A DNA stretch of 56,337 nucleotides, counting the filler, from Asterionella formosa (taxonomy: Eukaryota): assembly GCA_002256025.1 (NCBI GenBank). It is 4 parts of 4 records of this genome, joined end to end, with 100 filler letters (N's around TTAATTAATTAA, not from the genome) between each part and the next. Parts side by side here need not be neighbours in the genome. Positions count along the whole stretch, not along the records: positions 1 to 14,023 come from NKIB01006246.1; positions 14,124 to 28,129 come from NKIB01006247.1; positions 28,230 to 42,238 come from NKIB01006255.1; positions 42,339 to 56,337 come from NKIB01006259.1. One strand, 5' to 3'. Numbering within the stretch: the first letter of the stretch is position 1; each line of letters begins with the position of its first letter. The notes under the pieces are model-generated. The model worked only from the letters and a program-made list of their open reading frames with translations. It was not told the DNA's origin and made no database searches. Below are positions 1 to 56,337 of this stretch, one piece after another. Both the position numbers and the translations under genes were made by a program.

Positions 1-59
1 TTTCTTTTAAAGCCCATTTGTACTCCCCTTTTTCTATAGGCAAGCATTCATTGTACTAC

Positions 60-287
60 CTGCTAAGAAAACCAGTTTTGCTAGTAGTGTAGGTGAGTCT
101 TCATGAATACTCTGACCACCTCCTAGGAAGGCAGCACAACCTGCATGTATGGGGGCCACCCACTATTTTTTGCACACCACCAGGCAAGACCATTTTGGGT
201 GCTGGTAAGGAGTGTGGGAGGAGTAGAACCCATCAATTACACAACCTCAGATCCAGGGCAATGTGCTAAAGCACCAAGCCATTCCCC
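60..287 (-). mobile_element. Candidate tRNA-derived SINE-like repeat, copy 1
   Basis: The minus strand begins ggggaatggcttggtgc (A-box-like) and later has gggttctactcc (B-box-like). The body at ~70-192 is an inverted homologue of 3927-4082 (shared ggtcttgcctggt, gccttcctagg, actcacctaca). Confidence 0.45.
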
Positions 288-1315
288 AACCGTAATAATG
301 ATTCTATAATAGATAATTTATTAACAAGAAGTAGAATCAATAATATGCTCTTATTTTTTCTTTAGACAAAAATATTTGGGAGTGTTGTACAAGATGCACA
401 CAAGGGGGTAAAAGAATATGAGTTAAGGGATACCAGGTTTAATGGTAGCTAGATGACTTAGCTAGCTGGTAGAGAGGCGACTGTTATTGCGGACGTTTTG
501 TTTGTTGACAATGGTGGGGTAGGCAAAAGGGGGGATGACAATGTTTGCTGGTTGTTATGTTGTGTTTATCGGTAGAGACATTTAATAGCAAATGGCAACA
601 AATATATTGTGAGGTATACTGAGGTCAAGGAGTTACTGTAAAACTCTTTTGGATGTTGCGATTCTGATGATTTAGCAAAGGAGTGAAGGTTTTGGAGTGG
701 CCGATATTCCTTCCTTGATGTCATGGTCAAAATGGAAGCAATCGATGTGGACAATGTTAAGAATGTACCGCCAGCTAGAAAGGGTAAAATATAAAACAAA
801 CAACACAAACAAGAGGAGCATGTCATAGAAATACTAAAGAATATGAAGTCCCATGATATAGAATAATAATTTCCATCAAAATAAATTCAAAAGTCGTCAA
901 TATTCTGCAATTGCTGTCTATTAATCACATTACATATACTTTAGTATGCTAGAACTACAAAACAATACACATTAAAGGTGGGGAAGGCAGATTGATCCTA
1001 TGCAGCATATAGGGTGTCAGTTGCCTAAACCCATCCATATTAAAATGAAGTAATTAAAAAAGGTTTTCCGGAGTTTAATCACCAATCTCCACATATCCAC
1101 AATTGTGAGCCTCCATGGATGCGAAAGCAAATCCTATGACCTGTTCTAATGCCTCTATGCTTTTAGATAGATACAGAGCCTATCAAACCATCAGTGTCAA
1201 TGAATAAAAAATCCCCATGTTTTGGTGCAACTTTGCTTGTTGACTCTAAATTACTTCTAATTGGGAAGGAACCTTTCCCAGAAAATGCATATCATGCAGA
1301 CTGTGCAGATAACCA

Positions 1316-2775
1316 TTAGTAGGATCTGGCAATTTGAAAGTGACAAAACTGACATCCACCTTGTGTTCCTGCACAAACATTTTGCTCCTTGTTAGCCAAA
1401 GCATTGTTGTGATACATCAACTGTTTCAACAGTTGATCTTCTGGAGACTGACCAAGAGGCACGGATTTACCTCCATATTCTGCCGGAATATTTTCGATGG
1501 GAATTCGCTCTAGCATTGCAGTGAATATTTCTTGCTGGCCCCGCAGAATGTAAATCTTCTTCAATGTGTCTTCATCAATCATAGGTTTGACCACACTCCA
1601 AATCACTGTGGAAACATGATGGAAGGTGAGTAAGAATGGGCATGATACAATGTATTGTCCCCGTTTGTTGTAACACAAGAAGTGCTTGCCACAATCTTTC
1701 CACACCAATGACTTGAATGGTGGAAATTTACCAAAAACTTCATGACCAAACCCCCGTGCATCAGCAGTGATATCAGTAGACCGCAGTACTGCACTTACTT
1801 TTAAACCAGCTGGGGACATTTATAACAAAGATACATCCACTTCGTTCTGGATAGTGCGCTCCAGTAAACGCACTTGCCTTTCTTACGAAATCGATCACTT
1901 CTCCGGCAAAGTCAGTAAGCTTAATTCCCTTCAAATCAATAATGTAGACAGATTTTCCAGAATCACTTCGATCGAGCCACTGCCATCCGAATTCAGTGAC
2001 CAATGTATAGTACCGCAACATGGTATCAATGCCAGCCCCGTTTGCTTTTAGATGCTTCAGATTTGTTTTGGGGGGCTTTTCATAATACACTGATTCGCCC
2101 TGAAGGCCTTTTAAATGGCAATGGAGTGGATAGTTGGCTTGAATCAAGTCGAAGTTGGGAAATGATTCTTTGAGAAGCTGTCCGACCGCATTGGATGTGA
2201 GCAAACTATGGTGTCAAAGAATGTAACAAGCGAGGCAAATTGAAACTCACATAATCGATTCTTTCTTCTCGACGCCATTTCAAGGTAGCTTGGTATCGCC
2301 GCATGCCTTCCACCGAGTCCATCTTCCCAGCCCGAAGGAAGCGATCAGGAAGTTCGGTTGGGGGAGGCGGGGGACCCCCGAATTCTCTCCTTGTATTACT
2401 AGAAGTGGGCGGTGGTCCAGGAGGCGGCGGTGGCTGTTGGTGCTTGGGCGATATGCTGACAGCAGCAGTGTCCACTTCTAAATCAGTGAGACTTCTCGAG
2501 GATTGAAATTCCATAGATTTACCGTGCATCAAGCCTCCTCCTCGGAACGTCAACGGCGCCCTTCCAACGTCATACTGAAATTGATCGGACGCCTCATCTT
2601 CTGCGTACTCGAGGCAGTCGTAAAATGTATCTGTATGCTCATTGAATAGGCCTTGTCTTAACATAACGTCACCCTTTCCCTCGTTGTCGTCAAAGGCAAG
2701 GGCGTCTAGAATCGATTTCGCGGCACACGGATCGTGTGGGCAGGGTTGCCTACCTACAAAATAGAACAAGCTCAT
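1316..2775 (-). CDS. CRAL-TRIO (Sec14-like) lipid-binding domain protein, 3 exons (2775-2251, 2177-1799, 1605-1316)
   Basis: Motifs RFLRA..A..RY..TL.WR, IIDLKG, HYPER...IFVINVPSWF..IWSVVKP and IP.EYGG. GT-AG introns at 2250-2178 and 1798-1606 join the ORFs in frame. Confidence 0.9.
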
Positions 2776-3924
2776 GATGAGTTGCTTGCTTCGTTTAGAC
2801 TGTGTTATCCTATGAGAGGTGTGATATCGATTGTCGAGAACAAATGACTGATCGGAACAAGCAACGACTGAGGATGGTGAAGTGTTCTCACGACCTTTTG
2901 CTTTCCAAGTTGATGAGAAATACCGGTACTTGTCTTCGTTTTATGTAGTACCGGTAGTATGGTACCTGGTACCGGTAGTATGGTACCTGGTACTGTAAAC
3001 TGGTACTGGTACTGTATTGCCTGTACGTTGGAAAAGTGGTACCAGGTACCTGTTGTCAGCGATTATTAGTGCGTATAGGTAACCTTATTCAAATCATTTC
3101 AAATATACATACTGGTACAAGGTACCGGGTACAGCATACTTAACAATCATATACTCGGAGTGGTACCTGGTACCAGGTACCTTGTAGGAGTTGCGGTAAA
3201 AGACGGTTTTTGTTAATTACGACAAAAAGATGGCTAAATTTCTCGTTCATCGCAACTTTCTCTCTCACAATTTACCGGAGTTCCCTACCTGGTTCCCTGG
3301 TACCAGCAAGTTGCGGTCATTTTGCTGAAATTGATGACATGACATAGGACAGGAGTTTGAGTCCATAGAAAACATCATCAATTCACTCTTCAAAATTGTC
3401 AGTATGATCACCACTTAGTGATGTAGGTTTGATGCTAATTTTATTCTTCAAAACAGGGAAACGTCAAGAGAACACAGCAATGACCAGGGCAATAGAGGGG
3501 TGGCCCAAAGCAAAACTAAGCGTCNNNNNNNNNNNNNNNNNNNNNNNNNNNNNNNNNNNNNNNNNNNNNNNNNNNNNNNNNNNNNNNNNNNNNNNNNNNN
3601 NNNNNNNNNNNNNNNNNNNNNNNNNNNNNNNNNNNNNNNNNNNNNNNNNNNNNNNNNNNNNNNNNNNNNNNNNNNNNNNNNNNNNNNNNNNNNNNNNNNN
3701 NNNNNNNNNNNNNNNNNNNNNNNNNNNNNNNNNNNNNNNNNNNNNNNNNNNNNNNNNNNNNNNNNNNNNNNNNNNNNNNNNNNNNNNNNNNNNNNNNNNN
3801 NNNNNNNNNNNNNNNNNNNNNNNNNNNNNNNNNNNNNNNNNNNNNNNNNNNNNNNNNNNNNNNNNNNNNNNNNNNNNNNNNNNNNNNNNNNNNNNNNNNN
3901 NNNNNNNNNNNNNNNNNNNNNNNN

Positions 3925-4085
3925 ACGGTCTTGCCTGGTGTGCAAGGAAAAGTGGGTTGCCCCCCCCCCTACAAGCAGTGTACCGCCTTCCTAGGCCGTC
4001 ACACTTTCGCCTAATGCTATGGCGACAACAATCACCTTTCATGAAAGAGGGTTGGGGACTCACCTACATTAACAAAACTAGAGAA
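3925..4085 (+). repeat. Second, inverted copy of the repeat at 60-287 (5' part lost in the gap)
   Basis: ggtcttgcctggtgtgcaagg...gccttcctagg...actcacctaca aligns by eye with the reverse complement of 70-192. Confidence 0.7.
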
Positions 4086-4239
4086 GCACATGGACTGGTT
4101 GGCAGCAGGCTGTGCTATGAAATTCCATATGTAACTCCATGGTCTTAGAAAGCGTGTTATAAGTGAGTTTCAATTTTAATTTATGCAATTGTTACCATCA
4201 CACTACAACATTCAGCACTCACTCAATCAATTGAAATGC

Positions 4240-4660
4240 ATTAGGTGATGGACGAGCAGACACAATACCATGTTCTCGTGCAAACAACCTAATATCGGAA
4301 TCTATAGGTGATAAAGGGTACACAATATCATGACGTTCTCGTACAAACAAGGTGACAGTGGCATCTAGAGATGATGGAGGGTATAAGAACATGGCTGTTC
4401 TCATTCAAAAAAGTGACATTGGTATCTATAGGTGATGGAGGTTACGCAATAACACGTTCTCGTACAAGCTAGGTAACATTGGTATCTATAAATGATGGAG
4501 GGTAGGCAATAAAATGTTCTCATACAAACAAGGTGACATTGGTATCTATGTGTGATGGAGGGTATGCAATAAAACATTCTCATACAAACAAGGTGACATT
4601 AGTCTAATTAGTATCCATAGGTGATGGAGGGTACACAATAACACGTTCACGTAGAAACAG
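4240..4660. repeat. Tandem repeat, ~60-bp unit, about 7 degenerate copies
   Basis: Unit approximates acaaacaaggtgacattggtatctataggtgatggagggtacacaataacacgttctcgt and recurs once per 60-nt line. Confidence 0.9.
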
Positions 4661-6989
4661 CCCACCATTAGTACCTTTATTTACTGGCAATCATCCATCA
4701 TTTTCAAGGACCAGAATGTATTACCAGTGTCTCTGAAGTCTTACGGGTTTATCCTACTATTCGTTCGATATATGCATGTTGATCATATGATAATGATATC
4801 ATTAATATAAAAATGAATGATCAAATTTTGTTTTAAGTAGTAGGCTAAATGAATTTTAAAAAAGTAAGATCAAAAAATCTAAATATTGTTATCCATGATC
4901 TAATTTTATTAGCAATCATTTCTGACCAAAAAGTATGATCTGTAATTCATGAAGTTTGATTCATATATCCTCCATGTTTGCATGATCAAAGCATATTTAT
5001 CATATGATAAACGGTGTCAATGATATCAGAAGTGAATCATCTAAGAATTATTATATGATTTGTACCCAAGGAAAAATGATCTATGACTTCTGCTAATTGA
5101 GGGGCTTCATTAAATCACTGACTTGTAGGTATAAGAATTATACGGAAAACATTCAAAAACAGTACATCAGGTTGTGGAAAATAATTATGTCCTCATACAT
5201 TGTATATATCTGAATTATTTATAAGCTTTACTGATGATAGAATACACATGATGTGCAATACAAAGTGTGTCTTTGAACTATGAAAGTGTTCAACTGCTTT
5301 ATATATATTCACATATTACAAATTTTTATAAATGTAGTACTCTACACGGCTAATACATTTGAAATCATTTTTAAAGGTTCCTTTTCATGATGCATAGTAC
5401 TGGTACATATCCTGGAATGAAAGATCACATCAGCCACATCCAAAGAAAAACTGAATTGACGATACAAAACTTTGCGGCTTGTTAGAAGGATTGAAAATGG
5501 CGAAGTGAATAGAATCTATCTATGGTTCGTCAAGGGCACATGCCAAGATGATCAATTTTGGGGGTCGCAAAGACTAAATGATTGATTCCTTGTCAAACGA
5601 TTCAATAGCGCATTTTCATTCGGTGGGAAACTACCGATGTCGATAAAAGAAAATTGGTAAGTGCTCTCGTTGGATCAATGAGCAACTGTTAGAACATAAC
5701 TGAATCATTAGTGGCTTTTATCTTTCAGGATATCTTTAATCAAACAGTACTTGATGTAAGATATAAATTACATCGGTGGAACGATTTATTGATGTGTACT
5801 TATTCGATAATGGTCTTACTTATTGTTATTCAGAAATGTTAGAAAATAAATCAATATTTGGTAAGTCAATCCAGAATGGGAAGAATTTACTGTAGTGTAA
5901 ACAAGCAAACCATAAATAAGAAATCCTTTTCGTAACGAGAAGTGCTACATGTGCATAATAGCAACGACCCGATATAACTATTATAAACTACCAGTATGTA
6001 TGTAAAGTACGTAGCCATGTTGTGTATACATATATACTAGCTACTATATGACGTTTTCTATTAAGTCTTTTTGAGTGCCTGTCCTGATTCACGCTATCCA
6101 TTTTAGCAAATTACGACTGTAACTTGCTATATCAAGTTCCATGTACGACTTCGTACCGGCAATACTGATTTCAATTCCAAATTAATACATGTGTCTCTTC
6201 TTGATATCCATTTAATACACCAACCCGACCGGCTTGTTGTTGTTCCTATATATATTTAGCTTTAATCTAATTTAGATTTGCCTAAATTAATTTTGCTCAA
6301 AGCATAGTCGATTTGATTAAATCTAACATGGTCCCTAAAGACTTTAACCCAAAATTACAATTCGTCCAAACCTTTTTTGTCCCTAATTATCTGAATTTAT
6401 CGGGGAATTTTGTCCAGTCGTGTTTATATGGCCTGCGGGAGCAAGCCGTTAGAAGTTTCATGTTTTGATTTCTTAACGGTTGCCGAGTCGGGGAATATCT
6501 TTCGGTTTTGGGAATGAGTTCACGAACGCGCAAAATTACCAAAACATGCTGGTAAGGAATAATGGACCTCCTGCATGCAGCATGCAAGTTATTATTTTTT
6601 TGCTTACATCACGATCTAGCCATACAGTAATAGTTACCCGCCACTGCCAGTCCACTATTCGGAACAACATGATTGCCCAACGTGCGTACAGTATACATTA
6701 AAAAATGGTTCTCTACTTGCAGCAGTATTACCAGTACTCCTACTATGATGCCTCGGAGGACTCTGCACCATGTACTAAACACTGTATTGGAACGTACCCT
6801 GAATACAGTATTATCACATACAGGTCCTGTTAGTTCAGAATTGTAACCGTATTGCTGGAATCATGCTCAGAGTACACATAGTACTATCCATCGTTGCCCT
6901 AGTATGATACATAATTAGCATCGAGAATACTGTATGGATATACTTATACATACATGAATTTAGACAATGTTGACATCCATCAATCACTA

Positions 6990-7400
6990 TTCATTAAAAA
7001 CATGTTTCTTTCGAGTCTCATACTTGATTCCATCTGTAATCATACAAATTGAGATCTTTCTCAAACCGAAGGCAAGAAAAACTGTTCGTTTGTGCAGTTG
7101 GTTTCAATGTCCTCCTCTGCTCAACAACTCCTAGCCTTGCTGGCAAATCATCAGAGTTATCTCAATAATCAGGAATCATGTCTATACCCAAATTCGAAAC
7201 CAATATTGGAACCATATGTTGCTTCATGAACATATTCATACATTTTTCCACAGAAAAGTCATTGAAATTGGCCATCCCAAATTTCTTGAATGCATTCATG
7301 CATGGCAAATGGATTTGATGGGAAGAATTGAGGAATCTTATCGATTTTGATTGGCAACTTACAGAAAAAAATTAAATACCAGCCGCTGACATCACCTTCC
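6990..7400 (-). pseudogene. Decayed DNA transposase-like fragment (family uncertain, possibly Tc1/IS630-related)
   Basis: Frameshift-corrected reading: KIPQFFPSNPFAMNAFKKFGMANFNDFSVEKMYEYVHE..MVPIL...FGLRKISI...KYETRKK. It resembles the N-terminal part of repetitive diatom transposase-like proteins; no catalytic residues are seen. Confidence 0.35.
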
Positions 7401-7650
7401 AAGTGTACTCACATTACTAGATTAAGCTTCTATTCCAAGATCATTCATTGCTCCATTTGAATTTTGGAGGCAGCACTGCCAGGGCCATCCTCTATTTCCC
7501 CATTTTCCTTCTGATCAAATTGCCTCAAAACACAGGTTGAATATAAGCCCTCTGTCTCAGCATGAAGATTTCGATTTTGAGCAATTTTTATCAGCATCTC
7601 CCCCTTCATTCAATAATTTCCAATGGTTGGGATGTTTACTTATTGATTAG

Positions 7651-7750
7651 AAAAGCTCAATTATGTAAATAACAATTCCTATGACATTGGCTTCATCGCC
7701 AAAAGCTCAATTATGTAAATAACAGCTCCTATGACATTGGCTTCATCGCC
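7651..7750. repeat. Tandem duplication of 50 bp
   Basis: aaaagctcaattatgtaaataaca(at/gc)tcctatgacattggcttcatcgcc occurs twice. Confidence 0.95.
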
Positions 7751-8639
7751 ATCATACTTTGCTTTGGGAGCAAATAGTCTCCTGCTGGACTCACCTGAAT
7801 TCCAATAATTTATGTTTGGATGAATGCTGAGCCTGCTCTTCCCCTAAATTTTCCGAATTTGTTGATTCTGATTGAGTTTTTTGAGACTTCAATTGAGGGA
7901 GCATCAGCTTCAGTTGAGTGCATCAGGTTGGCTCTTTTGTTGACTGATCCAACTTCAACATATTCTTTTACCTCTTTATTTCGAATTTGCCTTGACCCCC
8001 CTAGTTAATAGTCGCTTTGTGACGCTATTATTTAAAAAAACTACGCAACTGTTCTTGGGAATCAAAAGGAACAGCAGGAGTACCAGTATCAGAAAAAACA
8101 CAGGTTATAATGGATGCTGTTCTTGACTTCACAGTTGTTTCTGTAGAAGTCCATCACTCTGCTGATTGGAGAGGTGATTCTATTGCGATCACATGACATT
8201 GAAGGGTAGTAGCACTTGTTCATGTATGTCATCAGGGTTCACAAAGTTACTAGCATGTCCCTTCCAATGTTTTTTTGGTTTATGTATTGAATGAGGAGGT
8301 TGATTGGAATTTAGCGCCCACATAATGATGACTCGCTCTGCCATCACCAACAAAAAAATATCACAACAACTGAAAGTTTGCTGTTTTATGTTTTGCGGTT
8401 TGGTTTCCAATTGGCACTATGATTGCGGTCCTAATGCTATGTCGCAAATCACAAGGCACTGAAGGGAAGCAAAGCAAGCGAAACAACCAAATGCAATCAA
8501 CATGGTGAGCGATGTTGTCACAACCAGAGATTTGTCGCTTGTAAAAAAATATTCAGCTATATTTTTAGAAGTAATGGTTTGTACCAGGCCTACGAAGCTA
8601 CTCTATGTTCTTCGATCATGCACCCAGCTATTAAGATAC

Positions 8640-9020
8640 TACCAGTGGTACCATGGTACCTGAGGTAGCTTTCATACTTACTAGCTGGTATATAAATACT
8701 TAGCTGAGGAGATAATGCGATTCGTTTATATAGTATATTAAAGACTAGAGCGTAGTCGTTGTGATCAGCTGGAGAATCCTTCATCGTGTCATCTCAGCCT
8801 CGAAAATAGCGAATATCTCCACGAAAATTAAGAACGACGTTTTCCTATTCTGTACATATATTAAGCACAAGACAGACAATACAAATCATCAAAGAATGAT
8901 TTTAATTGTACTAATTTTGACATCGAAAATTGAACTCATTGACGACGCCATTTTTCATGAAATTTAGAGGCTCACAATTCAAAACAATGGTCAAACAGAT
9001 TTGACACTTTCACAGTAGCT
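8640..9020 (+). repeat. Dispersed repeat family A, copy 1
   Basis: Shares ggtacctgaggtagc, ctggagaatcct, aaaatagcgaat, cacaattcaaa and acactttcacagta in the same order with 45444-45956 and 50415-50942. Confidence 0.8.
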
Positions 9021-9069
9021 GCACTATAAATATTATATCGACTAAGACAATACAATGAATAATTGCGGC

Positions 9070-10185
9070 AAAAGATGATACTTACATTTATGTGGAGCTT
9101 CCTTATCCTGATGCAACAAAGGTTGCAGCTTCTCTTTACATTGGAGGACCATGTAAGTATGTCCTTGTTGAGAATTGCGGACTCTTGGATGAGTGGCTTC
9201 TTGAATATGTTGTTCCAAATATTTCCCTACAGTATCCATGTGCTGTAGCATTGACATTGGCCCGCCCACTTTTGTGGGCTTCTTTTGAGTCAACCCTACA
9301 AGAGTACCTACCACCTGCACTGATGCGCCGAATTCGGTCGGCATACACATTTGTTCTCGCCATCTACCACCACAAGGCAAAAATCCTGTCGAGAAACGGT
9401 TGGTTGTTGTCACTGGTTCAGAGGCGGAGCTGTATATTGATGAAATTGACGCTGAATTTATGCACACAGTTGGAGGACAGGAGGATGGAAGTGGTTGTGT
9501 TGTGGCGCAAGTACTAGGACTCAGCCACAGGTGCAAGAGGGACAGAAATTCGCCGAGTTAGTCAGCAGAGGAACGAATTCCTTGGGCTGCTCAGTCAACA
9601 GAAGGAAACGCAAAGGAATGTGAAGCAGTTGCAGGCACAAGTCAAATTGATGTCCAAGGATATCCGCAAGCTTAGCGTGGCTTTTAACAGATTCTCAAGG
9701 ATGCCTGGGCAAAGTTTAGAGGCTCCAGTGTTCCTCCAGTTGCGGTGGTTCCATTGGCTGTGACAGCACCAACTACAATTGGAATTGATGCAGATGTAGA
9801 GGGAAAAATCAACAACGAACAAGCCGGTGACAATTTGCTAGCTGACTTTGGCTCTTTTATGGTTCCAGCCTATAACAGTGGTCTCAGCAAGACTCCAAAG
9901 TCAGCACTGTTTGTTCGATGGCAGGAGTTTGAAGTCGGAATTGCAGGGAGAAAGGCAGCCAGGCTATTTACAAGGATTGAGAGGGGGAGGAATAAATTTA
10001 TTTATTATTGGTGCAAGGTTGTATGGGATTCAGTTGCAGAGCAGATTAGATGTGGTTACAGTGCTCAGACAGCAATTGACAGAATCTATGAGGTGTATGG
10101 TCAAGAACTTTCAGTGACCCAAATAATCAACAAAATGCTTATTGATCGATGCACAGGTGGAAATCCACAACTACATATTTGGTAG
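9070..10185 (+). mobile_element. Crypton-like (tyrosine-recombinase transposon) remnant: 3' part with GCR1_C-like domain, frameshifted
   Basis: ELPYPDA.KVAA.L..GGPCKY, then a coiled coil, then W.EFE.GI.GRKAARLFT..ERG.NKF.Y...KVVWD.......GYSAQTAIDRIYEVYG...SVT.II, which looks like GCR1_C. GCR1_C is typical of stramenopile and fungal Cryptons. The recombinase catalytic core is missing. Confidence 0.6.
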
Positions 10186-10926
10186 TTAATTACTACCACA
10201 TTAAGTAGCATACATGTTATTACATTCTCATTGTTTCCATTAATGTTATACATTTGATTTCATTTACCCACATGTTAATATGTATTGTACATGCAGTTAA
10301 TAATCACTGTACACATATGTATATTGCATTGCACGACGAAGTAGCTAGACTACCGGTACCCTGGTACCTGATGGTCTTACTGATGATGTGCAAACGTTCA
10401 TGATCAGGTGCTAGCTTTGTACACGGTGCTAGTAAATTACTAGTGCACTAGCTTCCACTACGGGTAGCATTCTCTGTCGAATAAAAAGTGTATACCAGGT
10501 ACCTATATACCGCGTAGTATAAACATGACAGGCTCCGATTTTCAGTGGCTCGCAGTGCGTCCCCCCTACTATGTACAAATCAGTGTGCATGTTTGCGCTT
10601 GTTCATTATTGAGATCACTTCGCAAGCAGGTAAGGAAATTGAATTGCTAGCCATGGTTTTTGATGAACTCGAAAGCCTCTTGTGCTTTTACTCAACAGAC
10701 ATATCCATGTCTAAGTAAGCTTAAGAAATAGCGCTTTATTATGAACTGCATTCATGTCTTCGCCACTCAAAGGAAACAAGCGAGGCGTTCAAGAGTCGAT
10801 TGGTTCTTGACCTCCAAAATAAATTAGTAAGCGGTAAACTAACCAATTTTTTCAATCCACAGAGATTTTCTCGTCCCGTCATTACTTGGAAGTGTTATTC
10901 CTTTAAGAACTATCCACTAAACAAAC

Positions 10927-11619
10927 ATGGCATCTAAGCTCAACTCGGCCCTGTTGGACAAGGCCCTTACCGATGTCATCGCATTTTCGGAGGGAAACAC
11001 CATCACCCGCGGCACCGAGGAACTCAAGGGAAAGAAACGCAATTTCTTGGAGACCGTTGAAGTTCAGATCACCTTGAAGAACTACGACCCCGTCCGCGAC
11101 AAGCGTTTTTCTGGTACGTTCCGTCTCCCAACGGTTCCCCGTCCCAACCTCAAGTGCTGCATGCTTGGAAATGCTGCCCATTGTGAACAGGCTGATCGTA
11201 TCGGCATTGACCAGATGTCTGTTGAAGATTTGAAGAAGCTCAACAAAAACAAAAAGATGGTCAAGAAGCTTGCCAAAAAGTACGATTTTTTCCTAGCTTC
11301 CGATAACATGATCAAGCAGATTCCTCGTTTGCTCGGACCCGGTCTTACCAAGGCCGGAAAGTTCCCCACCCTTCTTGCCGCCGGAGATGACATGCAGGAG
11401 AAGATTGACGAGATCAAGTCGACCATCAAATTCCAGATGAAGAAGGTCATGTGCTTGAATGTTGCCATCGGAAATGTAACAATGGAAAAGAAGAAGCTTA
11501 TCGACAACACCCAGCTTTCTGCCAACTTTTTGGCTTCACTTCTCAAGAAGCAGTGGCAGAACATTGGACAGATTTACATCAAGTCCACCATGGGTCCATC
11601 CATTCAGATTTACTTCTAA
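10927..11619 (+). CDS. RPL10A: 60S ribosomal protein L10a (uL1)
   Basis: [56 protein letters not shown] and NFL.SLLKK.WQNI...YIKSTMG. Confidence 0.99.
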
Positions 11620-12693
11620 GCTATCTCGTTACAAATGCTTTAGCATTCTTTCCCAGCCTTTGAATTTCCAATAATTAGGGGTCTTGACTTTTTGTTATAA
11701 TCCAAGTTTTCATCTATCTTTTTCGANNNNNNNNNNNNNNNNNNNNNNNNNNNNNNNNNNNNNNNNNNNNNNNNNNNNNNNNNNNNNNNNNNNNNNNNNN
11801 NNNNNNNNNNNNNNNNNNNNNNNNNNNNNNNNNNNNNNNNNNNNNNNNNNNNNNNNNNNNNNNNNNNNNNNNNNNNNNNNNNNNNNNNNNNNNNNNNNNN
11901 NNNNNNNNNNNNNNNNNNNNNNNNNNNNNNNNNNNNNNNNNNNNNNNNNNNNNNNNNNNNNNNNNNNNNNNNNNNNNNNNNNNNNNNNNNNNNNNNNNNN
12001 NNNNNNNNNNNNNNNNNNNNNNNNNNNNNNNNNNNNNNNNNNNNNNNNNNNNNNNNNNNNNNNNNNNNNNNNNNNNNNNNNNNNNNNNNNNNNNNNNNNN
12101 NNNNNNNNNNNNNNNTTGAAGCGGAATATTGTTGCAAAGAAATCATTACATCCAAGTCGAAGGTTAAATAGGACGAGAATGCGTTTTTTAATAGGTATCA
12201 TTCAAGTGTAGTAAAATGATTGTATACAATAACAAATCACTATTTTGTATCTACGACATGAACTGGCTTGGCTGGCCTCGACAAGAAAGCCGACTGATTT
12301 GGGTCCATATTGGGATGGTCTTGAATATCGATAATTTCGTCCATAAGGGATTCTCGGTGTTCCGTCTCATGTGCCTCCAGTTGGAAACCAAATGCCAAAC
12401 ATTCCTGTACCAACATGCATATTTCCAACATTTTAGCTCGAGCAATCTACTATGTGGGCTGTGGTTTTGCTGCATTCCTTCAATATGCCAAGTTTGCCAA
12501 AATATAGCAGATCTCATTAGAAAAACTGTTGCAAGACAACGAGTTAAAGTATCACTACAATCGTAATGCAGAGTAAGCTGGAATATTTATTAGTCTACAG
12601 GTTATGACAAATCAGAAAGATTCAAGGCAATCCATAAAAGTACAAGTTCTCGCAGTCCAATGGCAAAATGAAAACTTCCTAACATAGAGTAAC

Positions 12694-13890
12694 CTATTTT
12701 GATTTTCTACTCATCTGCAAAACAGCAATAGAAGAATTCTGCCTTCTCCTAGCAATAATGGCCAAATTATCACAAGTTACCAGTTCGTCACAGTAGCGCA
12801 CCAAATGCACATCAAACCCATGGTCCCGTAGATAACGCATACGACCCTCCTCCAATAAGCGCCTTGCTTGTCGCCCCAACTGCTTTGCACGTTGAAATCC
12901 TAGTAAGGTGAGGAGCAATGAACGTTTGTATTCAAATTCCTGAAGTTTAGTAGCACGGCTCATGGAAATTAGCATTCCAAAGATTCTGAAATCATTGTCC
13001 TGTACAATGCCATGCATTCCAATGTGAGTTTGGCAAAATCCCATGGACTCTAAAAACGGAATGTTGCAATATTGCTCTTTCTTTGTCTTTTGGTGACAAC
13101 ATGGTGCGAGGCAACATGCTCCAACAAAGTCGTTCAAAGGTGGTTGACAAAGTGCCATGAGGCTCATATCGCTGGCACCACCACACAAGTGTTTCGTAAT
13201 GGCAACGACGCCCCCATGCTTTGACTTTGCTAGTGGCACCACTGTCTTTGCAGCAAGGTATCGTACATCGGCCACTACACGAGTGTATGGCATATCTTCA
13301 TTCTTGGATTCACTAGGGAATGGAGGGTCATAAAATTGATCTCCAGTTTTGTGTGATTCCTTTTTGGGACGTCGGCTGTCCAGGGCCACGACGGCGACGG
13401 TTCTATTCAAAGCCTCGTAAATAGCCCTTGTCAACAGTGCTTTCCCGGCCCCAATATCTAGTACCAACGGTGTTGCGTCGCTTTGCTTAATTTCCTCCAC
13501 CAGGCCACAGACGCAGTCCATGAGCGACTCTATCTGAGCTCTGTTTGTGGGCTTTTTTTGGAATGTGTCAGGGCCACTGGCAAGGATCTCATCCAGCACA
13601 GCCACTCCACCTGGGAACACGTGCAATGCGTCCAAGGGAAGCGGTAGCATGCTGTAGGCCCTGTCGAGCTTCCAAGCAAAGTGGTAGGTCGAAACGCATT
13701 GGAATGTGTGACGAACCCATGACCATGGGTGGGTTCGCACCATAGCCCACCGATTCCGCTTGATCTTAATGCAAGCCAAAGCAACGATGACAACCAGGAT
13801 ACCGCATGCTTGCACGGATAGTATCAAGGCGGTTGCAACAACAAGAGCCAGCGCCGACAAACATCCAGCAGAAACGATTAGCACAAACAT
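12694..13890 (-). CDS. TRM13-like SAM-dependent methyltransferase with hydrophobic N-terminus
   Basis: SAM motif VLDIGAGKA, TRM13 signature KHLCGGASD, APCCH, and C-terminal GR.ARRLLEEGR..YL...GF...LVRY....VT..N. Confidence 0.8.
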   Translation of the reverse strand: MFVLIVSAGCLSALALVVATALILSVQACGILVVIVALACIKIKRNRWAMVRTHPWSWVRHTFQCVSTYHFAWKLDRAYSMLPLPLDALHVFPGGVAVLDEILASGPDTFQKKPTNRAQIESLMDCVCGLVEEIKQSDATPLVLDIGAGKALLTRAIYEALNRTVAVVALDSRRPKKESHKTGDQFYDPPFPSESKNEDMPYTRVVADVRYLAAKTVVPLAKSKHGGVVAITKHLCGGASDMSLMALCQPPLNDFVGACCLAPCCHQKTKKEQYCNIPFLESMGFCQTHIGMHGIVQDNDFRIFGMLISMSRATKLQEFEYKRSLLLTLLGFQRAKQLGRQARRLLEEGRMRYLRDHGFDVHLVRYCDELVTCDNLAIIARRRQNSSIAVLQMSRKSK

Positions 13891-14158
13891 TGTGCTATCG
13901 AATGCTTGATCCTTCCGTGTTTTCGTTGCGGGTCGCTCATTTGAGGAATACCGGTATAGCTATCAATCCTCACTCACATCATGGCGACTTGACATAAAAA
14001 TAGATGGTACCTGGTACCTGGTANNNNNNNNNNNNNNNNNNNNNNNNNNNNNNNNNNNNNNNNNNNNTTAATTAATTAANNNNNNNNNNNNNNNNNNNNN
14101 NNNNNNNNNNNNNNNNNNNNNNNAAGAAATTTACTTAGGTCCATTATAAGGGAAATCT

Positions 14159-14250
14159 CTTCATTGTCCTGGGCCCCCCTTAAGTAAAATCAGTCAAATT
14201 CAGTCACGGCAGTGTACATTGGGGGGTCCAGGACAATGAAGTATACGGTA
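14159..14250. mobile_element. Probable DNA transposon end with a 21-bp internal inverted repeat
   Basis: cttcattgtcctgggcccccc (14159-14179) pairs with ggggggtccaggacaatgaag (14221-14241) at 20/21. It ends tatacggTA (reverse complement TA-CCGTATA, Tc1/pogo-like). The rest lies in a gap. Confidence 0.5.
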
Positions 14251-14996
14251 GTAGTATTCGTTGAATATATGAGCTAATAAATCTTATGTACAACTTGTTT
14301 TCCCAAGTTGACATCAAAATATGCAACAGGTGTTAGTCGAGTTCTGATATAATTGATATAACCCTAACCCTATATATATCTGTATCAATGTGCAGGATCG
14401 CTCACCTGGTACCCTGGTACCAGGTTGTACCAGTACAGTGTAATAGCTAATATGTACGCGTACAGTGTATATTCCAACGATGATCGTGCGAACAGTTATG
14501 GTTTAATTAAACCAAAAAATTAAACCCGCAGTGAAACCGGGTTTAATTTTTCGAATATCACATACACGGTCCTTCCACTTGTATTTTCAGATCAATACCG
14601 TGAAACTTCAAACAATTATCCTCATTGTTTGTTTTGACTTACCGGTACCTGGTACCATACCAGGTACCGTATTCGATGTGTATGTACCGGTGGTATTCAT
14701 AATCATGCTGATGACATTATTAAATAGCTTGCCGGTATATGACGGAACAAAATTACATTTATGCGCCTTGTATTTATTATCATGCTCAATCTCCCTCACC
14801 TCGTCGCTCGATATACATCGTTGCGCTGCATCACTGCTTAGCAGTCACAGCAGAAAAATAACGAGTTGCCTTCAATCATAGAAAAGAGTTGTCTAACTCG
14901 GTGTTTCACCTCTTTTCCTTTCCCTTTTTTCGCAATTGTTGGTTGCAGTAAGAACTGTGGAAAACCAGAAACGACGCTATATGCGACCACTACACC

Positions 14997-17900
14997 ATGA
15001 GCAATGAATCTCACTTATATCAACAGGATGGTGGTGCCTATGAGGACCCAATGAAGGAAGATCGGGGATTCCCTCGAAAGAAATCGAAAAAGGACAAAAA
15101 ACCCAAGAAACTCAAGGTCGATGAAAATGGCAATCCCATCAAGAAGAAAAAGAAGAAGTCGACGCGAGATGTCAGCGACTCGTCGAACGATGTTATCAAG
15201 AGAAAGAGCATAAATAGAAAGATGGAAGATGAAGGCTCATCTGAGCCTTCTTCATCACTTTACGAAGATCCTTTTAGAAGAAGCTGCATAAAGAAGGAAG
15301 GAAGCGGCGGTATTGTGCAGTTGAAGCCTCCCGCCATGAGATTGGAAGCAGAACCACAAGTGCTTTCTACCAGCAACGGCAATGTCACGAGGCGGCGATG
15401 TTCAGCTAATGTTCCAAATCTATCCATGCTCATGGCCGGCGATTTAAATTTTCAGAAGGACGTCGAGCCTGGATTTGACTCCAATGCCCACCTACCATTA
15501 ACACGTAAGACTATGGCTGAAACGATGGACCAAGTCAAGGAACGCGAGAAAGCAAGGCGACATTCTGAATACAAGACCGTAGAAACGTCAAGGGTGCCAC
15601 CGCAACGATACTCCTTAAATGATGGTTCAAATGCTGCCTCTTTGAATCCCACTACATATGGCAGTGACACGGCTGCTTCAAGGCCTGGTGCTGTATCTGT
15701 TACAACAGCTGCCCCACCTGGAAAGGGATCGCGTCCAAATATGGCTCCAGATGAATCCTATGGAGGTACCTTACGACCTGGAGCTGTTATGGTTGGTACT
15801 GCTGCCCCTTCTGGAAAAGGATCAGGCCCATCGATGACAAGGGCATCGGAAAATTATGACGAAATTATGGGGCGTGTTGGCGCAGTTTCGGTTACTGGTG
15901 CTGCTCCTTCTCGTAAGGATAGAAGAACGTCAGGATCTTCTTATAAAACTCTTGATTATGAAGCGGGGGATGTTTCAGTCGGTCGAGCTGCTCCTACTGG
16001 AAAAGGCGGACCCTCCATCACGACAGGTTTGGAAAATTATGACGGCGCTGCAGGCCGCGTGGGTGCTATATCAATGACGACTGGCGCACCAACAGGAAAA
16101 GGATCAGCTCGTCGTGTTGGTGCATTGTCAGTGCCAACCGCATCACAATCTGGAAAGAGGGGGAAAAACCTTACGCCTCGGATTGGTGCCGTCACAATGA
16201 TGACTCCCGCTCTGCAAGGAAAAGAGTCCTTATCAGCTGTGTTTTCCGCGCCAAATGAGACAACTGGAGGTAGCATTCAAAAAGACCGTACAAGCCATTT
16301 CCCATCCGCAACAGCCCCTGGGACACAAACAGGTGGGCCGTCGCATTTCCCAAGCAATGCCGAGACCTACGAAAGCGCGTTGAGAAACGAGAAAACAAGA
16401 ATATCTCATTTTCCGTCTGCCGAAACATACCCTCAAAATATTCACGACTCACCTGCTCAGGCGGCGGGTCGAAGGAAAATGGAAAACAAGAATATTAGTC
16501 GCAGTACAACAAACGGACGCCGCAGATCCTCGGCCCGAACTATGCAGTCAGAAAGTTTTATTTCCAAGTCAACTTCCGAGGACGGGCCGTCGTACACCAA
16601 CAGTGCAGAGAGCTACGACGGAGAAAGCACGAAGTCGGGTTCATTGTCTCTTGGAGCTAACGGGAGCTGGCGAGCTTCTAGAATTCAGAGGAGCGAGTCT
16701 TCGTCCGGTTCATGGGGTCAACCACAACGGGTCAATGAAGACGGCGAAATGTCAGAGGGCGATCCGTTAGGCTTCGCAAGTCAACCTGTATGCATCGGGG
16801 ACTACGGCGAAAATATTCCTTTGGACGCAGAACCGGGTCTAGCATATGTGTGTGTCGAAGATTTGAAGATGACGCCTTGGTATTGCTCGTGCTGGTTCAA
16901 ATTTGCGATTGTTGCTCTAATCGTGGGGGGCGCTACGACGGGATTGACTATCGCACTCACTGATGGTGGTCCTGATGCTCCTACTAGACCTCTACCCACT
17001 TTCGCACCATCGTTAACTCCGATTGACGAAGCTCGCCAATCCCAAATTGAGACAATTCTGTTGACGGTGACGGCGCAACCAGTTCTGAAGAATGAAACTT
17101 CTCCTCAATATGCCGCTTTTGACTGGATTGTGAGATACGATATGTTAACTCCATCCAATAACGGTGCACTGACTGATGTACAGAAACAAGGAATTTTGAT
17201 TCGATATTCATTAGCCACTTTTTATTACGCGACTGATGGAGGCAATTGGTTCTCCTCGGTCGGTTGGTTGGATGGACTTACGCATGAGTGTGACTGGGAG
17301 TTTATCACTTGTGTAAATAACAATCAAGATATTGTCTCGATTTCAACGAAAGGGCCGAACCGTCTATTTGGTTCTATCCCCTCTGAATTGCAGACTCTTC
17401 AGAATCTCCGTGAGCTTAACTTGACGAGCAACGACTTGAGTGTGATCACCCCTGATATCGGTGCTTTTTCAGGATTGATTAATTTAGATCTCAGTGCTAA
17501 CAAGATCGTCGGAACAATCCCAACTTCTCTTTTCAGCCTCTCTATTTTGAGCTTACTAAATCTTGAATCGAATCAACTGACCGGAACTATCTCTCCTCAG
17601 ATTTCTGGGTTGGTTTCTCTTGGTCAACTTTTTTTATTTGAAAATTTTTTAACTGGCAATTTGTCGACTGAGCTGAAGCAGCTTACTCGACTTGATCTAA
17701 TTGATGTTAGCGCCAACCAGCTGATGGGGAATGTCAATGATATTTTAAGCGGACTGACAGGGCTGAAAGTTATTGTTATGTCTACTAACCTATTCACGGG
17801 ATCTTTGACATCTGAGTTTATTATGCAGTTCAGCGAACTGATTCAGTTGGACCTTTCTATATCGAATTTGATCGGCAGTACGATACCCACTGAATTGGGA

Positions 17901-18315
17901 ACTTTGACTTTACTTGGTATGTGAAAGTGCGTTTTTGCCTGGATATACGAAGACTTCTCCCTGACAAATTCACGTTATCCCAACAAAGAATCTTTGTCCC
18001 TATACGGCACTTCGATAGTGGGTTCCATTCCATCGGAGTTAGGCTCTCTGACGAAGCTGCGTACGTCTCTATTACGCTGCCTCTTTTGTAGCTATCTGTT
18101 ATGACACTGTTATGCATCATCTAATTCAGTCGTTAATTCATCTTTCTCATTGATTTTTCACAGGAGCATTGTCCCTAGATGAGAACCGTATAACTGGCTC
18201 CGTCCCACAGCAACTTTGCAATGTTTCAGCGTTGGAAGATTTGCGTGTGGATTGCCGCATACCCTGCCCTTGCTCCTCTTGCACGTTTGTTGTTCAGGGA
18301 TCATGCCCAGTGTAA
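14997..18315 (+). CDS. Type II membrane LRR receptor-like protein, 3 exons (14997-17916, 17989-18060, 18164-18315)
   Basis: Long disordered N-terminus, single TM (FAIVALIVGGATTGLTIAL), SPQY.AF.W..RYSLATFYYAT.G..W....ECDW..I.C cap, plant-type LRRs (N.LTGTIP.ELG.LT.L) and a C-terminal DC..C.C..CT cap. Splicing restores the frame to a TAA at 18313-18315. Confidence 0.9.
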
Positions 18316-18486
18316 GGGAAGTAGCTGTTGACATGTCCTGTATATGCCACCCTTAATTTATTCGATTTTTGAATTTTATTTTCTCTTCCTTCTCTTGTCA
18401 TGCATTTTTATGATGTTTTTGTCATAAATTGAGAATTCTAAAAAAAAGCTTGTAAAACTTGCGTTTTATCATTAAGTCTAGCTTTG

Positions 18487-18798
18487 CTACTCAGAGAAAA
18501 AGGCGACCCAGCAGAGGTAAAAGATGGGCAGGGAAATCACCAATGAAAATGCAGTCATAGCCGAAAGCTCCATGTTCATGATTTCTTCATTCTTAGCATT
18601 TAGTGCAAACATTTCTTCTCGTGTCATGTCACGAGACTCGATCGACGAAAGGTCTTCACGTTTGTTCTTCTTGCCCACGCCCAAGGCAATGGTGGCAGTT
18701 CGTTGGGAGAGCGCCCCGGGAGTAAAAAACGCATCCGCGGTGGATACCATTGCCGTGGCAGCGGCGAGGGCACAGATTAAAGCAGCGAAGCGGGACAT
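18487..18798 (-). CDS. Small (103 aa) probable plastid-targeted membrane protein of unknown function
   Basis: Signal peptide followed by an ADA-F cleavage motif (ASAFAP-like), a Ser/Thr/Arg transit-like segment and a C-terminal TM helix. Confidence 0.75.
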   Translation of the reverse strand: MSRFAALICALAAATAMVSTADAFFTPGALSQRTATIALGVGKKNKREDLSSIESRDMTREEMFALNAKNEEIMNMELSAMTAFSLVISLPIFYLCWVAFFSE

Positions 18799-19994
18799 GA
18801 TAACGAGATGCTACGACTATTTTACAAATAATAGTGAAAATCAAAATGAGAAGGAATTTGACGAGGCACGAACAATGATCATGGCGACGTTTTGTCCCTG
18901 GCTGAGTGCCTGTCGTCGTGATGCTGAGTTGGACGAGATGACACCAACCACGAGGCAAGAGCCGCAGTCAGCACGGCGAGCCAGCGGCGAAATGTTTCAA
19001 CAATACCGGGTACCCTGGTACACTGAAATGACGTATGTGGTCAGGCAGTACGTATGTAGTCTATGTACAGGAACTGTTGTATTAAATCACACCTTTGGAC
19101 AAGACTGTCGTCGTCCTGTACATATGTCCTGTTTGAAACCGCAATATGATTTTAACGTGTAATTACAGTTACCGGTAATGTCGTAAGTAGATTTTTATGA
19201 CATGATTTCTGTGGGGGCACAAAGAAAATCCTTTACCCAATCACCACTTGCAATCCAATTCTCCGGCAGACATGAACAGTGCAGTCTATGAGAACCGATC
19301 CAAGATCAATGCTACCACAATTTTTTTAATCCCTACTTTTGCACAAGGAAGTGACAACATATCCAAAATTCCACCGCCCCACCTTATATGGGCCATGGAG
19401 CAAAATGATGACAAACCTAGAAATAGACTAGTAAGAATGCGCTATAAAAATGATTAACATATGAAACTATGCAACAATTGGTCTTATTGATAGTCTAGGT
19501 CATTAGGAACATGATTTCAACTTGAAGGGGGTTATACTGATTGAAGGCATCTTTTGCAACTTTCATGACCCACACTGCCTAATTTATGCACTCCTACTGT
19601 AACAAGGAATTCGAGACTCTTGAAATTCATTTTGCAAGACTCAATCAACATCAGGTACAGTAATTTTCATAGTAGAGTAAACCAGTACACAATTAAAAGA
19701 ATATTTCGTAAGTAGAGACAGATACAGAGGCCGTCATATAATGTGGTTTGTATCTATGGTCCTTGTATTATTGGCTTACCCGGTCGTCAGTTCCTGATCC
19801 TGATCTCTCCTTCCCCAATCTACGAGTTCAAATGTGCAGAAGCCTACAAATTGCAATGCATAAACTTCACAATATTGCGTCACGAAGAATAGCATGGTCC
19901 ATAAAATATTGAATAAAAACAATATTTGCGTTGTGGATGTGGTATTGAAGCTCCGGGGATAACAAATGCGTCCGTGAAGCATGCATTTCTGTTT

Positions 19995-21730
19995 TTAAAA
20001 TTCAACGTCCCAAACGATAGGATATCCCTCTGAAACAAGCGCATTCCTTAGCTTCTTGGCATGCTCCTTTCCTTGAAGTTCCACAACACATTTGACCTGT
20101 ACTTGGTCGACATTAGTGTGCAGCCAAGCGCGTTCATGGTAGATATCTTTAATACTCGCGCCCTGTTCGGCCATCAGGGCAGTAAGTCTTGAGATCCCTC
20201 CTGGTCTGTCTGATACTGTGGCGTAAAAGTTGCATAAACGATTGTCAGCCGACATTCCACGATCGAGGACACGCCCAAGGACAGTAGTGTCAATGTTTCC
20301 TCCACATAGTGGAACGATAATGTTTTTCCCTTTCATTTCAGGGCGATCCAACTTTCCCCCTGGCAACAATGCAGCAAGACCAGCAGCGCCACCTCCTTCC
20401 ACTACCATCTTCTCGTTCTCAATCAATCTCAAGATCGCCAGGGAGATTTCTTTCTCTGACGTGGTGACGCATTCGTCTACGTAGAATCGGGCGACCTCAA
20501 AGGCGTGTGGTCCAACTACAGGGACTGCTAAACCATCTGCAAGAGTGTTTTTGGTTGGGGCCGGGACAGGTCTGCCGGCTTGTAAGGCGGCAAAGTAAGA
20601 TGCGCAAAATTCCGGCTCGACTCCAATCACCTGGAAAAGCCATGGTGAGTCAAATCATGCAATCGATTCGATTTCAAATGAACGCTACACTGGCTTACCT
20701 TGCAGTCCGGCTTAAGTGTCTTGATGGCACACGAGACTCCAGCAATAAGGCCGGCACCTCCAACTGGAACAATTACATAGTCAGCATCTGGAACATCATC
20801 GATAATTTCAATACCAATCGTTCCGGCACCAGCCAAGATCGCAGGATCATCGTACCCGTTGACGTATTTGAGACCCTCGCTCGCCACCAAGGTTTCGGCA
20901 AACGTTTTCGCCTCTCCAATGTGCTCGCCTTCGATAATGATGCGAGCACCGAATTTCTGTATGGCGAGCCAATCAAACGAATTTGTGAGATTTTTCAAGT
21001 GATTTAATGTAAAATGTGATTTTTCTCAAACTTCTGTTGACAGCTGATGGAAGGCACAACTGTGATTGCATTTGACTTACGCGGCATTTGTCGACTTTGG
21101 CAAGTGGTGCCACAGTGGGCATAACGACAGTTACGGGAATACCAAGAAGTTTTCCGTGGTATGCCAAGGCTAGAGCGTGATTTCCGGCAGAAGCTGCTAT
21201 GACCCCTTTCTTGGCGAAATCAGGACCGCTTGACTTCATGAGTTGCAAGATGGCATTTCGCGCCCCTCGTTCCTTGAAGGATCCAGTGAATTGACGGAAT
21301 TCTGTCTTGAGGTAGACATTGGCCCCAACTAGTTCAGATAGGAAGTACGACTTTAAGCATGATGTTCGAACAACTCCACTGCGAATCGCCTACGCGATAA
21401 TTCGCAACGCATCGAGATGGAAGTGAGAAATAATTCGTCATTGTCACACTAGGAGTTGAATGCTCATGCGTCGCAATCACTTACAACGTGGGCACGGGAT
21501 ATGTCAGCGTAAGAAATAGGCAACTCTTTTTCAGAAGTTGCCACTGGTTTGCTGATAGATTCAGGAGCAGCAGGTCTGATAGTGACCTTCGGAGTAAGTT
21601 TGGCCTGTGCATCGTCGTCTGGAGCAGCCGAAAAGAAACGGAAATCAAAGAACCGCCTTGTCGTTGCAGCAATCGCCACATTACGAGTACCAGCTCTGGA
21701 AATTGTGACGCGGATGGACGAAGTCAACAT
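19995..21730 (-). CDS. PLP-dependent threonine/serine ammonia-lyase (IlvA/TdcB family) with C-terminal ACT domain, 4 exons (21730-21485, 21389-21081, 20956-20699, 20630-19995)
   Basis: TGSFKERGA, ASAGNHA, VPVGGAGL, TLADGLAV, EGGGAAGLAA, GGNID and an ACT domain (SDRPGGI). GT-AG introns keep the frame. The N-terminus resembles a mitochondrial transit peptide. Confidence 0.93.
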
Positions 21731-22620
21731 GTTGGATTGCTAAATAGCTGCAAAAGATTTATACTGGAGTGTATAGCTTTGAGCGTTGAGTTGAGTTGAG
21801 TTGAGTATGACGGCTGTTCATATGTGTTTGAAAGTGGACAATGATTTCTTTTGAGAAAATATAAGCATATATGATATCTCCTGTTCTAACTTTTAAGATT
21901 CAGCCATAGTACGATACCTGGAACACCGATACATGAGTACCTGGTACCAGGTACTCCAGGTACGTTCACATTCTAGCGATACAGACACGCATGCGAAATT
22001 TTAAGCAACTCTGAAGGAAGTGTCTGTTCAATATCGTCACAAGCACCTCAACCTGGCGACGTCATTCAACGTAACGTCGACAGCATGCTGACGTTTTGGC
22101 GTTGGTAACCAATGCTCCCTACCAGGTCGTGTTTCGAGGACGAGTTCAACCCCACCTTCTGAAGCTCATTACGAAGAATCATAAAACAAAAAAGTACTAC
22201 CAGGTACCAGTACCACCCCCGGACTTTACAAGGTACCTGATACCAGTACCTGGTACCAGGGACTCGACCATTTACCAGGAGTACCTGGTACTATAGAACA
22301 GGCACAGAATGACTGTTCACTAGATAGTACCCGGTGTTTAGTTTCCCGCTCGACTCGAGCTGGAAGAAAGATACGCACCGGTAGCTACTACATAGTACGG
22401 AGTACATAGGACCCAACAATCGTGATGGGCTGCCGGTGGTACCAGGGTACCTGGTACCAGGTACAGGACCTGGTCCTGGTAGGCTACTCTACCTGTTACA
22501 CCAACAATTCATTGAGGCCACACACCTATTAATTACAGGCTGATTTCACAATCCATTGTCATTGTCATGTATGAACGGTATTAAGTACCCCATCCAACAA
22601 CAGCAAAGAAAGCCGCATAG

Positions 22621-24246
22621 ATGAAGGTCGCAGTCATTGGAATCGGCGCAATGGGCGGTGGCATGGCGAGAGCCTTATTGCAATCCGACGTGACGACGAA
22701 AGTCGTGGGATACGATCGCGCCACACATTTGGTTGAAACTTTTTATGAGGAAGCCACGTTAGTTGGTAAAGCTCCCACGGTACCACCGGCGACTTTAATG
22801 GAAGCTATTCAAGACACTCATGTAGTCGTATTGGTGTTGGTCAATGAGCTCCAATGTCAACAAATTTGCTTTGGATCTAGTGGTCAAGACCTAATCTCCC
22901 TCCTCCCAAGCAAAAGTTGTGTCATCCTGTCGTCCACAGTGACACCCACATGGGCGAAAAGAGCGAGGGATTTATTTAAAGCGAATGATATTTTATTTGT
23001 GGATTGTCCCGTTAGTGGAGGTCCTGTTCGAGCGAGATTGGGGGACTTGACCCTCATGGCCAGTGGGGATGACGATGCGCTGTCCTACGCAAAACCAGTG
23101 TTAGATGCCATGGGCAGGGAGGTGTATATCATTCAAGGAGGGGCTGGGAAAGGATCAACAGTCAAAATGGTGCATCAGCTTCTAGCTGGTGTACACGTGG
23201 CTACGACAGCAGAAGCCTTGGCGCTAGCCGCCAAAGCTGGATTAGATGTTGACCAAATGTACGAGATTGTCAATGGTGCAGCAGGCGCAAGTTGGATGTT
23301 CCAAGATCGAGGGAAACGCATGATTAGTGAAACAGAACCACCTGTCATGTCTGCCCTTAATATTTTTGTCAAGGATCTGGACATTGTTTACGCTGAAGCA
23401 AAGTCACTGCAGTCGCCGATCCCCATTGCGACGTCGGCCTTGCAACAGTTCATTTGTGGAATGGGATTAGGACTTGGTGAAAAGGACGATTCTCAACTTG
23501 TAAAGGTGTATGAGAATGTAACTGGAGTCAAGGTAGGAAAAGATTCGAAACCTAAGACGGAGGGGCATGAAATCGGTGACTGGTGGATAATGGAGGGTGG
23601 TCGCGACGAACAAATAATCGACGTAGGAGAAGAACCCAGACACAAGATTGTCATAAGTAACGACTACGTGCGAGCCTTGAGAGTTTTACTTCCTCCTAAA
23701 GACACGACATGGGCTCATCGACATGCTGAAGATAGCATTTATTTTTTCTTGGTCGAAGGCGGACTCGAAGTTGTGAACCATGTCCAAGGGAACGATCCAA
23801 TGTGTGATTGCATGGAGTTTGGGGAAGTGCGATATGGCACACATAAGAGCGACAAACCATTGGTGCATCGAATTACTAACGCAACTGACAAGCACATGCT
23901 ATGTATTGATGCTGAAGTTCTCAAGAAGCCTCCAGTCACGGCTGTCATCCCATTGATAGCGGAAAGGCACGAAATGATTAAAACACGAGACAAATGTCGT
24001 GTTTACAAATTGACATTGCCGCCGGGTGAAAGCATTACAGTATCATATCCTTTCTTCTACTTTACTGTTGTTCTCAAGCCTTCAGTTATCAAAACTGAGA
24101 TTAGCAGCGGACGTGGTGTGCCAAGTATTTGTTGGGAAGAAGCAAGTCAAATTGGAGATGTGGCATGGAAGGAGCCAGTGACAGATCTTAAACAAACAAA
24201 TGTTGGTGATTCAGTATATGAGCTTTATATTACGGAATGGAGATAG
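22621..24246 (+). CDS. NAD-dependent beta-hydroxyacid dehydrogenase (L-threonate dehydrogenase LtnD-like) fused to C-terminal cupin-like domain(s)
   Basis: GIGAMG, DCPVSGG, GSTVKMVHQLLAGVH, SWMF.DRG and SALNIFVKDL.IV. The C-terminal ~240 aa has two N.YVR/CRVY..L.PG repeats and an H.H motif. Intronless. Confidence 0.88.
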   Translation: MKVAVIGIGAMGGGMARALLQSDVTTKVVGYDRATHLVETFYEEATLVGKAPTVPPATLMEAIQDTHVVVLVLVNELQCQQICFGSSGQDLISLLPSKSCVILSSTVTPTWAKRARDLFKANDILFVDCPVSGGPVRARLGDLTLMASGDDDALSYAKPVLDAMGREVYIIQGGAGKGSTVKMVHQLLAGVHVATTAEALALAAKAGLDVDQMYEIVNGAAGASWMFQDRGKRMISETEPPVMSALNIFVKDLDIVYAEAKSLQSPIPIATSALQQFICGMGLGLGEKDDSQLVKVYENVTGVKVGKDSKPKTEGHEIGDWWIMEGGRDEQIIDVGEEPRHKIVISNDYVRALRVLLPPKDTTWAHRHAEDSIYFFLVEGGLEVVNHVQGNDPMCDCMEFGEVRYGTHKSDKPLVHRITNATDKHMLCIDAEVLKKPPVTAVIPLIAERHEMIKTRDKCRVYKLTLPPGESITVSYPFFYFTVVLKPSVIKTEISSGRGVPSICWEEASQIGDVAWKEPVTDLKQTNVGDSVYELYITEWR

Positions 24247-24327
24247 AGGTATTATTTTTGGCGGGGATGTACATTAACAGCGATTTAGAGCTCGTCTAAA
24301 TACTGCGTTGCAAGTAGCAATCGTGCA

Positions 24328-26394
24328 TCAGGATGAATTAAGAGCACGACAACTTTTCGATAACAAATGAGCTCGATTTCTTGCATCAACTAGTTGCTCC
24401 GGAGTCATCCGATCACGCAGATATTGCAAAATATAGGTGCACCCCTTCTCAAGAACTGCTGATCGAATTGCACGTTGTGAGTTGCCCCTCAGGTCAATCG
24501 AATTCAAGCTCTCCAACAATCCAAGCTCTAGGGGAATTCGTTCCAGGTTGTTGTTTTGGAGGAACAACGATTGCAAGCTTTGGCTGTGGGCAACTAAGAG
24601 AATCGGAGCATCGCCGAGAGTCTGGATGCGATTATCCGAGAGATTCAGGTGCTCCAGAGATGCCAAACCAAATGTCCAACCTTTGTCATCATCTTCCGCT
24701 GCTAGGCTAGAGATGTGATTATTAGACAAGTTCAGTGTCTGGAGAGATGAGAATCGTTTGACGATATCACTAGGGATCCATTTCAATCGATTAGAGGAGA
24801 GATCGAGATACGTCAAAGTTGACGCCATCTCTGATGACCGCGCGAATACTGGAGCTATTGCTTCGGAGCACAAACGGTTGGACTGAAGTGATAACGACTG
24901 AAGTCGAAGTAATGAAATGTTCCCGGGAAGGCGATCAAGCTTGTTCTTTGTGGCTTCCATAATTTTTAAACATTTTAGAACCTCAATGAGTTGCTCGTCC
25001 ACAAATTCTAGCTGATTGTTATTAAACTTGATGCAAGTGATTCTCTCAGCATTTCCAGAACGAATGATCTCGTCGGGTAACTCTGACGGGATTATGGAAA
25101 GGTTCTGATTTCCAAGATCGATAATCGAATGTTTGGTCCAATTACGTAATAATATGGATGCAGTAGTTGTACTCACGCAAGTCCCAGATGCCCCCATAGC
25201 CTCATTGGATTCAAGTGGCAGCGAATCCATCCATTCATTAGGAAGATACCCCTCTCCGGTAGGGGCTGGTCCACGTTTCCGCAAAGTTGCTTGAACTGCT
25301 TGGGTGTCGTTGATATCAATCGAGCGAAGTGTCCGAAGTGGATTGCCCGATAGAAGCAGTTGTTTCATATTGGCAAGATATCCTAACACATTAGGAAGAG
25401 TTGCAATAGAATTGTTCCGAAGGTCTAGTTTGCGAAGCTGAACGAGTTGTTCGACAATTGATACTTCCAGTCTTTGAATTTGGTTGTTTGATAAATTTAT
25501 TTCCATGAGGTTAGACTGACCCGGGATATGGGATAATGTCTTGATTTTGTTTGTATGAAGGTCGAGTTTAACCACAGAGGGGCCTATACGAGGCGTCTCG
25601 CTCATCATATTTTCTGCCAAATCAAGTATTTGCAGCGAAGAGAAGGCGGATAGATCAGCTGACGATTCAATCTTGTTGTGTTCGGCTTGAAATATTCGCA
25701 GAGTTGATGAACACTCCATCTCCTTTAACGATATCTGAGATAGCTCGTTGCGACCACATGAAAGTGTCTCCAGCGAAACAAGTTTCAAAGAGGGGAGAGT
25801 TTGAAGTAGGTTCTCTGCCACATCCAGATGCGATAAATGAGGGAGCTCGATCAATTGATCCGTTTCAGAAAGCGAAACCAAACGATTAGACGAGAGTAGG
25901 AGCTCGCCGAGTGATTGAGGCAAGTTCTCGATCTGAAATGAATTCAGCTGATTTCCTCGTAAATCAAGTTTCGACAAGAACCTGAGCTGGGAGATCGCAT
26001 CGAATGGCACATTTTCAAGCTTGCATCTTTGCGCTCGAAGGGTACCAATAGAACAATATCTATGGATTCTTGAGTCGAGGATGCCTCCCAGTGGGTTGTC
26101 GGATAGATTCACAACGGTCAGTGTTTCTTCACCATGTGACTCATACGATGAAGTGTAGCTAGAATCCATGCAAAAATCAACGATCATCGCCTTTCGCAGG
26201 TTAAAAAGGTCGTCAGGTAAGGGAGCCGATAGCTCGAGGTTGGATGCATGCAGTTTGCCTGTTGATCGCGCTGTTTTGAGAGCCTCCTTCAACAGATCCT
26301 CACCTGTCGGCTCACGCTGATGGCCCCCGATTCCATGAGCAGCAGCAAATGCTGGATTTAGCTTGCCTAAGCGGCGACTTGATTTGCTGGTCAT
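24328..26394 (-). CDS. Soluble leucine-rich repeat protein (LRRC40-like architecture)
   Basis: Two LRR blocks (L..LDL..N.L), each closed by a GNP/GNS..R cap, the last ending IL.YLRDRM. The first ATG is at 26394. Confidence 0.88.
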   Translation of the reverse strand: MTSKSSRRLGKLNPAFAAAHGIGGHQREPTGEDLLKEALKTARSTGKLHASNLELSAPLPDDLFNLRKAMIVDFCMDSSYTSSYESHGEETLTVVNLSDNPLGGILDSRIHRYCSIGTLRAQRCKLENVPFDAISQLRFLSKLDLRGNQLNSFQIENLPQSLGELLLSSNRLVSLSETDQLIELPHLSHLDVAENLLQTLPSLKLVSLETLSCGRNELSQISLKEMECSSTLRIFQAEHNKIESSADLSAFSSLQILDLAENMMSETPRIGPSVVKLDLHTNKIKTLSHIPGQSNLMEINLSNNQIQRLEVSIVEQLVQLRKLDLRNNSIATLPNVLGYLANMKQLLLSGNPLRTLRSIDINDTQAVQATLRKRGPAPTGEGYLPNEWMDSLPLESNEAMGASGTCVSTTTASILLRNWTKHSIIDLGNQNLSIIPSELPDEIIRSGNAERITCIKFNNNQLEFVDEQLIEVLKCLKIMEATKNKLDRLPGNISLLRLQSLSLQSNRLCSEAIAPVFARSSEMASTLTYLDLSSNRLKWIPSDIVKRFSSLQTLNLSNNHISSLAAEDDDKGWTFGLASLEHLNLSDNRIQTLGDAPILLVAHSQSLQSLFLQNNNLERIPLELGLLESLNSIDLRGNSQRAIRSAVLEKGCTYILQYLRDRMTPEQLVDARNRAHLLSKSCRALNSS

Positions 26395-27093
26395 GGATTG
26401 AATGTCTAACACAGGAAGTTAACATTAGGGCACCTGACTGTTTCAACTTCCAAATTATTACTTTACTTGGCCACTGAACCTCGTTCATCATGTTGCTTTA
26501 TCTCATACCAATGCCGCCTTGCTTCGTCGCATAAAAACATCCTGAGAGTAATATGTAGTACCTGTACATCATCCCAGAATTTCAGGTACCGTACCAAGTT
26601 CCTGGTCCTAGTAAAAAACTGCCATGACCCATTGAGAATATTTTTGAACTACCGTGACCCATTGAACGCAGAATAACACGTTTTGCTGTCAAAACTTAAG
26701 TAAATGTAAATTCTGAGAGTTCTGGCTCCTTCTCGAGCATATAGGCTAGTCAGCTATGTATTTAGTTTGAAATTTGGAGTCCATTGTTCATCTCAATAGA
26801 TTGCCGGAAATAGTGAATCGACAAAAAAAACATAAAAAAACACGCATAAGACAAGGGTAAGTTTGGAGTTCTCATTGTCATATAATATACAACGATATAT
26901 ACAATTATTTCGACATTGATTTAAATAGTGACTGAACGTTAACCACATTTATAGAAATAAAGATTTTGTTTTGGTATTGAATTGTACAGAGATGGCAAAT
27001 GATAGTAGTATGGGCACGCCTATATCTGATTGAGGATTTTGATATATACGTATCTGTCAGTCCACAAAACATGAAAAACAGTAAACAGCTATC

Positions 27094-28129
27094 ATGCAAA
27101 CCAGCACCACCATGCCGAAGTCAAGAAAAAGTCGAGCTTCCAACATCAAGAAGGAGACAGAAGCACTTCATTATGCTCAGGTCATTATTCAATGCAACAT
27201 GCTTGGCATTGTTACAGAACTTGAAGCAATCAAGGCAAACAATAATGGAAAGCTCCCATACGGAGCCATTACCAACATGGTGAAGGCTCAGAAGGTATAC
27301 TTCCCTTGGCTTACCAACAAAAAAGTTGACTACTGGTTACCAAAGGCAGGTGCTAGTGCTGTCCCCAACATGGGTATACTATCAGGACATTCTCAGGCAG
27401 ATATGCGCTCATTTTACTATTCAAGTACTAGTAGAACATCTACTTTCTTGACAAGAGAAGAGGATGACAACATGACAGTACATGATAACAATATCAATGC
27501 TATTAATATTACTATTGAATTATTTTCTACAACTATGACTACTGCTGCAGTTAGTGTTCCTGCAGTCATTGTCCCCATGACCACCATACTTACTGGAGAC
27601 CAGCCAAGGGAAACCACTCAAATGGCATCAGCATCGATGCAAAGAAAAATCGAAGAATTCATTGTCTAGTCAGCTACAGAATATATGAGGGTTAGAGAAG
27701 GACTGCATCAAAAGAACAAGAAAGCAAGTAGATTCACACTTGCCTTCATAATTGTGGGGAGAAAAGAGGCGCTTGGTATTCCTCCTGGAGTTGAAATAAA
27801 TACAGAAGCAGTGAGAACTCAGGCAAAACGAAAAAGCCCCAGGGAAAAAACGAAGCTTCAACGTCACCAATGCTCGAAGTTGAGCCATAAATTATTGTGC
27901 TGATTGAACAACTCTCCAAAATGAGAGTCCCAAGTACATGTTGGCAGGGAATGGAACTTGCTAACTCACTTGTGTGCGTCTGGTAAATCCATCATGGAAA
28001 ATATTGTGCTGTGGAGGCAGAAACATTGTATTTCATTCAGAGAGGATCCAACATTGTCTAAACCACTGGGATCAGGGTACTGGAGGGGATTCATGATTCG
28101 CAATTAGCTTCATGTCAATGCAAAGAATG
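27094..28129 (+). mobile_element. Decayed pogo/Tc1-mariner-like transposase, N-terminal part (CENP-B-like HTH), truncated by a gap
   Basis: With stops and frameshifts: GKLPYGAI.....FPWL, then SPMLEVEP...LIEQLSKMRVP...QGMELANSL...LGSGYWRGFM.RN. Confidence 0.5.
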
Positions 28130-28744
28130 NNNNNNNNNNNNNNNNNNNNNNNNNNNNNNNNNNNNNNNNNNNNTTAATTAATTAANNNNNNNNNNNNNNN
28201 NNNNNNNNNNNNNNNNNNNNNNNNNNNNNTTTACTAGGCCAAATAAACGAGTTAGCCCGGTAAAATCCACTATTTTCAGCATAGTTAAAAAAACCGAAGT
28301 TCCTTTCTGCAGTTTCTCGCCAGATCCTATATCCTGACGATATATAGCGTTGACCTATACCCCTACTTTGATAAATGACTGTATTTAAGCATGTGGAAAG
28401 GGTGTGTATTGGTGAAAGCTCCGTTTAGCGATATACATTTACGTTTTACTCGTAAGAAGTCTATGTTTGACTACTCTGACTTAATATTATTTTTTTAACC
28501 CTACCTCGAGCTAGGGGTTCAAATGCAGGAACCTTAAGCAGTTTTACAAAATTGAAAATTACTAATCATTTTGCTTGTCTTGGTCTGTTATAATGGTAAT
28601 GGAAATTTTCCTTTGTTCGCTCGATTCATGGTATGTATAAATATGTGCATTAAAGGCCTGTTGCCTGTATATATGTTCATAAATGATAAAATATATGGAA
28701 TCCAATGAGTCGAGGATCAATAGTTTTACTGATTAGAAACCAAG

Positions 28745-28925
28745 ACATGCAACACTCATTGACAAATGAATTGAGATGCTCACTTATTGACAATTGAATT
28801 GAGACGCTTACTTATTGACGAATGAATAAGATGCTCACTTATTGTCAAATGAAAATGCAATGTTTAATTATTGTCAAATCAATGTGCTTTCTTATTGTCA
28901 AAGCAAGGAAGATCATATTGACGAG
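28745..28925. repeat. Degenerate tandem repeat, ~25-28-bp unit
   Basis: cttattgac(a)aatgaattgagatgctca-like unit repeated about 5-6 times. Confidence 0.8.
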
Positions 28926-29269
28926 ATCAAGGAAACTGTGAAATGTCTTGTTAAAGATTACATGAGTAATCAGGCAAGAACAATACTAGATAGATTATTA
29001 ACAGATAGCTCACAATATTACAAAGTGTTAAGTGAAAATACATTTTGAGCTTTAGTGATCTTACAAGTAAAATCTGTGATATTCTCAACGAATAAAGCTA
29101 GTAGACAATTCAACACATACTATGTACCACAACCATATGCAATTCTGTACATTCATTGTATGAAATGCATGTAGCTACACGAGAATATTTCTGGAATAAG
29201 GAATCTTGACACTCAGAATTGAGATTGGTTGGAAAGCAAACCCCCCTATCCGAAACCCTCCAATCATAC

Positions 29270-30556
29270 TATAGTGCTCACGGATGTCGCGAAATCAGGT
29301 ATTTTCTTGGTTGACCGAAAACCCGGAAACTGTTTGAATTTCATTACGATAAATCTCGTGTTATCAAAATGACAATGGCAATCGCCGTTTTCTTCCTAGA
29401 AAATAGTAATTCATTATCCCCTTTTTCGGATATGCTCAATCATATCATTGCTTTGAGCGTGAGCGATTGTAATGGCTGGTAGACGACTTATGTGTAGTGA
29501 AATCCATAATTTTATATATTTAGCGTAATGACTCGATTCAGTTGAGTCAAGGCACGAGAAAACTACTAGGTAAATGTATTGGCAATATATAGTTAAAAAC
29601 AGTATATATGAAATAAATATGGCTTTGCTGTTCTGGTCCGGTATAAGTCTAGTCTACCGGGAATGCAATTGTTTTATGATGGCTCATTTGTTATTGCTGG
29701 TACTTACCTGCTACTGCTGGTACCAGGATACATAAAGTCGATTCTCTCCTCATCAACATGCTCTCAAGGCATCCCGGTATACCGGTACATAAATAAATAC
29801 CTGGTTTGGTCCCGGGTACAGGTACCTGATATGATGGAGTATGAATGAACCATCATGGATTATACTAATATTTTGGTATATTGTAGACTAAAATACCAGT
29901 ATACTCCTTCAGCCATGTTAGTTGCCGATACTTCTGCTAATAATTATGATTTTATGCTATGAATTGATCTCTTCCTGTTACCCAGTATTGGTATGAAGTA
30001 GGAACTGTTCTACTAATTTTCATAAACTCCTGGATTCTTTTCTATCCACCATAGCTGCTCATCGACCTTAGGGAAAACCTTGAGTGCAAAAATGTGAATG
30101 TCAATCCCCAACTCAACATTCCTAGCAAGCAACTCCGCAACCAAATTCTCCATGTGATTTGGATGTGTCACTTTCTTCTTCGCATCACTGAAGTGAACCG
30201 TGCCAGTGATTAGTGCACCGATAAGCCCACCAGTCTCATTTTGAATTTGAATAAATTCTTTGGTTTTGTAAGCAACATATTGCTCTTAAACAGTTCCATA
30301 TTTTCATTCTGAATATCCTCAAACTTCTTATGTCAAGAAAGCAAGCATCAATCATTATAATAGCTCACACTCTAAGCAATGGTATGATTGAGCATATCCG
30401 AAAAAGGGGATAACGAATTACTATTATCTAGGAAGAAAACGGCGCATCACCATCGTCATTTTGATAACACGAGATTTATCGTAATAAAATTCAAACAGTT
30501 TCCGGGTTTTCGGTCAACCAAAAAAAACTGATTTCGTGACGTGTGTGTGTTCTATA
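29270..30556. mobile_element. Non-autonomous TIR DNA transposon (~1.29 kb) with ~200-bp terminal inverted repeats
   Basis: 29286-29475 is the reverse complement of ~30350-30540 (for example ttggttgaccgaaaacccggaaactgtttgaattt, gataaatctcgtgttatcaaaatgac, tcccctttttcggatatgctcaatcata). Outer ends are TATAG...CTATA, compatible with a TA target duplication. Confidence 0.88.
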
Positions 30557-30824
30557 CTGGAAGTTCCGGTAAAACACGTTATTTACTTTGGAAAAGATTA
30601 CCGGACCTTCCTGGAAGGTCCGATAATTGGCGCCTGGTATGTACTTTGAACGAAAAATTCCACATAAAAAAGGGTTTCAACTTACTTCATTGGTAGTCTG
30701 ACCGGCTCACCAATTCCAAAATGATGAAATGTTTCCATGTATTTATATTACCTGTAACCATTTCAAAGTTTTGAACTGAATAGCGCTCCCACCTTTCACA
30801 GCAGAATTGCTGACTACTACCTTC

Positions 30825-31380
30825 ACCTTGTTGCTGACTGCAGACTACATTTTGCTAACTGCTGACTTGATTTGCTGAAAATTTGAAATTTTCGCTGACT
30901 GCTGACTTCATTTGCTGACTACTGACATCATGAAATCGCTGACTGCTAACTTCAACTTGCTGACTTGAAGCAACCTAATGGGTAGGAAGAATCCAACTAT
31001 ACAAATCATGTTCACTTTTCATATTTAAATAACGATGGAAACACATCTTTTCGTTGTAGAATACTGAAGCGATGCCTTCTACATATTATCATAGTAACAC
31101 AGAGGTAATTAAAAACTGTTAAATAGTCATCAATGACTGAAAATAGTCATTACTATCTACTTCTTCATTTTGCTACCAGTACCTACTATCTTAAAAATGC
31201 TGACTTCATCTTGCTAGCTACTGACTACTGACTTAAAGAGGTAATAAAAAACTGTTAAATAGTCATTGCTATCCACTTTTTCATTTTGCTATTACCGGTA
31301 CATGATGCCACTATCTTAAAAAATGCTGACTTCAACTTGCTAACTACTGACTGCTGACTTGATTTGCTGAAAATTTGAAG
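30825..31380. repeat. Array of short TGCTGACT/TGCTAACT motifs plus a ~130-bp duplication
   Basis: Many gctgact copies at 30827-30966 and 31197-31370. gaggtaa..aaaaactgttaaatagtcat occurs at ~31102 and ~31238. Confidence 0.85.
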
Positions 31381-31994
31381 TTATATCATCCAATAATTTT
31401 GATAAATGCCCTTGTAATTTAAATAGTAACCCTTTTGACTACGTATATTTAACTATTATATCTATTGTTTCTATTAGATTCCTGTATTCGAATTCTTGGT
31501 AGGATAATGTACCAGCTAAAGGTATGTAATTTGGCTCGTCATTGCCATCCGTCATCACTCTGATTTTTGCAACAACAACGAAATACTAGCGATGACAAGT
31601 GGAATGATTGTTTGTGATAACGACGTCTTCAATTGTTGGTCAAGTGATCATTATATCTTAGAGTAATCGTCATGTGCAGTGAACCTTTGTTCATAATCAT
31701 TCAATTAAGAGTTTGGTGAGAAGAAATCATTTGAACTCGTAATGGTCCCGCACACAGTGCACATTGTAAATTCGTTTCGTCGACCACCAGCATTACAATC
31801 TCGCCAATTAACCCGTAAACAAACACATTCTAGTTGTTTTCGTTGACATTTTCAATTCTCACATGATACTACATCTACTATTGAGATTCAGCATAGAAGG
31901 AGATACGAAAATGTAACAGACTGCTGTCTACTTAGCCATAGTTATAGAATGATTCTGATTACAATTTCTTTTTCATATCGCTCGTTTCAGCATT

Positions 31995-32445
31995 AGGCAT
32001 GCTGTACTTGTATTTACTATTGAACTTTTCCGCATCTTTGATACCATCAAGAGAGCGAAAGCAAGTGGCTCTCTTCATTGTTGTTTGCTTGTAGGAAAAA
32101 TTTGATATCCGTATCGTCATTTGCCTGTTGGAACTGTCCGTTGCCTCAAACCTGCTTGGCGTGTGCGTACACACACTGTCGACTTGTTTTCATTGGTATG
32201 TTGTTCTTGTATTCACTGTTGAACTTGTCCGCATCTTTGTTACCATCAATAGAGCGACAAGTGTGTCTCTTCATTGTTGTTTGATCCTGGAAAAGTCGGT
32301 GTCCGTGTCATCCTCATCAATAGAGAGACAAGTTCTTTCGTTGGAAAAATTGGTATCATATCATCATTCGCTCGTTCAAACCACTGTCCGTTGCCTCAAA
32401 CCTGATTAGCGTTTGAGTACCGGCATGTGCACTGTCGACTTGTGT
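31995..32445. repeat. Imperfect tandem duplication (~200-240 bp)
   Basis: ccgcatctttg.taccatcaa.agagcga, tctcttcattgttgtttg, actgtccgttgcctcaaacctg and cactgtcgacttgt each occur twice in order. Confidence 0.85.
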
Positions 32446-33038
32446 ACATTACAGGCGGAGTGACTTCGCTACTAAATTGCGTGATATAATAATATACCCT
32501 GTAGCACGTCGCAGAATACATTTGCTTCCCAATCATCTCATCATGATTGATAAGATGATACTGTGATATCATAATAGGGTTACATCGATGCATACATCAC
32601 CAAAGTATGATACATAATATTGAATAAAGTACATCACATAGCTATGATACATTGATCATAAAACTATGATGATTTTATAAAATGTATATGATATAATTTT
32701 GATCAAAATATGATTATGTTAAAATAATACAATGATCATAAAATACGATAAAATATGTACACAATTGTTACCAAGACATCATAGAAAATAAATCAAGCAA
32801 TCATAAAGAATGTTAAATAATACATATGTTTGTCGTTTAATGTATACAGTTAAAGTCAACAGTTAATATGATAGTATTATACAGTGGATAGGATCTAAGT
32901 ATACGGATGCGTTGATATGTACATCACTATAATATGATTTGTGATATGGGTTGATGCATATCACATACCGGTATCCTCAACAACCAGCCATCACATTCAT
33001 TGTCGTGTCGTCTTTCCTTGTTTTAGCTATATATATAT

Positions 33039-35008
33039 ATGCCAGCATGTGTATTGTGTCAACGCTACGCTGGCGGAACATGCATATTACACTGTGCTCT
33101 GTTGGTCTTCGTCGATGAAGACTCTATTCATACAGAGTCACAGTTCCACCATCCAGTGTCGTATTTTGCTCCTCATTCTCCCGAAATCGCTGATAATGAA
33201 GAAGAACTCAGTGATTCTCATTCATTTGATGAACAAAATCATGCGATGAATGAAAATATCGGCGGAAATGTGGCAGACATCACTTCTGAAGTAGAAATGG
33301 TTGAAAAGTTGCAATACCAAGAAAATATGTCTCACTATTTGTCCAGAACATCAAGATGACCATCATAAAATCAGAGAAACTATTGCGTTTCTAAAACAAA
33401 AGATATTCAAGAAAAAGTCCGAGGTAGATCAAGACCTCGAATTCAAGAAGATCAATGCAGACAGAGATGTGATGACCATGCAGGCTAAGGCAGTTGATGC
33501 ACTGAGTCGGGAATGAAGTCTGAAACACAAAATTGAATCTTTTTCCAAATCATACATGGAAGAAAAAGAATTTCTTTGTAAAATCATTGAAAGCAATCCC
33601 GAAGGCAGCTACTTTTGTGAAGAGTCGGCATGTGAAATGTGTAGAGTTATTATGCCAAAGCAAACGGCATTTTCCTTGAGTTTGCCGAAATCGCATGGAC
33701 AACTAAAATTGTGGAAAGATTTGTAAACTCGTACCCCGCAAGATATATGCAATTATGCCTCTGTATTTTATGGAGTCAAAGGTATCAAAAAATCATGTTC
33801 AGATTTTAAAGATCTTGCATATTGGGACCTTGAAACAATTACCTCTATGATCCATTATATAATTCATGAACTTCATCCAAGTGATGTAAAGGTTATATTT
33901 GATCTGGATGAGAACCCAGAAAAGGGTAAAAACAATCCATATATATACCAAGGTGATTGTCATCCACTTCATCACGAAAGTAACTATGTGCTAATTGTGT
34001 ATTGCAAAAGATCAGATGAGGAGGAAAACAATCATTTTGTGCATTATCTTTTTGCTATAAATGATGGATTATGTCAAGTCCGTGATCCAGGAAAAGATGC
34101 AATTTTGGATGAACATTATGATCAAGTATTTCACCTTGCCCGTAAGTACTGCATCATCCCCGGATGCAAAAAAGAATTGGAATTGTTATGCACCGATACA
34201 GGATATCTTCCACAAGAATTCCATATACCTGAAGAAATTGGGTTCTCGGAATCTTTCTATACTAGCACCAAAGCACGACCATTGCAGATCAGTATGGCCA
34301 CTGGACATGATTCCATGTCATTTCAACCAGAAGATGACAGTGGATGGTCATGTGGACCTTTTACAATTGTGAAAGTGTTGGAAACTCTATTGCAATTAGA
34401 AAGGAATGGCAAAACCAAATTTCTTGGCAAACGGGCACATTTCCGTTTGGAGACTGAGTCCTGGAAAGTTTTAAAACGTCAGGTGGTAGCAACAGATCGA
34501 ACAGACGATTTCTTATCCATTACATCTGACCCACCAACCAAGTCAACATACTTTCATCTTGGAACAGTTTGGCCTCAAGTGACAACGACAAATTCTCGTG
34601 AGGATATTTTTCAGTTGGAAATAACTGTTCTTCAATTTTGTATCGACAAAATTTTGACATCCTATTTAGATTTATAAAAGTTGTTGAACGAAGTATTTGG
34701 ACGAGTTCCTTGCAACTCTTCTTTCAAGAAGGATGAAGTTGTCTACGTAAAATCCATGATACAACAAAGTAATGACAAACTTGCTCCCTTTAAATGGTAT
34801 AATCATGCATCTCTTGGCCAAATTTCTGGATGCATCAATTGACAAAAAGTTGAAAGAAAATTTTGTATCTGATGATAGCCCTTCTGGAATCAACTTGAAG
34901 AAGTTTGCAGACTCATATCGAACTGCAGTTGAAAAGTAGAGAAGCAAAATTTCGGACGAAACGAGAAGGACCATCTTAGCTTCTTTGGGAGTGAAAAAGA
35001 ACAAATAA
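33039..35008 (+). pseudogene. Transposon-borne Ulp1/C48-like cysteine protease gene, disrupted
   Basis: In ORF 33847-34677, NNHFVHY...RDP...FQPEDDSGWSCGPF has the H-D-Q-C order of clan CE proteases. Upstream acidic, coiled-coil and Cys-rich fragments. The inverted copy at 44953-45440 shows that the frame originally ran on to ~35008. Confidence 0.6.
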
Positions 35009-35137
35009 TGGACCATTGGGATTATGCAATGTCATCATTTCTTAGGAAATTGTAGTTTGTGAAAACCTCATAAAAACCAATTTAGTATGCGAAACTATAT
35101 TGTTACCATTATTATTTATATTATTCTTATATATTTA

Positions 35138-38100
35138 TCAACGTTCGCTTGTTAATTTTTGGTCCCACCCGATTGATTTCCATAAATGATGTGGAGGCAT
35201 GGCAACATAAAATTTATCTTTCCGTATCTGTTCCAAAACTTCTTGCGGTTTCTCAGATTTCCTTGATTCCTGTGGTTTCAAAGCAGGAACAATAAATGCT
35301 GCCGAAAGTATGCATGTTATGAAATTCAACAACGCTCAATTCAGTTGTATCATTGCATATGGTGTCTCCTCTTGCAAAAAACATAGCTTCGTTTATGAAT
35401 TTTCATTTCAGTTGAACTTTTCAAGGAACGAATACACGCTAAGAGAATGGTTGTTGAGTTGGAGAAAATAACATTTCCCCAAAGAAGTAGTTTTGCAGGA
35501 ACTGTGTAGGAACTTGATCCATCTCCCTTCTCCCAGTTCACTTCGACCCAGTCAAACCATTCACGACCAGAGATTCCTGCCTTTGAATCATTATTCCATT
35601 TCGGATGGCATCTGAAAATAGTAGTTTGGCCGGGAACGATAATTTCAATTTTAACATGATAATAAAAGTCAATCCTTACAATGGAAACAGGCCCAATCCC
35701 ATCTTCAAGACTTTTGATTTTTGCTATTTCTATTGCTGAATTCGCAATGCTCTTTACGTAGTTGGCCCCCTTCGGTAAATCAGGATGAACCAATTGAGAC
35801 AAGGGTGCATGATCCTTACTCCGTGATACATGCCCAATCTTATTAGGGACACCTGCTATAGTCCATAGACCATTTGATGATGAAGCAGAAAATTGAACTT
35901 TAACAGGAAGGGCTGGTGAATGGATTTTGGTAGGCGATATTCCCAAATTTTCAGGCGACCTACTAGGCAACATCATTGTATCCGGAATCATTCCTTCGAA
36001 ATCAATTTCTGTTGAAATACCCTCATTTACATTGACGGTATTTTCTCTACTTATCTTCTTTTGTTTGTTTTCTGTATGTAATGAATCACTTACAAAAAAA
36101 ATTTCGTGCCAAGGCAAACTGCCTTGTTTCATATGACCTTGTTAAAATGTCATGCTTTAATCGATGTAATTGTCCATTGACACGCTTACTGGGTCGCTCG
36201 TTTCAATTTGTCTTTCAAAAAAGACTCCAAATATCCACCAAAAAAATTAAGAGGAGATCCGAACTTCCTAATCAGATGAGGGTAATGTTTCATTCCATGA
36301 TATTTTGCCATTCGTAAGCCAATTTGAGATATCATTTCCCGTTGGGGACCAATCATAATCTTAGTAACTGACATAAATCTCTTCACCCTTTCCTCTAAAA
36401 TATCAATATATGTTGATGCATATTGTGGTATGAATAAAGTGTCATTGATAGATATACATAACAATAACAGCAATGTGAAATCCTTTTCTAGGTGCGTGTT
36501 CTCTGAACCCATCATTCTTCACAGACATAATCCGGGAATTTCTTGCCCTGACATTTTCGACAAAGCTGTCATCCCAGATCTGTATGACAATTTTGGAATA
36601 TCACGATCGCTTTGCCTTGCTTTCCAAATGACTATTGATATATCTAGCAGCCACTTTGTTCGAAGTATACTTTCGAAAATAGCTACATTTCTGGTGCTGG
36701 TACAAGTGTTGGGTCTTGATTTTTGCCAGTGTAGAGTCGATATTTTTGGTAACTGGTGCGTGTGTCGCTCCTGTTTGGTCTTTGCCCGTTTCTTCGGTTG
36801 CTCTTGATCAAGAAAAGCAGAGTCTGTTTTTTCATTGTTACGTTTATGATCGGAGAAGTTTTCTGGAATATCTGGAGACTTTCTTTCTTTAAAAAAACAT
36901 GCCCATTCTTCAGGGATGATAGTCCGATAATTGTACAAAGATTCCAAAATGTACTTAAATATTCCAAGCAGTAATTGATGAAGAACCTCAAATGGAGTTG
37001 CACCAAATAATCCTTCTAAGTCACCACCAAAAAATGATTTATTAGTGCAGGCATAATAGGATTATGCGATATAACACTGCACCACTCGTTTGCTGTTGCG
37101 TATTTGCCATTAGATTGGGAGACACAATACTCAGGTGGGATACATGGCAATTTTCCATCGGGATATGCATTTTTGTCAAGAAACTTGTTTAAAAACATTT
37201 TAACATCTGACACTTTACGACGTTCACATCCAATATCAGGATTATCAGCATCTTCAGTTGAAACCAGGCAATCACGACAAACATATCGTCGATATAATCC
37301 ATTACCACCACTGAAGCCACAAATTTTATTGTGTTCTTCTGTATCAACAATGATCATTCCAACTTGGAAATAAACTTTTGTCATACCAAGACCATGAACC
37401 CAAATAGCTATCGTATGACTTGTTTGGATCTTCGAAAGGCGACAATAGAAATCCTGTAACAGAATGATATAATTTGAGTCTACATAAGGACAAGTTGTCA
37501 CCAGATAACTTATTATTCATTAATTTTCCAGATCACTGACTTCAATGTCTGTCAAAAGAGATACCAATTGCCATCCATCAACTTTTTTTCTTCCTTCTAA
37601 CGTTAAGTTTAACATTGTCAGCAAAAACGGATGCTCGGAATCTTTCATTTGTTTATCAATAGGTGAACCATCACTGAAAACTGCTAGGGCAACAAATAAA
37701 CACCCTGTCTTAAACACTCCATTTTCTGATGCAGGAGACTTGTTGAATGCATTTTCAAACCAAGTCGCAGAAGTTACTTCGTCATATATGCGTTCTCCAC
37801 AAGTTGTAAGTAGTTTCACTTGTGAGTGACATACAAAATGTTGCATGATTTCGGAATCACGTAGCAATCCTGCCATGAGCTGTACTGGTTCGAAATAATG
37901 GAATGTGCGTGGGATGATCATATTTGAATTGTTATCAATCTTTATTTGTTTGGTCAACAGTTGACCACCAGCTAATGTTGGTGGAAATGAAATATCCATG
38001 CGTTTTTCCAAAGTCTGGTAGGATGGAGCTTGATACCTGCAATCCATCAAAATATTTCATTGCTTTTGCCTTGAACAGCCATTTCATTAGATGATCAAAG

Positions 38101-38720
38101 GAAGCTGGTGGAAGATAATTCTCGTTGAGGAATAACATGAGTTCTAATTCAATTGGATGCATGTTCAGAGAATGTTTACTTGGAAGTTGAAATTGAGGAG
38201 GAAGGGGCATTTCCATTGCATTTTCAGGGAGAAAGCCGGTGCGATCTTGAAAATCTGAATATTGCATGGTTTCTGAATTCAATCCTTGGACAATTTTTAG
38301 TCTCAATTGTTCGTCCTGTTGTGACTGAATATTGTTATAAACTGAATTGTCGCTGTCGTCATGAAGTGGATGATTGTGGTCACTTGATTCAAAGATAGGA
38401 CACATAATCTCTTCTTGTCTAATCTCCCTAAATGCTGCAGCAGTTACACTGCCATCATTAACCTCTTTCCTTGAATGACTAGATGCACTACCGCAATACA
38501 TAATTTCACTATGTATTCCAGGAACTCGATTTTCCTGCATGCAATGTCGACAGTGACCATATGTATAAAAAAACGGTTGCTACAATTTCGATTGTGTGAC
38601 TCAGATGGGGATTTGTTCTTCCGAAATTTGTAGTTACACAGATAACACCATTGCAATGTGCGCAAAGACATTGCAAATTGCAAATGATGACCAAGTCAGG
38701 ATATGAAAAGGATAGCATGA
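35138..38720 (-). mobile_element. Plavaka/CACTA(EnSpm)-like transposase, multiply frameshifted
   Basis: Ordered motifs: RIYDEVTSATWF, ALAVFSDGS, PFLLTMLNL...RKK..GWQLV, IIVDTEEHNKICG...CRDC, SDRDIPK..Y..G.....KMSGQE, KYHGMKHYPHLIRKFGSPLNF.G...ES..K..LK..TQ and FRCHP.W...WFDWVEV.W...VPAKL. Confidence 0.8.
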
Positions 38721-38950
38721 AAATGAATTAATATATAATAATAAATTGAGCGCCACTTCGAACATGCTGTGCTGGAAAATACAGAGTCGTGAAATTATCA
38801 CTCCACCATAGTAGTAAAAATGGAGGTGTACCGCTACATGTAGTACAGGCGGCACTAATAGTAATAGTAGTATAGAGCAGAATCAATGTTTTCCTATCAT
38901 CTATGATATGGCTTGCATTGTAGAAGTATCACACTAACTATAATTATTAT

Positions 38951-40873
38951 TTAACTACTAAGTATGCATTGGATTCTATTAGATCCATTCAAAATCAACT
39001 TCGTCATCAATGTCCCGTTGATTAATGCGGTCATTATAATCAATATTCTTTTCAGGAACATTTGGTTGAAGTGATTCAACAAATTGATGCATATCCTCTT
39101 TATATACGTTGGGAAATGAGAAGTATGAGTGTGGGTAGATGATATTTGTGGTGGGAGTAGCGATTCCACTAGGATTCCTTCTAAATTCAGATCGATTCTT
39201 TTGTGAAAGTCCAGTGTAGATTTCCTTATAATAAACGAGTAAATCATCAGTCCATTGATCAGCCAGTGAGACCATTTGAAACTGAACTTTCTTCCCTCAC
39301 ACTTTTGTTGATAAGTGGTTTCCCACCAATGTCGACAAAATCGGTAGAATGACGAATATCTATCGTTCTCTGAAATTTCATGGGTATCTGGATTGAAACC
39401 AAAATATTTTGGTTGCAATCGGAATTTTCCTTTCAGCACCAAGAAGCAAAATGCTTCTGTACTGGCATTGATCAGCGAACCAACAAAACGTGTTTGCAAT
39501 TCACACTGTGCCCGAAGACTGAGTTGAAATATGGTCACACCAGATTTTTCTCCTGTTAAAAATGGTTCTCCACGGCTTGTCCTGCCTATAAAATACACTG
39601 GAGCAAGAACATCACGCCAGACTTGGTATCCATGGCTTCCCCTGTCCATGTCCTTTGACTGCGCAAAACGATAAAGCGTCAACGCCCACCTAATAAAGTC
39701 ATTAATATCCATAGTCTGGAAGTTAGCTATATTCTGTTAGACCAGCTGGTGTGTCATGAATTATGTTAGCATTTTTAAATTGAAACATGTTTGATAAGAA
39801 TTTAGTCACCGACTCAAAACACATCCTTTCGGAGCATCTCCCTGCGAGAACTTACCTAAGATTCCTTTAAATTGATTATTCAATACATTCTGACATTCTC
39901 TCAACTTTTTTATGCAGGCCACATGCCACCAAATGTTGATTTGATGTAATCTAAACGTGCCTTGTTGGTACGTTCAATGGTCTGATTAATTGGAAGTAGT
40001 GCATCAGAACCATTCCATATGAAATCGGCAAGCTCTGGGTCACTCTCCACTTCTTTGCCTAACTCCGTTTTCACTGTGTATAGCTGAGTTAGGCAACATT
40101 CGGCAAACCATCCTGTTTGTGATTGGAAATGCCTTTCATACTACTTGGACCAGATAGGCATGGCGGGATGTTTGATTCTCTTTTGGGACCAGAAAAAAGC
40201 ACATTTGATTGATATTCTGTTTTACAGTACCTGCAATTCACAAACTATAACATCAAACTTACATGTTCACAGCAAAACTTCTTGGTCTTGAAAATAAAAC
40301 TCACAACCTTTGTGACAATTGATGGATCGGTTCAATTTTAGCTAAGCGAGAACGACGTTCTGATAAGGCTGCTGAAATAGAAGAGTCTTGATAACCTCGT
40401 ATGGACGAGTTTTGAACCGAATTACGACCTATGTAGTGATTGAGTTCATTGACCAATTGATTATATCCTTTGGCAAGTGCAAAATGTTTTTCCCTCAGTT
40501 TGTCATGTACCTGTTGGTCCGTGCGATTAGAAAATTTATGATATGGTACCATGTTGTTCATCTGCATCCGGGAGTTATTAATGTCATCATCGACAGGAGC
40601 CATTTTTCTTGTATCAACAACTGAAGTAGAAACGTCATCATTGCTGTCAGTATCAATTACGGGATCCTTTGTACTAGTAGCTGATGGTGTCCCCATCGAC
40701 GATGGGGTATTACCCCCAACGTCTCCCAATCGCCGATTGGGTTGCTTTGGATAATCGCCTATTCGCTTTTTCTTTGTAAACTCATTTTGGAACTTGCTTC
40801 TTTGTTCAATACCGGCAGTATTTGCCACATGTCGCTTGTTTCCATGAACCTCTTTATGGTTTCTTGAAGACAT
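38951..40873 (-). pseudogene. Spliced companion gene of unknown function, co-oriented upstream of the transposase
   Basis: ORFs 40301-40873 and 38951-39712 are bridged by exon-like sequence with gtaagt donors (near 40262 and 39855), a ctaac branch point and cag acceptors. It contains LINASTEAFCFLVL and has in-frame stops. Confidence 0.5.
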
Positions 40874-40924
40874 TGTACTACTTGATAACTGTTGTCGTTG
40901 TCTTCCTTAAAGTTCGATGATCTT

Positions 40925-41395
40925 AAATTCATTTACTGTCCTGCTGCAGTAGCAGCAGTCATAGACATATGGTGTTCTATTGCTTACTTATTACTCCGAC
41001 TACCACTTTTCAGTTTCACGATCATACAATCCTAAAACTATGATAATTTACTATCCCACTGCAGTAGCACAGTCCTGAAAATATGGTGTTCTATTGTTGT
41101 TTAGTTTTACGATCATACCATCCTAAAACTATGATGATTTACTGTCCCACGGTAGTAGCAACAGTCCTGAACATATGGCATTCTGTTGCTCGCTTACTAC
41201 TCCGACTACCGCTTTTCAGTTTTACGATCATATGATCCTAAAACTATGATGATTTACTGTCCACATATGGTGTTCTTTTGGTTTTTAGTTTTACGATCAT
41301 ACGATCCTAAAACTATGATGATTTACTGTCCCACTGCAGCAGCAACAGTCCTGAACATATGGTGTTCTGTTGCTAGTTTACTACTCCGACTACCC
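40925..41395. repeat. Complex tandem repeat, ~70-115-bp units, about 5 copies
   Basis: ttttacgatcata..atcctaaaactatgatgatttactgtcc occurs 4 times; catatggtgttct and ttactactccgactacc also recur. Confidence 0.9.
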
Positions 41396-42350
41396 CCAGT
41401 ATATCACTTACTACCTGCTACTGGTACTCTGTATATATATATGATATATTGTTATTGTCATACCAGTATGATGTACCGGTACAAAAAATGAAGAGCTCCC
41501 GCCCAAAAAAGGGGCTTAAACAATTTGCTACCAAAACCTTGGCGGTTATGACTTACACCAATTGAATGGTCTAAATAATTAGTTTCAACGGACGTAGAAA
41601 ATATCGATGCAAACAAATTTCAGAAATAATACCGGTACACGTAGTCGTGAAAAACAATGGACATATAGTGCATTGAGTATTTTCGAATTATGTATATGCG
41701 AGTATGATCATCCCAACCATATCAGATGTTCCATATCGAGAGCGCCTTTGAATTTTATAAATGTATAACACTTCATATATATATATATTTTTACAAATTT
41801 TATTACTATATTCATGGCATATATATTTTTGAAATCGTTCTGTCATGTTAACAAACAATGCCTGCTGCTTCATGAAAAGATACGTCATAGTAAAGCACAT
41901 GACAAGAAAAGAAAGTTTTCGCAATACATCACGAAAAACATTGTGACTTCGACACATTGCGCCTTCGAAGGATGGATAATGTTTAAGGTAATGAAGCCAT
42001 CAATGTGGTACTTGGATGACAATCGTTGGGAGACAGGCAGCACAACAACAAATTGTTAACTAAACGCAGCCACATTTCCTTTTTTCTCAGTTGATTCAAC
42101 AGCTCGTTTCGCTTGTTGGGGAGCACCAATGTAAAACAAAACCAAACCAAATTGCGTAAGTGCTCTTGTCGCTCGTTGGACCTATTCACTTCTGTTGGAA
42201 CAAAACTAACAAAACGTTTATATTCTCTCAAAGTTAAGNNNNNNNNNNNNNNNNNNNNNNNNNNNNNNNNNNNNNNNNNNNNTTAATTAATTAANNNNNN
42301 NNNNNNNNNNNNNNNNNNNNNNNNNNNNNNNNNNNNNNTACAGAATTAAT

Positions 42351-42465
42351 TGAAGTATTTCAAATAATTATGTGAAGTATTTCAAATAATTATGTGAAGT
42401 ATTTCAAATAATTATGTGAAGTATTTCAAATAATTATGTGAAGTATTTCAAATAATTATGTGAAG
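42351..42465. repeat. Perfect minisatellite, 22-bp unit x5
   Basis: (tgaagtatttcaaataattatg)5 followed by tgaag. Confidence 0.97.
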
Positions 42466-42660
42466 GTGATCACGTAATATAGTGATGATCAGGAATGCAT
42501 GCATGATACTCTCATCAAATAATTAACGTGATGTATTCAGATAATATATAGATATATTCAAGTAAGCATTTTGATGTATTCAACTAATTCATGTGATCCA
42601 TTCAAAATCAACTAGGCTTATTTACGTGATGGTCACTTCACGTAATACGCGGCTTAGATG

Positions 42661-45445
42661 TGGGAGAAGGGAGATGGATCAAGTTCCTACACAGTTCCTG
42701 CAAAACTACTTCTTTGGGGAAATGTTATTTTCTCCAACACAACAACCATTCTCTTAGCGTGTATTTGTTCCTTGAAAAGTTCAACTGAAATGAAAATTCA
42801 TAAACGTATGCTGCTTTTTTGCAAGGGGAGACACCTTATGCAATCATACAACTGGCTTAATTGAGCGTTGTTGAATTTCATAACATACTTTCGGTAGCAT
42901 TTGTTGTACCTGCTTTGAAACCACAGGAATCAAGGAAATCTCTGAAACCGCAAGAAGGTGGGGAATTTTAGGTTAAATTAATTGCCCCTGAGGGTCATTT
43001 TAGGTTATTCCGCACCTAAAATTCAGGAAATGATTAAAAATATTTTCTCGTCCTACAGACAAATGTTGGCACAAGGCTACAGACGAAGTTAAACTTCCTT
43101 TTCAGTTCTTGGAATTTTAGGTGCGGGAAAACCTAATAATGACTCCCTGCATTCAATACTTTTGTACAGTGTAAAACGGATGACGGATTCTGATGGTTCA
43201 TACCGTACTTAGCTTGAGGTCGGTACGTGATGCATTGGATGTACCGGTACCAGGCACCAGGTACCTGATAGGCACCTGACATCGAGCATTGATGTAGCGG
43301 TAGATAAATAGAGAATTATACTTGACGGTACTTATGACTTACTATGATATTATGGAGTATCAATACCGGTACGAGGTACCAGGTACCTGGTACCTGATGG
43401 ATGCGCATACATACATGTCAGTACGTACCGGTGTGTTGTAGAATCTTGTCGGCATGAACTTTTCTTTGTCCTTGTCATTAAATATTGCGAAACCATATGA
43501 TCGGTCTACATTTTGCCACGGCTCACCTTTGTCATTGCTAGCTACGGATGTGCTCATTTGTATGAAGCGACGATCGATTATCGCAGCAATCAACCGAAGT
43601 CCATGCTGTCTCGTCAATCTCTGAAATACTAGCTAGTATGCAGCAAAATTGCAGGTGAACTTTGGGTTGTGGTATCTTGTGACAGTTGCATGTTGGTAAT
43701 GCGACCACCATTCTAACAGCTCGTTGCATGTGTGGATGTGATTTTAAAATAGAATGTTGATGACTAGATATCATGACAGCCATGAAAATGTTCGTTTGAT
43801 TATGTAGTCGTCTGATTTATTCTGTTTACCATCCATGCCTAGTATAGAGTCATAGTATGTCTTCGTTTTCGTCGCCAATTCAAGCCCAATTGATTGCCCG
43901 CTATCATCGATTAACCACCCTGTTCTTATTGCTAAAAAACCTTTCGAACGTGTTTGTCTATTATTCTCCAAATTCAAGTTTTTAAACTCTGGCGCATTTT
44001 TGATTGTTGAATTGAATCAAGCTTTCTGGATTCTCTATCACCAGCATGTCATGCAAATTTGTCACTGAGGGTCCACCATTTGTTGCAAGCTGATAAAGCA
44101 GGTCGGGTAATTAAAAATTCACACAAATAACATGATTCTTTGATGGATTTAAGAGATGATTGAACTCGCTCCATAAGCCTATCATTGAGGCTTCATCAAC
44201 GATGCAAGGAGTGCATGAAGCTAAACTTACAATGTGCAAGATTATTCAAAGTAGTAGCAGTATGGATAAATCTACTACTAAAGAATACAATGTTAACATC
44301 GAAACTCTGATTTTGAAACTTTGATGCTAATGAATTGCTACTAGTAGTTATTTAAATGAACAAAGGAATTAATTTGGTTCAAGCAGTCAACCGAAGAATC
44401 AGGCCACAATTGTTGAATGTTGTCAACAATTTTCAACAGAACAAGTAGTACTGACACTACTAATAGCTAGCTATTCATTTCATCTACATTCTATCATTTG
44501 GTTGAGGTTGAAATGAAGTGATAGTGAGTCGTAATTTACATATTGTGTGTGTATGCTATAGTTACAATATTTTTTGTCATCTGCTCCACCCTGCAACGTA
44601 TTATCAGTACTTTCTGTATTAGGTATGGATGGGTGTGGTCCGCCCAAGGTAGAAGTCGTTCTCGTGTGTACATTTTGTACCGACCATTTTTTAGGTGTCG
44701 GTTTGACCTAAAATTCAGGGTGTGAATAAGAAGTTTTGGAACAGATACGGAAAGATAATTTTTATGTTGCCATGCCTCCACGTAATTTATGGAAATCAAT
44801 CGGGTGGGACCAAAAACTAACAAGCGAACGTTGATAAATATACAAGAATAATATAAATGATAATGCTAACAATATAGTTTCGCATACTAAATTGGTTATT
44901 ATGAGGTTTTCACAAACTACAATTTCCTAAGAAATGATTATCCAATGGTCCATTATTTCTTCTTTTTCACTCCCAAAGAACCTAAGATGGTCCTTCTCGT
45001 TTCGTCCGGAATTTTGCTTCTCCACTTTTCAACTGCAGTTCGATATGAGTCTGTAAACTTTTTCAATTTGATTCCAGAAGGGCTATCATCAGATACAAAA
45101 TTTTCTTTAAACTTTTTGTCAATTTTGATGCATCCAGCCAGAAATGTGGCCAAGAGGTGCATGATTATACCATTTGAAGGGAGCAAGTTTGTCATTACTT
45201 TGTTGTATCATGGATTTTCCGTAGACAACTTCATCCTTCTTGAAAGAAGAGTTGCAAGGAACTCGTCCAAATATTTAACATTTTTAAATCTAAATAGGAT
45301 GTCAAAATTTTGTCGATACAAAATTGAAGAACAGTTATTTCCAACTGAAACATATCCTCACGAGAATTTGTCGTTGTCACTTGAGGCCAAACTGTTCCAA
45401 GATGAAAGTATGTTGACTTGGTTGGTGGGTCAGATGTAATGGATA
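42661..45445 (+). repeat. Inverted duplicate of 34514-35535 (3' ends of the transposase and Ulp1-like genes), split by an insertion
   Basis: 42661-42957 matches the reverse complement of 35239-35535, and 44728-45445 matches the reverse complement of 34514-35244. ORF translations are nearly identical. Confidence 0.95.
42958..44727. mobile_element. 1770-bp insertion flanked by AAGAAG direct repeats; unclassified element
   Basis: AAGAAG at 42952-42957 and 44728-44733, against a single cttctt at the empty site 35239-35244. Subterminal inverted repeat gaattttaggttaaa / tttgacctaaaattc. Confidence 0.85.
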
Positions 45446-46150
45446 TGGCTACGCACATGGGATATATGCTCAGGGTACCTGAGGTAGCCCTTGTAGACGC
45501 TAGTATATAATCACTTAGCTTAGATGTTGCGATTTGTTTATGCATATGAAATGCTACAGTGTAGTTCTTGTGAGCGACTGGAGAATCCTGCATCATGCTG
45601 TCTCTGCCTTGACCAGCATGATGAAAATAGCGAATTTCTCCACAAAAATGAAGAGGATGCTTTGCTATTGGGTACACATATATCTAACACAACATAGATA
45701 ATTCAAGCGTAAAAAAACTGTAATAACACTAATGTTGACAATGAAAATTGAATTTGCCAATTGTGCATTTTATATGTACTTTAGATGATTCACAATTCAA
45801 AGCAACAAAGTTACAATGAGATTTAACACTTTCACAGTATGCGACACTCTACACTACGGCAATCTGTAGTTTGAACCTCTATTTAAGTTATGTCGATTAA
45901 CAGTCAATTGACATTTTCAAAATGATTCTTTTGTTTATGATTACTGATCAAGTTGGTGACTACATACAGCTAAAAATCTGCTGACAATGACTAGAAGTTG
46001 CTGACAGTGACTACTTAGAATTTGCTGACTACTACAGCTAGAAGTTACTGATTGGTGAATTCCATTAGTCAACTGTCTTCCAGTTGCTGAATACCATTAC
46101 CAGTAATTGTAGGTGAACATGATTTTGATGATCAGAACATGACTTGGATT
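45444..46150 (+). repeat. Dispersed repeat family A, copy 2, followed by GCTGAC-motif repeats
   Basis: Colinear with 50415-50942 up to ...ttttcaaaatga.tcttttgttta.gattact..tc.agttg, then gctgac repeats at 45980-46090. Confidence 0.8.
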
Positions 46151-46712
46151 TTATGTATGATAATTTAACATTATATAGAATGTTACTTAAGAGAGTTTGG
46201 AATGGAAAGCCAGCCTATCTCAAACAGTAGCCTTGACCCTGAGGAGTCATTGGGAGTGAGTCGAAACTGAATACCGGTAAGTGCGCATAAAACCTGTGCT
46301 ATCGGGTCTTCCTGGGATCTTGTTTACTGTTTGCATACATACAACGGGTACGGTATATCGATACCACTCTGGGATTACTACTGGTACCAGGTACCAGTGC
46401 CGGGTACACCCATCTTGTTCCACACCTGTCTTTGCCACCTGGTATGGTCCCGGGTACACCATCAGGTACTGGTATGGTACCAGGTACCTGGCACCTGGCA
46501 CCTGGTACTCTGAGTACCTACCTTGTACGGTGCGAGCACCAACACAAGTACCGGTAGGATATTACGGCTCGCTTCTCGCCATCATAGTCATCATCATGCA
46601 TGATGGTTTCAAAAGTTGCAAAAGGTGGAAGAAAGACATTATCATTTGCATGGACAGAAGATAGCGCGTTTAATACGGCAGCAGCAGCAGCAGCAACAGC
46701 AACAACAACAAC

Positions 46713-47561
46713 ATGAGCGAAGAAGAGCCCCAAACAGAGACAGCAGACGCCGGAGAAGAAGATGCCCCCGTCAAGGAAGAAGAAAGTACCGCGGTCTTTG
46801 AGCCAGTAGTAAGTTTCGAAGCGCAAGGTCAACCCCTGATCACCCCTTGTGGATTGCCGTAGCCCGTAGTAATGTCTGGAAGTCACCCGAGTTCGAAATC
46901 CTGGGCGATCGTCTTCTCTGAAACTCCCAATTACCTTGTTGTCGCTCACCGGTCAACTCTTTTTGCAGGTTAAGCTTGAGGAAGTGGAAGTCAAGAGTGG
47001 CGAAGAAGAGGAGGTAAGTGGAGTTGTTGAGACGAAACGGAGCCTGATTGATTGTTTTACTCAGATTTCAACTTTGTTCAGGAAGTTGTCTTTACGATGA
47101 GGGCGAAATTGTTCATCTTTGGCGAGACCTTGTTGGATGTAGGGTCCGGGAAGAAGTCATGGAGAGAGCGTGGGGTAGGAGATATGCGCATCTTGCGTCA
47201 TAGAGAGCACCAGCGTCTTCGTGTTTTGATGCGTCAGGAGAAGACCATGAAGGTTATTGCCAACCATGCATTGGATCCCAGAATTACGCTTGAACCAAAC
47301 GTTGGATCCGATAGATCTTGGGTATGGTCTGCATTTGACTTCGCAGAAGGAGAACTGAAGGAAACCACTTTTGCTGTCAGATTTGCTGATTCGGAGATTG
47401 CTCTAGACTTCAAGAAGAAGTTTGAAGAAATGCAGAAGGACATGGCAGCGCTACTTGCTGGTGGAGACAAACCTGATGCAGATGGAGGGAAGGCTGCCGA
47501 TGAAGCTGCAGATGCTCTTAGTAAGGCCAAAGTCGTCGATGACGACGATGACGACGTGTAG
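46713..47561 (+). CDS. RANBP1: Ran-binding protein 1, 3 exons (46713-46808, 46969-47013, 47082-47561)
   Basis: FEPVVKLEEVEVKSGEEEEEV.F.MRAKLF...W.ERGVG..RIL.H....RVLMRQEKTMKV.ANH, GSDRSWVW and DFAEGE..F.VRF. GT-AG introns are in frame. Confidence 0.96.
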
Positions 47562-47818
47562 ACATGCCTTTATTGCAATATTTCGTTTGTCCATTTGGTT
47601 GTTTCAGAGCATGTGTTGTAGAAATGATTACAGGTTGATTTCTTGCGATGTATGTAGTTATTAACAGTAATAGTCTCACAATAGAACCTCCAATGAAAGA
47701 TTTTTCGAGATAAGGACATCGATCCAGATCTGAATGAGTCGAGGTTTATTCTAAGGATTGAAACCAAAGATACAGTTTAAGACGAGTACTTTTTACACCA
47801 ATACATTCCAGCATTGCA

Positions 47819-49794
47819 TTATACCATCTCTAACAATCTGGAACTTCGTGGAGCTACTTCTCTTAGCCGACTCCTATTAATCACAGGATCAGAAACTTTA
47901 CGAAGAAGCGTTGTTTCTCGTGTTGTCGTCGATCGTCGAAGCAGAGCGATTCCTTCATTGACTTTAATATCAAGGGTTTCTTTGTCACCCATCAAAATGG
48001 CGTCTTCATGTTCAATGCCAAACATCCCCAAGATGCGTGCATATCCATTGCACAATGTGAATGCACAGAGCGCCAGAATCAGCAAAGGGGCGTATATCGA
48101 AAAACTAGTACCAAAGAATGGAACAGTTGACATCATATTCATGACATGTGAAAAGGCACAATCCGTGGTCGAAGTATCATATTTGATTATGAAAAGAAAG
48201 TTGTACGCCAGCGGAAATTGTAGACGAACAAGATACTGAGCATTGAAGAGCAAAGCGATCCCATTACTTTGCTTATTTCCCCGAAGGCGGTACGGCCCAA
48301 AATTGCTCAATTTGAACAAGCTGCTGTATACACATAGCGACATGTACAAAATGGGCAGCAGCGCTGCAAGCTGGAAGAGGAAGCCACGATCTCGATTTCC
48401 TGGCGTATCAAACATTCTCAATGCTAAAGCAAAGGGAGATACGTTAAAGGGCAATGCCAATGTCGCCTCACTCCACAAGACAGCACCAGACATGACTGCA
48501 AACGCCATTCCGAGCACACGATAGAAGGGACGGCGTAGGCAAGCTATCCAGAAATACCGTATATTAACTCCGAGTTTCCCGCATGGTTTCTTGGAGCTCG
48601 TTGGAGTTTCTCCTCCTTTAGCTTCGCTAGCGTCGCCGCCGCAATTTGCGAGTTCGGCATAAAAGTTGCTGTGCTGAACCAATGCATTCCACCGTTGTTC
48701 TGAGCTGACAACTTCCTCTTGAGCACGTTCCAACCTAGCGTTTAACTTTGCCAAACTAGCAATGGATGGAATACCATCATCCAGTTCAATATCGCATGTT
48801 TCTTCATGTCGACCTCTACCTGTAGTTCGTCTTTGATGCATTTCTGGGCTCAGCACGGCAGTTGACTTCCGTGCAGTCAACAGTTTGTCCACACATCGAG
48901 CATAGTAAGGATCCATTGCCACGCGACTATCTTCACTGTCGCCTATGGTCGCAGCAGCCTTGTCAATCAAATCTTCACAATCCTGCAGTTCCCAGACGGC
49001 TTCGAATAATGCTTCATCCGCACTGCTAGCAACAATCTGAGTTCGCCGAAGCTCGGTTTCTGGATTTGCCTGTCGCCATACCTGTTTCGGCAAATCGACT
49101 AGACTGTATCCCAGAAGGAGCACAACCATCAAGAATCCATAGGTATTTCCGAGCGCCATCAGCACAGGTACAATGTGACCGAACGATTTCATCTTGACAG
49201 CAAGGGCAACGACAAAAAGCACAGCAGCCTGTAAATCAAGTAGAATCAAAAATAGTTGGTTGGTTAATTGTCAACTCCACGCATCGGCATTTCAAACGAG
49301 TCAACGTACGCATGCTCCCATGATCCAGCCACGCACGGCTATTCTGCATCCAGCTTGGAGTCTTGAATACCAAGTGAAGCACCCCGAAAGAAGAGCATGC
49401 CGAAAAAGCGGCAAGATGATCCATCCTAGAAAGGCTGTTGACCAATAGACGACTTTCCATGGGAGGTAGGTGTCATTCGGCGTGCAGCAACTCTCGGCCT
49501 CCGGTGAGCCTTCGGCGTATCTGTGTATTGTCAGAGCACGAGATGAGTCAAGTATGGAAGGCGTGTTGGGACTTTGGCAAGGTACGGTCTACTTCAGCGT
49601 CCCAGCACTTACACTGTAGTGACCGTTAGATCGATTGGAAGCAATGCAATGCCCCCGAAACCCAGAGTAAAGCTCAACGTGACCAGAAAGAGAATCAATA
49701 TCGACGTTTTGCGAGCGGCAAAATGGTTTACCAACAGGGCCGCCAACACGAAGAAGATGGCGAACAATATGCCTAGCGTGCTCTCAGCGTCCAT
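47819..49794 (-). CDS. LMBR1-like multi-pass membrane protein (LMBRD2-like), 3 exons (49794-49613, 49520-49310, 49228-47819)
   Basis: LLPIDL, W.VVYWST..LGW.ILP, MALGNTYG...LLGY.LVDLP, LLFNAQYLVRLQFPLAYNFL and VPFFG..F..YAP. Confidence 0.9.
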
Positions 49795-50414
49795 GGTGAC
49801 AATACACGAAGAAGAATTTTATTTTAGAGCTATCTCTCGAACTACCAGGTACCTGGTACCGGGAGCCAGGTACGGTACCGGTACCTTTTTAAAAAAAAAA
49901 CCCAAGAAATGGTCTCAAACCAGAGAGAATCACGCCGAGCCGACAGTGCGTCAAACCTACCGGTACGTCGTAACTACCTGGTACCAGGTACCTGGTCTCT
50001 TCACTTGTAGTACATGTAGTAGGTAGGAGTACCAGTCCATGGAGTACCAGTACCTGGAAGGTCCACCCCCAGTAGAACCCATTTTATGCACACCTTTTCA
50101 GTTTCAACTCACTCCCAATGATTTGTCCCATGCATGCCAGACAAGATAGGCCAGCTTCGATGGACATAATATTCCTTGAGTATTTTAGGAAAGCATTACT
50201 CTGATTTACAGTCTCTGAACATGACTCAGATTTGCTGACTGGGCTGATAAGTAGTAACCCCCAGTTCAGCAAATTGTCTTCTACTAGCTTCAGAATACAA
50301 ATAGGAACTCATGTCATTCTATTTATAAACATGGTCACACTATCACGCTTGATGCAACAGTGTCCTGGCATATTTGCAATATCATAGCTACATACTATCA
50401 CAGGTACCATATAC

Positions 50415-50942
50415 TATGGCTGGGATGATATATGCTCACCAGGGTACCCAAGGTAGCTAGGAGCCCTTATAGACACTAGCCTATAATTCTAAAGATGTTG
50501 CGATGTGTTTCTATTTATTAAAAACTATAGTGTAGTCGTTGTGAGCGACTGGAGTATACTTCATCATGTCATCTCCGCCCTGACCATGATGAAAATAGGG
50601 AAAAGAATGATGCTTGCTATTTGGTACATCCTAGCACAACATACTAGACAATACAATTGTAAAAGAATTATTTTAAAATCACAAATATTGACATTGACAA
50701 CAAAAATGGAAGTTGTTGATGGCGCATTTTTTCATGTAATATGCATATTGATGCGCAATTCAGAACCATGGCGGTGATACAATGATATTTGACACTTTCA
50801 TAGTATGCAACACTCTAGTACACTACGGTACCTAGTAGTAATCTGTAGGTCGAACCAAATTTTGTTTGATTCTATAAAATAAATTAATAGTCAATTGAAA
50901 TTTTCAAAATGAATCTTTTGTTTACGATTACTTATCCAGTTG
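50415..50942 (+). repeat. Dispersed repeat family A, copy 3
   Basis: Colinear homology with 45444-45956 and 8640-9020. Confidence 0.8.
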
Positions 50943-52390
50943 AAGATGGCGGAGGGGTTCGATTCCTGCATTCTCCACCACCTGTCTATCCTTTTTATGT
51001 AGTCCCTGTCTAGTAGGGTTCTGGGGGTGCGGCTAATGAATAGAAACGACAGGTCCCCATAGTACTGTATGGACGATTAAAAGCGGTACTGATCCCTGTG
51101 CACCAGCGCCCCCCGAAATCACCACGTTTGTTGGGATGATCCTGGGCTGGTATGCTACACGGTCTACCCTTCTAGAAAATGAGTACCGGTAGTCTTAAAG
51201 TGCTTAGAATAAGCGAAGTTTTAATATTTTTGTTACCTCGAACAGGAATGATACATATCTGTTTCGACCATGATGTACCAGTTACATTTTACAGGTACTA
51301 TAATAGAATTTTACAGGCACTATAATAGGTTGTGCAACAGGTACAAAATCATTAACAGTATTATACGTATATACCATATTAGTCATTTAGTACCAAGTCA
51401 TAGTCATGGTGCATTTAAAAACATCAGCACTCATGAATCTTGAAAATATTAAAGGCAGCACGAGAGTAAAGTCAACAATGCGGCACTGTCGTCAGTATGA
51501 GACAGAAATTTTTTTCTGCAGCTGAACAAGCAAACATCTGCAAATAGAAAGCATCGTGTTCGTGTAATGCACCTTGTTTTGATGATGATCAGCCGTATGA
51601 TCATATAATTTCAAAATATTATCTAATATCTATCACAAGCAACTATTGTCAGAAATTAAATAAAAACCTTTTTGGACTAGCTATGCTTATTGTACAATTG
51701 TATGTTTCCTCGCAGGATGATGTACCAGCGAAATATTGGTTTATTTGTGATCATCATCACTTGCTCCGCTTTTCGCTTAGTCTTCAACACTCAAACAATG
51801 ACGACACAATTTAATTGATTGTATTGTTCATGAAGTCTTTATGATGTGATTACTGCGTCATTATCATGTTCCAGCATTGTAATTTGTCTTTGTAAACGCT
51901 TGATGATGATAATTCCACCAAGAATTGATGCAACAACCAAATGGTGCCACTGACTTTCTGCGACTGTCAGTGATCCAGCAAAGAATCGACAACAACAACT
52001 TGAATGTTTGTCCAATTATACTGTTGCTCAAGCCATTATGATGTAAGTGTTCTTGTGGCATATCATTTGATATCATGAAAACATGTATGTGATCAATCAT
52101 ATATTTATTTATGTATGTATGATCAATAAAAAATTCGTCATACTGCGATAATTTTGGGGCAATCGACAATAGAGCAAAATTGTTAGGTCTAACAATTTTT
52201 TCATTCACAAATGATGGAATGTTGAATATACTGCATGAGACCAAAGCAGGCGAACATTACATTGGTCGCATTTTAGCTGGTAGGCCAATACTCTCAGCTC
52301 GGTTTGATGTTTCTGAGCCAATTTTTTGGGTGAAATGCCCATGTAATAACATAATGATAGTGCCATACATGAACTGCTGATTCTTAATGG

Positions 52391-52466
52391 AAGTAAACTT
52401 TACTCAAATCAAGTAAAGTTTACTTTCGGTCATTGGGTCATTGCTTGATTTGAGTGAAGTTTACTT
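52391..52466. repeat. Nested inverted repeat (14-bp arms with 7-bp spacer, plus an inverted 23-bp copy)
   Basis: aagtaaactttact-caaatca-agtaaagtttactt is a perfect palindrome. 52444-52466 is the reverse complement of 52391-52413 at 22/23. Confidence 0.92.
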
Positions 52467-52793
52467 TATCTGCCAATTCAAAAACATTTTGCTATATCTG
52501 CCAAAGTGATTATATTTATAGCAAAAGCGATAGTGTGCCAACTCGAAAGCATTTAAGTTCTAAGCCTTTGTATTTTATGTCTTGACAAATTAGGTAGTAA
52601 TCATGTAGAGAACACTCTGACAGTTGCCATGTGGCCAGGCAAGCAAATGACTGCAATATATTTACCGGTAGTTCTACTACGGTAAACTACGTAATGCTAT
52701 CATACACACTCGTCGCCGTCACGGCAGCAAAATTGGCAGATATGATGGTATGATAGCCAGTCTCATGTTGGCCATCATCTTCTGACTGACAGG

Positions 52794-54071
52794 ATGGCAA
52801 AAGGAATAATCAATTCATCGGGATTTTCCTGTCATCTTGCGAGTGCCTTGCAGCTTATTTATCACTGTCTCCCCTCGTTGAGACAGGCCTTGATCGGTTT
52901 GTCAGGTCTACCACTGTTAGAATCTCCTCTGCTGAGAAACTTTGCGCGAATCTTCGCGGAGCTTCAAAGGAATGACGATGATGAGCCAGTGGACCCATCC
53001 GCCTTGTACAGTGCATTAAGAAATCAAAAGTCAGTGGAATCGAATGATCTTGGAGACTCTGTAAGAATTTTGAGAACTCTGCTAGCGACGATTCGTTGTG
53101 AAATGGTAAAGTTAGCACGCTCATCAGCATGCTTCAAAACCTTGATCAAAATTCTAGAGAATGAGTTGGATGGAACTATGGAACAAATACTGACTGGTCG
53201 CAAACGATCCGTGCAAAGATGCAAGGTGAAGCTATGTGCACAGGCTTCTCCATTTCCTGTACCAGTGGCACCTTCACTTGCAGCCGGAATCGATAAAGCA
53301 ACTATCCAACCGCAGGAGATAACCGGGTACTCCTGGGAGAATGTCGAAGGCTATGACGAGCTGGAAGTGGAAGACTCGGCATTGGAATATTGGAAAACAT
53401 CAAAGACGATTGTTTTCCAATCAATCCCTGAAACTCTCCTGCTTCACCTGCAGCGGTTTTCACTCATAGACGGCCAGGTACAGTTACTTGCCAACCAAAT
53501 GGATATTCCATACAAGCTGGAAATGAATAAATATTGCTTAGAACAATCCCTTCAACGAGAATATGTGTTAAAAGGAGGATTGCTTCATGTTTCAGACTCG
53601 CATAAGGCCAGTGAAGACGAGGAAGCAGGACACTATATTGCTATAGTGCGATTGGACGGACGTTGGATCATACTAGATGATGAAGACTCCACTGAAATGA
53701 GCTACTCAGAACAAGATATACTTGATTTTCTGAGCTGTCGAAAATCCAGCATTATTCAGCTAAACTCAGGCAGTAGTGTTTGTCCAACTCTGCTTGTATA
53801 CACAGCATCACAGGAAGGGGGGAAATCAAGTGCAGCTTTGTTATCCACATTTAGTGAGCAACTAGCCGACAAACTCAAGAAACAGGATGAGGAGCAAAAC
53901 TGGGACTTTTCTATTATTGGAAGACGTGTTAATATTCTTTGGGCCAAGGGCAATTATTATCCAGGCACCATTATTGCATATAATGAAATTGAGGGCAAGC
54001 ACAAAATTGAATATGATGATGGAGATATTAAAATTTACAATCTTCGAAATAAAGTAATTGAATGGATTTAA
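52794..54071 (+). CDS. Ubiquitin-specific protease (C19/USP) with C-terminal Tudor-like domain
   Basis: Cys box GIINSSGFSCHLASALQ, P..L.LHLQRF, His box GHYIA.VR...W..LDD, and C-terminal IGRRV.ILW....YYPG.I..YN....KHKIEYDDGD. Confidence 0.87.
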   Translation: MAKGIINSSGFSCHLASALQLIYHCLPSLRQALIGLSGLPLLESPLLRNFARIFAELQRNDDDEPVDPSALYSALRNQKSVESNDLGDSVRILRTLLATIRCEMVKLARSSACFKTLIKILENELDGTMEQILTGRKRSVQRCKVKLCAQASPFPVPVAPSLAAGIDKATIQPQEITGYSWENVEGYDELEVEDSALEYWKTSKTIVFQSIPETLLLHLQRFSLIDGQVQLLANQMDIPYKLEMNKYCLEQSLQREYVLKGGLLHVSDSHKASEDEEAGHYIAIVRLDGRWIILDDEDSTEMSYSEQDILDFLSCRKSSIIQLNSGSSVCPTLLVYTASQEGGKSSAALLSTFSEQLADKLKKQDEEQNWDFSIIGRRVNILWAKGNYYPGTIIAYNEIEGKHKIEYDDGDIKIYNLRNKVIEWI

Positions 54072-54109
54072 GAAATTCCAAAAACCATTGTCCTGTTAGT
54101 CAAGGTACC

Positions 54110-56070
54110 AGGTAGCAGTATCCTTCCTGGTGCTCGGTTTTCAAGAGTGAAAATCGTTCCATTCTGAATGAATGGCTTCTCTTCTTGCATTGTTCATACA
54201 GACGTCCCCTAATGCCTACCTTCTCAAGAACTGAAGATTGTTGTCTTCCATTCTGAAATTGCAGCTTTGATTGCATGTCAAGATTTGTTTCCCATATAAA
54301 GTGAAATAGTTGAATAAGTCAACTACATTATTTGATTAAAAAATGTAATTAGTTGAGCAACCTTCAGAATAATAGTTGAATGACCTTCTGATTATTAGTT
54401 GAAAAACCCTTCAGATAATTAGTTGAATGAATCTTTGGAAAATAAAGTGAACTAAAAAATAGAATTACGTGAACAGAATTGATATGTTACATGAAGTATA
54501 ATACAGAATTACGTGAGCTAAATCACCCAATTACGTGCATTATAAGCAAGTCATTATTGATGTGTTTGAGATACTGCTTCAAAACAGAATGGTTTCCTTC
54601 AATTCTAGAAGTAGAACTGACCCAAGATGGAGGAGTTTGTCTGCCCAACATGACACAAAATTTTCCTTTAAAGGAATCCAAGTTCTGGCAATATAACCTT
54701 ATGAATGTTTTGTAATAGATTTGTACTTATCCTGGAAGACCTGCCAATTATGCTCGAAGTCAATTTGCTTCCCAGAATAGAGGAGAGAATTCCAGTCAGA
54801 CATAAAGTTTTTGAATTTTTCCTCAGAGTCCCATTTATCTGTCATTGTGTTTGTGAAAATATTGGTGTTGAAATGCCAAATGCAAAGCAAATGTATGCAA
54901 TTTGGGAAAACACTATTAATGTCATTCAGGAGCGCAAGCTCTCGTTCTGTGATTAGGAGTTTAGGCTCAACAATTGACCCAAATGCTTCAAGAGCCCATT
55001 GGTAATCTTCTTCTCTTTCGGCAGACAAAAAAGCAAAACCAGCATTGAATGTTTTGAAGGTGGAAGTGATCCCAACAATGCTCAGTAACGGCATCCCAAA
55101 TCGATTTGTCTTGTACTGTAGGTAAAATCCATCATGAACACATATTTATACCGGCATGAGAAAGGCAGCATGCTGTCCTTCGAGAAAAACAACGCTTTCA
55201 GATTGCCATTATCGCCTAGTTTCACTTTAAAAGTATATCCACCAGACGAAATCAAATAATAGAGTGCTTTTACTGGTGTTCTCCCATTGAGAATTCTTTC
55301 CTGGCAGCTGCCTTCTCATTCGAAATTTCTCTTGCTGTTGTTACCGGTAGTTGGTTGCCTGTTGTGAACTTCAAGTGAGTCTGGATTTGTGAGCTGGTTA
55401 CCCCAGCTTTGGCCATATCTCTGACAATCGCTTTTTCCACCTCTGTCAAGAATCTTCTTGCTGCTGAGTACCCAGCAACGTGCTCAGTGATTCATGGTTG
55501 TGATCTGGAACAGTTTCGCCTTTAAAAGTCCAAAACTTCGTCTTCTTGCTGTATGTGCTGGCTTTGGCCTTGAAAGGGCAATATGTCAGTTTTGAGCTGG
55601 TTTTTCTTTGCCGAGTTGCATCAGTCAGATCAAGGCGGTTATCATACACTCCTCCATGATAGCATCCAAAGATAATTCGTCTACTTGTCACTGCCATTGT
55701 ACAACTTCAAAAACATGTCCATATCCTTCTAATACTTGGTAATAGTTTCAATGCATTTTTCCCAAGAATCAAATGTGACTTGATCCATTAGATTTACGGG
55801 GGATAAATTTTCATCTCCCTCCTCTGTATTGTCCCCAATAGGTTCTGACAGTTTTGGTTGAGGAAGCATCAGAGTCAATTTGAACACAATGATGTGCATG
55901 TGTTTGTGTAGCAGCCACGGCAGTGTCATGGAGGAGTCAACAAAGATTTGTGTGGCAAAAAAGTATTGATGGTTTATACGAAGACTATGTAGGCTAGTAG
56001 GGTTTAAGGGTTTATCAAAAAGAGGGGGACGAAATATTGATACTATAGGGGGACGAAATATCTTTTTCCT
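54110..56070 (-). mobile_element. Decayed Mutator/MULE transposon (FAR1-like N-terminus plus MULE DDE domain)
   Basis: F.C..GG.Y.NR...R.RKTSSKLT.CPF...HNH and YKTNRFGMPLLSIVGITST.KTF..GFAFL..E.EEDY.WAL...LLITERELAL...FP...HLLCIWH. The repeat gggggacgaaatat at ~56023 and ~56048 lies near the likely terminus. Confidence 0.88.
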
Positions 56071-56337
56071 ATTAAAATAGCTCAAAAGTAAATGAGAATG
56101 AGTGCCCTTGTGGATCCATCGACTCATTCTATTAGTAAAAGACGATTGTGAATCTCGAACCGGAGTTGAATCCGCAAGATCGCAATGTGGTATAAAGAAA
56201 AGCGACAGTCAATGATGGCCATTGTGGACGCAAAACAACAAGCTTTTTTGCGGGCAATCATAATTTTTAGAAGGGTTAGGGTTATCCGTTATACTAGGTC
56301 TACATGAGCCAACCCGATGTCCTCAAAATTTGCACCC

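Follow-up and report, generated by a model that had tools for sequence, protein, structure and literature searches.

What are the overlapping palindromes that lie ahead of gene after gene in the diatom Asterionella formosa? The window, by which we mean the whole stretch of 56,337 nucleotides analyzed here (assembly GCA_002256025.1), consists of several contigs joined via N44-TTAATTAATTAA-N44 linkers, so the sequences on either side of 14024-14123, 28130-28229 and 42239-42338 need not be neighbors in the genome. A first-pass annotation had claimed that GGTACC and TACCWGGTA mark the 5′ flank of nearly every host gene, and had proposed a lineage-specific promoter mark, for example through factor-binding sites, cruciform DNA or a methylation code. 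The arrays look like an undescribed promoter-region signal with a putative function, and we found no description of such arrays in the literature searched.

Our best reading, held tentatively and with not quite an even chance of being right, is that a palindromic cis-element, clustered in promoter regions in this diatom lineage, makes up the arrays, which slippage renews. The main rival, which we find unlikely but well worth weighing, is that they are a functionless mutational by-product: a heptamer microsatellite prone to hairpins, or else cryptic simple sequence, made by slippage and template switching and tolerated only in upstream intergenic spacers.

The word and its turnover

The elementary word is an inverted pair of half-sites, GGTA and TACC, which yields GGTACC if the halves overlap, TACCGGTA if they are directly adjacent and TACCWGGTA if a single base lies between them. 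Most often it occurs as a head-to-tail run of GGTACCW heptamers, mostly of 3-4 units and of 7 at most. GGTACC is observed 57 times in the window against 5.62 expected (10x) and TACCWGGTA 26 times against 0.29 (~90x), counts that none of 100 dinucleotide shuffles reach. The top over-represented 6-, 7- and 8-mers of the window are those of the GGTACC / ACCWGG / TACCGGTA family, for instance GGTACCTG (38x) and TACCGGTA (29x). The latter is a single, non-tandem palindrome, of a type that slippage is unable to produce, which argues against a by-product. With Tandem Repeats Finder placing period 6-8 arrays at the coordinates first given for them, the palindrome runs are confirmed as present and strongly enriched.

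Arrays differ between populations by whole units. After 22436, RNA runs X2 and X4, which come from two lake populations, have an extra 15-nt block of motif units, and this insertion, together with the mostly 3- to 4-unit head-to-tail heptamers, directly supports the slippage that the annotation had named as an alternative. The by-product reading draws on the same evidence, on the fact that 104 of the 157 triple units in related contigs repeat the same W and are thus plain direct heptamer repeats, and on the self-folding of the units (z-scores -2.3 to -5.5). Slippage accounts for length change, but not for a single word family or for upstream-only placement. The predicted stems are only 6-12 bp, with free energies of -6 to -17 kcal/mol; because of these short stems, and because two thirds of the relatives' triples are direct repeats and not long palindromes, a cruciform mechanism, also suggested at first, is weakened.

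Placement in the window

Gene models were built from ORFs and Pfam domains, with the arrays already seen beforehand. The domains found (CRAL_TRIO, Ribosomal_L1, TRM13, two LRR, PALP+ACT, NAD_binding_2/11, Ran_BP1, LMBR1, UCH and MULE) agree with the gene identities originally proposed for the domain-bearing genes, and those dehydrogenase homologues that bear an organism name are all from diatoms. Defining a cluster as at least 3 G-GTAC or GTAC-C cores inside 40 bp, we find 16 clusters in the window.

Upstream of the minus-strand CRAL-TRIO gene (ATG 2775), arrays occupy 2920-3305, with clusters at 2924-3051 and 3113-3182 and a lone GGTACC at 3299. The plus-strand RPL10A gene (Ribosomal_L1, ATG 10927) has sites at 10350-10375 and 10490-10512, ~415-575 bp upstream. 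Ahead of TRM13 (minus strand, ATG 13890), the sites in 13949-14023 lie 60-133 bp upstream and comprise TACCGGTA at 13949-13958 and a GGTACCT repeat at 14006-14023 that runs into the contig-join linker; that an assembly contig terminates inside an array counts in favor of a by-product. LRR gene 1 (LRR_8, plus strand, ATG 14997) is preceded at 14405-14690 by clusters 14407-14432 and 14643-14689. A 103-aa ORF on the minus strand (ATG 18798) has the small site TACCGGGTACCCTGGTAC at 19004-19021, ~206-223 bp upstream; its N-terminal signal-peptide-like stretch and the A|F motif that follows suggest, in light of diatom targeting motifs, a plastid presequence.

The dehydratase and dehydrogenase genes, a divergent pair, each have a proximal array of their own: the PALP+ACT dehydratase (minus strand, ATG 21730) a cluster at 21935-21965, ~205-235 bp away, and the dehydrogenase (NAD_binding_2/11, plus strand, ATG 22621) arrays at 22198-22481, 140-420 bp upstream, with clusters 22202-22332 and 22437-22466 and a CCTGG run to 22481. 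For LRR gene 2 (minus strand, ATG 26394) the cluster is at 26556-26596, 160-200 bp from the ATG. Upstream of the plus-strand RanBP1 gene (Ran_BP1, ORF 47052-47561), clusters 46346-46409 and 46452-46553 make up the stretch 46346-46553, where GGCACC variants of the unit also occur. Directly 5′ of the minus-strand LMBR1 gene, with exons at 47819-49588 and beyond, arrays at 49843-50058 comprise clusters 49847-49886, 49961-49993 and 50027-50055. The USP/UCH gene has a single TACCGGTA at 52663-52670, 124 bp before ATG 52794, and its flank is the sole 5′ flank that contains no GGTACC. Even the weaker sites of the first annotation (10350, 10490, 14006, 19004, 52663) are all there.

We observe a GGTACC density of 5.54/kb in 5′ flanks (7.4 kb), compared with 0.39/kb in 3′/convergent flanks (2.6 kb), 0.18/kb in genes (16.3 kb) and 0.41/kb in TE-rich or other intergenic DNA (29 kb). 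The nine 5′ flanks, 13% of the window, hold 41 of the 57 GGTACC and 13 of the 16 clusters, and at least one GGTACC is found in 8 of the nine (p = 0.00075, 0.003 and 0.014, respectively, by 20,000 circular shifts). Thus, in the window, arrays do mark 5′ flanks whichever strand the gene is on, and coding DNA and convergent 3′ junctions are poor in the motif, as had been claimed. The 6-mers that best discriminate 5′ flanks from the remaining non-coding DNA are, with few exceptions, members of this word family (ACCTGG 25x, GGTACC 13x, ACCAGG 13x). Against a by-product, the 29 kb of TE-rich or other intergenic DNA is 13 times poorer in GGTACC per kb, and this is the sole word family that expands in the 5′ flanks of the window.

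A few clusters do lie in transposon-like DNA, as first reported. One (29783-29827, in arrays at 29700-29830) is within a 1.2-kb element with inverted repeats at its two ends (29302-29474 and 30353-30526); two others, 43221-43266 and 43367-43430 (together 43221-43430), are within a ~1.76-kb stretch, 42966-44727, that breaks a large inverted repeat (34514-35535 vs. 42661-45445) in one of its arms. The arrays could then be traces of mobile DNA, that is, footprints or target-site duplications of a transposon that prefers promoters and this word, or fragments of MITEs. These 3 of 16 clusters speak for it, as does the MULE transposase in the window; moreover, DNA transposons favor gene 5′ ends, and repeated target-site duplication would yield tandem units of the same W. 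Nevertheless we consider it improbable: neither terminal inverted repeats nor duplications border the arrays, GGTACCW flanks no element in the window, and the motif-masked 250-bp flanks of 21 array sites show no similarity beyond overlaps between neighboring sites and one 25-nt element. This lack of homology rules out the arrays being MITE copies, and implies that they arose or persist independently at each promoter.

Related contigs and a second diatom

The same arrays are present in other diatom-like contigs, retrieved by a metagenome scan that was anchored on the motif and not on genes, and that covers 24 eukaryote-like loci. One of these, L014, is a second diatom, since its named homologues are all diatoms. 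We found no flanking DNA common to it and the window diatom, and an identical word without shared flanks argues against a by-product. Thus, arrays recur in at least one other diatom, and there too they avoid convergent gaps.

How general is the placement? Clusters occur in 15 of 59 gaps with a 5′ side and in 0 of 24 convergent gaps (Fisher 0.004; 24 loci). The claim of nearly every host gene thus stands for the window and does not generalize, as in related contigs clusters are at only a quarter of the 5′-side gaps. Excluding anchor gaps, the cluster contrast becomes 5/49 vs. 0/24 (Fisher p 0.16, not significant), and core density is 2.97-3.83/kb vs. 1.36/kb in convergent gaps (Mann-Whitney p 0.0099). 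Among gaps of at least 800 bp, 22 of 32 with a 5′ side have at least 3 cores, compared to 0 of 6 convergent ones. As convergent gaps have a median length of only 372 bp, the contrast may partly reflect available room; when lengths are matched (300-1500 bp) the cluster contrast is gone (p 0.56 and 1.0), a result that favors a by-product, as does the abundance of (TAC)n, (GTA)n and CTAG-rich simple sequence in the relatives' islands, which looks mutational.

In tandem gaps, clusters lean to the downstream gene (median relative position 0.67, none <0.2, n=35, a sample that took in 2 bacterial and 2-3 TE loci). The median distance from cluster to the first in-frame ATG of the next ORF is 721 bp (10th-90th percentile 314-1182, n=81), inflated by missed first exons, and is distant and loose for a core-promoter element.

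Relative to the strand of the downstream gene, the W position is A in 73 cases and T in 70, that is, there is no bias, which is what a palindromic DNA site should show. Symmetric and orientation-free placement would also suit an epigenetic target, in which GTAC, CCWGG or CCGG are sites for a DNA methyltransferase or reader that mark the promoter chemically, with no classical transcription factor involved, and all three are palindromes typical of methyltransferase sites. We rate this idea, which the annotation had raised, a shade below mobile DNA: diatom 5mC is known from CpG context, CpG is absent from GGTACC, and neither the window nor the loci show signs of a dedicated enzyme.

Transcripts, known systems and a putative promoter element

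We compared the arrays with RNA contigs from 4 runs (X1, X2, X4, X5) of two studies, X4 being a polyA library. Arrays are found at contig ends or ~30-150 nt upstream of them. At LRR gene 1, 3 of the 4 runs have contigs whose start is at 14722-14799, 33-110 nt past the last array, and an X2 contig starts at 14498 and spans the array at 14643-14689. At LRR gene 2, the contigs from each of the 4 runs stop at 26467-26518, 38-89 nt short of the cluster. The spliced X5 contig of the dehydratase ends at 21783, with the cluster 152 nt beyond, and dehydrogenase contigs start at 22197 or 22205 (X4, X2), 22437 (X1) and 22518 (X5, 52 nt downstream of the nearest array). Since contigs cannot reveal a transcription start, these ends are a weak hint that arrays lie just upstream of transcription.

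Contigs through 14643-14689 (X2) and through 22202-22466 (including polyA X4) imply that at least some array copies are transcribed, although DNA carry-over in the metatranscriptomes is possible. Even so, least probable of all is that the arrays act in RNA, as transcribed 5′-UTR hairpins that tune translation or stability: to these contigs, the predicted hairpins and the many other contigs that have array words in common before diverging (loose ends at 14640, 14657, 22446, 22464) are opposed the missing strand bias, the LRR gene 2 array that none of the contigs listed from any run reaches, the LRR gene 1 and X5 dehydrogenase contigs that start past their arrays, and the long array-ATG distance in relatives.

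As examples of lineage-wide palindromic words of housekeeping promoters, we have the Drosophila DRE (TATCGATA; DREF/BEAF-32) and the vertebrate NRF1 and TCTCGCGAGA elements, the last of these the subject of a preprint (10.1101/202622). Like these, the diatom word is short, palindromic, often multi-copy, orientation-independent and lineage-specific, and lies close upstream of many unrelated genes, a ribosomal protein gene included. Unlike them, it forms head-to-tail heptamer arrays of variable unit number, loosely placed relative to the start and at a minority of promoters in the related diatom, and its binding protein is putative.

Plant (GA/CT)n, yeast poly(dA:dT) and human promoter STRs are repeats of promoters, and such repeats are thought to work via factor binding or nucleosome exclusion. 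This class, promoter microsatellites and short tandem repeats (a subject of PMC3566118), likewise has tandem units at gene starts whose number is polymorphic between individuals. The diatom unit differs in being a 6-bp palindrome plus one W, which makes the arrays self-complementary, and one dominant word family takes the place of a repeat spectrum, with isolated, non-tandem palindromes enriched too.

SBP-domain factors bind elements with a GTAC core, such as the copper-response elements of Chlamydomonas CRR1 and plant SPL sites, and those sites also are often clustered in several copies in a promoter. Their preferred flanks are C/G-GTAC, of the CGTAC type, and the genes they mark are under copper or developmental regulation, whereas the diatom words have G-GTAC-C flanks and lie ahead of unrelated genes, both housekeeping and other; in the literature searched, no paper paired 'squamosa promoter binding' with diatoms. 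TACCWGGTA resembles the STAT GAS element, TTCCWGGAA, which is read by a dimer, in having 4-nt inverted half-sites around a CC-W-GG center. It differs at two symmetric positions, and this is a resemblance only, as we know of no STAT-like factor in diatoms.

Altogether, the initial interpretation is supported in part. As a promoter-region cis-element, the arrays would sit in non-transcribed or barely transcribed DNA just 5′ of transcription starts. Their length would change fast by replication slippage, aided by the self-complementarity of the units, and such turnover would leave differences in unit number between populations and a mix of perfect and decayed copies. We infer protein binding, and any effect on transcription, along the following lines: a dimeric sequence-specific factor may read the arrays on double-stranded DNA in either orientation, and/or the arrays may hold the region nucleosome-free, and in either way the promoter would be defined or boosted.

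The GGTACC word family and its place beside genes

The first-pass annotation had proposed that palindromes of the GGTACC and TACCWGGTA type accumulate in this DNA, and the enrichment holds up well. The window has 57 copies of GGTACC where 5.6 are expected, and for TACCWGGTA the figures are 26 and 0.29, with none of 100 shuffles coming close in either case. The most over-represented 6-, 7- and 8-mers of the window all belong to the GGTACC word family, and Tandem Repeats Finder reports arrays of period 6-8 at every strong site, the sites picked out at first pass among them. The building blocks of every form of array are the inverted 4-mers GGTA and TACC: when they overlap they give GGTACC, when they abut they give TACCGGTA, and with one W (A or T) between them they give TACCWGGTA. 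The commonest distance from one GTAC to the next is 7 bp, as in GTACCWGGTAC, with 23 close pairs in the window and 439 pairs in the metagenome loci, among the matches listed.

Gene models for the window combine ORFs, Pfam hits and spliced RNA contigs, and they were drawn after the arrays had been seen, which is a weakness. Pfam agrees with the gene identities first suggested from the sequence. The nine 5′ flanks make up 13% of the window, and they hold 41 of the 57 GGTACC words and 13 of the 16 clusters (a cluster being at least three G-GTAC or GTAC-C cores within 40 bp). GGTACC density is 5.54 per kb in these flanks; elsewhere in the window it is 0.39 in 3′ flanks, 0.18 within genes, and 0.41 in intergenic DNA that is TE-rich or otherwise outside the flanks. 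Circular shifts, which preserve the clustering of the motif, result in p-values of 0.00075 for GGTACC, 0.003 for clusters, and 0.014 for the number of 5′ flanks with GGTACC, which is 8 of 9. The exception is the 5′ flank of USP, with one TACCGGTA and no GGTACC.

The window includes three linkers of the form N44-TTAATTAATTAA-N44 (14024-14123, 28130-28229 and 42239-42338), of the six-frame-stop type used in contig concatenation. The window is thus a pseudo-scaffold, and neighbourhood across linkers, for instance that of TRM13 and LRR gene 1, cannot be relied on. The contig to the left of the first linker ends within a GGTACCT array. Longer N runs are found at 3525-3924 and 11727-12115. Gene-poor DNA holds a 60-bp tandem repeat of about 6.4 copies (4263-4672), and a 22-bp tandem repeat with 5.5 near-perfect copies and about 12 in total (42344-42606). 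A small minus-strand ORF begins with a stretch resembling a signal peptide, after which comes an A|F motif; together they may be a plastid presequence.

Arrays in related diatoms

All the homologues of the window dehydrogenase (541 aa) that carry an organism name are from diatoms, with 64% identity in Seminavis, and 54-60% in Cylindrotheca, Skeletonema, Fistulifera, Thalassiosira, Mayamaea and Cyclotella. Relatives at 74-79% identity exist on contigs of 4-7 kb. The window is diatom nuclear DNA. Scanning metagenomes for the triple unit of the motif gave at least 124 stretches, stored as 123 loci; viral contigs gave no match to the 20-nt triple unit. Among the matches listed, these loci contain no orthologues of the window proteins, and the only long DNA they have in common with the window is a transposon-like stretch.

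As a test set we use 24 loci among the matches listed, of at least 4 kb, with GC content 0.42-0.48 and eukaryotic genes. Loci with GC > 0.6, where the arrays lie within ORFs, and L021 and L066 (GC 0.41), which are bacterial by Pfam, are unrelated to the phenomenon and were left out, together with L019 (transposon-like), L035 (Copia, RVT_2), L067 (no informative ORF), and the duplicates L017, L044, L098 and L104. Several loci with GC > 0.5, such as L030, L022 and L028, carry the heptamer repeat within long ORFs (L030 has as many as 15 cores), among the matches listed; this is apparently a coding tandem repeat of unrelated organisms. The Copia locus L035 has an array 5′ of the ORFs of one copy, and none between its two tandem copies.

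The 24 diatom-like loci have up to 11 clusters per locus, and in the cluster-densest one the named homologues are all from diatoms, among the matches listed. Genes were called blind, as ORFs of at least 150 aa. Among the matches listed, clusters occur in none of 24 convergent gaps, in 6 of 22 divergent gaps and in 9 of 37 tandem gaps, that is, in 15 of the 59 gaps with a 5′ side (Fisher p = 0.004 vs. convergent). When the gaps that hold the search anchor are excluded, the comparison becomes 5/49 vs. 0/24 (Fisher p = 0.16), and Fisher tests of 5′-side vs. convergent gaps matched for gap length are not significant either, among the same matches. Core density among these matches is still higher with anchor gaps excluded (2.97-3.83 per kb vs. 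1.36 per kb in convergent gaps, p = 0.0099), and for gaps of at least 800 bp, three or more cores are found in 22 of 32 vs. 0 of 6 convergent ones. Within tandem gaps, clusters tend to sit nearer the gene downstream (median relative position 0.67 for n = 35, among the matches listed), in a run that still contained two bacterial and two to three transposon loci. The distance from a cluster to the next in-frame ATG has a median of 721 bp in the relatives, with a 10th-90th percentile range of 314-1182 bp, among the matches listed. Thus the first-pass rule that arrays sit on the 5′ side of genes carries over to another diatom, and the statement that they mark nearly every gene does not: the prevalence of 8/9 in the window falls to the 15/59, or 5/49, of the relatives, among the matches listed.

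RNA contigs and the reading of the arrays

The RNA libraries that match the window are public lake and freshwater samples, and their evidence consists of contigs only, from which transcription starts cannot be read. At four genes, the distance from the array to the end of an RNA contig is 33-152 nt. For LRR gene 2, contigs stop 38-89 nt before the array in 4 of 4 runs, among the contigs listed; for LRR gene 1, they start 33-110 nt past the last array in three runs; for the dehydrogenase, a contig of library X5 starts 52 nt past 22466; and for the dehydratase, a spliced contig stops 152 nt before its array. Yet other contigs traverse arrays. Contigs of libraries X2 and X4 (X4 being a polyA library) run through both dehydrogenase arrays from 22197-22205, a contig of library X1 starts within a dehydrogenase array, and the LRR1 array is spanned by an X2 contig. 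Numerous other contigs match the array words and then diverge, with loose ends at 14640, 14657, 22446 and 22464, and therefore the libraries contain arrays of other loci, whether these are RNA or DNA that was carried over. The region 26733-27666 is not covered by any RNA contig, and we draw no inference from that gap.

An insert of 15 nt, made up of motif units, follows 22436 in X2 and X4, and is absent from X1 and the window. It is a unit-number polymorphism, at one locus only. Elsewhere, at 18327-19541, the lake-population contigs show about 19 listed differences from the window over 1.2 kb, compared with about 3 per kb in neighbouring genes, and two adjacent changes fall at 19003-19004, at the edge of a small array.

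We read the arrays, tentatively but as the account we favor, as clusters of palindromic cis-elements just upstream of transcription starts. A dimeric factor would read the element on duplex DNA, and/or the element would keep nucleosomes off; the arrays would in this way affect expression, and slippage would renew their length. The arrays do not have a strand bias (read on the sense strand of the ORF next downstream, the W is A in 73 cases and T in 70, p = 0.87), and they share this orientation independence with clusters of factor binding sites. Like promoter-associated short tandem repeats, they repeat a short unit head to tail, concentrate at gene 5′ ends, and differ in unit number between populations, at one locus.

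The main rival, which we consider somewhat unlikely, is that the arrays are tolerated simple sequence, the product of mere slippage. In the relatives, the array islands are also rich in TAC, GTA and CTAG simple sequence, among the matches listed. But mere slippage does not explain why the GGTACC family is the sole word family expanding in the 5′ flanks of the window, where GGTACC is 13 times as dense as in the 29 kb of other non-coding DNA. It also leaves aside that palindromes outside tandem repeats, TACCGGTA for example, show about 29-fold enrichment, and that an identical word is in use in two diatoms.

A smaller rival is that the arrays are traces of transposons. For 21 sites, motif-masked 250-bp flanks have no cross-matches other than overlaps between neighbouring sites and one 25-nt element; since the flanks have nothing in common, the arrays do not form a copy family, whether of MITEs or of another kind. 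The 25-nt element has two copies differing by one base (46247-46271, plus strand; 50097-50121, minus strand), distal to the GGTACC arrays and oriented alike relative to their own genes, RanBP1 and LMBR1. It is found nowhere else in the window with up to 3 mismatches, nor in the 123 loci, among the matches listed, and it may represent either a further upstream element common to the two genes or a piece of a repeat.

The window contains transposon-like DNA. Positions 6850-8933 and 45489-45751 are of this type and 73-82% identical to L019, a 4.2-kb marine metagenome contig whose 1040-aa ORF matches no Pfam family; close to where the homology ends, at 8647-8660, there is a GGTACC doublet. An element of 1.2 kb at 29302-30526, with 170-nt inverted repeats at its ends (92-96% complementary) and GGTACC arrays inside, looks like a non-autonomous DNA transposon. 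A large inverted repeat (34514-35535 vs. 42661-45445) has arms of about 1 kb that are 90-98% complementary, and its right arm is broken by about 1.76 kb (42966-44727), and a duplication of about 14 nt where they join points to a nested insertion.

Hairpins in the 5′-UTR are another smaller rival. The cruciforms proposed at first pass take perfect arms of about 10 bp or more with a short loop, and the predicted single-strand stems of nine folded arrays are 6-12 bp (about 9-12 bp for the longest, at 2945-3015, 14640-14672 and 22430-22485), which would make cruciforms marginal. Nor are long perfect palindromes a general preference: W alternates in 4/4 triple units of the window, in 53/157 in diatom-like loci and in 9/86 in high-GC loci, while 104/157 in the relatives repeat the same W and are thus direct repeats, among the matches listed. 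That the palindromes are a methylation target is likewise a smaller rival.

As cis-elements, the arrays are closest in kind to lineage-wide palindromic promoter words (DRE, NRF1, TCTCGCGAGA) and to promoter microsatellites. SBP/CRR1 response elements have the same GTAC core, GTAC being the 4-mer with the highest enrichment in the 5′ flanks of the window (3.5x over other non-coding DNA), and the STAT GAS element has a layout like that of TACCWGGTA; both are resemblances, not memberships. The array-bearing genes of the window are functionally unrelated by Pfam, which speaks against a narrow regulon of the SBP/CRR1 type. We found no literature linking SBP factors with diatoms, and no description of the arrays in the full texts searched, passages of 10.64898/2026.03.25.714157 among them; the hits were cloning sites, primers and motifs unrelated to the arrays. 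The main text of a study of Phytophthora transcription-factor specificity (PMC11267843) has no GTAC motif.

What the arrays would mean for diatoms

As a sequence signal for the promoter side of genes, the arrays are simple and very strong, in a freshwater diatom of ecological importance and at least one other diatom. Even if they were mere simple sequence, they would be a practical warning, because arrays break assemblies: one contig stops inside an array, and for many contigs of the RNA libraries the arrays are branch points. If functional, they could give promoter prediction and genome annotation an anchor, serve as bait for isolating the factor that reads them, and become a compact synthetic promoter part for diatoms, and the unit-number polymorphism would offer natural expression variation for study in lake populations. 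In a bolder reading, which we regard as improbable, self-renewing GGTACC/TACCWGGTA arrays would be a near-universal promoter mark in this diatom group, read by a lineage-specific general regulatory factor or a DNA-modifying enzyme that sets where transcription may start, independently evolved but similar to Reb1/Abf1 in yeast or DREF/BEAF-32 in flies, with slippage tuning promoter strength between populations.

Follow-up and report, generated by a model that had tools for sequence, protein, structure and literature searches.

A decayed three-gene transposon with a probable Plavaka-type transposase and a likely clan CE protease in Asterionella formosa

The element copy and its surroundings

The window analysed here, i.e. 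the whole stretch of 56,337 nucleotides joined from four parts of the Asterionella formosa assembly GCA_002256025.1, contains between positions 31372 and 42238 a single decayed copy of a high-copy, ~12.1-kb DNA transposon that has terminal inverted repeats (TIRs). The features of this copy and of its surroundings are as follows.

30825..31371, no strand: GCTGAC-type repeat array outside the element, foreign sequence in place of the left terminus
31372..42238, no strand: element remnant, 94-96% identical to the consensus of other copies
31372..33103, plus strand: left non-coding arm upstream of the protease gene, with direct repeats ~200 bp apart at 31991-32450
33101..35008, plus strand: pseudogene of a likely Ulp1/CE-clan-fold cysteine protease (intact ORF in copy C14015, motifs, Atlas look-alikes, structure comparison)
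35138..38671, minus strand: pseudogene of a Plavaka-like DDE transposase of ~1,150 aa, with a predicted start
37672 (Asp), 37345 (Asp), 37279 (CxxC), 36299 (HxxxH), 36227 (Glu), minus strand: codons of the transposase motifs
38979..40873, minus strand: companion gene, exons 40873-40263, 40179-39856 and 39745-38979, ~560 aa, frameshifted in the window
40931..41394, no strand: internal array with a ~92-bp period, just upstream of the companion start and ~1.7 kb inside the right end
41395..42238, plus strand: right non-coding arm, cut by the contig end; other copies extend ~855 bp farther, as far as the right TIR
42239..42338, no strand: N-flanked linker joining unrelated contigs, not a scaffold gap (28230-42238 is C6255:1-14009)
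42661..45445, minus strand: fragment of another family member with the 3' ends of protease and transposase, on a different contig

The genome holds 77 matches to the element, at 74-100% identity, and the window copy aligns with the consensus in a single unbroken stretch of 9.2 kb at 96% identity. It retains neither terminus: the first ~63 bp, including the left TIR, and ~855 bp of the right arm past the contig end are missing, and ~404 bp are deleted at 33101-33103. The sequence-only reading had placed three similarly decayed genes at about the positions where we find them (protease stop at 35006-35008 on the plus strand, transposase stop at 35138-35140 and companion start at 40873 on the minus strand), with convergent protease and transposase ends ~130 bp apart; the measured distance is 129 bp. 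It had also seen no host housekeeping gene between them, and all five stop-to-stop frames of at least 200 aa in 28230-46250 indeed come from the three genes. Two of its boundaries have to be moved. Position 33039 is not the beginning of the protease, whose first ~89 codons were taken by the ~404-bp deletion, and the companion ends with a stop at 38979, the proposed 38951 being the product of a frameshifted reading.

The two repeat arrays (30825-31380 and 40931-41394) do exist and yet do not bracket the genes, as had been supposed, the left one being foreign and the right one lying inside the element. Of 9 other contigs that reach this end, none has the GCTGAC-type array ahead of the left arm (C971, which also has the left arm, is truncated further in and stands outside this count), and elsewhere the array has only a 71% match at one other locus. 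The internal array includes four ~29-bp palindromic units (41012-41040, 41102-41131, 41218-41246 and 41286-41315), which are candidate binding sites. At 42239, where a gap had been read, two contigs are joined, C6255 ending at 42238; the stretch 42661-45445 is therefore not linked DNA, and the supposed duplication of the protease/transposase junction as a linked unit turns out to be a fragment of another copy, with ~1.0 kb of family sequence (92-93% identical) divided into 42661-42965 and 44728-45445 by a 1.76-kb insertion.

Transposase, protease and companion gene

The transposase carries, in this order, the motifs FSDG, (G)DTEEH, CRDC, HGMKH and YLESF, whose catalytic roles are assigned by motif only. 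The order D-D-CxxC-HxxxH-E fits the signature given for the CMCT clade (PMC12730594). The Plavaka profile PF18759 recognizes a family member with 92% DNA identity (L025, 37.5 bits at a cut-off of 26.3) and, with 62.5 bits, a member of the sister family (L001). The frameshifted transposase of the window has no match to this profile, even in an X-read-through translation, and none of the 13 window frames of the element region matches Plavaka or Peptidase_C48 at E<=1. The profile check of the initial assignment succeeded for the transposase of a relative and failed for the window frames, and it gave no C48 match; the Plavaka and Ulp1 assignments draw on evidence from other copies and from structure. 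Among L001-L128 no intact transposase frame of the family was found, the longest having 354 aa.

The protease gene has no introns and encodes 720 aa in its intact form; the window copy, short of its ~89 N-terminal codons, carries four stops and five indels. The predicted catalytic codons are His 34033, Asp 34084, Gln 34324 and Cys 34351 (H398, D415, Q494 and C503), that is, His-Asp-Gln-Cys in clan CE order, with a ~70-residue insert ahead of Gln/Cys and a CxxC at 33631 ahead of the protease domain. In an alignment of 41 rows, one of which is a canonical-looking Ulp1-like sequence, these residues are in the majority (19/23, 15/22, 16/17 and 14/20 ungapped rows, respectively). The Atlas neighbours of the protein carry Peptidase_C48 (0.93 for 17% of members and 0.91 for 98%). 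When the protease model was compared with 48,161 chains, ranks 1-27 were all CE-clan, the best being SENP7 (Z 7.7, rmsd 4.7, 175 residues aligned) and the first unrelated chain reaching 3.9; the model is weak (pLDDT 53, and only 32 for a single-sequence AlphaFold prediction), and Z<8 is common. The Pfam profile PF02902/C48 matched neither the intact ORF (E<=5) nor 10 relatives (E<=1), Foldseek with the model against PDB and BFVD gave nothing at E<=0.001, and HMM and phmmer searches of PDB returned nothing meaningful. By its modelled fold and its motifs the protein likely belongs to clan CE; it has diverged too far for Pfam to recognize it.

The companion gene is spliced, as had been proposed: its introns (40180-40262 and ~39746-39855, each with GT..AG borders when read on the minus strand) are skipped in RNA contigs, and the splice joints are present in poly(A) contigs of three of the four runs (X2, X4 and X6, from two studies). 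An intron at ~40232-40309 was ruled out by the same joints. The exon frames are intact in other copies. Pfam yielded no relevant match for the exons; exon 3 has no match in the Atlas and no homologue among 1,041 candidates, a search that included longer proteins only and whose blank is no proof of novelty.

Copies, selection and transcripts of the family

The ends of the element are 23-bp inverted repeats, CGTCTG...CAGACG, complementary at 22 of the 23 terminal bases. Their terminal pattern has 508 exact matches against none for a reversed control, and the terminal base is C in 47 of 65 ends. A 2-bp target duplication flanks five of the six facing TIR pairs that were fetched; for the sixth, an empty site with one substitution shows a TC target. 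The empty sites agree with a 2-bp duplication. Two more facing pairs (C15149 and C5688), read by eye, have no common 2-bp duplication, which brings the raw count to 5/8. A consensus of other copies, as the initial reading had called for, is at hand, together with the ends and, at most paired ends, 2-bp target duplications. TIRs with a duplication inside the 2-5-bp range are what is expected of CMCT/Plavaka elements.

The co-occurrence of the three genes in other copies was likewise borne out: with at least 40% of each gene required, all three are found together in 16 of 38 contigs of this genome picked by similarity, and they are collinear on all 16. Most copies of the family are broken, and they are often nested or rearranged. 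Such a repeat-dense region, where the left terminus has been replaced by foreign sequence, might suggest that separate elements have come together by chance, with the two arrays as their limits; however, this reading is hardly credible in view of the continuous 9.2-kb alignment to the consensus, the collinear three-gene copies and the TIRs they have in common. In two metagenome scans with distant relatives of the protease, none of 38 and none of 230 pattern matches could be confirmed as a locus with the genes together.

Between our family and its sister family dN/dS amounts to 0.09-0.18 for the transposase, 0.24-0.31 for the protease and 0.28-0.41 for companion exon 3, values obtained at dS ~0.9-2.1, and to judge by these ratios all three genes are under purifying selection between the sister families. 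The passengers could instead be Pack-type cargo, host fragments that were captured, evolve neutrally and contribute nothing to the life of the element, as the broken state of most copies and the frequent transduplication of Ulp1 in plant elements (PMC2528002) might lead one to think. We consider this very unlikely: passenger dN/dS is 0.24-0.41 at dS ~1, a relative of the protease adjoins the transposase in three diverged families, and the protease gene is intronless, with no host orthologue annotated among 89 representatives.

One copy, C14015, has the two passenger genes without the transposase. One of 41 matches shows the deletion junction of this copy. The junction (35018->38867) is found in poly(A) contigs of three of the four runs, from two studies. 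Spliced poly(A) RNA of both passenger genes carries the C14015 junction, so the spliced passenger transcripts present now probably come from a transposase-less derivative. As to the transposase itself, RNA cover over it is low in X2, X4 and X6, which gives no ground for calling it silent, and in X1 all 30 bins are covered by short contigs, a run that may contain DNA.

These observations allow an alternative in which C14015 has been co-opted, either by the host or as a trans helper, and the passengers are a maintained, expressed gene pair. Its protease is a 720-codon ORF with no stops or frameshifts, where ~3.3 would be predicted from its 28 substitutions, and its companion exon 3 is open; in addition, the gap counts of RNA contig 21 (15, 8, 10 and 5) equal the window copy's own lesions, which implies intact frames in the transcript. 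However, the protease pN/pS of C14015 is 0.74 against 0.64 in dead copies and so gives no sign of selection, the P of ~0.04 for its intactness was obtained post hoc, with ~60 aligned pieces to choose from, and C14015, only 1.3% divergent from the consensus, may simply be the youngest copy. Moreover, the RNA contigs carry no expression level, and the ends of the copy were not seen. We therefore hold co-option to be possible but doubtful.

Known systems and a proposed mode of action

All in all, the locus is very probably a dead member of a high-copy family of cut-and-paste CMCT (EnSpm/CACTA-related) transposons with three genes and a Plavaka-type transposase, and the initial notion of a single large multi-gene element with a spliced companion and, as is likely, an Ulp1-fold protease is upheld, at 12.1 kb. 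Fungal Plavaka elements of the CMCT clade end with TGT..ACA (PlavakaA) or CATCA..TGATG (PlavakaB) (Kojima, 2025, PMC12730594), in contrast to CGTCT..AGACG here. The ends CGTCTG..CAGACG lack the 5'-TGT..ACA-3' of PlavakaA, and CGTCT differs from the 5'-CATCA of PlavakaB at two of five positions; by sequence, the termini resemble PlavakaB more than PlavakaA, fitting neither. The cargo of fungal Plavaka is TET/JBP, whereas here it is a likely CE-clan protease and an orphan spliced gene; 'Ulp1' and 'protease' have no occurrence in the main text of that paper (PMC12730594).

The giant Plavaka of the red alga Bostrychia moritziana (bioRxiv 10.1101/2025.02.11.637652) is likewise large, multi-gene, high-copy, mostly degenerate and hosted by an alga, and has accessory genes and inverted-repeat tandem arrays adjoining an accessory gene. 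It carries PAG1-3 and differs in size (17-19 kb versus 12.1 kb) and cargo (one methylase/SET gene and one ParB/2OG-oxygenase gene versus protease and orphan). With plant CACTA-ULP and the KIU/VANC-Ulp1 Vandal MULEs our family probably has in common an Ulp1-type domain on an EnSpm/CACTA-group or MULE transposon (PMC2528002; PMC13317346), for which anti-silencing has been proposed as a function. However, the plant domains are recognizable as Ulp1/C48, while the protease of the window is diverged beyond Pfam and has the insert, and it is a separate convergent gene. A C48 peptidase of the Ulp1 family is also known as stramenopile transposon cargo from the oomycete CryptonF-2_PS and CryptonS, which, unlike our family, are tyrosine-recombinase elements without TIRs (PMC3212892). 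Red-algal Plavaka elements with cargo are already published, and so are Ulp1 domains carried by CACTA/MULE elements of plants and by Crypton elements of oomycetes; the original suggestion of a probably undescribed family overstated the novelty. In the literature covered, i.e. outside subscription journals and Repbase, we found no description of Plavaka in diatoms and no account of Plavaka paired with Ulp1.

By analogy with the biochemistry of CMCT/Transib/RAG enzymes, the DDE enzyme would bind the TIRs, excise the element and reinsert it with a 2-nt stagger. The spliced companion may act as a TnpA/VANC-like DNA-binding helper that recognizes the array of palindromes located in an arm of the element itself. 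The protease could free the transposase, or chromatin proteins at the element, of a ubiquitin-like modifier, whether SUMO, NEDD8 or ubiquitin, and this removal might help the element to stay active. The window copy would have been decaying ever since its insertion.

A broader proposal, which we regard as speculative and rather unlikely to hold as a whole, is that of an undescribed CGTCTG-ended Plavaka sub-lineage. In it, a pair of helper genes kept by selection, one for a deeply diverged CE-clan isopeptidase and one for an orphan protein binding the palindromic array, would persist after the loss of the transposase, in the form of one locus that is intact, spliced and expressed. Under this proposal, hairpin-type excision of such elements, which end in C and duplicate 2 bp, would have given rise to the XY-GC-XY and XY-G/C-XY micro-insertions that abound in the repeats of this genome. 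The flanks of these scars are A-rich at -5 (0.49), where the family ends have A in 21 and G in 20 of 65 cases, a set that includes a few false ends. One site is common to an insertion (L149) and a scar (L175), in copies that are not nearest relatives. If the link between excision and scars holds, much of the small-insertion load of this genome would stem from such elements. The family may be a further case in which a DNA transposon independently captured an Ulp1-fold protease, here with signs of selection, and, since an intact, expressed and clonable gene pair exists, the role of transposon-borne Ulp1 domains becomes testable.

Extent, copies and termini of the element

The three decayed genes lie where the sequence-only reading had placed them, as a Ulp1-like protease (33039-35008, +), a Plavaka-like transposase (35138-38720, -) and a spliced companion gene (38951-40873, -), and their 3' ends agree within tens of bases. 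The surroundings, in turn, had to be redrawn. Since 28230-42238 is one contig (C6255) of a concatenated window, the 'gap' at 42239 is a linker, and 42661-45445, formerly taken for a linked duplicate, is unlinked DNA (a ~1-kb fragment of another copy, interrupted by an insertion). Nor do the repeat arrays bracket the element: the left one is foreign and the right one lies ~1.7 kb inward of the element end.

Features in and around the element
29270-30556: element of ~1.3 kb whose terminal inverted repeats span ~205 bp (89%); second occurrence in contig C12973
31372-42238: decayed Plavaka-type element
35138-38671, -: Plavaka-like DDE transposase gene
42339-42661: end of a different repeat with a 22-bp tandem array; adjoins fragments of the element family in four other contigs
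42966-44727: insertion of 1.76 kb that interrupts the family fragment; its inverted ends are imperfect
47052-47561, +: RanBP1 domain gene, an ordinary host gene of the next contig
47819-49270, -: LMBR1-like membrane protein gene, likewise an ordinary host gene there

A DNA search with 30300-41600, in which 26 of the 2,394 candidates were scored, yielded at least 77 matches; nearly all of these are 82-97% identical. The consensus of the other copies is about 12.1 kb long, and the window retains its positions 64-1808 and 2213-11268 at 94-96% identity. As the proposed search for ends and target duplications had envisaged, the copies reach a common terminus on each side, CGTCTGCAAATAAAAA(C/G)TATCAT (22 of 23 bases complementary), and most pairs carry 2-bp duplications. 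The terminal pattern has 508 matches, vs none for the reversed control; among the 508 are deletion derivatives as well as elements whose interiors differ. The duplication is perfect in five of the six fetched pairs (AT, TC, AC, AA, TT; C4775 scored with the outer of its two right ends), while the sixth has a one-base mismatch, its target being TC according to the empty site. Two further facing pairs, read by eye, disagree in their 2-bp flanks; the overall 5/8 is still far above chance (~7% per pair).

The three genes as a unit and their affiliation

The genes co-occur in other copies, as the reading of a single transposon had supposed: at least 40% of each is present on 16 of the 38 fetched contigs of at least 6 kb, which were picked by similarity, many because both passengers (protease and companion) were present. 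The protease domain has at least 143 matches and companion exon 3 at least 161. A sister family (C7442) has its own versions of the three genes, 66-77% identical in DNA, but its transposase lies in inverted orientation between the passengers; the right terminal repeat of its copy at C7442:750-10000 (L163) is similar to that of the element. In a third family (C6778) a protease relative, 32% identical, stands beside its transposase. From a simple count, Jukes-Cantor-corrected and made against decayed copies, dN/dS between the first and the sister family is 0.09-0.18 for the transposase, 0.24-0.31 for the protease and 0.28-0.41 for companion exon 3.

The transposase motifs follow the order D (37672), D (37345), CxxC, HxxxH, E (36227), which PMC12730594 gives as the CMCT signature. 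The expected Plavaka profile, PF18759, matched a family member (L025, 37.5 bits), but the frameshifted core in the window had no score, even with X-read-through. There are 43 PF18759 matches in the genome, many in other families merely 21-30% identical to the element's transposase. Such Plavaka families (L002-L021, L030) have long transposase frames that stay open for up to 839 aa, and are possibly younger. Because its termini match neither those of PlavakaA nor those of PlavakaB, the element is filed, from its sequence, as a putative Plavaka-type CMCT element outside both groups.

The anticipated Peptidase_C48 match failed to appear, as the open 720-codon protease frame of C14015, a contig with a transposase-less copy, has no Pfam match at all. 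Foldseek with the protease model (pLDDT 53) gave no significant match; in a structure comparison of the same model, ranks 1-27 of 48,161 chains were all CE-clan (SENP7 Z 7.7, NEDD8 protease 7.2, Ulp1 5.5; first unrelated chain 3.9). The named Atlas neighbours are Peptidase_C48 clusters (0.93, 0.91), with unnamed giant-virus proteins ahead of them (0.94), and in the alignment His398, Asp415, Gln494 and Cys503 each hold the majority in their column. As far as the model goes, a CE-clan fold is likely. Among 1.84 billion proteins 89 protease representatives were found, most of them partial sequences from this family or its sister family; a few are more distant relatives (27-36% identical), two of which bear a second, by eye more canonical-looking Ulp1-like domain. 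Three metagenome proteins of 1,000-1,550 aa (P0082, P0079, P0110) have two tandem Ulp1-like domains with CxxC before each, the second domain being homologous to the element protease; P0082 has Ser for Cys.

Companion gene and transcripts

Two GT-AG introns of the companion gene are spliced out in poly(A) contigs of RNA runs X2 and X4 (one study) and X6 (another), giving a product of ~560 aa, for which family and Atlas searches returned no match. Four palindromic 29-bp units lie directly upstream of its start. The contigs of all three runs skip 35019-38866, i.e., the entire transposase, at the junction of C14015, which is spanned by one of 41 assembly matches; an RNA contig across two genes is not evidence of a single transcript, nor does contig depth rank expression. 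This transposase-less derivative (L050/L129, C14015:1-3628) occurs once in the assembly, with the protease frame and companion exon 3 both open, and its junction is found in spliced poly(A) contigs of two studies. Since the gaps counted for the X6 contig match the lesions of the window itself, the C14015-type passenger transcripts are probably in frame, judging by these counts rather than by transcript sequence. Host co-option of the C14015 passenger pair is possible but, with a pN/pS of 0.74, unproven.

Candidate excision scars and relation to known systems

Over 180,820 aligned bases, from 43 loci and the window, 6,022 substitutions separate the copies from the consensus. Of the 143 distinct clean insertions of three bases, 108 have the form XY-G-XY or XY-C-XY; of the 206 of four bases, 107 have the form XY-GC-XY vs 3 with XY-CG-XY. 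By the null rates, the four-base pattern would make up 0.8% of random 4-mers and 11% of tandem duplications. Genome-wide this amounts to 215 of 349 events in family copies (in the window, e.g., at 36681, 37406 and 39725). We regard these insertions as candidate scars of the excision of elements that end in C and duplicate 2 bp of target: hairpin excision of such an element could leave an inverted terminal C:G pair between two copies of a dinucleotide that is itself unconstrained. The model is built by analogy with the hairpin excision chemistry of hAT and RAG; the literature searched yielded no direct precedent for scars of this type. At consensus ~4270, a family element sits at an AC target in L149 (C4073), and the same site in L175 (C12935) carries an AC-C-AC scar. 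We hypothesize that the scars are linked to the element family; however, the L149 and L175 copies are not nearest relatives, and the flank preferences of scars and family ends differ.

Multi-gene Plavaka elements have been published for fungi (PMC12730594) and red algae (Bostrychia, bioRxiv 10.1101/2025.02.11.637652), and Ulp1 cargo for plant CACTA/MULE (PMC2528002, PMC13317346) and oomycete Crypton (PMC3212892) elements. The palindromic units upstream of the companion gene echo the inverted-repeat arrays described beside PAG3 in the red-algal Plavaka. Multi-gene Plavaka elements and Ulp1 cargo are already known, whereas the combination of a Plavaka-type element, a probable CE-clan protease, an orphan spliced gene and CGTCTG ends, as it occurs in A. 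formosa, is apparently new relative to the literature searched (Repbase and the Bostrychia supplements outside its scope).
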